DNA from: Promethearchaeota archaeon
GTDB lineage: Archaea > Asgardarchaeota > Hermodarchaeia > Hermodarchaeales > Hermodarchaeaceae
Assembly: GCA_048939625.1 (NCBI GenBank)
Contig: JBHLPH010000017.1
Location: 1 to 43,310 of the forward strand
Direction of reading: 5' to 3'
DNA length: 43,310 bases
The notes beneath the pieces are model-generated. The model searched no databases. It was not told the DNA's origin and saw only the letters and a program-made list of their open reading frames with translations. Positions 1-43,310 of the stretch are shown here, in pieces. Each line of letters starts with the position of its first letter. Positions within the stretch are counted from its first letter, which is position 1. A program made the translations under genes and the position numbers.

Positions 1-35
1 AATACCCCAAAAATCTAAAAGATGAAAAACTGCAG

Positions 36-138
36 ATACCTTAGGAGACTTATGTGCTGTAAGAAGTCTGGGTGTATAAAATCCGGGAACACGTGTGTTG
101 TACCGATCTGGTGGGGTGGACGACCACTTTTTCTTTTT
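36..138 (+). repeat. Intergenic dispersed repeat, copy 1 (well conserved)
   Basis: CCTTAGGAGACT...AGTCTGGGTGTATAAAATCCGGGAACACGTGTGTTGTACCGATCTGGTGGGGTGGACGACCACTTTTTC; aligns by eye with copies at 3472, 4138, 5791. Confidence 0.9.
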
Positions 139-310
139 GGTAGTTTGTTTGTCTTCCTGTTGATGAATGAGTTTGAGCAAGGCTTTGTTAGTGAAAAGCC
201 TAGAATTTGGTGAGATTAACTAGAGTGTTTAGACGGTTTTCATTAAGAAATATATAATCTGGTCATTAATAGTCAAGTGAATCCCATTTTGGGATGGAGG
301 AAGATGGAAA

Positions 311-3300
311 ATGGTTAGAAAAACTGTATTAGTTAGTGTTCTAGTTATTGCCATTGTTGGGATTTTGTTTCTTCCCACCATACGCCCTTCAGTGAACAAT
401 TCTTCATCAGCGATGATACCAGCGAAAAATAATGATCACCTGTTGACATCCAGTGCAACCGATGTAGGTGTCGAGTCTTCTAAGAGTATTAGCGCTGCTA
501 TGGGATCTTCTGATGATGAAGGGGCTTACCCTGTAGCGCCTTCAGAGACTGAAACGGTTAATGCCTCGATTACAACGGAAAAATTCACTTATTTATGTAA
601 TGAAACTGTTACGGTAAACGGTCAGCATTTTACTCCTTTGACGGCAATAACGGTAACGATTGAACGTCCCTGTTGTTGTGGACAACATGAGAATCACATC
701 GATGTTTTTGAAAGTGTAGTCGCAGATGCACTTGGTGCTTTTACGTTGGATTATCACCAAACAGCGGCAACCGGAATCTATAACCTCACCGCAGGTGATG
801 GGGTTAACTCAGTAGAAAATTCGTTTATTGTCAGCTCGTGTCTCATTTGGGCCGATGAATTTGTCTACCAGCCCAATGAGACAGCGAATATCTATGGAGC
901 GGGGTTCGTATCTAATGCACAAGTTAATGTTACCATTCAAGCACCCGATAATTCCACACAAACATGGTCGGTACTCACCGATACTGCGGGTAATTTTACC
1001 ACAACATATCTAGTTGAACAAGGCGCTGGTATGTATTTAGTCTTCGCTGAGGACGGAACCAATGTTGCCATCACTTGGTTTGCGGATCCATTCATCATAG
1101 TTACCCCTCTCTGGGGAGAGGTTGGGACTATGGTAGCGGTTCATGGGTTTGGCTTCTGGGGTCAAGGGTACGTTTATTTCGGTGGAGTGAAAGTGGCACC
1201 TATCGTTGGATTAGGGCTCCTAGGTGAGTTTCACGTATTGTTTCCAGTACCAGAGTGGGCTGTCCCTGGAAACTTCTACTTCATATCGGCGGTCACCAGT
1301 ATCTGGATGAATCCGGAATTTTGCTTTGATGTGTATTGCCCAGTGTGCGAATGGATTCCTCTATGTGTTTTAGGAATCTGTATTCCAGTACTATATTGTT
1401 GGAATTATGTTTGCGGTGAAGTCTGCATACCCCTTCCACCAATTTTCTTAGAATTTTCAAGCATCATTCCATTACCGTTTATTGTTGAACCAAGTGCTCC
1501 TGCAGACATCATTCCACCCATCACCGAACGCATAATTGATGGCTTTCTGGGATACAACGAATGGTATACATCTGAAGTAACTCTTAGGTTGCACGCAAAT
1601 GATGATTACTCGGGCGTAGATCGAACCTACTATAGAATCGGAGAAACAGGGCCTTACTCCCAGTACACTACTCCTCTTGAGTTCACTACAGATGGAGATT
1701 ATACAGTGTATTACTATTCAATTGACAAGGAAGGCAATGCTGAATCACCAAAGCAGATAATCATCAAAGTTGATAGAACCGCACCAACAACTGAGTTTAC
1801 TCCAACGGGTACGATTGGCTTGAATTCCTGGTTCAATTCAACGGTTATAGCATCATTTGAAGGAAATGATCCGACACCTGGCTCAGGATTGAAGACGATT
1901 TATTATCGGATAAATGATCCAGAAGGACCGTGGATTCCCTATGCAACTGATTTTGACCTAACGGATGGAACTTACACAATCGAATGGTATTCCGATGACC
2001 TTGCTGGTAATACGGAATCTCCCCATGCAGTTACAATTCGGATAGACAGTGAAGCCCCCAATACAGCACCTACCCTTTATGGCAATCAAGGTGAAGCCGA
2101 TTGGTATGTCTCTGATGTATCTTTGGAACTTACTGCAACCGATCCAGTTCCAGGCTCCGGCTTCTGGTATACTGAATTTAGTTATGATGCTACCACATGG
2201 TTTAGTTATACTGAACCAGTAGCCATATCGAATGAAGGAAGCACCACCGTATACTACCGAAGCATTGACCAAGCGGGTAATATTGAAGAGGTAAAATCAA
2301 CGACGATTCAAATCGACAAAACGGCTCCAACAACGGAAATTACCTTCAACACCTACTACCTTGAAGACTTCAACAATATCTTCGTGACCAGTGACACCAT
2401 TTTCACTTTATCAGCATCAGATGACGTTCCTGGAGTAGTAGATGTTTCTGGTGTAAAACACACCTATTATCGAATTAATGATGGAGAGTTCCAAATCTAT
2501 CTAGACCCCTTCTCCCTGAAAGGAGTAGATGGAGTTTACACAATCGAATTCTTTAGCATTGATCATGCTGGAAATGAGGAACTACCATATTTGACTCAAA
2601 CCGTTACCCTTGTTAGTCTCTCAGCAAATTCGTACCTTACGGATAGTAGTTTCAATCCAATCTCCTTCTTTGATTTCATTTTAACAAAGAGCAAAGAAGG
2701 TGGCTATAAACTCGTAGCGACCAATCCAGGGCAATTCTATTACAATATTGAAATCACAAACAATTGGCCAATTTCCCTTGATACATTAGTTGTAGAAGCG
2801 ATTCTTCCTGCAGAATTTGTACTCAAAGGCGCAATGCCGATCCATGTATACCTTGATGGAAACGACATAACAGAACAGTGCACAATTACTGGCACGACTG
2901 TAACTGTTATGAATGTTCCAGTTGGCAGTGAAGTCTACATTGCAATTCACATGGATTTTGGTCTCAAAGGATGCACCTTCGACACACTAGAGGACTTGAT
3001 GGTTGAAACCTACAAGTTTGACACCTACGTGGTAGGTTCTACGGGAATAGTTCCGTCCCAAGGTGATGGCCTTTATGGAACCTACAGAACTTCCAATATC
3101 CTATCAGCACATCAGAAGAAGACCACAGCAATAGCAGGTTATATCACAGATGTTGATGGAAATCCATTGGCTAATCTGCTCGTTGAACTCTTTGACTCAA
3201 ACAACAACTTGATCGGTACTACTCTTACAAATGATGACGGATTCTTCTACTTCATAGACATATCAAGTGGCGATTATGAAATCCACGTAAATGGATTCCT

Positions 3301-3364
3301 AGAAACTGTGAGTGCAAAAAACGGAGAATTAACCCTGATATTCATAACTATAGAAAATCTCTAA
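311..3364 (+). CDS. Large secreted/cell-surface protein: Ig-like and IPT/TIG-like domains, four OmpL47-type beta-barrel repeats, C-terminal carboxypeptidase-regulatory/CnaB-like domain
   Basis: 1017-aa ORF; GGAGG RBS; N-terminal hydrophobic signal; repeats of D.TAP.T...G..G...WY.S.V...L.A.D...SG...T.Y...Y.S.D.AGN.E; C-terminal IAGYITDVDGNPL...T.TNDDGFFYF. Confidence 0.85.
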   Translation: MVRKTVLVSVLVIAIVGILFLPTIRPSVNNSSSAMIPAKNNDHLLTSSATDVGVESSKSISAAMGSSDDEGAYPVAPSETETVNASITTEKFTYLCNETVTVNGQHFTPLTAITVTIERPCCCGQHENHIDVFESVVADALGAFTLDYHQTAATGIYNLTAGDGVNSVENSFIVSSCLIWADEFVYQPNETANIYGAGFVSNAQVNVTIQAPDNSTQTWSVLTDTAGNFTTTYLVEQGAGMYLVFAEDGTNVAITWFADPFIIVTPLWGEVGTMVAVHGFGFWGQGYVYFGGVKVAPIVGLGLLGEFHVLFPVPEWAVPGNFYFISAVTSIWMNPEFCFDVYCPVCEWIPLCVLGICIPVLYCWNYVCGEVCIPLPPIFLEFSSIIPLPFIVEPSAPADIIPPITERIIDGFLGYNEWYTSEVTLRLHANDDYSGVDRTYYRIGETGPYSQYTTPLEFTTDGDYTVYYYSIDKEGNAESPKQIIIKVDRTAPTTEFTPTGTIGLNSWFNSTVIASFEGNDPTPGSGLKTIYYRINDPEGPWIPYATDFDLTDGTYTIEWYSDDLAGNTESPHAVTIRIDSEAPNTAPTLYGNQGEADWYVSDVSLELTATDPVPGSGFWYTEFSYDATTWFSYTEPVAISNEGSTTVYYRSIDQAGNIEEVKSTTIQIDKTAPTTEITFNTYYLEDFNNIFVTSDTIFTLSASDDVPGVVDVSGVKHTYYRINDGEFQIYLDPFSLKGVDGVYTIEFFSIDHAGNEELPYLTQTVTLVSLSANSYLTDSSFNPISFFDFILTKSKEGGYKLVATNPGQFYYNIEITNNWPISLDTLVVEAILPAEFVLKGAMPIHVYLDGNDITEQCTITGTTVTVMNVPVGSEVYIAIHMDFGLKGCTFDTLEDLMVETYKFDTYVVGSTGIVPSQGDGLYGTYRTSNILSAHQKKTTAIAGYITDVDGNPLANLLVELFDSNNNLIGTTLTNDDGFFYFIDISSGDYEIHVNGFLETVSAKNGELTLIFITIENL

Positions 3365-3379
3365 CTATCGATAATAAAA

Positions 3380-3412
3380 GGGAGCGCCAAACTGCTCCCA
3401 ACCCCCTTTTTT
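3380..3412 (+). terminator. Hairpin plus T-tract after 311..3364
   Basis: GGGAGC-N8-GCTCCC followed by TTTTTT. Confidence 0.5.
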
Positions 3413-3471
3413 AGTTAGCTTAGATTTTTTGCGCCTGAATATGATTTTATACGGAACTTTAAGTTGTACTG

Positions 3472-3540
3472 AGTCTGGGTGTATAAACCGGAAACACGGG
3501 TGTTGCACCAGGCTGAGGTGGACGACCACTTTTTTCTATT
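3472..3540 (+). repeat. Intergenic dispersed repeat, copy 2
   Basis: AGTCTGGGTGTATAAACCGGAAACACGGGTGTTGCACCAGGCTGAGGTGGACGACCACTTTTTTC; 38/39 nt identical to copy 4 over the core. Confidence 0.9.
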
Positions 3541-3663
3541 TTTTGTCTTCTCATGATTTCGCAGTTTTTTGATGGACTCTTCTCTAGTGAAGAAGTTTTA
3601 TTTGCACCAGTTTTGTTGAATCTGTATTGATTATCGATTTTGAATGAATCGGTGGAGTTTGTT

Positions 3664-4011
3664 ATGGCGTTGATTGATACGGCGAAGATTTTAGCGAAGG
3701 CGGGTTCCATTGTGTGTATCGTTTTAGGGATTCTTGCTGGGGTGCTGAATGGTCTTGTTATGTATGAAGAGTTTGGTGGGCGGCATGGGATTGCTGTTGA
3801 GACTATTCTATGGTTTTCTTTAGCCATTGTCGCGGTGGTCTTTGGTTTCATCATTCTGTTCTATTGTGTGCCGAGGATAGACCAGGATCGGCAAGCGGCA
3901 GCCCTTTATTTCATTATTTTCGGTGTGGTTGCGGCGATTGGTTCGTATCTTGTTGGCGGTGTGTTGATATTCGTCGCAGGGATCTTGGTGGCTGTGGAGC
4001 AGGCGAGCTAA
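3664..4011 (+). CDS. Small 4-TM membrane protein (DUF4064-like); paralog of 20995..21354
   Basis: ATG at 3664 after GGAG; hydrophobic Gly-rich helices; D.AK.L...G.I..IV.G and I.FGV.A.IG shared with 20995. Confidence 0.75.
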   Translation: MALIDTAKILAKAGSIVCIVLGILAGVLNGLVMYEEFGGRHGIAVETILWFSLAIVAVVFGFIILFYCVPRIDQDRQAAALYFIIFGVVAAIGSYLVGGVLIFVAGILVAVEQAS

Positions 4012-4137
4012 TGAGCTAAGCCCAACAAACCGATGAGACTAGCTAGCATAGGTCGCATTAGACGAGGGCTAAATTTCGAATTGAAATCATTTTCCCTGAG
4101 GTGCCTTTCTTGGGCACTTCGGAGTGGGCAATGGGAT

Positions 4138-4204
4138 CGGGTGTCGATACCGGAACCACGGGTGTTGTACCGATCCGTTGCGGTGGACGACCACTTTTTT
4201 CTAT
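4138..4204 (+). repeat. Intergenic dispersed repeat, copy 3
   Basis: CGGGTGTCGATACCGGAACCACGGGTGTTGTACCGATCCGTTGCGGTGGACGACCACTTTTTTC. Confidence 0.9.
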
Positions 4205-4248
4205 GCAAGGATTTTTGTCTGAGAAGTTTTTAATGATGAATAAGTAGT

Positions 4249-4473
4249 ATGGGTTTGGTTTCGAAAATGTCGGATCGGTTAGTTGTTTCGGTGAATGATG
4301 TGCTGAATGGAAAGGTAGACGTTCAGAATCTGAGGGCGCGGTATGTGTTACTTAAAGCGGGTTGGTCGGGGTTTGAAACGATTGTTAAAGCAATCAATTA
4401 TATGGCGAAGTTTGGGTGGCGTGCTGTTGGGTTTTCGTGGGGGGGGTATTGTTTGCTTGAAAAAGTTGAGTGA
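4249..4473 (+). CDS. Small hypothetical protein, DUF4177-like motif
   Basis: 74-aa ORF; INYMAKFGWRAV...YCLLEK resembles the LN.LG..GWELV...Y...KR pattern. Confidence 0.55.
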   Translation: MGLVSKMSDRLVVSVNDVLNGKVDVQNLRARYVLLKAGWSGFETIVKAINYMAKFGWRAVGFSWGGYCLLEKVE

Positions 4474-4633
4474 AGACTCGATCATTGAAACATGGGGGAG
4501 ATTTACCCAGTTGTTCAGTCATTCAATGTGTTGGCGGAAGCTTCGATGCGTTGATACGTATCGTAGGAATTGAAAGCAAGGTATAACGCTAGGTAGCGGT
4601 TCCATCGACTGGTTCATTTATATTATCGGGGGG

Positions 4634-5761
4634 GTGATAGCGGTGTTTATGAGCTGTGATTGGACCGGGATACGGTGTTTTCGATTTGGGATTGTTGTGG
4701 TGTTAGTTGTGGGGTTGCTGGTGCCTATCGTAGGATATTCAGTAAACGAGACCGGGACAGGACAGGTCGTGTCGGGAATCCTACAGGGTGCGGATTGGCA
4801 GGTGGGGGATTCGTGTACGATTTTCACCGTAACAATTGGGGATACGGTGTTCTATGGGAATAATGAGGACTATTTGTTAGAAGGGACTTATCTATGGCTG
4901 GTCCCAGTGCAAGAAATTACTACGCCGTATGATACGTTCACGATCCATGGGTTCGTGGGGGTGGGCTTTAATTACCATAACCATTCTGGCGATGGAGTGC
5001 AGGGTGCGATGAATGATCAGGGGCTCTGTGTTGATGCCAACGGGCTTCCCCCGTTATCGATGAATCCGCATCCGGAACGGGATGCGTTTTACCCGAATAT
5101 CCTTCAAGCGGTGATGTTTGAATGCGGGACGGTGAGTGAGGTTATCACCTGGTTCCAAACTCATAATTGTGGCATGGTGTGGGCGTGTCAGCTTCACTTC
5201 GCGGATGCCACCGGGGATGCGGTTGTGGTCAGTGTGTACGATGGGGAGTTCAACTTCACTCGAATCAACGGTGCGCCCTTCCTGGTGTCCACGAATTTCA
5301 ACCTCGCGAACCACTCCAATGGTGGCTACCCGTGTACTCGGTATAACACTGCGACGCTCATGCTTTCGTCCATTACCTCCGAGGAGGACCTCACTGTGGA
5401 AGCGTGTCGTGATGTGCTCGACGCGGTTCATAGTGAAGGCACTTACGGTACCAAGTATAGCAACATCTTCGATCCGGTGAATCGGCAGGTGTACCTCTAC
5501 CAGAATCACAACTTTGATGAACTGGTCACACTCGACCTTGATTTGGAACTCGCGCAAGTTCATCCAGGCGGCATTGGCGTCATTCAGGAAGACCTTGGTT
5601 ATTACCGAGAAGTCCGTCTCTCAAGCCTCTTCACATCCCCGATTATCCCACCGATCTTGGTCCTCGGAATAGGCGGAGCGACTATCGTTAGTGGCGTAGT
5701 TATTGCTCTTGTCGTCTGGCGCATTAGAAAACCACCATCGCAAGGGCCAGATCCTAAGTAA
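4634..5761 (+). CDS. Membrane-anchored Ntn-hydrolase (peptidase C45/AAT/choloylglycine hydrolase-like)
   Basis: Signal peptide; S-CTIF...FYGNNED nucleophile motif; GAMNDQGL; FADATGDAVV; STNF; C-terminal TM helix with basic tail. Confidence 0.85.
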   Translation: MIAVFMSCDWTGIRCFRFGIVVVLVVGLLVPIVGYSVNETGTGQVVSGILQGADWQVGDSCTIFTVTIGDTVFYGNNEDYLLEGTYLWLVPVQEITTPYDTFTIHGFVGVGFNYHNHSGDGVQGAMNDQGLCVDANGLPPLSMNPHPERDAFYPNILQAVMFECGTVSEVITWFQTHNCGMVWACQLHFADATGDAVVVSVYDGEFNFTRINGAPFLVSTNFNLANHSNGGYPCTRYNTATLMLSSITSEEDLTVEACRDVLDAVHSEGTYGTKYSNIFDPVNRQVYLYQNHNFDELVTLDLDLELAQVHPGGIGVIQEDLGYYREVRLSSLFTSPIIPPILVLGIGGATIVSGVVIALVVWRIRKPPSQGPDPK

Positions 5762-5790
5762 TCATGTTCTTTTGGGGTATCCCCGTGGGG

Positions 5791-5882
5791 ATGCCTTAGG
5801 AGACTATACAGTACGGGGGCGGGTGTATGTTGATGGAAACACAGGTGTTGCACCAGGCTGAGGTGGACGACCATTTTCTATT
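5791..5882 (+). repeat. Intergenic dispersed repeat, copy 4
   Basis: CCTTAGGAGACT (shared with copy 1)...GGGTGTATGTTGATGGAAACACAGGTGTTGCACCAGGCTGAGGTGGACGACCATTTTC. Confidence 0.9.
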
Positions 5883-6118
5883 GTGAGTGTTTAATTGCAG
5901 ATTTGAATATTCTGTAATTATTGTGCGCGGCTTTGATTTCGGGGAGAGAGTTTAAATTCAGACCATATCTTGTGTACTGATATTGGTCAACTCTAGGGGA
6001 TTGCGGTCTTGTTTCGAACTAAACCGGGATTTGCGTTGCCGTGTCTAGGCTGTCATTCTTTACACAAATCTATGGTTGACCGAGTATTAGAGAGAAGAAT
6101 GAACATTTTAGGAATGAA

Positions 6119-7285
6119 ATGGTTATGAATCAGAAGATTCTTACAATTGCGTTAGTTGTGTTGACGGTAGTTGCTGTTGGTGGTGTTGCTGGTGCGGGTA
6201 TTATCTATGTGGGTAATCTGACGTTAGAAGCGCAGTTCCAAAGCCTAGCGAGTGATTATGCAACGTTACTTGATGAGTATAATGCTCTGGTGGCAAATTA
6301 TTCAATTCTCACTGGTGAATATTCAGCGTTAGATGACGCATATAATACCCTATATTCGGATTATGCAAGTTTACTTTCGGCATATAATGATCTGTCTGTG
6401 ATTTACGACAATCTAAATACACGCTATTATGAGTTATGTGCATGGATTCGGGGACAGACGTTACCGAATCAAGTAGCAGTCTGGATGGAAGCCGTTAGGC
6501 GTGTTTATCTACCGGATTACCTTTCTGGCTACTCTGATAAGGAATATTGGAAACAATTCGCAAAGTTTACTCGAGATGTGGTTCTTCATGCCTCTGGACA
6601 GGTGGATTTGTTTAGTGATGTATCTTCAGCGATTTCTGGTGCCCTAAGCTATGGAACAAACACGATGTATCTGGCAGATAGAGCAATGGCGATATTGTCA
6701 ATGAATGACGGAGCCTATTTTGCCAAATTTCCTGAATACTGGGGGTGGGGAATTGGGAGTGAGGTCTGGGGAATTGAAACAATTGTTGCAGATTGTTATG
6801 GCAATATTGACTACGAATATGACGATGACATAACTACGAGTCAGGAGTATTTTGCCTGGGATTATATCAAACACCCAGTTGAAACAGCATTTCGAACATA
6901 TGGAGATTGTGAAGACCAAGCAATCCTTTGCGCCTCGTATCTCGAAAACTGCTATTTTGTGAATGCAACCGGGAATTTTCCATATGAAACAGCAGTTGCT
7001 ATCATCCATGACCCCTCCCATCCCACCTATGGTGCATTGTATCATGGCGTATTGCTAGTGCATATTGAAGATACAACTGACTTCTGGAGTCGCCACCCAA
7101 CCACATCATTATGGCGATTTGGTTCATCAGACCCATACTATCCAGACTATACCTGGTGTTGGTGTGATCCGACGTGGGATACTCCATTTGGTGTTGAACC
7201 TGCATGGCTTCCTCCTTATGGAGGATCAATATCCTTCAGCGTTGTTTCAATTGCATTCTGTGAACAAGGTGGAACTGTCTTGTAA
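6119..7285 (+). CDS. Membrane-anchored coiled-coil protein with transglutaminase-like cysteine protease domain
   Basis: N-terminal TM; Y..L heptad repeats; GDCEDQAIL..S, HGVL, DPTW (Cys-His-Asp triad). Confidence 0.85.
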   Translation: MVMNQKILTIALVVLTVVAVGGVAGAGIIYVGNLTLEAQFQSLASDYATLLDEYNALVANYSILTGEYSALDDAYNTLYSDYASLLSAYNDLSVIYDNLNTRYYELCAWIRGQTLPNQVAVWMEAVRRVYLPDYLSGYSDKEYWKQFAKFTRDVVLHASGQVDLFSDVSSAISGALSYGTNTMYLADRAMAILSMNDGAYFAKFPEYWGWGIGSEVWGIETIVADCYGNIDYEYDDDITTSQEYFAWDYIKHPVETAFRTYGDCEDQAILCASYLENCYFVNATGNFPYETAVAIIHDPSHPTYGALYHGVLLVHIEDTTDFWSRHPTTSLWRFGSSDPYYPDYTWCWCDPTWDTPFGVEPAWLPPYGGSISFSVVSIAFCEQGGTVL

Positions 7286-7293
7286 AATTTAGT

Positions 7294-7334
7294 TGCACTT
7301 GATCGAAGGAGCAAGTGCACATTTTTTCTTTTTT
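7294..7334 (+). terminator. Hairpin plus T-tract after 6119..7285
   Basis: TGCACTTG-N10-CAAGTGCA then TTTTTTCTTTTTT. Confidence 0.6.
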
Positions 7335-7371
7335 ATAGCTAAAATAAGCACCGTGTGTTGATTTTCATATT

Positions 7372-7423
7372 GAAATATGTATGTGGGTTCCTTGGCGGGA
7401 GCGGACGACCACTTTTTCTTTTT
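7372..7423 (+). repeat. Intergenic dispersed repeat, copy 5 (degenerate 5' half)
   Basis: Exact GGACGACCACTTTTTCTTTTT at 7403-7423; lies between convergent genes. Confidence 0.8.
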
Positions 7424-7426
7424 CCA

Positions 7427-8074
7427 TCAATATCTTTGGTGGACATAGATTTTCACGTGCCAAAGCATGGTGTTTTGCTGGAGGTGTTGTTTGAAGCCGA
7501 GGCTGTGCAGCAGAGTATCAATGGCGTCGACTGGATGGATGAAGGTGCGAAAGGAGTGTCGACGCATCCAGAGACTGAAATTTTCCAATCCGATGGAAAG
7601 TCTGCTTAGCAAATTGGTCTGTGGAATGACGAGGCCATAGTGGGTGCGTGCCAGTGAGGCGGATTGCTTAACGAGGGTTTGCCAATCGTCGTAGCAGCAG
7701 ATGACTTTGTCGAGGGTGACAATATCGGTGGGAGAGATGGTGGTGACCAAGTCGATGAAGTCACCGTGATGATGGCTTATGCGATCTGCATGGCCTTGTC
7801 GTTCGCCTTCTTCTTGTGTAGCTGAAATATAGGCCATAGAGGCTTCGACATTTATGCTGTGCTGTAAACCTGATTTAAGTAATTCGTGTTGAATCACACC
7901 GATGCCGCCACCAATATCAAGTAAAGTTTTCCCTTTCACGCCTAGGGTTTTTAATGCGTTAACCAGAAGGCGCGTGGTGGGTGTCATGCCTTTCTCTCGA
8001 TATTGTTTGAGTTCGGTCTCCGCGACGGTCCGATCGAAGGTGGTTTCAAGGACTTGCCGTTGACAACAGCCCAT
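7427..8074 (-). CDS. Class I SAM-dependent methyltransferase (BchM-like family)
   Basis: LLDIGGGIG motif I; GDF; DIVTLDKVICCY. Confidence 0.85.
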   Translation of the reverse strand: MGCCQRQVLETTFDRTVAETELKQYREKGMTPTTRLLVNALKTLGVKGKTLLDIGGGIGVIQHELLKSGLQHSINVEASMAYISATQEEGERQGHADRISHHHGDFIDLVTTISPTDIVTLDKVICCYDDWQTLVKQSASLARTHYGLVIPQTNLLSRLSIGLENFSLWMRRHSFRTFIHPVDAIDTLLHSLGFKQHLQQNTMLWHVKIYVHQRY

Positions 8075-8154
8075 GGTGTGTGCACCCCAAAACGCCTATT
8101 GTGTATATACTTCTAATAGTAGTAATTTAAGTATAAGTTTGGTCGCAAGCGGTT

Positions 8155-8889
8155 GTGGAGGCTGTTTTCTTGCAATTTGAAGTGTTTGTGCACAGCTTAG
8201 GGCTACTGGGTTTAATTCCAGTGGTCCTGATGATTGTCCTCGCCTTGTGGGGCGTCTTGACCAGCTCTGGTAGACAAAGGACGCTCTTACTGTTGGGATT
8301 TCTCATCTTTCTCAGCGTTTTAATTGGCCAAGTGGTTGTTCAGTTGACTCGACTGGGAATTCTTCCCTATAGTGCTTGGTCGCTGTGGGGTCAGTATGTC
8401 GACTTGGGAATGATTGGGTTCTATATGTTACTAATTGTGATCTATGCGATTATCCTAGCTTTTCCTGCCTTTTTCAATGAACGCAAATGGATTATCATAT
8501 TTCCTCTCATCGGATTTATCGTCTATGAGGCGCTCATGTACAGTGCCAACGCGATTTCTTTCATTCTGTATGGGAATGCATGGTTTGCGACAGGGCTAAT
8601 TTTAGCCATTCTCTTCATGATCGTGATTCCACTGTATGCGACATTTCAGTATACTCGACAGGATCGAATCCGCGGCTCGCCTAATGTGCTCTGGATTTGG
8701 CTCTTTATGCTTGGGACTTTAATCTGGGCTATCGCAATCTCCCTGCTCTTCGGCGGGTGGCTGTTTATGCTGCCAGGCTACGACTCGTTCTTTAGCTCTC
8801 TAGGGTTGACGATGGTTAGCGCTCTAACCATTGGCTGGTATCTAATTCTGATTGGCTTTTTCTTCCAACTAAGAGTCAAGAAATCATGA
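8155..8889 (+). CDS. Hypothetical 7-TM integral membrane protein
   Basis: 244-aa ORF with about 7 hydrophobic segments. Confidence 0.75.
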   Translation: MEAVFLQFEVFVHSLGLLGLIPVVLMIVLALWGVLTSSGRQRTLLLLGFLIFLSVLIGQVVVQLTRLGILPYSAWSLWGQYVDLGMIGFYMLLIVIYAIILAFPAFFNERKWIIIFPLIGFIVYEALMYSANAISFILYGNAWFATGLILAILFMIVIPLYATFQYTRQDRIRGSPNVLWIWLFMLGTLIWAIAISLLFGGWLFMLPGYDSFFSSLGLTMVSALTIGWYLILIGFFFQLRVKKS

Positions 8890-8947
8890 ATGAGCAAAGA
8901 ACGCGCGTAGTGTATCCTAAGAGCGCCCTTACCTCACATTGTTTTTT

Positions 8948-8978
8948 AAAGGGTGTCAAGTGCACCCTTTCTTTTTTT
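8948..8978 (+). terminator. Hairpin plus T-tract after 8155..8889
   Basis: AAAGGGTG-N7-CACCCTTT then CTTTTTTT. Confidence 0.6.
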
Positions 8979-9055
8979 CGTAGAATCTGAATTCGTTGCA
9001 AAGATGAGGAATCTAAGTTGCATTACCGGCGACAAAGAGTACTGAATGAATGTTC

Positions 9056-9110
9056 TGAGAACACTGATGTGTTAGACAAGGTGTTGGGACAGACGGCCAC
9101 TTTTTCTTTG
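9056..9110 (+). repeat. Intergenic dispersed repeat, copy 6 (degenerate)
   Basis: GAGAACACTGATGTGTTAGACAAGGTGTTGGGACAGACGGCCACTTTTTCTTT. Confidence 0.7.
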
Positions 9111-9212
9111 AGAACGGTATCGGAGTGTTCTTTACCACTCACTGGTGGGGAATCATTGTCTGTAAAGGACAGGAAAATCTTTTTTGAAGAGCTCAATATG
9201 TGAGTAGGGTGG

Positions 9213-9665
9213 GTGATGTTTTTGCGTAAAGTTGGTCTGCTGGATGTTAGTTGGGTGTTGTTGATTGTTGTGGCGCTTGGTTCGATGGCTTTTGGCGTTG
9301 TTTTTGCGGTTCTTGGATCACCGTCTTTCATCTTGGAGTATATTGGCATGGAGTGGTCGGCAATCGTGGCGTTTTCTCCTCTGCTAGCCAATGCGTTCGT
9401 GCTTGCACAGCGTCTACTAGGATTTGCGCACGTTGCCATTGCCTTTGCATCGCTTCTGGTCCTTCAACGGCACTATCGGGGAGATCAGCGCTGGGCGTTG
9501 TTGTTTCTCTTGATCATTATGATGCCTGTGTGGCCTCCTGCATGGTTCCTCATTCCCCCAGCAATCCCCCTTGCTTTTTGGGCAACGATTGCTCTGAGCG
9601 TCTTGTGGATTCTTGGATTAATCATTGGAGCTTACGTGACACTCAAGAAGCGCCAGCTGGATTAG
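9213..9665 (+). CDS. Hypothetical 4-TM membrane protein
   Basis: 150-aa hydrophobic ORF with basic C-terminal tail. Confidence 0.7.
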   Translation: MMFLRKVGLLDVSWVLLIVVALGSMAFGVVFAVLGSPSFILEYIGMEWSAIVAFSPLLANAFVLAQRLLGFAHVAIAFASLLVLQRHYRGDQRWALLFLLIIMMPVWPPAWFLIPPAIPLAFWATIALSVLWILGLIIGAYVTLKKRQLD

Positions 9666-9731
9666 GACCCCCTTGTTGATTCATCTAATTGTCGTTTCAC
9701 TTGGGATAGGTCACTGCTAGTGTCATGACAA

Positions 9732-9780
9732 GAAATACGAGTGGTGTTCCAGGTGGGGTTGGACGACCATTTGCTTTTTA
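9732..9780 (+). repeat. Intergenic dispersed repeat, copy 7 (degenerate)
   Basis: GAAATACGAGTGGTGTTCCAGGTGGGGTTGGACGACCATTTG. Confidence 0.75.
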
Positions 9781-9836
9781 TTAAATTCTTGTTATTACTA
9801 TTCTCAGGAAAGGGAAGTCTAAAGAGAAAAGCGAAA

Positions 9837-10136
9837 ATGAATGAAACCAAAAAGGCAGAAAATGCTACTGGTAAGAATGGTCCTCAACAGCCCTCCACGA
9901 TTACTGGACGTATCTATGCAAAAGCATTGGAATTACTGGAACAGCACCCAGAGGGGATTCGGTTTACAGAACTGCGCTCAGCAATTGAAGAAGCATATCC
10001 CAGCTTCCATCCGAAAACGGTCAACGGATGCGTTTGGAAGCTTATCCAGAAATTCCCGGATAAGGTGTACAAATCTTCTCGTGGGGTTTACCGTTTGTTG
10101 AAGTATAAATCCATTGATGTAGACACTCCTGGATAA
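9837..10136 (+). CDS. Small basic protein, probable winged-helix DNA-binding fold
   Basis: ATG at 9837; ALELLEQHPEGIRFTEL...KTVNG.VWKL...VYK..RGVYRL helix-helix-wing pattern. Confidence 0.7.
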   Translation: MNETKKAENATGKNGPQQPSTITGRIYAKALELLEQHPEGIRFTELRSAIEEAYPSFHPKTVNGCVWKLIQKFPDKVYKSSRGVYRLLKYKSIDVDTPG

Positions 10137-10182
10137 GAACCCAATAATTCCTGCAAGCGAGAGAAAGGACATGAATCGCACT

Positions 10183-10236
10183 CGGGAACAGGTTTGCTAC
10201 ATACAGTTTGCCTTGTGGACGGCCGGCTTCTTTTCT
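10183..10236 (+). repeat. Intergenic dispersed repeat, copy 8 (degenerate)
   Basis: CGGGAACAGGTTTGCTAC...GTGGACGGCCGGCTTCTTTTC; lies between convergent genes. Confidence 0.55.
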
Positions 10237-10253
10237 CTGTCTGATTAAGGGTG

Positions 10254-10286
10254 AAAGAAAAAGGGGGGGCGGAGGCGGTTGCCTCC
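10254..10286 (-). terminator. Hairpin plus T-tract after the Kelch gene
   Basis: Minus strand GGAGGC-AACC-GCCTCC then C-run and TTTTT. Confidence 0.5.
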
Positions 10287-10330
10287 AATGAGTGCAGTTT
10301 AGGTGCTTTTGGAGAATTTGGGTCTGTGGG

Positions 10331-11494
10331 TTATTGGCGTCGGCGCCAGAACCAGATGATGAGGATTATGATGATTACAATGACGATGATAGCGAAAATG
10401 ACAATGAACCAGGGAAATGGGAGTAGGTCGAAGAGGTGGAGTGCCCAGGTGTCGTCATAGAGGGTGGGGTCGGGTGAGGGGCTGCGGCCGCTGAAGAGGA
10501 TGCTGTGTTGGGTGTTGTGGTCGTAGGCCATGTAGGTGCGAACGCCGGGGGGTGGATGGGGAGTGGGGAAAAGTTGGGTCCAGGTGTTGGTGTTGTAGTT
10601 ATAGGTCCAGGTTTGGTCGCTGACATCGGTTTCGTCAAAATTGTGACAGCCTCCAAAGAGGACGACCCGATCCAGATTACTGTCATAGGATAACGCATGG
10701 CTGGCGATGGGGGTGGGAAATGCGGTGCGTTGGGTCCAGGTGTTGCTTGTGTAATCGTAGGCCCAGACGTCGGAGAGAATGGTCCCAGTGGAGCTGATTC
10801 CGCCCACGAGGATGACTTTGTCCGATTCTTGATCGTAGACCATGCGGTGGTCAAACCGTGATGTTGGTGATGCAGCGGGGCTGCGAAGCGTCCAGCTGTT
10901 AGTATCGTAATCATATTCCCACGTGGCAGCAGATGCTATGGCTCCATCACGTAGCCCACCGAACAGGATTTGGCGTTCCGCTTGCACAACATAGACCATA
11001 TCGGCCCAACATACACCTACTGGATGAGTGCTGGTGGTGCGATTGGTCCAAGTGTTCGCAGTATAGTCATAGGCCCAAGTTTGATGAAGCGTTTCGAGTG
11101 ATGAGCCACCTCCACTAAGCTGCCCACCAAAGAAGATGAGCTGGCGTGAATCCCAGTCGTAGCTGAGACAATGCCCGCCAGTGGGGGGTGGTGCAGTGCT
11201 GGGATTGCGATCGATCCAGATGTTTTGACTATAATCGTAGCCCCACGTGTCATTATAACGGTCAAAGTTTTCGTTGAACCCGCCATAGAGCATAACCAGT
11301 CCTGCGTTCAAATGATAGGTTAACGGAGAATGAATACGGGGCTCAGGAGCTGTTGTGGGTTCACGATTTTCCCAGATCCCGGAATCGATGGCCCTCACGG
11401 AACTCGGTGCGATGATCCAGACGCTTGAGATCATGAGAAAGGCGAACCCAAGGATAAACAGTCCTTTCCGTAAGTGATTTTTATGGTTCGAAAT
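10331..11494 (-). CDS. Kelch-repeat beta-propeller surface protein with C-terminal TM anchor
   Basis: Six repeats of P.PR..H...Y......LFGG....DTW.YD...N.W; C-terminal TM plus RRRQ. The ORF track starts at ATG 11434, but the signal peptide extends to an ATT at 11494 preceded by AGGAGG. Confidence 0.85.
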   Translation of the reverse strand: MSNHKNHLRKGLFILGFAFLMISSVWIIAPSSVRAIDSGIWENREPTTAPEPRIHSPLTYHLNAGLVMLYGGFNENFDRYNDTWGYDYSQNIWIDRNPSTAPPPTGGHCLSYDWDSRQLIFFGGQLSGGGSSLETLHQTWAYDYTANTWTNRTTSTHPVGVCWADMVYVVQAERQILFGGLRDGAIASAATWEYDYDTNSWTLRSPAASPTSRFDHRMVYDQESDKVILVGGISSTGTILSDVWAYDYTSNTWTQRTAFPTPIASHALSYDSNLDRVVLFGGCHNFDETDVSDQTWTYNYNTNTWTQLFPTPHPPPGVRTYMAYDHNTQHSILFSGRSPSPDPTLYDDTWALHLFDLLPFPWFIVIFAIIVIVIIIILIIWFWRRRQ

Positions 11495-11596
11495 TCTTCT
11501 GCCCTCCTATCGGATAGATTGTGTGTTAATCTACCACAATCTGAGAAAGAAGAAGCGCACCGTGGCTAATATATATTGTTCATACTGCTAAGGGAC

Positions 11597-11633
11597 AAGA
11601 AGTTTGGATGTATTTTGGCAAAAACACGGGTTT
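11597..11633 (+). repeat. Intergenic dispersed repeat, copy 9 (5' half only)
   Basis: AAGAAGTTTGGATGTATTTTGGCAAAAACACGGGT versus copy 1 AAGAAGTCTGGGTGTATAAAATCCGGGAACACGTGT. Confidence 0.6.
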
Positions 11634-11710
11634 ATTGACGCCTTTGAAGGAAATCGAATTTGCCGTCTTGCTTTAGATAGAAGAGGAGCATGATAATGGA
11701 GACGATGATA
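11632..11710 (-). pseudogene. 3' remnant of a paralog of 27488..28312
   Basis: IMLLFYLKQDGKFDFLQRRQ* versus VMVLSYLKHEGKLNFPSIRQ* (10/20 identical); nucleotide similarity visible from the stop codon inward. Confidence 0.6.
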
Positions 11711-11822
11711 TGCCAGACGAAGTTCTTTGGTGAACACATTGGTTGAATGATCACTATCTGAATGCTAGGTCTTTTTACCCTAGATGCCTTATGTGTGATT
11801 GTTAGAAAAGGAGGCACTGGAT

Positions 11823-13604
11823 ACGTCAACGGCTGTGCTCATGAAGTTATTGGAGACAGCGCCGTGGCGCTATGACCGGGGTATTGATTTTCTCACGCTG
11901 GGTGTTGATTCGAAGCTGAAGAGGCGTATTGCGGATGAGTTCATCTTTCCCTCGGATGATGTTCTTGAACTAGGGAGTGGCACGGGAACCTTAGCGTTGC
12001 TGTGTGCTCAGAAAGGGGCGCAGGTACTGGGCATTGATGTGTCACCTTTAATGATTGCATTAGCTCAGGCCAAAGCCGCGAAGGTTCAATGGTCAGATCG
12101 AGTACAGTTTCGGGAAATGGACCTGACGGAAATTGACCAGTTGTCTGATTCCTCTTTTGATGTGGTGGTTGCCACCTTGGTGTTTAGTGAGTTGTCGGAG
12201 GTGGAGCAGTTTTATGCGCTTCGTGAAGCGTGGCGGCTGCTTCGACCGGGGGGGCGACTAATCATTATGGATGAAGTTCGACCTCAATCGTTACGTAAGA
12301 TGCTTCCGTATTACACGTTACGTGTACCTCTCACAATGTTCACCTTTCTGTTGAGCCAGACAACGACCCATCGGGTGAAGAATCTCGAAACAAAGCTCGA
12401 AATAGCAGGATTTCGGATTGCCAGACAGGAGCAGCATTTACTGGATTCGATTGCGTTACTTGTCGCCATCAAACAATCCCAACGACCCATTAGAGTAGCA
12501 GGTCCTCGTCTATTTCCAACGGTTCATGTTAGGTCACGAATCATGTCTGTGGCTGAAACTATTTTTCGCTGGGTAGGTGTCCCGCTCGCACCAGGGTATA
12601 TCGCTGTGGGACAGCCCTCCACAGAAAGTCCGGTTCTAGTCACTTGCAACTATGACTTGACGGTGCGCCGAGTTCTGAAAACACTTCAACACGCACAGGT
12701 TGATTGTTTTGTACTGGTGGCTCCAACGCGGGGAATTAACGTGTGGTGTGCCGCTTGCGGTGGAGATTTTACGGCGCACTCAGTTATCGCGGCAATTAAG
12801 CTCAGTGGCATCAACAGCTTAGTACAGCACCGGCGGTTGATTCTACCTCAACTTGCCGCTTCAGGTGTTGACCCTGATGTGATTGAGGAGGAGACAGGAT
12901 GGTCAGCTCAGTTTGGACCGGTAAAAGCTAAAGATATACCCGCCTACTTGCAGAAGGGTTCACAGAAGACAGAGGCAATGCGAACGGTTCGATTTCCGGT
13001 TTCAAGTCGCTTAGAAATGGCAAGTCTGTATGCGATTATGATTTCCCTCCTTATGATTCCCCTCAGCTTACTCTTTGCGTCCCTCAGACTTGTCACGACC
13101 CTTGGGCTCGTTTGGCTGCTTATTTGCGGTGCCTATCTGCTATCCTCATATCTCCCGAGTAGATCTGGATTCGTGAAAATGCTGGTGTATGGAATAGGTT
13201 CCATTTTTGTCATCTTACTTGTAGCCTTTTATACCACAGGGAGCCCGCTAGGATTGCCATGGGAACTTCTTGTAGCGATTCTTGTTTTACTCGTCTTGAG
13301 TGTTGATTTCAACGGGATGACCCCAATCTTACCCAGTGACCTCGGTCGTCTATTTTATAGCCGAGGCTACTCAGAAATGCCCTTCTTCACAGGAAAATAT
13401 CCACTTCAACCCTATGGACGTATCACGCAGGATATAGAGCTTTGTATTGGATGTGGGATGTGTATACAAGTCTGTCCAATGAATGTCTACCAGTTAGATG
13501 ATACAAGACGCAAGGCGGATCTAATCCGCCCCCACCACTGTGTCAACTGCAATGCTTGTGTTCATCGATGCCCCACACATTGCCTTCACATTATCAAATC
13601 TTAA
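11823..13604 (+). CDS. Fusion: SAM methyltransferase (CpaM/UbiE-like) + HgcA/CdhE-like corrinoid domain + about 4 TM + 2[4Fe-4S] ferredoxin (HgcAB-like fusion)
   Basis: VLELGSGTG; SPVLVTCNY; GINVWCAACGG; LILPQLAA; FGPVKAKDIPAYL; CIGCGMCIQVCP and CVNCNACVHRCP. Start uncertain (TTG 11799, ACG 11823 after AGGAGG, ATG 11841). Confidence 0.9.
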   Translation, partial: TSTAVLMKLLETAPWRYDRGIDFLTLGVDSKLKRRIADEFIFPSDDVLELGSGTGTLALLCAQKGAQVLGIDVSPLMIALAQAKAAKVQWSDRVQFREMDLTEIDQLSDSSFDVVVATLVFSELSEVEQFYALREAWRLLRPGGRLIIMDEVRPQSLRKMLPYYTLRVPLTMFTFLLSQTTTHRVKNLETKLEIAGFRIARQEQHLLDSIALLVAIKQSQRPIRVAGPRLFPTVHVRSRIMSVAETIFRWVGVPLAPGYIAVGQPSTESPVLVTCNYDLTVRRVLKTLQHAQVDCFVLVAPTRGINVWCAACGGDFTAHSVIAAIKLSGINSLVQHRRLILPQLAASGVDPDVIEEETGWSAQFGPVKAKDIPAYLQKGSQKTEAMRTVRFPVSSRLEMASLYAIMISLLMIPLSLLFASLRLVTTLGLVWLLICGAYLLSSYLPSRSGFVKMLVYGIGSIFVILLVAFYTTGSPLGLPWELLVAILVLLVLSVDFNGMTPILPSDLGRLFYSRGYSEMPFFTGKYPLQPYGRITQDIELCIGCGMCIQVCPMNVYQLDDTRRKADLIRPHHCVNCNACVHRCPTHCLHIIKS

Positions 13605-13667
13605 GCGTATAATGACGAAACCACAGGTGTTGAAGACAATCCCTGGAATATAGACAGGCATTTTTTC
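13605..13667 (+). repeat. Intergenic dispersed repeat, copy 10 (degenerate)
   Basis: GCGTATAATGACGAAACCACAGGTGTTGAAGAC...TAGACAGGCATTTTTTC; lies between convergent genes. Confidence 0.65.
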
Positions 13668-13684
13668 GATTTTGGGGTGAGAGA

Positions 13685-14665
13685 TTAATCGTATAGATGA
13701 CAGGCGACCCAGTGTTTCTTCTTTACTTCACGGAGCTCGGGTTCTTCCACCGCGCATCGTTCGAAGGCTTTAGGACATCGAGGATGGAAGTTGCATCCAG
13801 AGGGAGGATTAATGGGACTGGGAATCTCCCCTTTAGGAATCGCTTCTCCCGTCGTCGCTGTGGGATCTGGCACAGGTATTGCAGCCATCAGACTAACCGC
13901 ATACGGATGAAGGGAATCTGTATAGATTTGGTCTTTATCAGCGATTTCTACTATCTTTCCCAGGTACATAATGGCAATCCGGTCACAGATATGCCTTGCA
14001 GTGGCAAGATCATGCGAGATGAAAAGATAAGTCAGACTATATTCATCCTGTAAATCTTTCATGAGTTCCAGAATCTGCGCCCGAACGGACACATCTACCA
14101 TAGCAACTGGTTCATCAGTGACAACAAATTCAGGTTCGAGAATGATAGCTCTTCCAAACACAACTCTCTGCCTTTGACCACCACTGAGTTGATGAGGCAA
14201 CCTATCATAAAAAGAGCTAGCGGGAGAAAGGCCAACTCGTTCTAGAATTTTCATTGTTCGCTGCTTCTGTTCACTCCTTGTACCAATCCCTTGGAGCCTC
14301 AGTGCATCAGCAATAGCATTTCCAATGCTCAATCGCGGATTTAGTGATGAAGAAGGGTCTTGAAAAGTGAACTGAAGCCTCCGCTTTAGTAATCGTAATT
14401 TTTTCCCATTAATTTTGGCTATGTCTTGGCCATCAAAGAGAATTTGCCCCGCGGTAAGGTCGATCAATCGTACGATAAGTCGTCCCATAGTCGTCTTCCC
14501 TGAACCACTCTCTCCTGCAAGGCCAAACACTTCTTTTTCTTCTATTTCAAAGGAAACGTCATCTACCGCTTTGACAAATTCTTTTTGCCTGGTAAAAAGG
14601 GTATCAAGGTATCCCTTCTGGACCGGAAAATACTTCACGGCGTTCTTCACTTCAATTAACGGCAT
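13685..14665 (-). CDS. dppF: Peptide ABC transporter ATP-binding protein
   Basis: GESGSGKT, LSGGQRQR, DEP, HPY, GCNFHPRC...VACH. Confidence 0.95.
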   Translation of the reverse strand: MPLIEVKNAVKYFPVQKGYLDTLFTRQKEFVKAVDDVSFEIEEKEVFGLAGESGSGKTTMGRLIVRLIDLTAGQILFDGQDIAKINGKKLRLLKRRLQFTFQDPSSSLNPRLSIGNAIADALRLQGIGTRSEQKQRTMKILERVGLSPASSFYDRLPHQLSGGQRQRVVFGRAIILEPEFVVTDEPVAMVDVSVRAQILELMKDLQDEYSLTYLFISHDLATARHICDRIAIMYLGKIVEIADKDQIYTDSLHPYAVSLMAAIPVPDPTATTGEAIPKGEIPSPINPPSGCNFHPRCPKAFERCAVEEPELREVKKKHWVACHLYD

Positions 14666-14667
14666 AG

Positions 14668-15678
14668 TTACGATCCCTCATAGAGATAACATGCGACGCG
14701 CCCACCCGATGCACTCTTTATCAGTGGGGGGGGCTCCGTTGCACAAATTTCCATAGCATGCGGACATCGTGGTCTAAACATACAACCTGGAAAAGGTTCG
14801 GTGAGGCTGGGTGGTGATCCAGGAATCCAGGAGAGTCTTCTGTCCGGTGTTCTTACATCAGGAACTGATTGAAGTAAGGCTTGCGTATAAGGGTGCTGGG
14901 GGGACTCGAACAATGCCTCAGTCGGAGCTACTTCCATGATTCTACCAGTGTACATGATTGCGATACTATCAGCTGTTTGAGCCAACACTCCTAGATTGTG
15001 CGTAATTAGTATCATAGTAAGATTGAACTTATCTTTGAGATTTGAGATTAGTTTTAGAATCTGCGCCTCCACAATCACATCGAGAGAGGTGGTCGGCTCG
15101 TCGGCAATCAACAGCTGTGGTGTCAAAGCAAGTGCTAAACCGATCATCACGCGTTGGCGCATTCCTCCACTGAACTGGTGGGGGTAGTCTAATACACGTT
15201 CGGGAAGAATGTCTAATGCTTCAAGGAGGTCTTTTGCTCTCACTTGTGCATCTTCTTTGGAGGTGTCTGGTTCGTGTGCTTGTATGATCTCAACAAAGTG
15301 TTGTCCAATTCTAGCCATTGGATTTAGGGAGGTCATAGGGTCTTGAAAGATATAAGCAAGTTTGTTGCCCCGAAGTGCCCTCATTTGGTCAGCACCAAGC
15401 TGTAGGAGGTTTATTTGTCCCTTCTCGACAACGCCATTCTCATACGGTACATCCTCATCAAGGTTGAGAAGAATATCGCCTTCAAGTATGCGACCAGGAT
15501 GAGGAACAAGACTGATAATTGATCGACCTAAAGTTGATTTTCCACAACCAGATTCTCCTGCAAGACCAAGGGTTTTATTCTCTTCCAGTGTTATAGAAAC
15601 ATTATCCACTGCCCGGGCGGTGCCTAACCGCGTTTTGTATTCAACGGTTAAGTTGTTGATTTCAAGAAGGGTAGGCAT
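14668..15678 (-). CDS. dppD: Peptide ABC transporter ATP-binding protein
   Basis: GESGCGKS, FQDPMTSLNP, FSGGMRQR, ADEPTT, HPYT. Confidence 0.95.
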   Translation of the reverse strand: MPTLLEINNLTVEYKTRLGTARAVDNVSITLEENKTLGLAGESGCGKSTLGRSIISLVPHPGRILEGDILLNLDEDVPYENGVVEKGQINLLQLGADQMRALRGNKLAYIFQDPMTSLNPMARIGQHFVEIIQAHEPDTSKEDAQVRAKDLLEALDILPERVLDYPHQFSGGMRQRVMIGLALALTPQLLIADEPTTSLDVIVEAQILKLISNLKDKFNLTMILITHNLGVLAQTADSIAIMYTGRIMEVAPTEALFESPQHPYTQALLQSVPDVRTPDRRLSWIPGSPPSLTEPFPGCMFRPRCPHAMEICATEPPPLIKSASGGRVACYLYEGS

Positions 15679-15684
15679 TTCTAT

Positions 15685-16953
15685 CTAGTCCTTAAGCATC
15701 GGTGTTAGTATTTCATTAAGTCCTTCACCAACCAGCGTAAATCCTAGTGCAAGAAGGACGATCATAATTCCGGGGAATGTGATAACCCACCACGCTCCAG
15801 TTATTAGTTGATGCCAGCCAAATGTTAAATCCCATCCCCAATCAGCAACATCGATTGGTAGGCCTAATCCAACAAATGTTAGTCCTGCAGCAGTGAGAAC
15901 GGCATCTGCGAAGTTAATCGACATCACAACAACGATTGAGGGTAAAGCATTAGGGAGAACATATCTAAACATCGTGTCTCGATCTCTGGCACCCATGACC
16001 TTTGCCGCCTCGACATAAGGGAGTTCTTTGATTGTAAGAACTTGGCTCCTGAGCACCCTGAAGTATGAAGGAATATAAACAACGGCAATTGCCAAAGCCA
16101 TGTTAATAACACCTGGACCAAGCATAGCAGCAATAGCGATTGCCAGAATTAGACCAGGGAATGCAAAGATAGCATCCATGAAAAGTGATAGTACTCGATC
16201 AAGTATTCCTCCCCTAAACGAAGCAAGAAGCCCCAATGGAACACCGACAAAGAAACAAATGATCACCGAAATAAAGGCCACCTGTAACATGATCGCGCCA
16301 CCGGCAATGGTTCTACTTAGTAAGTCCTGCCCCAAAGACGTGGTTCCCAAGGGGAAGCCGGGGGACGGGGGATACAGAATTGGTCCAACATTGATGGTGA
16401 ACGGATCATAAGGCACAATCCAGTAGGAAATAACGGTCATATAGATGATAGCAAGTACCATCAAGAACCCAGTGATGGTCAGAAATCCAGGGGAACCCCT
16501 TTCTTTCAACCACGAATATCTGAAGTAGAGAAAGAGTAGAATAATTCCTATTACAACACCACCCGTTACAAAGACTACCCAAAGATCAAACCAAGCAAAG
16601 GGAAGAATGAAGAAGCTTACAGGAATAGTGATGACTCCAAGTAGGCACGTAACACCAACTAGAAACAGAGTTCCGATTCTTGGTGAGAAGGTTCCCTGGC
16701 GAATTAAAAGAGTCCGGAATAAACCCACGACTAACATAGACACTCCGAATAGTATAGTTCCCACAACAACTGGAATTCCCAAACCACTATTAGACCTTGC
16801 AGCTAATATTATCAGACTGCTAACTAAAGCTATTGTACCCCCCAGTATTACCGCTAGCACAATCCACCAGAGTTTTGAACGATTTCGGAAAGGGTCTTGA
16901 ACAAGTCTCAGGTAGATAAATACACCACTAATCGTTATGTCTGGTCCCATCAT
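15685..16953 (-). CDS. dppC: Peptide ABC transporter permease with an N-terminal extension of about 4 TM helices
   Basis: LGTTSLGQDLLSR; YVEAAKVMGA EAA motif; LTFVGLG. Confidence 0.9.
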   Translation of the reverse strand: MMGPDITISGVFIYLRLVQDPFRNRSKLWWIVLAVILGGTIALVSSLIILAARSNSGLGIPVVVGTILFGVSMLVVGLFRTLLIRQGTFSPRIGTLFLVGVTCLLGVITIPVSFFILPFAWFDLWVVFVTGGVVIGIILLFLYFRYSWLKERGSPGFLTITGFLMVLAIIYMTVISYWIVPYDPFTINVGPILYPPSPGFPLGTTSLGQDLLSRTIAGGAIMLQVAFISVIICFFVGVPLGLLASFRGGILDRVLSLFMDAIFAFPGLILAIAIAAMLGPGVINMALAIAVVYIPSYFRVLRSQVLTIKELPYVEAAKVMGARDRDTMFRYVLPNALPSIVVVMSINFADAVLTAAGLTFVGLGLPIDVADWGWDLTFGWHQLITGAWWVITFPGIMIVLLALGFTLVGEGLNEILTPMLKD

Positions 16954-16962
16954 TTTCCATCC

Positions 16963-17973
16963 TTAGAGTCTTATTCGGGGATCAAGAAACGCGTATAGAA
17001 GGTCGATTACCAAAGTAACAACCGCCACCAAGATTGCATAAAACACGACAGTGCCTTGAATTGCTGTGTAATCTCGATGCGCAATTCGATCAACTAAATA
17101 GGTTCCTAGACCTGGCCAACTGAATGTGGTCTCAGTCAGAACAGCCCCAGCAAGAAGAACAGCAAATTGGAGGCCAATCATTGTCAAGATTGGGAGGAAC
17201 GCATTCCTGAGTGCATAGCGATAAGTGACTCTGGAGTCTGAAAGACCTCTGGCTTCTGCTGCCACGACGAAGTCTTTTCGAAGTGTCTCAATCATGTTGG
17301 TTCGGGTCAAACGAATAAAGATCCCACAAAGCACGAGACCCAGAGTGACCGTAGGAAGTATAAGATAACGAACAGATACCATAAACGCCCATAAATTGCC
17401 TGTTAATAGGCTATCAATTGTGTAGAGACCCGTTATACGTGCTGGTGGGATATAATGTGGATCAAATCTAGTCCCCGAAGGTAATACTCTCAGCCATACT
17501 GCAAAGATAAGCTGAAAGATCATACCCAAGAAAAATACTGGAATAGCGTAGGTTATAATACCAAAAAGTCTGATTGAATGATCGGTAGGAGAATCATATC
17601 TTTTCGAGGAAAAAACTCCAAGGGCAATTCCGAGTAAGACGGCAAATAGCATGGAATAAATGGCTAACTCGAATGTTGCAGGAAACCGTGTTATAAGATG
17701 ATCTACAACAGGTGAAAAGTCCTGCATCGATAATCCGAAATTCCCAATAAGAAGCCCCCCAAGATAATTGATATACTGAATTGGAATGGGCTGATCTAAT
17801 CCTAAACGCCTCCGAAATTCAGCAAGGGCAGCAGGATCTACTCGCCGCTCAAAATGCAATAGTGCCGGGTCACCAGGCATGACTCGAATGACGAAGAACA
17901 CGAATGTAAGAAGTAACAAAACCATTGGGATGGCCATTAGGACACGAGTGACTATATACGATTTCAGTGACAC
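16963..17973 (-). CDS. dppB: Peptide ABC transporter permease
   Basis: MPGDPA, GLDQP..QY, PATFEL, AAEARGL, LRNA, ETTFSWPGLG, DPRIR. Confidence 0.95.
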   Translation of the reverse strand: MSLKSYIVTRVLMAIPMVLLLLTFVFFVIRVMPGDPALLHFERRVDPAALAEFRRRLGLDQPIPIQYINYLGGLLIGNFGLSMQDFSPVVDHLITRFPATFELAIYSMLFAVLLGIALGVFSSKRYDSPTDHSIRLFGIITYAIPVFFLGMIFQLIFAVWLRVLPSGTRFDPHYIPPARITGLYTIDSLLTGNLWAFMVSVRYLILPTVTLGLVLCGIFIRLTRTNMIETLRKDFVVAAEARGLSDSRVTYRYALRNAFLPILTMIGLQFAVLLAGAVLTETTFSWPGLGTYLVDRIAHRDYTAIQGTVVFYAILVAVVTLVIDLLYAFLDPRIRL

Positions 17974-18053
17974 TTGATTCCCACCTTGTTACCAAAGAAA
18001 ATGTGGGTGTCATCAGTTCCAATCAAGTCCTAGTTTAGGTTTTTGGTAGCTAC

Positions 18054-19775
18054 CTAATTGTCGAACTTGCCTGGGTATCTGATGACACTTACTTCATTGG
18101 TTTGTAATGTCAAAAATGGACCTGTAGTCGCTGGTGCGCCCCAATATAAGAGCCAATGTCGGAAGTTAATTGTGATATCCAAGATGATACCATGGATGGT
18201 GGTTTTACTCACTGCATACGCACCACCCTGATACAACGGAATCGCTGAGCATTCTTGGGCTTGAAGATCTTGCAGAGCATAATATGAAGTCTGTCTTCCT
18301 GAATCACTTGTATTACTTCGACCCCAAACCCATAGGTTGTATTGCTGGACACCGCCAGCAGGATAGGTTGCATTGTATCCCATGTTGAGCCATTCAGCAA
18401 AAGGTAAGAACGCATAGTTATCGGGATCAATGTAGTCTGGATACCATCCGTATACATAGACTGGCATTGTACCAGCACTTCGTGCAGATCTATAACTCGC
18501 CCATTCTAGACCATTGAGGTTAACGGTCATTACACCGCTTGCCTCAAGATCACTCTTGTAAACGGCAGCTTGTTCTGCGCTTTGTGGATAGTGGCCAGAA
18601 CTCTCGTAATACATTTCGATTACTAGTTTGTTGGATGAATTGTATCCAAAGAGGTCAAACACAGTTTGGGTGTAAGTGTAGTTCGCTTCTCCATGTATCT
18701 CAAAGCTTGGTTTGTGGTAGGCCATTCCATCTGGGATGATGGTATACAGAGGTTGTGCTGTGCCAAGGAAAACCGTATTAACCAAGTTGGTTCGGTTCAA
18801 CGCAGCTGCTATCCCTCGCCGGATAAGCGTTTCGTTGAAAGGATAAATTTCCTGTTGGAAGCACATATACTGTATAAATGGACCTGCCGCCTCCCAAACT
18901 CGTACATTAGGATTGGTGCGAAAAGCGTTAATCTGAGTTGCACTGAGCTGTCGGTACGCTACATCAATCTCACCAGATGTCATCGCAGTTGCAAGGGCGG
19001 TGTCAGTTTCGTAGAATTTAATGATAAAAGTGTCTGTCATTGGTATCCCATTGGCAGCATCCCAGTAGTTGGGATTTCTAACTAGTACAATCTCTTCATC
19101 GGTTCCACCAGTACGACTCCAGCTTTGTAGAAGGTATGGGCCAAGACCCACTGCATAACTTGCGCGGGCATTGCCTGCTGTGTAATTCACCAATTCATCC
19201 ATGGGTGCATAATTTGGATGGACTATGAAACATCCTTGTGCAGCCATTGTTTGTAAGAATGGAGCCCAGGGGATGGTCAAGTAGAACTTAACCGTATATT
19301 CGCCGGTTATAGTCACATTATCAATGATGTCAGCTAAGCCGATGCCACGTTGGAATCCTTCAGGATGGTAGATTCCGTCGCCTGTAAGGTTGCAGCACCT
19401 ATCAAAAGTGTATTTGACAGTGGTTGAGTTAAATGGAGTTCCATCTGCGAAGATGAGGCCTTCCTTCAGAGTGAAGTCATATATCGTTCCAGCGCCTGAC
19501 ACTGTCCAACTCGATGCCAATGAAGGTATGATATCGTCTGGTGCGGCTGTCGACCCGGGGTCAATATCGACTAACCCAGAGCCGAGAGCACCAATCATCG
19601 ACCAACCGAAGTAATCGTATGCTCTAGCAGGATCAAGGACTGTCTCTATTGAGTCAGTAGTTCCCATGACGATTAGGTTGGAAATTGGTGGGGGCCTCAT
19701 GAAGAGGTAGACACCAACGCCACCTACGACAATGATAACTACTAACGCGATCGCAATCGCGTAGCTTCTTTTCAA
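18054..19775 (-). CDS. dppA: Peptide ABC transporter substrate-binding protein (family 5)
   Basis: LDPA, SLASSW, FADGTPFN..VKY, GLGPY, RNPNYW. Likely start TTG 19775 after GGAGGT; N-terminal TM anchor. Confidence 0.9.
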   Translation of the reverse strand: MKRSYAIAIALVVIIVVGGVGVYLFMRPPPISNLIVMGTTDSIETVLDPARAYDYFGWSMIGALGSGLVDIDPGSTAAPDDIIPSLASSWTVSGAGTIYDFTLKEGLIFADGTPFNSTTVKYTFDRCCNLTGDGIYHPEGFQRGIGLADIIDNVTITGEYTVKFYLTIPWAPFLQTMAAQGCFIVHPNYAPMDELVNYTAGNARASYAVGLGPYLLQSWSRTGGTDEEIVLVRNPNYWDAANGIPMTDTFIIKFYETDTALATAMTSGEIDVAYRQLSATQINAFRTNPNVRVWEAAGPFIQYMCFQQEIYPFNETLIRRGIAAALNRTNLVNTVFLGTAQPLYTIIPDGMAYHKPSFEIHGEANYTYTQTVFDLFGYNSSNKLVIEMYYESSGHYPQSAEQAAVYKSDLEASGVMTVNLNGLEWASYRSARSAGTMPVYVYGWYPDYIDPDNYAFLPFAEWLNMGYNATYPAGGVQQYNLWVWGRSNTSDSGRQTSYYALQDLQAQECSAIPLYQGGAYAVSKTTIHGIILDITINFRHWLLYWGAPATTGPFLTLQTNEVSVIRYPGKFDN

Positions 19776-19909
19776 ATCGAAGTTACCTCCGTTAGGAGAT
19801 GGTTTGATCTCTGACAGAAGATGCAAAACCATATCCAAAAGCTTCCTATGTCTCTTGTTTATATTTAAATCGTTCTTAATCCGCATTCCTTCTTGTTGGA
19901 GTGGGTTAT

Positions 19910-19956
19910 CCTGAAACACCGGTTTTAGCCCAGTGTTTAGGTAGACGACCACTTTG
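19910..19956 (+). repeat. Intergenic dispersed repeat, copy 11 (degenerate)
   Basis: CCTGAAACACCGGTTTTAGCCCAGTGTTTAGGTAGACGACCACTTT; lies between divergent genes. Confidence 0.75.
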
Positions 19957-19997
19957 TGTGGGTAAGGTTAATACCTGATGTTTTCGTAGCAGTTGAT

Positions 19998-20195
19998 ATG
20001 GCTCTACTTTCGGCGTTTATGATTTTAGCTTATGTTGTTGTAATCATTATCCTTCTATGGTTTCTGGGATTGGGTCGGTCACCTACGAATGTTCAGCTTC
20101 GAAGTCTTCGGGTACAAGGAGCGGCGATTGTGGTGATTGTGATTATCGGAATTGTGCTGGCGACCTTTCTTGCCCTTCAACCGAGTATTCCGTAA
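19998..20195 (+). CDS. Small 2-TM membrane protein
   Basis: ATG at 19998; two hydrophobic helices. Confidence 0.55.
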   Translation: MALLSAFMILAYVVVIIILLWFLGLGRSPTNVQLRSLRVQGAAIVVIVIIGIVLATFLALQPSIP

Positions 20196-20273
20196 AATCG
20201 TAGTCAACACAGCTATTAGTAGATTAAGTGAGTACAGAGTGGAACTCGATTAATCACAGATTGAGGTGTTAAT

Positions 20274-20903
20274 TTGCCACCGTTTTTGAAAGGGAAGAGA
20301 GTGAAACCGGACCAGGTCCCGTATTTGGTTGTGTTCTTTGCCAGAGAGTATGTGTCAAAAATAAAAGCTTTTTTAGAGAGGGATTATCCAACGCGTCAAG
20401 AAGGTGTAAAGGGGTTCACGACCATGATGAGGGTAATTTATCCTCAGGTCTATCAGTTGCAACAGCAGTTACCAGAATCTCTGGTAGAAGAGATGATTTT
20501 AGGGCTTCCTGCATACCTCAGTCTCCATGAATGGGACAAAGAGTCCAACAAATGGAAAAATGAGAAGAAAAAAGCGCTAAACGCCTTTCTAGAAGGAAAA
20601 GACACTCCTGCAGATGAATATGGTAATCCTGACTTTCTTAGTGGTATGTTTGTCTCAATTATGATGTTATTGAATTCAACATATAAGGGACTAATCTCGC
20701 CTAGGGGTCTTTCCAGCAACTTCGACGACACAGCATACACCGACTCCTATTTTCACTCAGTCTATCATCAGTTTGAATATGAGATTTTTACCAAAGGTCT
20801 CCTCAAAACCGTTAGCGATCTTAGAGGAATCATGCCGTTAATCTATGAGATTGAGCGAAAACTCGCACTGTATCCACCCTCGGGGTTACTGGAAGAGATG
20901 TAG
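20274..20903 (+). CDS. Hypothetical soluble protein
   Basis: 209-aa ORF; GAGGTG RBS before TTG; no motif recognised. Confidence 0.75.
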   Translation: MPPFLKGKRVKPDQVPYLVVFFAREYVSKIKAFLERDYPTRQEGVKGFTTMMRVIYPQVYQLQQQLPESLVEEMILGLPAYLSLHEWDKESNKWKNEKKKALNAFLEGKDTPADEYGNPDFLSGMFVSIMMLLNSTYKGLISPRGLSSNFDDTAYTDSYFHSVYHQFEYEIFTKGLLKTVSDLRGIMPLIYEIERKLALYPPSGLLEEM

Positions 20904-20994
20904 GAGAGTTAGAAAAAAGTACTAGCTGAAATGCTTTTATGAAGTGTACCTTGAATTGACCTCGTCGCTTTATGCATATTAAAGGTGGAATCGG

Positions 20995-21354
20995 TTGTCA
21001 CATGTTGATAGTGCAAAGACCCTAACACGAGTTGGTGCAATCCTCCTCATTGTTGGCGGATGCATACAAGTTGGCGAAAACAGCCTTTGGTTTGTACTTA
21101 ACCTTCTCGCCGGATACATTTTCAGAGGAAGGGTGGTGAACATTGGGTTAGGCATAGTCACCATCGTCTTTGGGTTTCTAATCCTCTTAGTATTCCATAG
21201 AATGATCGATACGAATAGGCCCAACGCTCCAATTTTCATCCTGATCTTCGGCGTCATCGCGGGGATTGGTGGCTGGTGGTTTGGTTGGATCGGGTCAATT
21301 CTCTGCCTTGTTGCAACCATTCTGTTATTCATTGAAGGAAAGGAAGCAGTGTAA
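20995..21354 (+). CDS. Small 4-TM membrane protein; paralog of 3664..4011
   Basis: AGGTGG RBS; sequence similarity to 3664..4011. Confidence 0.75.
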   Translation: MSHVDSAKTLTRVGAILLIVGGCIQVGENSLWFVLNLLAGYIFRGRVVNIGLGIVTIVFGFLILLVFHRMIDTNRPNAPIFILIFGVIAGIGGWWFGWIGSILCLVATILLFIEGKEAV

Positions 21355-21375
21355 GCTCCTCTTTCCCTTTGTCTT

Positions 21376-21404
21376 ATCTTGGTGGAGTGGACAACCATGT
21401 TTTT
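21376..21404 (+). repeat. Intergenic dispersed repeat, copy 12 (3' half)
   Basis: ATCTTGGTGGAGTGGACAACCATGTTTTT versus copy 1 ATCTGGTGGGGTGGACGACCACTTTTT. Confidence 0.6.
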
Positions 21405-21503
21405 GGTTAGGCTTTGCTCCATACTTCTTGGAATGATAATGTTCTAACGTGATGACACAGGTATCTCTATTCATGTGAAAATTTAGAGGGAGGTGATAGT
21501 GAG

Positions 21504-21701
21504 ATGGACAAGGTTCTGAGGTTGGAAGTCCATGGGTCGGTTCTATTAGTGACTGGCATGGTCATGAGTCTGGTGTGGTCATTCTTTGTGACACAATGGT
21601 GGAACGTAGTGTTCGGGTATTTGGCAGTGTTCTTCTTGATTGAGGCAATTTGGCACTATGTGTGTGCGGATAGGTTACGCCATGGCAATGCGAGTCATTA
21701 G
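21504..21701 (+). CDS. Small 2-TM membrane protein
   Basis: GGAGGTGA RBS; 65 aa with two hydrophobic segments. Confidence 0.6.
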   Translation: MDKVLRLEVHGSVLLVTGMVMSLVWSFFVTQWWNVVFGYLAVFFLIEAIWHYVCADRLRHGNASH

Positions 21702-21900
21702 TTACCAGAAGAGGTTACGCCATTCATTTCCTGACAGATGTGATGAAAAGGCCTTCCTGAGGCATTATGTGAACTATAAGGGAATATAGTTCGGTAAATT
21801 TCAGATTGTATAGGTGGATTTTGAGTTCATCGTTCCAGAATTGGGGAAAGCCCGAAAATTGGCGACATCCGGTAGGTATTTAGTTATCCTAAAGACAGAA

Positions 21901-21914
21901 TTAGGAAGCCCTAA
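21901..21914. promoter_or_regulatory. Palindromic operator TTAGG-N4-CCTAA (DtxR/MntR-like)
   Basis: TTAGGAAGCCCTAA 35 nt upstream of nuoC; same motif at 37021. Confidence 0.45.
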
Positions 21915-21949
21915 GGCGTAGGCGCTGTACGCTGAAGGAGACTGGCATC

Positions 21950-22438
21950 ATGAAACACGAAACGATAGAGCCGGCATCCTTATCACGCGCCTTGAAATCC
22001 CAACACGCAATATCCAACATCAAAACAGAGGGCAACCTCCTGTCATTTTTTACAAATCCCGAAACGTATGTGGAGCTTGCCTCTAATCTCTACGAACGTG
22101 GCTTTTCGCGCTGTCTCACTGTAGCAGCTGTCGATTGGATTGAGCAAAACGAGTTCGAGGCGTATTATATCGTTCACCATCTTGAAGCGAACCTATACGT
22201 GAAAGTGACCACACGTATTCCTCGAAATAAACCGAGAATCCAGAGCTTGGCTGCAATCTGGCAGTCAGCAGCGATGCATGAACGCGAAATGTGGGAGCTT
22301 TTCGGAATCAACTATGTTGGAAATCCGATGTTGAAACCGCTCTTCCTCGAAGACTGGAAAGGGAAACCACCCTTGCGAAAAGATTTCAATTGGCGTGAGT
22401 ACGTCAACAAGGAATACTATCAGGTGAGAGGGAAATAG
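21950..22438 (+). CDS. nuoC: NuoC/MbsK-like subunit (complex I 30-kDa family)
   Basis: AVDW...FEAYY; HEREMWELFGINYVGNP...PPLRKDF. Confidence 0.9.
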   Translation: MKHETIEPASLSRALKSQHAISNIKTEGNLLSFFTNPETYVELASNLYERGFSRCLTVAAVDWIEQNEFEAYYIVHHLEANLYVKVTTRIPRNKPRIQSLAAIWQSAAMHEREMWELFGINYVGNPMLKPLFLEDWKGKPPLRKDFNWREYVNKEYYQVRGK

Positions 22439-22441
22439 CCA

Positions 22442-24454
22442 ATGTCACGACTTCTGAAAGCCGTAAAAAGTGTACTAGGACTCGCAATCTCAAAACCCAT
22501 GACCTTCTCGTTTCCTCCCGACATGCCACTGACTGACTTATACCGGGGTCGGCAACTCTACAAGCCTGATTTGTGTAAAGGCTGTAAAATCTGCTCGATT
22601 GTGTGTCCTAATAATGCCATTGAGATGGTCGACCGTGAAAAGAGTGGAGAAAACAAAACCGGACTTCAACCGCAAATCGATTTCCGGAAATGCTGTTTCT
22701 GTGGGCTTTGTGTGGACAATTGCCCCACCGGCGCCCTTACCTTCACGAATTTTCCCATCCTGCTGACCATGAAACCAGAAACCCTCAACTATACACCCGA
22801 AATGCTTGCTGTCGCCCCTGTCCTCGAACATCCAGAGCCCCCGAAGATCCAAAATACCGTCGCCTGGGCCCGCTCACGGAGTATTTGGATCGTCAATTAC
22901 ATGACCGGGTGTTGTTTCATTGAAGCGGTACCATGGGTGGCGAGCTCCTTCGATATGGAGCGGTTCGGACTCTTAGCTGTAGGCTCCCCCCGACATGCCG
23001 ATGCGCTGATTGTTGGTGGATATGTCACCCCCAAGACCCTCAAACGCATTATCCGCATCTATTCCATGATGCCCCAACCCAAATGGGTCATCGCTCTAGG
23101 CAATTGCCCCATGACTGGCGGCACTTACTGGGACAGCTACAATACCATCAAAGACATCAGCAAATACATCCCCGTCGACATCTGGATCGCTGGTTGTCCC
23201 CCGCGACCTGAGCCCATTGGTGTTGCTGTCGTGCATGCCATTCAAGCCATTCAAGGTGGATACACGGGTAAGGAAGAAAAAATAAACACCGACGCGGGGC
23301 AAATGGAGGTGGCCCCCTACCCCCTCAAAGGGGCTGATGCCAGCAAAGCCCAGTTTGATGTCGTGTTCGGATCCCAACATCCTGCCTCCGGAAACTTCAA
23401 TATGGACCTCCAACTGGATGGCGAAATCGTCGTTGATGCAACTCCATACCCCGGCTATTTGCATCGTGGCTTCGAGAAACTCATGGAATATCGTACCTGG
23501 CTCCAAAACATCATGCTGGTCCCCCGTATTTGTGTCCTTGACGGCGCCTCCTATGAGCTCGCCTATACTGGTGTAACCGAGAAACTGGCGGGCATCAAGG
23601 TTCCGATTCGGGGTCAGTACTTACGGGTCATTCAAGCCGAACTCTCACGCATCCAAAGCCATCAAATGAACCTAGGGTTTGGTGGAGCCGCCTCAGGCTT
23701 TGATACCATCGAACGCTTAATCTGGGGTGACCGTGATCAAGTCCTTCTCCTTCTCGAAGAACTCACCGGCGCACGAATCTACCACATCTTCAACACCATC
23801 GGAGGAGTCCGCCGCGACCTCCAACCTGATTTCCAAGAAAAAGCTGAACACCTCATTAGTTATCTCCGAAAACGCCTTCACATCTACGATGATCTCTTAT
23901 TCCATAACAAAACTTTCATCGATCGGACTCAAAATCTTGCACCCCTCTCCCAGACCACCGCGATCGAAAACGATGTTACCGGTCCCAATCTCCGGGCAAC
24001 CGGCGTTGAGTTCGATGTTCGAACCGCCACCCCTTATGAAGCCTATAAGGACATTGGGGTAAAGGTTATTACCGGAACACCTGGTGACGCCTACACTCGA
24101 TTTCTCTGCCGGCGACAAGAAATTGAAGAAAGCCTCAATATCATCGAACGTGCATTAGACAAGTTACCCAGCGGCCCTGTCTGTGAAACCCAAACCCCAG
24201 AAGGCAAAAAGATTACTTGGCGACTCAAAATCCCACCCGGCGACGCCTTTTATTGCACAGAAGGGGGTCGTGGAGAACTGTGTTTCCACGCCGTCAGCAA
24301 TGGTGAAAACACCCCGTACCGCGTGAAGGTACGAGGCCCCACGTTCGGAACCATCCTTGTCATGTTTCCCAAATTACTCCAAGGCGTGAAAATCGCGGAT
24401 GTTCCAGTCATCTACTGGAGCCTCGACCAATGCCCTGCCGATCACGACCGATAA
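22442..24454 (+). CDS. NuoI-NuoB-NuoD triple fusion, MBS/Mbx (sulfane-sulfur reductase)-type catalytic module
   Basis: Two CxxCxxCxxxCP; GCCFIE...GNC...GCPPRPE; GYLHRGFEK; RICVLDG; C-terminal DQCPADHDR (two Cys kept, as in MbsL). Confidence 0.9.
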   Translation: MSRLLKAVKSVLGLAISKPMTFSFPPDMPLTDLYRGRQLYKPDLCKGCKICSIVCPNNAIEMVDREKSGENKTGLQPQIDFRKCCFCGLCVDNCPTGALTFTNFPILLTMKPETLNYTPEMLAVAPVLEHPEPPKIQNTVAWARSRSIWIVNYMTGCCFIEAVPWVASSFDMERFGLLAVGSPRHADALIVGGYVTPKTLKRIIRIYSMMPQPKWVIALGNCPMTGGTYWDSYNTIKDISKYIPVDIWIAGCPPRPEPIGVAVVHAIQAIQGGYTGKEEKINTDAGQMEVAPYPLKGADASKAQFDVVFGSQHPASGNFNMDLQLDGEIVVDATPYPGYLHRGFEKLMEYRTWLQNIMLVPRICVLDGASYELAYTGVTEKLAGIKVPIRGQYLRVIQAELSRIQSHQMNLGFGGAASGFDTIERLIWGDRDQVLLLLEELTGARIYHIFNTIGGVRRDLQPDFQEKAEHLISYLRKRLHIYDDLLFHNKTFIDRTQNLAPLSQTTAIENDVTGPNLRATGVEFDVRTATPYEAYKDIGVKVITGTPGDAYTRFLCRRQEIEESLNIIERALDKLPSGPVCETQTPEGKKITWRLKIPPGDAFYCTEGGRGELCFHAVSNGENTPYRVKVRGPTFGTILVMFPKLLQGVKIADVPVIYWSLDQCPADHDR

Positions 24455-24587
24455 TCGGAATAAGCGAACAAGTATTCGGTGCAGTAGTTTTTGGCAGGAC
24501 CATTGAACGATTCCGAGAATCTTCAAGAATAAATCTAGGCCTAAATGGTCTTTAACGCCACAAAAATCAGACCATTCTAAACCTAAC

Positions 24588-25700
24588 TCAGGAATTCATT
24601 CGTTTGATGAGTCTGTGCCAATCTTTGGTATCATGTAGAATATCGAACTCAGAACATTCTTGCGTATATTCAAGATTTTGCCATCCCTCAGTGATTGCCT
24701 GGTTGAGGAGGCGGAGGGCTTTCTGTTTCTTCCGTAGGGCTGCGGCAGCCTGCGCAGCTTGATGATAGTACCAATAAGAGACAGACCCTTTGGCGAAGGC
24801 TTTCTCATAGCTGTCAAGTGCTAGGGCGAAGAGACCTTGAAGAAAGCGACGAAGGCCGGTTTCAGCGAGGTGGGTAGCTTCATCGATCATGCAGTAGTGC
24901 CAGGTGTAATCTCGGGTTTTGATGAACCCGACGTTTTCAGCGACGCCGATGGATCCATAGTTTTCGATGTTGGTGTGCCAGCCGACTTGTGAGTAACCGT
25001 GGGTGAGGGCGTAGTCGACGGTGGCGGCGGCGGTGAGGGTGGCGAGTCCACGGTGGCGGTATTCGGGTTTGGTACGTATGCCGATTTCACATCTGTTTCT
25101 GCTGACACAATCTGTGAGGCTCCAGGAGACGACCTCATGTTCGTGTACGGTACAAAAACCAAAGCCCTGTTTCCAAAAGGCGTCGATTGAACCCCAATTG
25201 ATACGCATCCAATTGAGAATGTGGTCTGGGATTACTATGTTTTTTTTGCCAAGGAAGGTTGGTTCTAGTTGATGGATGGAGAATCCAGTTGGTATCTTTT
25301 TTTGCCAGTCGATTTTTACTTCAGTGCAGGTGTAGTATAGTCGGGGAAGTTGCAGTGGTGGTCGAGTGGGGAAAAGGGTATCAAATTTGGTTTGCCAGTC
25401 CTCGGGGTGGATGCATAGAACCAGGTCGTCATCGTTTTCTCGAACGGTATCTCCTGCAAAAATGGTGGTGAGGATGTAATCACGTAGACCTTGGTTAAAC
25501 ATACCGTTTTGGGGGTCGCCAGCGAGATAGTAGCCTTCTACTGAGCAGATGAAGGCACTGGTGGGTGCTTTGGGGTTGTCAGCAATTATCCGTCCTGGAC
25601 TTGATCCATCAATAACGGCTGCTATTGTGAGCTGGTAGTCTAATGCGTTGAATAGGGATCGAACCTTTGGGTATTCTTTCTTTTTAAGCTCAACAATCAT
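24588..25700 (-). CDS. GNAT acetyltransferase with C-terminal TPR-like helices
   Basis: EIGIRTKPEYRHRGLAT acetyl-CoA motif; N.GS..VAE.VGF; YYHQA.....A...L.QA...GW. Confidence 0.85.
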   Translation of the reverse strand: MIVELKKKEYPKVRSLFNALDYQLTIAAVIDGSSPGRIIADNPKAPTSAFICSVEGYYLAGDPQNGMFNQGLRDYILTTIFAGDTVRENDDDLVLCIHPEDWQTKFDTLFPTRPPLQLPRLYYTCTEVKIDWQKKIPTGFSIHQLEPTFLGKKNIVIPDHILNWMRINWGSIDAFWKQGFGFCTVHEHEVVSWSLTDCVSRNRCEIGIRTKPEYRHRGLATLTAAATVDYALTHGYSQVGWHTNIENYGSIGVAENVGFIKTRDYTWHYCMIDEATHLAETGLRRFLQGLFALALDSYEKAFAKGSVSYWYYHQAAQAAAALRKKQKALRLLNQAITEGWQNLEYTQECSEFDILHDTKDWHRLIKRMNS

Positions 25701-25868
25701 TACTGAACATTCACGGTCTAATTCATCTTAAAGCATACGTAAAACCCATTCCGGATAATATCCTTCCTGTATATTGTGAGGGAGAACTCTGTGATGGCAA
25801 GTTTCAGTGTTTATTATAACATGCCGACAAAGGATCCAGTTGGTGATTAAAAAGTGTCTAGTAATTTT

Positions 25869-25918
25869 GGGAGGCACCCGAGTGTCGTATTCGGCTGGAA
25901 TCGATGAGATTTGTTCTT
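25869..25918 (+). repeat. Possible highly degenerate copy of the dispersed repeat
   Basis: GGAGGCACCCGAGTGTCGTATTCGGCTGGAATCGATGAGATTTGTTCT; about 60% match to copy 2 by eye. Confidence 0.35.
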
Positions 25919-26012
25919 ATAATATAATGATGTCAGTGAAGATTTTTGATGGAATTCCTGCTAGCTTTTAAAAAGCAAACCTTTTTGCATTGAACCAGCA
26001 TATTGGAAGACC

Positions 26013-27407
26013 ATGACGCCTCAAGAAGGAGCCGCAGAGCGGGGTCCAGCTGGCCCAATCGTTTTGCTAGCTATAGGAATTATTTTGTTGTACGGTTTTG
26101 GATTCTATAATTTGTTCTTCCTTGTTTCGCCATTTTTGCCGATAATTATCGATTTTATTAACTTGGCGCTGCCTTGGTTGGCTGGGTTTTGGTGGGCAGG
26201 ATTGGCGTTCATTGTTATTCTCGTAGTGTTGGGTTTAGGGCTCGCCTACATTATTTTGATATTGATGAAGCGAGCGGCAGCGGGAACATTGCGTGTACTC
26301 TGGATTCTGCAAGCCGTGTTAATGATTGCGGTTGGTGTGTTGATGTTCCTTTTTTTGGGACCATTTGGGTTTTTTGGCCTGATTTTTCCTTTCATAGGGG
26401 TCATTCAATTTTGGGTGTGGTTCCGGCGCCGTAGTAAAATCGAGCGGGCCGGTAAATTGGTGGAATTCACGGCGCAACTGCTGCTGGAAGAAAAAGAGAT
26501 GTTCATTGTTCCATTGGTCACCGCAGTGTTCAGCCTGTTGACCGGCATTCTCATGATGGCAACGTACGGGGCTATGTATACGTGGTTACCTTTGGTTGGG
26601 ATTCCCCCAGAGTCGTGGATATTTTTCCTTCTGAGTATTTTGGTGCAAATTCCGTTTCTGTTCGTGTACTTTTCGGTCTTTTACATCTTTGATGGTATTA
26701 ACATCTCCATTGCTCATACGTGGTATCGCGAAAAGGATCCCGTTTTGCGTGGTGGTGTCGGAGAAGTGCGACAAGTCTTAGGCACCATCATTCAGTTTGC
26801 CGCCCTCCGCACCGCAGTATCGGTGGGTCAGAGTGCCATTCGACAAGGCGGCGCGCGCCAAGGTGGAATCTGGGCCTTAATCGGCAGTATTTTTGCTCGT
26901 ATTATCGGAGCCATATTTCGGTTCATCAACTATTTCACCTTGCCTGCCATCATCATTGAAAAACGGCGCCTCATTGATTCCATTAAACGCTCGGTGCATG
27001 TCACTTGGCATTACTTAGTGGACGTCTACATCGCCGAGACCGGCGTGTCTACAGTGTATAGTTTCTTTGGAGGCTTACTTTCCCTCGGATTTCTGGTTGT
27101 TGGATTTCTCTTCGGTTATGTATTCGCCATTTTCCTGCTGAGCGATCTTTTCTTCGCCCTGATTGCGGGCATCATCTTTGCTATCTTCTTCTCCATTTTT
27201 GCCTCTGTTCCTAGCTATTTCATTTTCCGACCTTTGAATACGGCATATCGAACCTTCATGTTTTCCTATGCACTCGACGAAGAAAGCGGCTTTAGTCTGC
27301 CAAGCCGATTACCAAAGGCGTACCGAGATACCATTGAGGCAGCCCAAGCTGAATGGGAGGCATCAGGAAAAGATCGATTCATGGAAGAACCCCCAAGTGA
27401 ATGGTAG
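26013..27407 (+). CDS. Polytopic membrane protein, choline-transporter-like (CTL/SLC44/Pns1; DUF6159-like C-terminal half)
   Basis: About 10 TM; KIERAGKLV...A......F.VP; LGTI...A; FINYFTLPAIIIE......SIKRS. Confidence 0.7.
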   Translation: MTPQEGAAERGPAGPIVLLAIGIILLYGFGFYNLFFLVSPFLPIIIDFINLALPWLAGFWWAGLAFIVILVVLGLGLAYIILILMKRAAAGTLRVLWILQAVLMIAVGVLMFLFLGPFGFFGLIFPFIGVIQFWVWFRRRSKIERAGKLVEFTAQLLLEEKEMFIVPLVTAVFSLLTGILMMATYGAMYTWLPLVGIPPESWIFFLLSILVQIPFLFVYFSVFYIFDGINISIAHTWYREKDPVLRGGVGEVRQVLGTIIQFAALRTAVSVGQSAIRQGGARQGGIWALIGSIFARIIGAIFRFINYFTLPAIIIEKRRLIDSIKRSVHVTWHYLVDVYIAETGVSTVYSFFGGLLSLGFLVVGFLFGYVFAIFLLSDLFFALIAGIIFAIFFSIFASVPSYFIFRPLNTAYRTFMFSYALDEESGFSLPSRLPKAYRDTIEAAQAEWEASGKDRFMEEPPSEW

Positions 27408-27431
27408 TCCCTAACCAATGATATCCGACTT

Positions 27432-27476
27432 CTGGGAAAATGAAAGGTACATCAGACAGAGTGGCTGACCACGTTT
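27432..27476 (+). repeat. Degenerate copy of the dispersed repeat
   Basis: CTGGGAAAATGAAAGGTACATCAGACAGAGTGGCTGACCACGTTT; 30/46 match to copy 2 by manual alignment; lies between convergent genes. Confidence 0.45.
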
Positions 27477-27487
27477 ACGTGAGTAGC

Positions 27488-28312
27488 TTATTGACGAATT
27501 GAGGGAAAGTTGAGTTTACCTTCATGTTTGAGGTAGGAGAGGACCATGACAGTGATGAGAACGGCAATTACGACAATGACAAGTACTGTATAAATCATGG
27601 GAAGAATTCCCGGAAGTGGTGGGAATGGAGGGAGGGGGAGTTGGGGCTCAGTGACGCGACAATAGTTGATATAGAGTTGGGCGTCGGGTTTTCCGGGGGC
27701 TTCGATGATTTGCCAGTGGATGCGGTAGTGATGATAGGTTGTGTTAATGTTGGTTAGCGAACAGGTGACGGTAGTATAGTTGGTCCAATAGCCAGGGGTT
27801 TCATTGAGACAGGGGTGCAGAGTGGTGAGATAGGGAAGGGTGCCATTCGGTAGAGGTGTATCAGGGGCGATACTTTCATTGAGTCCATAGAGCAGGATAA
27901 CGGCTGAGGGGCCAGTCGCACAACTTCGGTATTGGATGGTAACGTGGTTGATATCCAGAGGAGTGAAATCTTGCCAGAACATGATGGTATGCTCTTGATT
28001 GGTGCGAGTAGGTTGGAGGAATAGGGTATCCGCGTCGCCACCATTTTCGGTGTCATTAATCAGACGGTACTGTTCTTTGGGACCGTTCGAATCGCCGCTG
28101 AAGTGCCAGAACATGGGTTTGGATACATTATGATCATTCCCATCCCAACCTCCAGGTTCGCTTTCAGTAAAATCCCAATTGGAAACCAAGTCAACAGGGA
28201 CTGGAAGCTGCAGAGAGGATCCAATAACCCGAGGAGATGGAAAAATTAAGGTGAGAGAGAATACTAAGAGTACTCCGAAGAGAAGTAGATTTACAGTGTG
28301 GGATTGTTTCAT
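27488..28312 (-). CDS. Secreted protein with Pro-rich linker and C-terminal membrane anchor
   Basis: Signal peptide; N-x-T/S sequons; PPLPGILP followed by a TM helix. Confidence 0.75.
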   Translation of the reverse strand: MKQSHTVNLLLFGVLLVFSLTLIFPSPRVIGSSLQLPVPVDLVSNWDFTESEPGGWDGNDHNVSKPMFWHFSGDSNGPKEQYRLINDTENGGDADTLFLQPTRTNQEHTIMFWQDFTPLDINHVTIQYRSCATGPSAVILLYGLNESIAPDTPLPNGTLPYLTTLHPCLNETPGYWTNYTTVTCSLTNINTTYHHYRIHWQIIEAPGKPDAQLYINYCRVTEPQLPLPPFPPLPGILPMIYTVLVIVVIAVLITVMVLSYLKHEGKLNFPSIRQ

Positions 28313-28464
28313 TCCTTTTCACCTGCTGGGAGAGAGGATTTACCGCTAAAATGGGAGAGTTACACTTTCGTTAACGAATTAAAGAACACATTGGTGTGCC
28401 AGTTAAGGCACATCAAATTTTGAGAAAACCTAAGTGCCTTTTTCCTTGTGAAATGACCTAATTC

Positions 28465-28511
28465 AAAAAAGGAGGAGGAGCCCGTAAGCCATTATTGCGA
28501 GCTTGCGGGCT
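28465..28511 (-). terminator. Hairpin plus T-tract after 28521..29252
   Basis: AGCCCGTAAGC-N11-GCTTGCGGGCT with A6 on the left (T6 on the minus strand). Confidence 0.6.
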
Positions 28512-28520
28512 GATGATGGG

Positions 28521-29252
28521 TTAGGGTTGAGGTTTGGGTGGTCTGGCGCGGTAGTTGATCATGCCACCGATGAAAGTGATGATCATGCCGATAGCGATGA
28601 GGCTGAGGGCGATGAGAGTGTACGGGGCGAGGAAGAGGACTAAAGCGATGAGTAGAGCGCCGATGTCGACGAGTAAGCCACCGAGCCAGACGAGCCAGTT
28701 CCCGGTTCTAATGGGGTGTTGGCGTTGTTTGTTGATACGGTAGGTGAGGATGAGGGGGAAGAATAGTAGGTAGATGATCCAGAGGAAGCCGCCATAAGCT
28801 AGGAGTGCTAGGGGCATGGCGAGCCAGTTCATAGCCCCGTCGAAGGCCAAGAAGATGGTTGCAGGGGTTACTAGGAGCCATATTGAAGCGAGGAAGGTAA
28901 TCGTGCCAATAAGGAGTAGGTAGCGAAGCCAGAGTGGGGCTGTGAGATGTTCAGTGTCGAGTGAATAGAAGGCTGCAAAGAAGCCGTAGATGGCGTAACA
29001 TGACCATAAGGCCATGAAGTAGGGCATGAGTTGATCTGCGGTGGCGGCTGCGGGGAGTTGATTGATCATGGTTAGGAGGATGGAGAAGGTGAAGAATAGA
29101 AAGAAGAAAGTCAAGAAGTTAAGCCAGGGGTTGACCAGTCGTTTTTCCTTGGTGGTAGTATTGGAGAACCCAACTAGGATAGCGATTAGCAGGATGATCC
29201 AACCAATCAGGAGAAGTCCAAAATGTATTGGTGTTTCAAGAATGTAGAGCAT
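28521..29252 (-). CDS. Hypothetical 7-TM membrane protein (possible distant paralog of 8155..8889)
   Basis: 243 aa, about 7 hydrophobic segments, similar helix spacing. Confidence 0.75.
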   Translation of the reverse strand: MLYILETPIHFGLLLIGWIILLIAILVGFSNTTTKEKRLVNPWLNFLTFFFLFFTFSILLTMINQLPAAATADQLMPYFMALWSCYAIYGFFAAFYSLDTEHLTAPLWLRYLLLIGTITFLASIWLLVTPATIFLAFDGAMNWLAMPLALLAYGGFLWIIYLLFFPLILTYRINKQRQHPIRTGNWLVWLGGLLVDIGALLIALVLFLAPYTLIALSLIAIGMIITFIGGMINYRARPPKPQP

Positions 29253-29395
29253 TCCGTTGAAACCCTCCGCGTTACCTTCCCCTGGTCATGCTATTAAAAC
29301 CCTTCAGTCACCTCTCGAATCTATTCTTCACTTTTTTGTTCATCAAAAAAATCTGCAGTTATTTCCGTGTGTCTGTTACAAGTATTCAGTCTCCA

Positions 29396-29500
29396 GGTTC
29401 AATTTGGGAAGGAAAATGGGGATTTTTGGTACTTTTGTGCCCTGTTTGGGTTACGGTCATTTATAGCGGAGGCATGGGCAAAAGGCAAGCACCCAATTGG
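29396..29500 (+). promoter_or_regulatory. Duplicated promoter/leader, copy A
   Basis: 29433-29466 matches 30627-30660 at 31/34 nt; contains TTTATA. Confidence 0.75.
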
Positions 29501-29542
29501 CGCCCTCTTGCAATTGGAGGGGTGACTTTTGGGAGGGATAAT

Positions 29543-30499
29543 ATGAGAATATCACACAAACTTAGAATGCTTACACTAGTGTTTCTGTTCAGTAGTGTCC
29601 TTGGATTTGGAATGATGTTGCCTTCGGTGGCTGCCAGTGAAACAGTGATTTACGATGTATCAGAATTAATCACCCAAGGTGAGTTACAACTTCATGTCGT
29701 GATGATTCCTGACGGAGTTGAAGTGAAAATCGAAATGGGATGGGACGAGCCTACCGGTGTTGGTTATGACCTTGATTTCTACGTATTCGATGGGGGCTTC
29801 CTAGCCCAGGGAGCTTCGGTAAATAACCCAGAAATGGCGTTTTTGGGTGGTTTTGCCACTCCAACTGAAGTGTACATCTGGGTTGAGGGCTTTTGGGCAC
29901 CTGATCCAGGTGTTGAGTACTATCTTCGTGTTGTAGTGGGTCCGGATGTTATTCCTGATCCCTATGCAGAATCAGGTGGGCTCTCAGTAGGCGATTTGCA
30001 GAGCTGGCATAATGCTCCTGCGGTTGCTATTTATGAAGCAGCCCCGAATGCTGCCTTCAAATGGTCTTCCGAGAGTAATTTTGCTCGCCAAGTGATTATG
30101 CCATTTTACTCCTGGTTTGGAGTCTACTGGGGATCAGGCTGGCTAGGACCCACCTACTATGCCGGTGACCCACTTATCGTTGGTGGCGTCACACGAGCTA
30201 TTCCTTACGACAACGAAATTGGTGTCACTAACATCAAACAGGCGCAAACGTTCTTTAGGTCACTAGTCATCGAAATTTTCATTGATGGCATACCCCTCGA
30301 AGACCTTGGTAATCCAATCCAGCATACATGTCGACCTGATCACTACCTCAACCGTTGGTACTATCGAGAGCCCAAAGTACTGTTTCATCCTGGCGAGTTA
30401 TATGACCTGCTACCTAAAACAGAAGATGATCTCCACACCTTCGAATATAGGTACAACGGTGAGACCGTGTTCTTTGATTACTTCTACCTGCTCTGGTAA
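29543..30499 (+). CDS. Secreted protein with PPC (pre-peptidase C-terminal)-like domain
   Basis: ATG 29543 after GGAGG; signal peptide; W......DLDFYVFD.......S...PE. Confidence 0.75.
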   Translation: MRISHKLRMLTLVFLFSSVLGFGMMLPSVAASETVIYDVSELITQGELQLHVVMIPDGVEVKIEMGWDEPTGVGYDLDFYVFDGGFLAQGASVNNPEMAFLGGFATPTEVYIWVEGFWAPDPGVEYYLRVVVGPDVIPDPYAESGGLSVGDLQSWHNAPAVAIYEAAPNAAFKWSSESNFARQVIMPFYSWFGVYWGSGWLGPTYYAGDPLIVGGVTRAIPYDNEIGVTNIKQAQTFFRSLVIEIFIDGIPLEDLGNPIQHTCRPDHYLNRWYYREPKVLFHPGELYDLLPKTEDDLHTFEYRYNGETVFFDYFYLLW

Positions 30500-30523
30500 C
30501 AACAAATTCTCTGTGAGGTTCAG

Positions 30524-30553
30524 GGGCGGGGTTTCCCGCCTCGTACTTTTTTT
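30524..30553 (+). terminator. Hairpin plus T-tract
   Basis: GGCGGG-GTTT-CCCGCC then T7. Confidence 0.55.
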
Positions 30554-30588
30554 CTCAAGGAGGATAACGTGTAGGGTGTTCCCTCATT

Positions 30589-30695
30589 GGGTTCTATTTC
30601 GGTGAAAAAATTAGGAATTCAGGCGTTTTTGTGACCTGTGTGGGTTACAGTCATTTATAGGGGAAGCAGAGGCAATTGGCAAATACACCAATTGG
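30589..30695 (+). promoter_or_regulatory. Duplicated promoter/leader, copy B
   Basis: Homologous to 29396-29500; TGTGACC-N6-GGTTACA inverted repeat just upstream of TTTATA. Confidence 0.75.
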
Positions 30696-30705
30696 AGGCA
30701 TTACT

Positions 30706-32004
30706 ATGAAATGGAAAACAGTCTTTGTGCTCTTCCTTATCACAGCTGGTTTTCTCTGCTTAAATCCACGTCAAGTAGTGCAGGGTCAACCACTCACAAT
30801 CGAAGTCACCCAAATCACCGAAGACCTTTCCTACAGGTCTCATCCCACAATTTTTGGGGATACTATCGTTTGGCAGGAAGGTATCGGTTTGGATTGGGAT
30901 ATTGTGGTTCATGATTTGGAGTCAGGTTCAACCCTGCCACTCACGACCGACGACGTTCATCAATTCTATCCTGCAATCTATGACAACGTCGTGGTCTGGG
31001 AAGATTGGAGCGACCATAACATCCACATGTATGACCTAGCCACTACAACCGGGGATATCCCAGTTGATCCTAGTGATGCTAGCCAGACTCTTCCTGCAAT
31101 CTATGAAAACCGGGTTGTATGGACCGACTACCGATCGTCTCCCAAAGGCATCTATGTCTATGATCTCGCATCCAGTTCCGGAAAAACCATCGCAACTTCG
31201 ACCCAAATTCAGTATCGCGCCGACATATTTGAAGACATCGTGGTCTGGGAAGACCACACAAACGGTCCCTGGGATATTTGGGGCTATGACTTGGCGACTG
31301 ACACCTCACTAATCATTACAAACGATGATGAGTATCAACTAACTCCGAAAATTTTTGGGAAATATGTTACCTTCGAAGGGCAATACTCCACTTCGTATCC
31401 CCAAACCGGAAATGTGTGGCTCCATGATCTATCAACGGGAATCGATACGCAAATAACCTCTCACGAAGCACGACAGGGAGATCCTGCGATATATGGTGAT
31501 CGTATCGTCTGGACGGATCTCCGGAATGGTCGATCCGAAGTATACCTCTACGATCTTTCGCTCGATGTTGAAATCTTCGTAGGACATGGAAGTGAGCCAG
31601 AAATTCATGAAAATCGTATTGTGTGGACAAATGGGCGGCACATCTATCTGGGTGAAATTATTGAATCCACAATCCCCGCTACCATTGATATCGACCCCGA
31701 CACTCTTAATTTGCGAAGCCAAGGAGAATGGATAACCGCTAACATTACACCACCCGAAGGCTATCTGATTACTGACATTGTCATTGCCACAATCGTTCTC
31801 GAAGGAGAAATTCCCGCAGAATGGGGTGATTTCCAAGACGGCATCCTAATGGTGAAATTCAACCGCGCGGCCGTAATAGACTACATACGAATCACCTTAG
31901 GCCTCACTGAAGGTGAGGTGACCTTGACCATCACTGGGGCAATAGCCGATACTTCATTTGAGGGCTATGATACTATCCGAGTAATATGCACTGAGAGAAG
32001 TTGA
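30706..32004 (+). CDS. Secreted TolB-like beta-propeller repeat protein (methanogen-type propeller)
   Basis: ATG 30706 after GGAGG; seven P.I....VW.D.......IY.YDL repeats; C-terminal IDIDPDTLNL.S.G.WIT domain. Confidence 0.85.
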   Translation: MKWKTVFVLFLITAGFLCLNPRQVVQGQPLTIEVTQITEDLSYRSHPTIFGDTIVWQEGIGLDWDIVVHDLESGSTLPLTTDDVHQFYPAIYDNVVVWEDWSDHNIHMYDLATTTGDIPVDPSDASQTLPAIYENRVVWTDYRSSPKGIYVYDLASSSGKTIATSTQIQYRADIFEDIVVWEDHTNGPWDIWGYDLATDTSLIITNDDEYQLTPKIFGKYVTFEGQYSTSYPQTGNVWLHDLSTGIDTQITSHEARQGDPAIYGDRIVWTDLRNGRSEVYLYDLSLDVEIFVGHGSEPEIHENRIVWTNGRHIYLGEIIESTIPATIDIDPDTLNLRSQGEWITANITPPEGYLITDIVIATIVLEGEIPAEWGDFQDGILMVKFNRAAVIDYIRITLGLTEGEVTLTITGAIADTSFEGYDTIRVICTERS

Positions 32005-32069
32005 AGTAGACTAGGAATCACGTCCGTTGACAAAGATTAGAAAGATTTTTTCACCATCACTAGATATGC

Positions 32070-33647
32070 ATGTTGATGCATATTCGAAGATCGGGTCTAA
32101 TCCTCACCATTTCCATCATCCTAATTACTGGACTGGTGGTTAGTGGCTGGTGGATTTTCGTCCATACTATCTCAGTTCCTCAGGTGTCAGTGGAGGGGGG
32201 ACATCTACTCGATAGTTCACCAGGACAGATAAGCGTCCGAGCCGACACTCCGCAGCTCAGTCTGTCACTCGGTGTCCCCAATGGAGCGATTCTGGCTAGT
32301 CAGCTTCTCACGATCCAGAATCTTGCCAGCGATCGAGTTGAGTTGCAAGCCTTGCCTCCGGGCACGCATATTGTGCATCGTGCAGCGACCTTTCTACAAC
32401 TCCGGCTTCCTTCCCTCTCAGCAGGTGTGCACCATTTGTCGTTAAGCACCCAACCAATAGATGAAAACAAGGTAACGATTGCAGTATTTGGAGATAGCCA
32501 AGGCTTCAATGAGGCGCTGGCCACAATTGTCGAGGATGTCAATCTGAGAGAGGTTGATTTTGCAGTGCACCTCGGTGATATTACCCCGTCAGGCGAGTTT
32601 AGCCAGTATGCCGCGGTGGCAGCTGTATTAGAAGAGCTGCAAGTGCCACTGTATGCGACGCCTGGGAATCATGACATTAAGGGCAATGGGACCACCCACT
32701 ACACCCACTATTTTGGACCACAGAATCTTGCCTTTACCTATAATGACATGTGCTTCATTAGTGTGGATTCATCTTCCCTTGGCGTGAATGCAACGCTCTT
32801 CGACTGGCTCGAAGGAGAATTACAACAAGCGGACACTCGCCCCATTATCGTCTATACACATGTCCCAGCAGTTGACCCACGTCCTGGCAATGACCATGGT
32901 TTTCTAGACGGTCAGGAAGCCGATGCCTTTCTTGCCCTCATGACCCAATATCAGGTTACCTTGGTTATGAACGGGCATATCCACCTGTTTAACACTACGG
33001 TGCATGAAGAAATTCCGTATCTCATCAGTGGCGGCGCTGGTGCGGCCCTTGTTGCCCCAGCCAGCCAAGGAGGCTTCCACCATTACGTGCTGGTCACGAT
33101 TGCCACCGAGGAAGTAACCCTAAGTCCTCAACCTGTGGAAGTCCCGCTCCTTCCTGTCGCTGTGGAACTGCGGAATGCCGCTAATTTCAGTATGATTCTG
33201 GGTCTCCATGACCTCGAAAGTCTGGCGTCGATCGAGCGCTTTGGACAATTTGAAAACCAGTACGGCAATCTTCACGGGTACGGGGTTTATCGTGGAGTCC
33301 TCGTCAGTGATCTCTTAGACCTCGTGGGAGGAATCAACTCGAATCAGGGCCTTGTTGTTAAAGCCGTTGATGAGTACCAGCAATCCTATGGGTATGCCAA
33401 TGTGTATCCCAACTCCAGTTGGTACCAGCTACAAGGCGATTTCATCCTAGCCTTCCAGTACAACACTAGCCTCCCCCCTAACTGGACCGATGGGCCACGA
33501 CTCGCATTTCTCCCAGCGGATGAAACGTATTCCAACGATGATTGCACGGCGACTTCATACCCGGGTCAGGGCTGTGAGCTATATCCGTCCGCGGGCGCCC
33601 GGTGGGTACGGAATGTAATTTTACTCCAACTCATCAACAGCCCCTGA
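32070..33647 (+). CDS. Membrane-anchored metallophosphoesterase fused to a molybdopterin-oxidoreductase-like domain
   Basis: GDSQ, HLGD, PGNHD, THVP, GHIH, ISGGAG; C-terminal YRGV.VSDLL...VKAVD.Y...ILAF...GPRL...WVRNV. Confidence 0.8.
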   Translation: MLMHIRRSGLILTISIILITGLVVSGWWIFVHTISVPQVSVEGGHLLDSSPGQISVRADTPQLSLSLGVPNGAILASQLLTIQNLASDRVELQALPPGTHIVHRAATFLQLRLPSLSAGVHHLSLSTQPIDENKVTIAVFGDSQGFNEALATIVEDVNLREVDFAVHLGDITPSGEFSQYAAVAAVLEELQVPLYATPGNHDIKGNGTTHYTHYFGPQNLAFTYNDMCFISVDSSSLGVNATLFDWLEGELQQADTRPIIVYTHVPAVDPRPGNDHGFLDGQEADAFLALMTQYQVTLVMNGHIHLFNTTVHEEIPYLISGGAGAALVAPASQGGFHHYVLVTIATEEVTLSPQPVEVPLLPVAVELRNAANFSMILGLHDLESLASIERFGQFENQYGNLHGYGVYRGVLVSDLLDLVGGINSNQGLVVKAVDEYQQSYGYANVYPNSSWYQLQGDFILAFQYNTSLPPNWTDGPRLAFLPADETYSNDDCTATSYPGQGCELYPSAGARWVRNVILLQLINSP

Positions 33648-33837
33648 CCGATTTGGATTTCATTCTTAAAATCACAGGAACCATGATAACTCGCAGAAGC
33701 TCTCAGCCATTTAGCTTCAAGTTCAGAGGTAGTAGTCTCTGTGTCTGCAACCAAACCTTTATTAAGTTGTTTTTCCAAACAAGTTTGAAGGGCAAACCAG
33801 TTTAAACACGTAGCTAAAAAAGATTAAGGTGTATAAA

Positions 33838-34521
33838 ATGGAAACCACAACGAAATTAGATGAACTCGCCCGTAAAGTTCAACGAGCCTACTATGAAGAT
33901 GGACTGGCCGATCTTTTCATGGGCATAATTTTCCTAGGCATAGCCTCCTTATGCACCCTGCTTGCGTACAATGTCACATTTTTGTGGATTATTATACTTA
34001 CGCTCAATCCGTTGTTTTATCTTCCCCTCATTGAAAGAGCAAAGCAGCGATGGGTGTATCCCCGAGCGGGATATGTCAAACCCAAGCCCTATCAGAAAAT
34101 GAGTACACGCGTAGTCGTCCTTATTCTTGTCTTCGCAATTATACTGCTATTTCTCCCTCCTATGGCGTTATTTCTCCTTTCTAGTTATGCTGGGCTGTTC
34201 TTCTGGTTGATCTGGATTGCGCCTGTTACGATGAGTGTATTGATATCCATTGGACCTTTTGTCATTGCTCACAGGTACCACATCGGTCGCTACTACCTAT
34301 TCGCTTTGCTGCTTCCAGTCATCGGAGTCATCGTGCCCTGGTTAAATCTCAGCTTTCCCAGCGCCTACGCGGCATTTTTCACAACCTTGGCGATCCAAAC
34401 TGCTGTATTTGGACTCCTTGGCCTCTTGTCCGGTACGGTCCTCTTTCTCCGGTTCCTGCACCGCTATCCTGTTGAATCCATTGATCCCGCTGAAGGTGAG
34501 AATTTACATGCCTTCGCCTGA
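33838..34521 (+). CDS. Membrane protein (about 6 TM) coupled to the downstream regulator
   Basis: YYEDGL.D...G; YPRAGYV motif; overlaps the start of the wHTH gene. Confidence 0.75.
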   Translation: METTTKLDELARKVQRAYYEDGLADLFMGIIFLGIASLCTLLAYNVTFLWIIILTLNPLFYLPLIERAKQRWVYPRAGYVKPKPYQKMSTRVVVLILVFAIILLFLPPMALFLLSSYAGLFFWLIWIAPVTMSVLISIGPFVIAHRYHIGRYYLFALLLPVIGVIVPWLNLSFPSAYAAFFTTLAIQTAVFGLLGLLSGTVLFLRFLHRYPVESIDPAEGENLHAFA

Positions 34522-34831
34522 ATCCTCAACGGCACCATTCATTGAGGATGATCTTGATCCAATTGTCCATTCGCCAGCACGGCTCAAAATCTTGACCGTC
34601 CTCAAAGAAGTTGAGAGTGCGGATTTCCTGTTCATCTTACGCCGCACTGGGCTCACACGGGGAAACCTCTCCTCCCACCTAAGCAAGCTGGAAACCGCCA
34701 GCTATGTCAGCATCACCAAAGAATTTATCGATAAAATTCCCCACACCCTCATCCAACTCACCCAAGAAGGAAGAACTGCTTTAGAGCGGTATCGTCTGCA
34801 GATGTTACAGAAACTCGAACAAATAAAATGA
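34508..34831 (+). CDS. Winged-helix transcriptional regulator (HTH_34, ArsR/MarR-like)
   Basis: DPIVHSPARLKIL..L....DF..I.....LT.GNLSSHL.KLE..SYV...K.......T...LT..GR. Confidence 0.9.
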   Translation: MPSPESSTAPFIEDDLDPIVHSPARLKILTVLKEVESADFLFILRRTGLTRGNLSSHLSKLETASYVSITKEFIDKIPHTLIQLTQEGRTALERYRLQMLQKLEQIK

Positions 34832-34919
34832 GACCCAATAACGTAAACTAATGTGTTCTTCACGTCTTCTGCCCAGATTAGCTTCTTTTGTTCGGAGCTT
34901 TGTTTCAATCAGAGATAAT

Positions 34920-35936
34920 TCAAAGGGCGGTAAGTACGTAAGAGAGAGTGATTTGATATATTCCCCAAAAGCAGATTGCCAGAACTGCTGAGACAGGAAC
35001 AGTGAGAAGAGAGGTTAAGATTAGTTTTCGTAAAACTCGTTTATTTGAGGGGACTTGATTTGCCATATTTGCGCCAATTATCGATGTTATTAGAATGTGT
35101 GTTGCAGCGAGAGGAATCCCCATTATAGTACCTACTAACAGCACAATTGCCCCTGCTGTTGCCGATGAAAAACTCGCACTGGGACGTAACTCGGTCAACT
35201 CAACTCCCACCGTCTTAACTACGCGGCGTCCCAAAATGATTAATCCTATACCCATACCCAACCCGCCAAGGAACAACAATAATGAAAAAGCGGGGGGTGC
35301 CATGAAAAAAATCGTTAGCAAACCTATCGCCTTAGCCACATCATTTCCTCCCCGACTCAAGCAGATGATAATGATCATCACCAGGAGCAACACGCCAAAG
35401 ATTTGCTCTTTTCGCTGTACATCAGCTAATCCTCGGCTCTTCATTAGAACTGATCGCCGAACGAACCATTGGAGAAAATATGCGATTGCTAAACTAAGAA
35501 TCGGACTCAGGACCCAGCCAAGAATTATGATGGAGACGGTGTCCCACCGAACCAAGGGCGTACCCAAACCCAACGTTCCTAAAAGTCCAATCCCAATGAT
35601 GCCTCCAACAATTGAATGAGTCGCGGAAATCGGATAACCACGGGACGCACTGAATAGCATCCACACGATGATAGCTAGCGAAATAACAAACACGAGGTCG
35701 ACAGAAAGCGGTTGGGTGACCATCTCTGCCCCTATCGTTGTGCTCACTCCCTGACCCAATACCACTGCTCCAATGATCAATAGGATGCCGCCTAATATTA
35801 CCGCGTTCCTCGACGAAAGCACTTTTGCGCCTACCAGGCTGGCCATTGTGCTATCATTAGATCCAATCGCGAAGGCTGTAATAAATGCCAGAATGAGCAA
35901 TACAATGATGGGAAGGGTGAGGGTAACGAATAACAA
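34920..35936 (-). CDS. pitA: Inorganic phosphate transporter (PiT family)
   Basis: IGSND and GGNDVA PiT signatures; PISATH; likely start TTG 35936 after GGAG. Confidence 0.85.
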   Translation of the reverse strand: MLFVTLTLPIIVLLILAFITAFAIGSNDSTMASLVGAKVLSSRNAVILGGILLIIGAVVLGQGVSTTIGAEMVTQPLSVDLVFVISLAIIVWMLFSASRGYPISATHSIVGGIIGIGLLGTLGLGTPLVRWDTVSIIILGWVLSPILSLAIAYFLQWFVRRSVLMKSRGLADVQRKEQIFGVLLLVMIIIICLSRGGNDVAKAIGLLTIFFMAPPAFSLLLFLGGLGMGIGLIILGRRVVKTVGVELTELRPSASFSSATAGAIVLLVGTIMGIPLAATHILITSIIGANMANQVPSNKRVLRKLILTSLLTVPVSAVLAICFWGIYQITLSYVLTAL

Positions 35937-36145
35937 GAGGACGGAGTCTCCAATAGTGTGGTAACATTGACGAGTACTAGGCTTGCCAGCCAACTATATA
36001 AATTATATAGTATATCAATTTTACATAAATTCCCAGCAGTTTTCTCAAAGACCCAAAAATGACCTGCTATTTGTTAAAATGTAGTCTTTGAACTGAACCC
36101 AAATTTGTTAATGACACTGGTTTACCCAGATGGTGAGAACGCAGG

Positions 36146-37003
36146 TTAGGTTTGTTCATTGATAGTCGCTTGCGTAGTTTCGAGTTGGGGTGATGGGGGT
36201 TGGAATTGATAGTGCCTGGCAAAATAGATGAACAATGCAGTTAGAGTTATCACGTACGCAGTAATCTCGATCAGTGAAGGGTTCCCATTATATCCTACCA
36301 GCCCTTTCAACACTAATCCGAAGGGGCTGTTTTCAGAGAGTATGAAATTAATGTCCCAAACATGCTCAATGAGAATTGGAACGACTCCTGCCTCTTGTAA
36401 TTCATGAATGCCGTAAGCAATCATTCCGGCAGCAAAGAAGATAAGAAAAATACTGGTGATTCGAAAGAACGTTCGGAGACTGAATTGTTTTGTTCCAGCA
36501 AAATAGATGTAGGCAATCCCAATTGCTACTGTAAAACCTAAAAAGGCCCCAAGCCAAATCGCGCCTTCACTAAGAGGCAGTACAGCGAGGAACAGTACGG
36601 TCTCCACACCTTCCCGAAGCACAGCTATGAAAACAATCATGAAGATTCCAAGCGTGGCAGTCATTGTTGCGGCGGTTTTTTGTTCGAGTTCCATTTGAAG
36701 AGCCGGTCCTTTGCGGTCCATCCATATAATCATTGAAATTAACAGACCCGCGGCAATCAATGTCGTGATTCCTTCAAAGATTTGGGCACTAGGTCCACTA
36801 AATCCGCCAGCTAACCACTGAAACCCGAGGGCAAAGGCGATGCTAACGATGATCGCGGAGACTACCCCCGCAAAGACTTGCCAATATCTTTGAGAGCCTC
36901 CAGTTCGAGCAAGAAAGGCTAACACAATCCCCACAATAAGGGCGGCTTCAAGACCTTCACGCAGAGCTATGATAAATCCGGCAATCATGATAATTCCGTC
37001 CAC
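36146..37003 (-). CDS. ftr1: FTR1/EfeU-family iron permease
   Basis: Two REGxE motifs (LREGLEA, LREGVET); GIHELQEAG; GY...PS. Confidence 0.9.
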   Translation of the reverse strand: MDGIIMIAGFIIALREGLEAALIVGIVLAFLARTGGSQRYWQVFAGVVSAIIVSIAFALGFQWLAGGFSGPSAQIFEGITTLIAAGLLISMIIWMDRKGPALQMELEQKTAATMTATLGIFMIVFIAVLREGVETVLFLAVLPLSEGAIWLGAFLGFTVAIGIAYIYFAGTKQFSLRTFFRITSIFLIFFAAGMIAYGIHELQEAGVVPILIEHVWDINFILSENSPFGLVLKGLVGYNGNPSLIEITAYVITLTALFIYFARHYQFQPPSPQLETTQATINEQT

Positions 37004-37019
37004 CTAGGCAAACTATGTT

Positions 37020-37035
37020 ATTAGGCACGCCTAAT
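37020..37035. promoter_or_regulatory. Palindromic DtxR/MntR-like operator
   Basis: ATTAGGCACGCCTAAT between the divergent FTR1 and TMEM165 genes. Confidence 0.65.
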
Positions 37036-37154
37036 TTAAAAAAAATTAAGCGAGCTTAAACTATAAACTTTCTGAACTAACGAAACAGTAAAACCGCTTC
37101 GAGTTCCTCAGCACCCATTAAGCATTTAGCGCTACGAAAAACCAGGTTGAAATC

Positions 37155-37745
37155 GTGAGTATCTTGCTAGTGCCATTATTTTTTACTGCATTTTTTTTGG
37201 TCCTGGTAGCAGAACTAGCAGATAAGACGCAACTTGTCACGTTCGCTCTCGTCGCTGAAACCGGAAAACCCACTCAAGTGTACCTCGGAGTGCTAGGTGG
37301 CCTGTTCACCGTGACAGTCCTTGGTGTCTTCGTGGGTTCTCTTATTGGGCTTTTTGTGCCGCTGACCCTGATTCAACTTATCGCTGGACTTGTGTTCATT
37401 ATTCTTGGCATTTATACCATCTACAAAGCGAGACGCAGTGACGATGGAGATGAAGCGACAACGACCCATGGAACTCGCGTTTGGGTGCGAGCGTTTATCC
37501 TTCTGTTCTTGGCGGAATTAGGTGATAAAACCCAATTAATCGTAATTCTCTTAGCCGCCACCACTGGGCAGCTGCTCCTCGTCTTCGTCGCGGCATTTCT
37601 GGCTCTAGCCCTTGTGAATGGGATTGGCGTCTTCGTGGGTGATCGCGCCCGTAAATACCTAAGTACAACCACCATCACCTATGTCGCCGCAGCGGCTTTC
37701 ATTATTGCAGGTGCATTAGTGCTCATCGGAAGTCTACTTCCCTAA
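37155..37745 (+). CDS. TMEM165/GDT1 (UPF0016) family Mn/Ca transporter
   Basis: Two motifs, AELADKTQ and AELGDKTQ. Confidence 0.9.
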   Translation: MSILLVPLFFTAFFLVLVAELADKTQLVTFALVAETGKPTQVYLGVLGGLFTVTVLGVFVGSLIGLFVPLTLIQLIAGLVFIILGIYTIYKARRSDDGDEATTTHGTRVWVRAFILLFLAELGDKTQLIVILLAATTGQLLLVFVAAFLALALVNGIGVFVGDRARKYLSTTTITYVAAAAFIIAGALVLIGSLLP

Positions 37746-38004
37746 ATCACAACACTTCCCAACATCCAAATAGGCCCCACAAACCAAGAAACACCAAGGA
37801 GAGCAGCAACGCCATACACAAAGTAAGAAATGATAATGCACCAACATCTTTGACCTACGACACGTGGTTGCTATGGAATTGATTGCGATAATTCGCTGAC
37901 CCTAGAAATCTGCCAAATAATATCGCAGGGATCCTATGCCTGTCACACTAAGCACATTCTCCTCAGTGTTGAATTTTAATAGCTGATATTCGGTAAGTTG
38001 AGCT

Positions 38005-38829
38005 ATGTCAGTAGTAGCGGTTGTGAAAGGCGACCGAAGTCTTGACCCAGTTTTTCGGGCACTGGACTTAATTCAGTACAAGAAGGTCCTGGAGCCTTAT
38101 GATACAGTCTTAGTGAAGCCGAATCTAATCACCAGTGATCCCTTCGAGACCGGTATCACCACCGATCCCATTGTGGTAGAGGCCGTAATTAGGAAGGTTC
38201 AAGACTTGGGCAAGAAGGCAATCGTTGTAGAAACTGAAGGCGGAACCACCTCGCCGGATGATGCAATCATCGAGACTGGGATGATGGAAGTCATTGAACG
38301 GTTGGGGTCCGAATACATCAACATGGGGAAGCTCGACGATAAGGTGGAACTCGAAGTGAAGGACCACCGGGCACTCCCGACGTTTAAGGTAGCCCGGCTC
38401 GCCGTCGAGTCTGCGATTATCACGGTGCCCTCCATGAAAACGCTGCAGCATACCACGATTACTATGGGGCTGAAGAACATGTTCGGGATGCTCACAACCC
38501 AGAACAAATACGGTTTACACCCACTCGGTACGAACAATTTCATTTATGATATCTGTAAGACCCTACCACCCACCCTCAGTGTCATCGATGGCTTCTATGG
38601 TAAGTCGGGTCCAGGTCCTTGGAGTGGAACCCCTGTGAAGATGAACACCATCATTGCCAGTGTTGACCCAGTGGCAGCTGATGCAACCGCTGCACGGTGC
38701 ATTGGCATCGACCCCGATACAATCGATCATGTTCGGTGGCTCCATGAAGCGGGTATAGGTGAGATTACAGACATCGAAGTCGTGGGTGATGGCATCGAGG
38801 CTGTCTATCAGAAATGGAAGCAAGAATAG
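38005..38829 (+). CDS. DUF362 domain protein
   Basis: VLVKPNL...TTDP; K...H...TMGLKNMFG; DPVAAD. Confidence 0.85.
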   Translation: MSVVAVVKGDRSLDPVFRALDLIQYKKVLEPYDTVLVKPNLITSDPFETGITTDPIVVEAVIRKVQDLGKKAIVVETEGGTTSPDDAIIETGMMEVIERLGSEYINMGKLDDKVELEVKDHRALPTFKVARLAVESAIITVPSMKTLQHTTITMGLKNMFGMLTTQNKYGLHPLGTNNFIYDICKTLPPTLSVIDGFYGKSGPGPWSGTPVKMNTIIASVDPVAADATAARCIGIDPDTIDHVRWLHEAGIGEITDIEVVGDGIEAVYQKWKQE

Positions 38830-38846
38830 GAGAAGTGGTGTACGCA

Positions 38847-39464
38847 ATGGAACCAATTATTTTACCCGAACCTGAGAAAAAAGGTGGTAAGACGGTGCTG
38901 GAAGCTTTGCACCGTAGGCAGACGAATCGGGAGATTGATTCGAGAGAGCTGCCACTGCCGGTGCTCTCCAATCTGCTTTGGGCTGCTTTTGGCGTAAACC
39001 GGGAAACAGCTGCCTTTAACAAACCCGGACGAACCGCCCCTTCAGCAAGCAATTCCCAAGAAATTGACCTGTACGTAGCATTAAAGGAAGGCCTCTACTT
39101 GTATGAAGCCATTCCCCATCAACTGACCCCTATTTCCGCAGGGGATTTTCGCAGGCTGTCCTGCAGTCAACGGGCAGCTAGCCTCACAAGCAACACCCCG
39201 GTGAATATCTTCTACGTAGTCGATCTTTCCCGCTATGAACTGGGACCCAATCAGCCAGATCCAAGCATTGGGGATCCCGAAGTTCAGAAATCGTACTATT
39301 ACACCGATACAGGCTTTATTGCCCAAAACATCTACCTCTTTGCCGCATCTGAAGGACTCGCTAGCTGGTTCCATAACTGTGATGCGGTGACTCTCCACGC
39401 GAAATTTAATTTACGCTCTAATCAGCAGATACTGTTCGCACAAACAATAGGATACCCAAAGTGA
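38847..39464 (+). CDS. Nitroreductase family protein (SagB-like)
   Basis: ATG 38847; RRQTNRE; LSNLLWAAFG; RTAPSASN; QNIYL. Confidence 0.9.
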   Translation: MEPIILPEPEKKGGKTVLEALHRRQTNREIDSRELPLPVLSNLLWAAFGVNRETAAFNKPGRTAPSASNSQEIDLYVALKEGLYLYEAIPHQLTPISAGDFRRLSCSQRAASLTSNTPVNIFYVVDLSRYELGPNQPDPSIGDPEVQKSYYYTDTGFIAQNIYLFAASEGLASWFHNCDAVTLHAKFNLRSNQQILFAQTIGYPK

Positions 39465-39633
39465 ATGCGATCAACCATCTTCGTGCATTTCAGTATTTCT
39501 TTGACAGTCTGAGAAACCTGGTACAACGCCTATGGCATGAAAGTCAATTATAGTAACTGATAAGTCGAATAATTAGTATGACAAGATAGATTACATGTTT
39601 CTGTTATCTAGATAACCAAGTGAGGTTTAGTCG

Positions 39634-40464
39634 ATGATATGCAAAGTGCGAGATGTACCGATTCATTACAAAGTCTATGGAGAAGGTCACCCGATTATCT
39701 CACTCCATGGCTCTACCCTGGACCATCGATCAATGGTTGGATCTATGGAACCGCTATTCAAGTCCCGTAAGGGCTGGCAACGAGTCTATCCTGATTTACC
39801 GGGTCATGGAAAAACACCTGGAAAGGATTGGATAAAAACCTCGAATGATGTCTTAGAGCTCCTGTTTGGTTTTATTAATAAAATCATTCCTGAGGAGCAG
39901 TTTGTCGTCGCTGGGTTGTCCTATGGGGGATATCTTGCACAAGGGATAGTCCATAAGAAACCCGAGTTGGTAAACGGGCTTCTCTTAATCGTGCCCCGTA
40001 TTATTGGAAATCCCCGAGAAAGAACCCTTCCAACAAAAACGGTGCTCGCACGAGAGAACGAGTTCTTGGCAAAATTAAGCTCGCAAGATCGTGAAGGGTT
40101 CATGGAAGTGGCAGTGATGCAGACACACAATCATTGGCATCGCTACTCCCAAGAAGTTACTCCCGCGGTAAAAATCGCTGACATGTCATTTCTAGCACGA
40201 TTGGACCCACGCAAGGATAAATTCAGCTTCACTCTCAATCCTACCTCATTTAGGTTTGACAAACCAACGCTGATTCTGGTTGGTCGCCAAGATCATTGGG
40301 TGGGGTATCGTGATGCCTGGACTATTCTTGAGAATTATCCCCGAGCGACATTCGCGGTACTCGACCAAGCCGGTCATGCGCTCCAACTGGAACAATCAAA
40401 ATTGTTCAACAGTCTAGTAAGCGAATGGCTCGATAGAGTGGAGGCAGGGCTAGCGTCAACGTAA
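39634..40464 (+). CDS. Alpha/beta fold hydrolase
   Basis: LHG, DLPGHG, GLSYG nucleophile elbow, G.QD, AGH. Confidence 0.9.
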   Translation: MICKVRDVPIHYKVYGEGHPIISLHGSTLDHRSMVGSMEPLFKSRKGWQRVYPDLPGHGKTPGKDWIKTSNDVLELLFGFINKIIPEEQFVVAGLSYGGYLAQGIVHKKPELVNGLLLIVPRIIGNPRERTLPTKTVLARENEFLAKLSSQDREGFMEVAVMQTHNHWHRYSQEVTPAVKIADMSFLARLDPRKDKFSFTLNPTSFRFDKPTLILVGRQDHWVGYRDAWTILENYPRATFAVLDQAGHALQLEQSKLFNSLVSEWLDRVEAGLAST

Positions 40465-40687
40465 AACCAACATCTCTACTTCGTATCCCTAAAAGGCGAA
40501 TAGCACTCAGAAAAAATCGCATACGCCAACCGTATATTTCATCTAAACAGACTCGTTTTTGCCCATTTTCTTCATAGATATCATGTTGAAAACAACAACA
40601 GCTAGGTATTTTAGACACTCATTGCCCAATTGTTCGTACTAGTCTATGGTTTTTGGTCGTAGACAACGCTGTCAAGGAGGGACCATC

Positions 40688-41902
40688 TTGGCAAAATCAA
40701 TCGAACCTGTTGTATATGGATATCGTTGGATTGTCTTGTTAGTGTTTATGTTCATCGCAGCAGTTACGCAGATTTTATGGATCACCTTTGCACCGATTTC
40801 CTCACTCGTTGCTAGCCTCTACGGTGCTACCGAGCTTGATGTGGCACTGCTTTCCCTGATTTTCATGGTGGTCTACATCCCGGTCTCGATTCCCTCAGCG
40901 TATTTAATTGACAGTAAAGGCTTTCGATACGCTGCTGGTGTCGGTGCAATAATCACCGCTCTATTTGCTGTATTTCGTGTGTTTGCACCCAACTATCTCC
41001 TCTTGTTAGTTTTCTCGGCTGGTATAGCAGTTGGGCAACCCTTTGTCTTTAACAGCCCCACCAAAATTGCCCGGCGCTGGTTTCCAGCAAAGGAACGGGG
41101 CATTGCTACAGGATTAGGTACTATGGCTATTTTTCTTGGAATCATGCTGGGATTATTGGTCACACCTTTTGCTGTTGTTGGCATCGGGTTCTTTTATACC
41201 ATGGTCAGCTATGCGGTGGTCGCTGTCATTGCTGCGGTTTTGTTTCTACTAATAGCCAAAGAACATCCGCCATCCCCTCCTGAACCCGATGAACCCGAAG
41301 ACGAAAAGATGATCACGGGGCTGCGTCAAATCATTGGAATGAAACAATTCATGATCCTAATAGTCCTCTTCTTCGTCGGGATGGGCATCTTTAACGGTGT
41401 TGCTACTTGGATTGAACAAATTCTTGCAGGTCGGGTCGTTGATATCACTCAAGCTGGGATAGTGGGTGCTACCATAATTCTAGGAGGCATCATCGGAGCC
41501 GTAATCATTCCCACTTTATCCGATAAATATCAGCGCCGTAAACCGTTTATCATCCTTTCCCTCCTACTTGCCGCACCTTTCACATTCATACTAGCGTATC
41601 ATCCCGATTACACTGTACTACTGGCATCGGCATTCCTGCTGGGATTTTTCCTCATGCCCGCATTACCCCTCGGATTACAAACGGGGGCTGAAATGACAAC
41701 ACCCATTCCCGAAGGCACCTCCGCTGGAGTTCTCATGATCTTTGGACAAGCCGGTGGCATCGTCCTCATCCTCGCAATGGACGCGGCAAATTCGCTGTTC
41801 TACTCCTTCTTCTGGGCCATGATACTCCTTGTCGTCCTCGACCTACTCGCGTTACTAATCTCGCTCCTACTTAGGGAAACAATGCACAGTAAAACACAGT
41901 AG
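40688..41902 (+). CDS. MFS transporter, FLVCR/SLC49-like
   Basis: TTG after AGGAGG; VYGYRW; WITFAPI; GQPF; WFP.KER..A; 12 TM. Confidence 0.85.
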   Translation: MAKSIEPVVYGYRWIVLLVFMFIAAVTQILWITFAPISSLVASLYGATELDVALLSLIFMVVYIPVSIPSAYLIDSKGFRYAAGVGAIITALFAVFRVFAPNYLLLLVFSAGIAVGQPFVFNSPTKIARRWFPAKERGIATGLGTMAIFLGIMLGLLVTPFAVVGIGFFYTMVSYAVVAVIAAVLFLLIAKEHPPSPPEPDEPEDEKMITGLRQIIGMKQFMILIVLFFVGMGIFNGVATWIEQILAGRVVDITQAGIVGATIILGGIIGAVIIPTLSDKYQRRKPFIILSLLLAAPFTFILAYHPDYTVLLASAFLLGFFLMPALPLGLQTGAEMTTPIPEGTSAGVLMIFGQAGGIVLILAMDAANSLFYSFFWAMILLVVLDLLALLISLLLRETMHSKTQ

Positions 41903-41973
41903 CAACGTTCTCTCCCTACTATCACCTTTCCGGAATGTTTGGTGCACTCTTGACTTGGGGGAGGAAGTGGTAT

Positions 41974-43310
41974 TCATTTTCTTCTTTGTCGCCGAATGAG
42001 AACTCCTAGACCAAGTGTTCCTATTAATGCTAATATTATGGCTTCGATGGGGAAGCCGGGGACTCCAGGTGGTGCGGGGGGAAGAACGGTGACGGTGAAC
42101 GTAGCGGTTCGTGTGTTGCCATAGGGGTCAGCGACGGTTACAAGGAGACTGTATACACCGGAATCTAATGGGTCATCACTAGTGATGCGCCCGGTTCCGG
42201 AGATAGTGAAGTGCGTAGTGTCGTTAATGGTCCATTGATGAATACCAGACAAATCAGTTGCGGATAATTGGTAGTCTAATGATTCACCAGGTGCGAGAAG
42301 TTGATCCGTTGGCGTTGGATCCCATGTTGGGGCTGTTGTATCTTCAACTGTGACTTGGATAAAGGCTTGACAATAGTTGTTGGAGGGGTCATAGGCGCGG
42401 ACCTCTATATTGTGTGTTCCGACTGGTAAGGTGGCAATGCTGGAGATGAGTCCGTGACTATCAATGGCGAAATGGCTGGTGTCGTTTATCCAATAGGTGC
42501 TAATTCCCCCAAGATCTGACGCATCCAAATCGTAGCTGAAACTATCACCAAATTCGATGACCGGATTCGTTGGGGTAACATCCCAGGTTGGCATCACCGT
42601 ATCCTCAACCGTAATTGTGAACTCCATGGAACAATAGCGGCTGTAAGGATCATAGGCGCGGACTTCAAGGGCATAGATGCCAACGGGGACTAATCCCACA
42701 TTGGTTATCAGACCAGTACTATCGATTGCGAAGTGAGTGGTATCATTGAGCCACCATTGACTAATCCCTGAGGGATCAGAGGCATTGAGATTATAGCTAA
42801 ACATGTCTCCTAACTCGAACTGTTGGTCTGTAGCAGGTTCGTCCCATGTGGGGTCATTGGTATCTTGGACGATAACTTGGATGATTGCGGTGCAGTAGTT
42901 GTTAGAAGGGTCATAGGCCCGAAGCTCGACACCATAAATTCCAACGGTGAGACCAGTTGCATTCGTCAGGAGTCCATCAACGGTAATTGTGAAATGCGCT
43001 GTATCGTTAACCCAATAGGAACTAATTCCCCCATAGTCTGACGCGTTGACCTCATAAGAGAAGGCAAGGCCAAATTCCAAGAACTGATTGGATGGCACTT
43101 CATCCCAAGTGGGAGCAGTGGTATCTTGGACGGTGACCTTGAAGGTGGCAGCAGCAAAGTGGGTATATGGATCATAGGCGCGGATTTCAACCCAATAAAT
43201 TCCGACCAACAGTCCAGTGACATTACTGATATTTCCAGTTCCGTCAATCGCGAAGTGGGTTGTGTCATTAAGCCAATATGAGGCGATTCCTGAGAAGTCA
43301 AAGGCGTCGA
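41974..43310 (-). CDS. Surface protein with tandem ~87-aa cadherin/Ig-like repeats and a PGF-type C-terminal sorting signal (5'-truncated by the window edge)
   Basis: Frame open to the window end; repeats of DT..PTWD..P.....E.G....Y...A.D..GI..YW.NDT.HF.I...G; GVPGFP + TM + RRQRRK. Confidence 0.9.
   Translation of the reverse strand, partial: DAFDFSGIASYWLNDTTHFAIDGTGNISNVTGLLVGIYWVEIRAYDPYTHFAAATFKVTVQDTTAPTWDEVPSNQFLEFGLAFSYEVNASDYGGISSYWVNDTAHFTITVDGLLTNATGLTVGIYGVELRAYDPSNNYCTAIIQVIVQDTNDPTWDEPATDQQFELGDMFSYNLNASDPSGISQWWLNDTTHFAIDSTGLITNVGLVPVGIYALEVRAYDPYSRYCSMEFTITVEDTVMPTWDVTPTNPVIEFGDSFSYDLDASDLGGISTYWINDTSHFAIDSHGLISSIATLPVGTHNIEVRAYDPSNNYCQAFIQVTVEDTTAPTWDPTPTDQLLAPGESLDYQLSATDLSGIHQWTINDTTHFTISGTGRITSDDPLDSGVYSLLVTVADPYGNTRTATFTVTVLPPAPPGVPGFPIEAIILALIGTLGLGVLIRRQRRK

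Follow-up and report, generated by a model that had tools for sequence, protein, structure and literature searches.

A probable cassette array behind the 16S rRNA gene of an Asgard archaeon, bounded by decaying copies of the 16S trailer

What is the repeat that recurs between the genes of a 43,310-nt contig from an Asgard archaeon of the Hermodarchaeaceae (JBHLPH010000017.1, the whole of which is here called the window), and why do its copies lose quality from left to right? A sequence-only reading of this DNA had described the decay and ascribed it, by analogy with integrons and CRISPR arrays, to growth at the left end, with the active site and its enzyme upstream of position 1. Our analysis favors, with a probability of roughly 70%, a cassette array behind a 16S rRNA gene, whose modules move by recombination in the 16S trailer and whose displaced trailer copies decay.

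Copies were scored with a covariance model (R2) trained on 56 copies, all taken from relatives and none from the window, which makes the model independent of the DNA under study. With filters off and at E<0.05 it finds 11 copies, from 59 to 21408, all on the + strand and spaced by 0.6–6.3 kb of genes, and no copy past 28 kb; genome-wide, the repeat is confined to this one contig of the host. Plotted against coordinate, the scores fall from 92 to 16–23 bits (Spearman rho –0.88, p 3e–4, 11 copies), so the decay seen by eye is real, but its form is more that of a step after ∼6 kb than of a smooth slope (copies 5–11 alone: rho –0.57, p 0.18). The same negative gradient is present in six of seven relatives' arrays.

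The contig begins at REP1 (35..141, core 59–136; 92.1 bits), which is homologous to relatives' copies over 35–141; its 5' end lies inside the upstream hairpin H0, of which the 3' arm (GATACCTT) alone remains, and its 3' end is a T-run. Behind it lies w311 (311..3364, +), which codes for a 1017-aa secreted Ig-like/CarboxypepD_reg protein (Pfam) and is nearly species-specific, with a partial DNA match in 1 of 14 congeners. REP2 (3466..3538; 78.3 bits) precedes w3664 (3664..4011, +), a small membrane protein gene and the most widely shared module: homology of its leader to other species begins at 3536–3550, directly after the copy, its product is 86–91% identical in five relatives' arrays, DNA matches exist in 9 of 14 congeners, and a 37% identical paralogue lies at 20995–21354. 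REP3 (4083..4203, core 4128–4203; 80.3 bits), matched over 4083–4202 in five array contigs and extended on its 5' side by a hairpin (GAGGTGCC..GGCACTTC), stands before a w4249 + w4634 cassette (4249..5761, +) that is rare in the genus: DNA matches exist in 1 of 14 congeners for w4249 (74 aa) and in none for w4634 (375 aa, C-terminal membrane anchor, weak acyltransferase-like Pfam match). REP4 (5752..5883, core 5810–5883; 68.2 bits; matches over 5752–5902) has the full 5' extension, starting at the w4634 stop codon (CCTAAGTAA), and is followed by w6119 (6119..7285, +; 388 aa, N-terminal membrane helix), present in 2 of 14 congeners, once on an array contig. As had been noted, copies 2 and 4 differ at one of 39 core nt, and copies 1 and 4 share an upstream CCTTAGGAGACT (39–50 and 5794–5805). 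The four are mosaics, with one extension type in copies 1 and 4 and loop types pairing 1 with 3 and 2 with 4.

Further right, REP5 (7372..7421; 24.5 bits) is a half copy that retains box B (GCGGACGACCAC) and the T-run. It abuts the stop codon of w7427 (–, SAM methyltransferase, Pfam), which together with w8155 (+) forms a mixed-strand module (7427..8889), and the repeat is identically placed beside w7427 homologues in relatives G001, G007 and G012. REP6 (9032..9109; 39.1 bits) and REP7 (9705..9779; 26.8 bits) are followed by REP8 (11595–11646; 15.5 bits), which is without its 3' half and is fused to the C-terminal remnant of a w27488-like gene (11632–11712, –; 10/19 identities with the final residues of w27488 by BLASTP, E 2e–5). 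Next comes w11799 (11799..13604, +), a fusion of methyltransferase, CdhD-like corrinoid domain and 2×[4Fe-4S] ferredoxin (Pfam), whose homologue is preceded by the repeat in G007, G011, G012 and G003; G007 retains the intact order REP-w27488-REP-w11799. The degenerate REP9 (13596..13666; 15.8 bits) has the position of a 31-bit copy that stands in G001 beside the OppFDCBA-like oligopeptide ABC transporter operon (13685..19952, –, 6.2 kb, Pfam), a single block with 83–89% nt identity in G001, G007 and G012 and with different neighbors. REP10 (19894..19961; 23.1 bits) and REP11 (21342..21408; 22.9 bits) enclose a small 2-TM ORF (19956–20195), w20274 and w20995 (module 19956..21354, +). Homology to G003, the closest relative, stops at box B of REP10, after ..GACCAC (breakpoint 19952), and restarts at 21425, 4.5 kb of other DNA standing in place of this module; the match then spans 21425–25662, over NuoC-like and NuoI-B-D fusion genes (+) and a GNAT acetyltransferase gene (–) (21950..25700, Pfam).

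Copies that had been claimed at 25–27 kb score at noise level and are not significant alone (25849..25919, +, before w26013: R2 9.1 bits, E 1.4; 27435..27481, +, beside the w27488 stop codon: model R1 6 bits, E 5.6), but they are placed exactly where relatives carry good ones (in G014, 39.3 bits ahead of the homologue of w26013; in G007, 19.3 bits ahead of that of w27488) and may be relics. Modules are single genes or operons, with no replication or virion genes among them (Pfam, window), and 9–10 of the 13 genes downstream of copies are co-oriented with the repeat, at 46 to 542 nt from copy to start codon. The expected division into strain-specific genes on the left and shared ones on the right mostly holds: w311, w4249, w4634, w6119, w9213 and w9841 are each found in 0–2 of 14 congeners, and genes at 11.8–28 kb and past 33.8 kb are mostly common to congeners. 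Widespread w3664, in the 'young' left part, departs from it.

The repeat itself consists of the last 10–25 nt of 16S rRNA and the ∼130-nt 3' trailer. At full length (∼145 nt) it comprises the 16S end, a hairpin, box A (GGAAACACGGGTGTTG), a variable loop, box B (GGGGTGGACGACCAC) and the T-run; copies start with ..CTGCGGCTGGATCACCTCCT, the 16S 3' terminus, their 5' ends varying from 25 nt into 16S down to well within the trailer. Trailer and 16S 5' leader are complementary, as in a pre-16S processing stem: the exact complement of box B is found in the leader, and the leader-trailer duplex has z values of –4.4 and –5.4 against shuffles. That the repeat is displaced 16S trailer explains its conservation, single orientation, single locus and decay with distance.

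In four relatives a 16S gene heads the array. On G016:C21, G005:C71, G007:C48 and G014:C26 the first copy, which is also the best, directly follows an Rfam SSU_rRNA_archaea match in the same orientation, and on every 16S-anchored contig the top-scoring copy is the one adjoining 16S. G014:C26 runs from 16S through at least six copies to homologues of w3664, w26013, w7427, w8155 and w27488, so that five window modules are present on a 16S-anchored contig. Some strong copies lie away from any 16S gene (G014:C19). The assembly of this MAG contains no 16S gene, and the linkage of 16S to position 1 therefore rests on orthology with G014 and others, by which the window's own array would start at its unassembled 16S gene. 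The array does go on leftward in the public run X1, and a public contig prolongs it by 950 nt and a paralogue of 4262–4361. The window appears to begin within an array in which modules, each bounded by trailer, are strung behind a single 16S gene. As predicted, there is something important to the left of position 1, but the predicted enzyme is not supported: the documented head is an RNA gene with its processing-stem trailer, not an enzyme gene. A 419-aa ORF with a PDL..ECK motif is the first cassette behind 16S in G005, in G007 and in one metagenome contig. It has weak PD-(D/E)xK look-alikes, with Atlas scores at chance level, and no match in Pfam, NCBIfam or PDB. A remnant of it adjoins a repeat in G014:C19; neither this ORF nor a similar nuclease gene is present in the window or in this MAG.

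Between species the modules are shuffled. Ten of them recur in relatives with orientation and repeat spacing kept and order changed, while five congeners are collinear over two 20-kb control regions; permutation is specific to the array region. Growth at the head only does not agree with this permuted, not nested, order or with the presence of one first cassette behind 16S in two species, at 77% nt identity. The repeat occurs in 12 of 14 congeners, in 1 of 4 sister-genus genomes and in 0 of 42 genomes from the phylum's other families, and the copies on any one contig are all on the same strand. Recent breakpoints lie within it. Upstream flanks that are 96–97% identical between species stay so into the repeat up to ..GGGTGTTG(T) and then diverge, downstream homology begins either with box B or where the T-run ends, and three recent breakpoints, independent of one another, lie no more than a few nt from GTGTTG. 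Crossovers are seen at the identity tracts box A, the CCTTAGGAGACT shared by copies 1 and 4, and box B. Structural variants in public runs concentrate in the first 6 kb. Hybrid back-joints 3505→104 and 5806→53 (the latter at REP4, in run X1) are present in public-run contigs; both come from contigs of low depth, cross over where short stretches are shared, and may be chimeric. On G003:C54 two modules are joined without an intervening repeat.

These results can be accommodated as follows. In the pre-16S processing stem the genuine trailer would be the partner of the 16S 5' leader, and this would put that one copy under selection. The window would be the body of an array directly behind the single 16S gene and in its orientation, where modules of 0.4–6 kb with their own promoters enter, leave and swap by recombination within the trailer, each insertion adding one trailer copy. 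Displaced copies would have no leader partner and would decay, probably neutrally, while recently moved modules would still be flanked by intact ones; together these would produce the left-to-right gradient. If selection acts on no copy but the 16S-proximal one and the others decay neutrally, the gradient is explained at least as well as by growth at one end. Cutting and joining would be the work of homologous recombination between copies or of a nuclease or homing-endonuclease-type enzyme. Against the scheme speak the variability of copy 5' ends, which clean att-type exchange does not predict, the lack of a recombinase or nuclease tied to the arrays, the G003:C54 junction and the strong copies away from 16S.

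How the trailer recombines is where the alternatives divide. It is possible, though hardly probable, that the copies are passive patches of homology for RadA-type recombination, with circles excised and reinserted and DNA exchanged with relatives; intact copies would recombine and homogenize, and diverged ones would stop doing so and fix their modules. The coincidence of crossovers with identity tracts, the mosaic build of the four best copies, the permuted rather than nested order and the lack of a detected dedicated enzyme all argue for it, yet it leaves unexplained the origin of the first 16S-end duplication, the recurrence of the build, and this only at the 16S gene, in several Asgard families, and the clustering of three independent breakpoints at GTGTTG. 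Capture driven by a homing-endonuclease-type or PD-(D/E)xK nuclease, array-borne or adjacent, that cuts the 16S trailer, with repair from a trailer-homologous donor copying modules in as proposed for the Heimdallarchaeal element HeimM2, would be a specific mechanism inside the favored explanation and not another identity for the repeat. We hold it to be doubtful. The 419-aa ORF with its remnant beside a repeat is suggestive, as is the homing-endonuclease-like gene that HeimM2 (PMC8813620) carries behind 16S, and in genome G042 a trailer copy separates an LRR gene from a free-standing LAGLIDADG gene. Homing, however, does not normally leave direct repeats, the 419-aa ORF lacks database matches, and no such gene occurs in the window or this MAG, whose LAGLIDADG domains lie only within long, intein-type frames, none of them in the window; on array contigs free-standing LAGLIDADG genes are absent except inside the 16S introns of G005. 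Tandem integration as at tRNA genes, by elements whose attP mimics the RNA gene 3' end and whose integrases have since been lost, would account for direct repeats made of RNA gene end and downstream DNA, tandem in one orientation and decaying distally. It is unlikely: a search for PF00589 in 15 genus genomes found in each a single XerA-like gene (315 aa), always on another contig and never adjoining the array, so that the sole conserved tyrosine recombinase is not tied to the arrays, and no PF00589 gene on an array contig is within reach of the array, the one exception being a weak hit in G007:C33 at ∼8 kb from a weak copy; modules lack replication and virion genes; and no dif-like site rises above chance. 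A Xer/dif-type (pdif-like) module was rejected on the last count, the best arms of the 11-6-11 inverted repeat that defines the dif core (PMC8371274) matching at 7–8 of 11 positions, as in 55% of random 130-nt windows.

Two further readings concern what the repeat is rather than how it moves. If each copy were a working cis-element, a terminator, insulator or structured RNA, shuffling would be incidental. The T-run after the hairpin, the G-U pairs specific to the repeat strand, the compensatory changes in H0 (covariation is weak elsewhere) and the co-orientation of most downstream genes are what it would lead one to expect; decay next to conserved operons, copies that abut stop codons of opposite-strand genes, the wide range of start-codon spacings, the lack of an Rfam match, the G003:C54 junction without a repeat and a sequence already accounted for by pairing with the 16S leader make it quite improbable. 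A classical integron, or an integrase-less attC cluster (CALIN), is very unlikely; in its favor are same-strand repeats between mostly co-oriented small genes and the reported enrichment of integrons in Asgard archaea (PMC9668308). The repeat is 16S trailer, no IntI is present, and for the Hermodarchaeum assembly with 13 copies the listing of Ghaly et al. has just a single 2-attC contig; the repeats of that contig (G013:C450) are attC-like, of a different kind and unmatched by our model. The likeness to integrons, archaeal CALINs included (PMC9668308), is one of outcome: mostly co-oriented, swappable, often single-gene cassettes with folded repeats, content that varies among close relatives, and boundaries of order and content at the repeat. 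There is no attI, an attC core is not apparent, no RYYYAAC/GTTRRRY pair being visible by eye at the repeat ends, the repeat has its origin in an RNA gene of the host and decays along the array, and cassettes have their own promoters and include large operons. The integron and CRISPR analogies are not supported as mechanism, with no linked integrase and a repeat that does not look like an attC-type site, although a cassette-like array with real polarity stands. A CRISPR array is rejected by spacings with genes between, in place of short regular repeats with non-coding spacers, and a MITE or IS200-IS605-derived PATE or REP element by the lack of dispersal, all copies lying on one contig and one strand.

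Tandem islands at tRNA and tmRNA 3' ends and SCC arrays at rlmH offer a closer parallel. There, too, the direct repeats are displaced 3' ends of one conserved gene, successive elements insert with the same orientation, decay affects distal sites but spares the one next to the gene, and an integrase or recombinase is encoded by recognizable mobile elements. The array shares with them the displaced gene-end repeats, the serial addition of units with a single orientation, the intact proximal site and the distal decay, and in four relatives repeats of gene end and downstream DNA do extend from an intact gene; it differs in its very small units, in having an rRNA processing-stem trailer as target, and in that no linked integrase, nor a remnant of one in each element, is found. 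The closest published case is that of HeimM2 and HeimV2 (Ca. Heimdallarchaeum), foreign DNA exactly behind an Asgard's only 16S gene, with an LRR gene and a LAGLIDADG-type gene in the vicinity; Wu et al. 2022 (Nat Microbiol, PMC8813620) place HeimM2, with an LRR and a homing-endonuclease-like gene, exactly between the only 16S and a tRNA. The paper deals with one or two elements, against at least 11 copies in the window and modules as ordinary as the Opp operon; the passages of it that term searches located say nothing of trailer repeats, arrays of several cassettes, decay or shuffling, and the term 'direct repeats' is absent from the main text. In the closed 3.08-Mb genome G042, which probably belongs to the HeimM2/HeimV2 host group, 134-nt direct copies of 16S end and trailer stand on both sides of the insert, the copy between LRR and LAGLIDADG genes being 96% identical. 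Insertion just downstream of a single 16S gene is found in four relatives and in G042 and is probable for the window, whose modules hold no homing-endonuclease-like gene.

In two other Asgard families same-orientation copies of the local 16S end and trailer stand between genes downstream of 16S, and arrays of the same build are present there. With the Hermodarchaeaceae this would make at least three families, and one may tentatively propose an Asgard 16S-anchored, integrase-free platform for cassette capture, an independently evolved analogue of the integron with the 3' strand of the processing stem as its recombination site. A homing-endonuclease-type or PD-(D/E)xK nuclease would cut the trailer, or homology would mediate its exchange, and modules would accumulate, reshuffle and become fixed while displaced trailers decay.

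A puzzling genus-wide repeat is now identified as displaced 16S trailers, which points to a little-described route of gene gain and shuffling in Hermodarchaeum, an Asgard archaeon closely related to eukaryotes. The finding suggests why array regions and 16S tend to lie at the ends of contigs or to be missing from Asgard MAGs, a matter of consequence for binning and for connecting 16S surveys to genomes. It makes testable which enzyme acts on rRNA processing-stem sequence and whether the trailer's T-run insulates inserts from the strong rRNA promoter ahead of them. The flank of the single 16S gene would be a recurrent hot spot of gene gain and shuffling in the archaea nearest to eukaryotes, with transporters, methyltransferases, secreted proteins and toxin-antitoxin genes among its modules.

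The repeat is an intergenic element of ∼75 nt on the + strand of the window, which is a complete contig (C51, 43,310 bp) of an 83-contig, 2.3-Mb MAG; within this genome it is restricted to that contig. Two covariance models served to score copies: R1 was derived from the window's four best copies, and R2 from 56 copies of relatives only, which avoids circularity. R2, run with filters off, detects 11 copies in the window with E < 0.05. They all lie on the + strand, at 59 (92.1 bits), 3466 (78.3), 4128 (80.3), 5810 (68.2), 7372 (24.5), 9032 (39.1), 9705 (26.8), 11595 (15.5), 13596 (15.8), 19894 (23.1) and 21342 (22.9). R2 score falls with coordinate (Spearman rho –0.88, P = 3e–4), so the left-to-right loss of conservation claimed by the sequence-only reading is borne out, chiefly as a step past ∼6 kb. 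Window matches at 25849 and 27435 are no better than noise; at the equivalent positions in two relatives, G014 and G007, clear copies stand before the orthologous genes. The repeat has no Rfam family at gathering or permissive thresholds, exact 19-mer matching finds nothing in viral contigs, and a genome-collection search returned just single chance matches outside Hermodarchaeota, in bacteria and one Thermococci MAG.

Extended upstream, the strong copies share a conserved unit of ∼145 nt, which reads in order CCTCCTAAGAAATCATTT, a hairpin with compensatory changes at 7 of 9 pairs, box A (GGAAACACGGGTGTTG), a variable loop, box B (GGGGTGGACGACCAC) and a T-run. A conserved C-terminal coding module was rejected as an explanation of the 5' extension, since 1–2-nt length differences between copies break every frame. 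Several copies open with CTGCGGCTGGATCACCTCCT, the universal 16S rRNA 3' end, and in four relatives Rfam models place the first copy directly 3' of a co-oriented 16S gene: the gene is complete on contig G016:C21, where four copies come after it, and is interrupted by introns, with a length of 3.6 kb, on G005:C71; the other two contigs are G007:C48 and G014:C26. In G014:C26 the 16S gene is followed by at least six copies and then by homologues of five window modules, and since one contig joins all of these, the window is probably the same locus. The window's MAG contains no 16S gene, no GGATCACCTCCT anywhere and no upstream continuation of the array. It can be added that the 16S gene of G005:C71 (L097:619–4212, – strand) owes its length of 3.6 kb to inserts with three LAGLIDADG-type ORFs (194, 211 and 157 aa), and that its final exon is seemingly only ∼20 nt long (CTGCGGCTGGATCACCTCCT), with the same junction in G014 and G007.

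Archaeal pre-16S processing stems form and get cut. In G005 and G016 the 16S 5' leader, rich in C and A, pairs over the entire repeat core with the G/U-rich trailer of the same gene. Duplex energies are 4.4 and 5.4 sd below those of shuffled trailers, and CGTCCACC in the leaders is the exact complement of box B. Because the leader pairs with the trailer and holds the box B complement, the genuine copy is, by its predicted pairing, the 3' strand of the pre-16S processing stem; this pairing accounts for the strand-specific G-U pairs of the repeat. The copy adjoining the 16S gene is the top scorer in all 16S-anchored contigs.

By R1, same-strand arrays occur in 12 of 14 congeners, in one of four sister-genus genomes and in none of 42 genomes from other families of the phylum. 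Copies in the relatives' arrays lie 0.5–3 kb apart, and the arrays are frequently at contig ends. The window copies are separated by genes of mixed kinds: besides methyltransferases, a GNAT acetyltransferase and a methyltransferase-corrinoid-ferredoxin fusion, these comprise an entire oligopeptide ABC transporter operon (Opp), NuoC/NuoIBD, a Kelch protein, small membrane proteins and a secreted, Ig-like protein of 1017 aa. A small 2-TM ORF at 19956–20195 (+), between copy 19894 (REP10) and w20274 (window genes are named by start coordinate), is 80–82% conserved as DNA in other species, on the four array contigs G003:C24, G006:C25, G012:C113 and G013:C245. Separately, a second direct repeat of 93 nt, unrelated to the trailer repeat, is found at 29396–29488 and 30590–30682 (+; 75% identical), preceding two unrelated large ORFs, neither found in any congener. 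At 29288–33647 (+), beyond the rightmost repeat relic that can be detected, stand three large ORFs of 403, 442 and 525 aa, of which the 525-aa one is a calcineurin-like phosphoesterase; despite this position, none of them matches any of the 14 congeners at DNA level.

Ten window modules recur in the relatives' arrays in changed order, each keeping its orientation to the repeat and usually the same short distance from it. The window order is w3664 (small membrane protein), w7427 (SAM methyltransferase), w11799 (the corrinoid fusion), Opp, w20274, w27488; in G012:C116 it is w11799, w20274, w7427, w3664, and in G007:C31 w11799 comes directly after w27488. In the window itself, a 19-residue C-terminal remnant of a w27488-like gene is fused to the half-copy at 11595. 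Matches in congeners split the window into pieces of 0.4–6 kb on separate contigs, while two control 20-kb regions of other contigs are collinear across 10–20 kb with the same five congeners. Homology to the closest relative, G003 (∼85% nucleotide identity), stops at ..GACCAC of copy 19894 and restarts 17 nt past copy 21342; between those points G003 has 4.5 kb of unlike DNA versus 1.5 kb in the window. In G003:C54 the stop codon of a w11799-like gene is joined straight to the w3664 leader without an intervening repeat. Two copies (73–74 bits) also flank one opposite-strand methyltransferase at G014:C19:1–1300 (L077) and on metagenome contig JABAOF010008418.1 (L098); in G014:C19 this mini-array is a second locus, beside an LRR gene and apart from the genome's 16S contig. 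Of a 55-kb metagenome contig over a two-copy locus, 5.3 kb of sequence was covered. An 'empty site' for G014:C19 was dismissed: G000:C83 has a homologue of the LRR gene but no synteny on either side.

Several observations bear on where the joints fall. In three species pairs (G001/G007, G005/G004 and G014/G007) upstream flanks are 96–97% identical, and in each the identity runs into the repeat up to ..GGGTGTTG(T), after which the loop and everything downstream differ. For shared downstream modules, homology starts at box B or just past the T-run. Among the window's four best copies, each a mosaic, the extension type is shared by the first and fourth, whereas the loop type pairs copies 1 and 3, and 2 and 4. 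Public sequencing runs, searched as Logan contigs, yielded two back-joints, both at low depth: 3505→104, with the crossover within GTGTTG, and 5806→53, within the shared CCTTAGGAGACT. These would be compatible with excised circles, tandem duplications or alternative orders. Taken together, flank ends, module starts, mosaics and back-joints place the exchange inside the repeat, chiefly in the stretch from box A to box B; a site-specific cut and homologous recombination would both fit. Homology boundaries at stop codons or box B at loose ends of public-run contigs were not accepted as strain-level events, as they probably come from other species in the samples.

Candidates for an enzyme were considered as well. 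Only one tyrosine recombinase, XerA-like, is conserved across the genus, and its gene lies on other contigs; no dif-like 11-6-11 core above chance was found in the repeat. Nor does the repeat appear to be of the attC type. For a Hermodarchaeum assembly holding 13 trailer-repeat copies, Ghaly et al. (PMC9668308) list a single 2-attC contig, whose repeats differ from the trailer repeat and give no R2 match. A 1.6-kb Hermodarchaeum MAG contig (L104, G013:C450:1–1634) has a Macro-domain gene between two attC-like repeats, both unrelated to the trailer repeat; it probably corresponds to the CALIN in the list of Ghaly et al. 2022 (PMC9668308) and may be mis-binned. Free-standing LAGLIDADG genes were rejected as array-linked enzymes, since the trio of G005:C71 sits within the intron-bearing 16S gene and none elsewhere in the genus is on array contigs. 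A 419-aa ORF on the opposite strand is the first cassette after 16S in G005, G007 and one metagenome contig (L040:1603–2862, – strand, of G007:C48; also L065 and L097:1–468). It has a PDL..ECK motif and no known family; with weak look-alikes only, it is a possible PD-(D/E)xK nuclease. It was not found in the window's MAG, and a 35-aa remnant of it adjoins a repeat copy in G014:C19.

How such an array grows is a separate question. The sequence-only reading took the gradient as integron- or CRISPR-like addition at the left end, with the active site and enzyme upstream of position 1. That reading holds in part. The array is polar, and a negative gradient is seen in six of the seven relatives' arrays with at least five copies (mean rho –0.32), significant in one only. 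However, G005 and G007 have the same first cassette after 16S (77% nucleotide identity) and shared modules are permuted, so insertion at the head alone is not supported. A head does lie left of position 1, as a public-run contig extends the array there, but while an integron has an integrase gene with attI at its head, the relatives show a 16S gene with a processing-stem trailer. Left-hand genes were also expected to be specific and right-hand ones shared; rare genes do cluster in the first 10 kb, yet w3664, w7427 and w8155 in that region are widespread. Selection acting on the 16S-proximal copy alone, decay of all other copies and more frequent exchange among those still intact would explain these data.

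Similar layouts exist outside the genus. Of the other Asgard genomes, the 17 in which sequence past the 16S gene was readable were examined, and intergenic copies of a genome's own 16S end and trailer lie downstream of 16S, in its orientation, in G042 and G021 (one family; L114, G042:C1:1930382–1950381, and L119, G021:C23) and in G060 and G052 (another; L116, G060:C9, and L117, G052:C113). G031 and G029 have weaker single copies, G055 weak mixed-strand matches only, and ten genomes none. The other-family copies lie 3–17 kb downstream of an unlinked 16S gene, with identity reaching 97% across 225 nt. LRR, PIN, peptidase and methyltransferase genes occur in their cassettes; those of G060 include a PIN toxin along with an S9 peptidase and a methyltransferase. 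In the closed 3.08-Mb genome G042, two unknown genes and a 1171-aa LRR gene stand between the 16S gene's own trailer and a 134-nt, 96%-identical trailer copy, followed by a free-standing LAGLIDADG gene (L114:7116–7736) and a tRNA. This layout matches that of HeimM2, which according to the passages searched sits precisely in the gap from the sole 16S gene to tRNA-Arg, the same site as that of HeimV2 (Wu et al. 2022, PMC8813620). Those passages mention no trailer repeats or arrays, and the main text is without the phrase 'direct repeats'; nor did the literature searched yield any account of cassette arrays that follow a 16S gene. The window array is a variant of kinds already known, namely tandem islands at RNA-gene 3' ends and insertions behind the 16S gene in Asgard archaea.

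Follow-up and report, generated by a model that had tools for sequence, protein, structure and literature searches.

The window analysed here is a stretch of 43,310 nucleotides from a Promethearchaeota archaeon (contig JBHLPH010000017.1). On its forward strand one uninterrupted frame occupies positions 11799-13604 (+), including the stop codon, and encodes 601 aa when read from the TTG codon at 11799; residue numbers below refer to this form. The database copy of the protein begins at ATG 11841, which is residue 15 of the ORF, and is 587 aa long and otherwise identical. Because the frame of two congeneric orthologues begins no more than ten codons 5' of the Met encoded at ATG 11841, the start is more likely at this ATG (587 aa) or at GTG 11835 than at TTG 11799. 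Residues 1-8 of the 601-aa form had pLDDT values below 50 in the AF2 model. An earlier note on this DNA had given the gene as 11823-13604; 11823 is an ACG codon within the frame and no start codon.

The N-terminal part of the chain is a CpaM-type class I SAM-dependent methyltransferase domain (11832-12470, +; aa 12-224), which was recognised by the NCBIfam model NF043040 and by Pfam (Methyltransf_11 and Methyltransf_25 match aa 55-156) and carries the SAM-binding motif I VLELGSGTG, located by motif search at 11961-11987 (+). The linker that follows (12471-12560, +; aa 225-254) was delimited by a junction alignment with relatives, in which it is the place of the CpaM stop and HgcAB-like start codons; it is genus-specific and variable, and its residues 231-240 had a mean pLDDT of 64 in the AF2 model. 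Next comes an HgcA/CFeSP-type corrinoid-binding domain (12561-12983, +; aa 255-395), to which Pfam CdhD (aa 265-383) and CFeSP gamma subunits from the PDB (aa 263-385) were matched. Its cap helix NVWCAACGG lies at 12738-12764 (+), and the lower axial Co ligand is predicted to be Cys317 (12747-12749). Four TM helices (12999-13319, +; aa 401-507) were assigned from AF2 secondary structure, hydropathy and conservation, and the model places them at aa 401-426, 428-451, 457-480 and 487-507. The chain ends with an HgcB-like 2x[4Fe-4S] ferredoxin domain (13416-13592, +; aa 540-598), matched by Pfam Fer4 dicluster families at aa 543-597, in which a motif search located two CxxCxxCxxxC motifs (13443-13475 and 13539-13571, +); after the last cluster Cys only ten residues remain to the C-terminus.

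The AF2 model of the full chain, for which 116 homologues were used as input, reached a pLDDT of 89.8 and a pTM of 0.88. When the whole model was used as a Foldseek query, the hits were limited to class I methyltransferases of a generic kind and to 9a0b, the deposited HgcAB model. Since the number of TM helices is even, the methyltransferase, corrinoid and ferredoxin domains should be located on one side of the membrane, and this side is taken as the cytoplasmic one, as SAM is required there. Altogether, motif searches, Pfam and NCBIfam profiles and the AF2 model bear out the domain layout proposed in the earlier note, which had read a methyltransferase, a corrinoid domain, about four TM helices and two cluster motifs from the letters alone: the cap helix is exactly where it had been placed, the helices number four in the model and both CxxCxxCxxxC motifs are present. 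Profiles and model likewise support its view that one chain unites a methyltransferase that binds SAM with a corrinoid domain of the HgcA (Cys-on) type, a membrane anchor and a ferredoxin with two [4Fe-4S] clusters.

Conservation was computed over the 116 aligned homologues. In the SAM site, G59, G61, G63 and D80 were at least 90% conserved. In the cap helix, G312, N314, W316 and C317 were invariant, and the core GINVWC was invariant or at least 90% conserved throughout. R404 and G506 of the membrane domain were invariant as well, and at least 90% conservation was found for L405-M407 and for the P450-K460 loop (P450, P453, G457, K460). With four TM helices, the conserved positions of the membrane domain all come to lie on the face that bears the soluble domains.

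Cys residues were counted over 34 triple fusions and 80 double fusions. Only nine were conserved in at least 80% of the triple fusions, namely C317 and the eight cluster ligands. The additional cap-helix residue C320 was present in 17 of the 34 triple fusions, and Gly stood in its place in 77 of the 80 double fusions; C595 and C69, the latter being the sole Cys of the methyltransferase domain, were each found in 8/34. The tails past the last cluster Cys vary from 7 to 63 residues and contain no conserved Cys pair, and the 10-aa tail of the window protein has no Cys pair either. The loss of GK and the gain of an extra Cys, both pointed out in the earlier note, are true of the window protein, but the extra Cys is no feature of the family. 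The metal or metalloid that the same note had guessed as acceptor found no backing in these data, as no Cys is conserved beyond the Co ligand and the eight cluster Cys and the Cys-rich tail of HgcB is absent. An ArsM-type arsenite methyltransferase was considered and rejected (61.8 bits against the ArsM model NF008823 with a cut-off of 263; lone methyltransferase-domain Cys poorly kept, as given above for C69).

The gene is monocistronic. The Kelch-repeat gene on its 5' side (10331-11434, -) is transcribed away from it, and the Opp-type ABC transporter operon on its 3' side (13685-19952, -) runs towards it. Among 15 loci compared, no partner was conserved beyond the CpaM/HgcAB-like pair and none was kept outside the genus; with no further conserved neighbour, nothing in the surroundings points to an acceptor. 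Two neighbours, a protein of 209 aa and a methyltransferase of 215 aa, are seen repeatedly near the gene in the genus, though their order varies.

Strict repeat searches suggested that the gene is not bounded by repeats, and this result was revised by orthologous loci. An intact intergenic repeat of ~75 nt lies 55-70 nt 5' of the orthologue start in L029, L031 and L032, all of the same genus, and also 40-130 nt 3' of the orthologue stop in L029 and L031. Alignment with the intact copies located two decayed copies in the window, one upstream of the gene at about 11690-11775 (+) and one downstream of the stop codon at about 13606-13678 (+), the latter with a conserved first half and a decayed terminal hairpin. 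The repeat-bounded block of its own that the earlier note had described is thus retained in a weak form only: intact copies flank the orthologues, but both copies in the window are decayed. As a side observation, the gene belongs to an array of cassettes whose boundaries are copies of the ~75-nt repeat; DNA blocks shared between species end at the repeats and differ in order. The repeat had no Rfam match. A reading as integron attC site was not adopted, as the ORFs tested included no integrase and inspection by eye revealed no RYYYAAC/GTTRRRY ends.

Both halves of the protein belong to families with existing NCBIfam models. Residues 12-224 scored 259.1 bits against CpaM (NF043040, corrinoid protein-associated methyltransferase, a hypothetical equivalog; cut-off 180), with the SAM motifs intact, and residues 249-596 scored 372.7 bits against the HgcAB-like fusion protein model NF043039 (cut-off 285), of which positions 2-349 of 350 were aligned. 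In the genome search the respective scores were 262 and 374.5 bits, and above the cut-offs the genome contained one CpaM and one HgcAB-like gene only, that is, the window gene. With the members of NF043039 the protein has in common the Cys cap-helix corrinoid domain, the TM domain and the C-terminal two-cluster ferredoxin, all in one chain; most members, however, have CpaM as a separate upstream gene, whereas in the window protein the otherwise free-standing CpaM is fused in-chain. The ACDS gamma/CFeSP model NF003195 scored 92 bits, below its cut-off of 306. The corrinoid-binding fold is common to the window protein and these subunits (AcsC/CdhE), but the window protein lacks the TIM-barrel and the N-terminal cluster domain, is membrane-bound and has a Cys ligand.

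In a quick maximum-likelihood tree of the corrinoid-plus-TM region, rooted with the CdhE of the same genome and evaluated by SH-aLRT, true HgcA proteins formed a clade with a support of 100. The window protein was placed outside this clade, in an Asgard subclade (support 99) inside the HgcAB-like clade (support 94). The tree of the window protein and its relatives agrees with the two clades of Lin et al., HgcA and fused HgcAB, in the latter of which Asgard members were noted. The first 327 alignment columns, trimmed by Lin et al., may have contained the N-terminal methyltransferase of such sequences. Judged from these sequence comparisons, the window protein is a member of the fused-HgcAB sister clade and most probably not a mercury methylase. 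NCBI names Promethearchaeota proteins of 595-601 aa 'HgcAB-like fusion protein', and literature searches yielded no paper on CpaM or on a methyltransferase fusion to an HgcA-like or HgcAB-like protein. The unusual architecture implied by the earlier note has to be given up, both halves being covered by NCBIfam models, and we regard the gene as a genuine, ordinary member of a family already catalogued at NCBI and not as a new kind of system.

The fusion is kept as an intact single frame in six species of the genus, at 71-86% identity. In the next relatives, with about 50% identity or less, both coding regions are in the same frame, with a stop codon between them at about residue 220; in one relative the CpaM stop is directly followed by the ATG of the HgcAB-like gene. 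Further single-chain forms were found in one Helarchaeota-type and one deltaproteobacterial clade, and the split form in many bacteria. Mapping of fused and split forms on a tree of the HgcAB-like part gave three fused clades and three changes, at least two of which are forced by well-supported branches; the fusion arose at least two to three times. CpaM and the HgcAB-like gene adjoin in constant order across Asgard archaea and many bacteria, and the two-gene form is also carried by Pyrococcus furiosus. For Asgard genomes with a match to the HgcAB-like half alone, the flanks were fetched, and CpaM was located directly upstream of the stand-alone HgcAB-like gene, on the same strand, in 20 of 20. 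The gene is the single-chain form of an already catalogued two-gene module, and the fusion is real and recurrent.

Relatives of the HgcAB-like half numbered 163 at E<=1e-30, counted as 50%-identity cluster representatives. The best 150 of these 163 divide into triple fusions (10), double fusions of CpaM with an HgcA-like part (11), HgcAB-like proteins standing alone (46) and proteins extended by an additional N-terminal membrane domain (13); all others are fragments. At E<=1e-20 a match was present in 207 of 400 Asgard genomes. The ESM Atlas holds a cluster of 140 members, mostly Promethearchaeota, with the same make-up, which we mention as a lead only.

We favour, with a probability of roughly 0.6, the reading that the protein is a single-chain CpaM plus HgcAB-like module relaying a methyl group from SAM to cobalt and on to a putative acceptor at the membrane face; the relay route itself is what we infer as the best reading. 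The ferredoxin domain would take up low-potential electrons and use them to bring Co(II) to Co(I). SAM, bound by the CpaM domain, would give its methyl group to this Co(I); the products would be SAH and Cys-ligated methyl-Co(III), and the methyl group would then be handed to the putative acceptor at the cytoplasmic membrane face, the site of the conserved loop residues. By way of thiolate-ligated cobalt, the methyl group of SAM could arrive at an electrophilic acceptor as a carbanion or radical equivalent, a kind of delivery that would be beyond the reach of a plain SAM methyltransferase. We know of no class I SAM methyltransferase for which methylation of a protein-bound corrinoid was demonstrated. 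For purified HgcAB, SAM was identified as the methyl donor (PMC11588087); the same result counts against a need for CpaM, as true HgcAB uses SAM without a methyltransferase partner. A genuine CdhE is encoded elsewhere in the genome (545 bits), which indicates that the organism handles corrinoids. CobS and CbiB were not found in the 87.6% complete genome, which does not prove their absence, so the cofactor would be imported or both genes are unassembled.

The main rival, which we consider unlikely, is a repair role as in MetH. CpaM and the ferredoxin would then serve only to re-methylate, with SAM and an electron, cobalt that had slipped to Co(II), and the routine methyl donor would be another one, e.g. 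a methylated pterin or substrate. In methionine synthase MetH, the SAM/flavodoxin reactivation domain re-methylates cobalt reductively, and the combination of SAM binder, reductant and corrinoid in the window protein matches this reductive reactivation. Permanent pairing with CpaM, too, suits a housekeeping partner as well as a catalytic one. However, no pterin-binding or MtrH/MeTr-type methyltransferase is fused, adjoining or conserved nearby, CpaM is a full class I methyltransferase and not a MetH-type activation fold, and purified HgcAB turns over with SAM as donor (PMC11588087). Both the MetH reactivation module and the cobalamin-dependent radical SAM methylases resemble the window protein in working principle only, in that SAM methylates cob(I)alamin and a reductant is available; the folds are unrelated, and the window protein has neither the radical-SAM motif CxxxCxxC nor a corresponding Pfam match.

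It is improbable that the two halves perform separate chemistry within one pathway, with CpaM methylating a small molecule directly from SAM and the corrinoid/ferredoxin half acting reductively, e.g. in dehalogenation or demethylation, on this or a related substrate. Such a division of labour would be in line with a 2026 preprint in which heterologously expressed HgcAB dechlorinated a halomethane (10.64898/2026.04.26.720869) and with the resemblance of the CpaM fold to methyltransferases of natural products, quinones and lipids. CpaM is, however, small (about 215 aa), and a constant gene order, stop and start codons that lie back to back and recurrent fusion all point to physical cooperation of the two halves. 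In addition, the high pTM of the whole AF2 chain suggests a fixed arrangement of the domains.

A divergent but working HgcAB mercury methylase would explain the fold, the Cys-on cap helix, the membrane domain and the ferredoxin, all of which are common to HgcAB, and the methyl donor of HgcAB is SAM as well. We nevertheless consider this reading very unlikely. The protein scored 168.3 bits against the HgcA model NF040863 (cut-off 275), on which true HgcA proteins with a GK-type cap motif, taken as positive control, scored 373-459; against the HgcB model NF040864 it scored 46 bits (cut-off 99), the alignment spanning no more than model positions 12-63 of 93. The cap helix NVWCAACGG fails the high-stringency HgcA motif N[V/I]WC[A/S][A/G/S]GK of Capo et al. 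Residue C73 and the C94/C95 pair of HgcB matter for Hg methylation (PMC11588087), and the HgcB tail with the Cys needed for it is absent here. The corrinoid, TM and ferredoxin parts are homologous to those of HgcA/HgcB and the Cys-on cobalt coordination is common to both, but the cap helix has CGG instead of GK and there are four TM helices vs the five reported; the HgcB Cys tail occurs only in HgcAB and the dedicated SAM methyltransferase only in the window protein. The position outside the true-HgcA clade also argues against Hg methylation, and in the two cultured hosts of fused HgcAB that were tested no methylmercury was made. With both models failed and the tree placing the protein elsewhere, the suggestion in the earlier note that this is no canonical mercury methylase stands, and the target of the module is probably not mercury.

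That the single chain results from misassembly or a frameshift error, or is a gene in decay, can practically be dismissed: the source genome is a draft MAG (87.6% complete) with 6.3% contamination, but the same uninterrupted frame is present in six species of the genus with every motif kept, and independent fused clades exist in other lineages.

Beyond the SAM-to-cobalt relay favoured here, a wider proposal can be made, which we hold only tentatively. The CpaM plus HgcAB-like module could represent a new class of B12-dependent, non-radical-SAM methyltransferases in which Cys-ligated cobalt reverses the polarity of the SAM methyl group; the acceptor would be electrophilic and membrane-associated, for instance a lipid, quinone or metal ion, and the Hg methylation of HgcAB would be an offshoot of this older chemistry.

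The value of the finding is limited by the fact that the module is already in the NCBI catalogue. The single-chain form nevertheless provides a handy one-gene construct for tests of SAM-to-cobalt transfer and for acceptor screens, and such genes should not be counted as mercury methylators in metagenomes. What HgcAB and its widespread 'fused' sister family do natively has long been asked in mercury biogeochemistry, and the gene bears on this question. The constant pairing and repeated fusion with a SAM methyltransferase constitute independent genomic evidence that this family draws its methyl group from SAM, in agreement with the 2024 biochemical result on HgcAB.

In the first 20 kb of the window, nearly all plus-strand ORFs are followed by a direct repeat of about 75 nt. 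Copies on this strand lie at about 60-140, 3465-3540, 4127-4205, 5812-5885, 7345-7423, 9033-9111, 9706-9781 and 19888-19955, and decayed copies at about 11690-11775 and 13606-13678, likewise on the plus strand. The repeat contains two hairpins, with the core GGTGGACGACCAC followed by a T-run; strict copies of this core number seven genome-wide, six of them on the contig of the window. The blocks bounded by the repeat, among them the one with the fused CpaM–HgcAB-like gene, are differently ordered across same-genus genomes, and their arrangement thus resembles a cassette array. An Rfam search with the repeat was without match, no obvious attC ends were seen in it, and an integrase was not found among the ORFs tested.

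An Opp-type peptide ABC transporter operon of five genes (13685-19952, minus strand) separates the fused gene from a gene encoding a 209-aa protein (20274-20903); in L029, a same-genus locus with 86% identity, the 209-aa gene is directly downstream of the fused gene. The difference between the two loci is due to an insertion or a rearrangement, located at a boundary set by the repeat. A class I methyltransferase of 215 aa (7427-8074, minus strand), with weak BchM/UbiG-like matches, also recurs in the neighbourhood of the fused gene in two genomes of the genus, but its distance and the gene order vary. Further along the window, a 670-aa protein (22442-24454, plus strand) combines a Fer4 dicluster, a NuoB-like (Oxidored_q6) and a NuoD-like (Complex1_49kDa) domain in one chain, and a NuoC-like gene (21950-22438) lies upstream of its gene; the whole is a fused module of group-4 hydrogenase or complex-I-like type.

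Among the relatives of the HgcAB-like half, one subfamily (P0190, P0196, P0214, P0223 and similar proteins) forms a separate clade with 100% support. Its members, which are HgcAB-like proteins, begin with an additional membrane domain, about 150 aa long, at the place where the triple fusions have CpaM, the corrinoid protein-associated methyltransferase. Two other relatives, P0203 (445 aa) and P0227 (415 aa), carry true HgcA and HgcB on a single chain, with the NVWCAAGK motif and HgcA model scores of 300-334 bits. Against the HgcB model (cut-off 99 bits), P0203 passed with 108.8 bits and P0227, with 95.7 bits, stayed slightly under the cut-off. Since both proteins, although fused, were placed within the true-HgcA clade of the tree, the fused state alone is not diagnostic of the non-methylating sister family.
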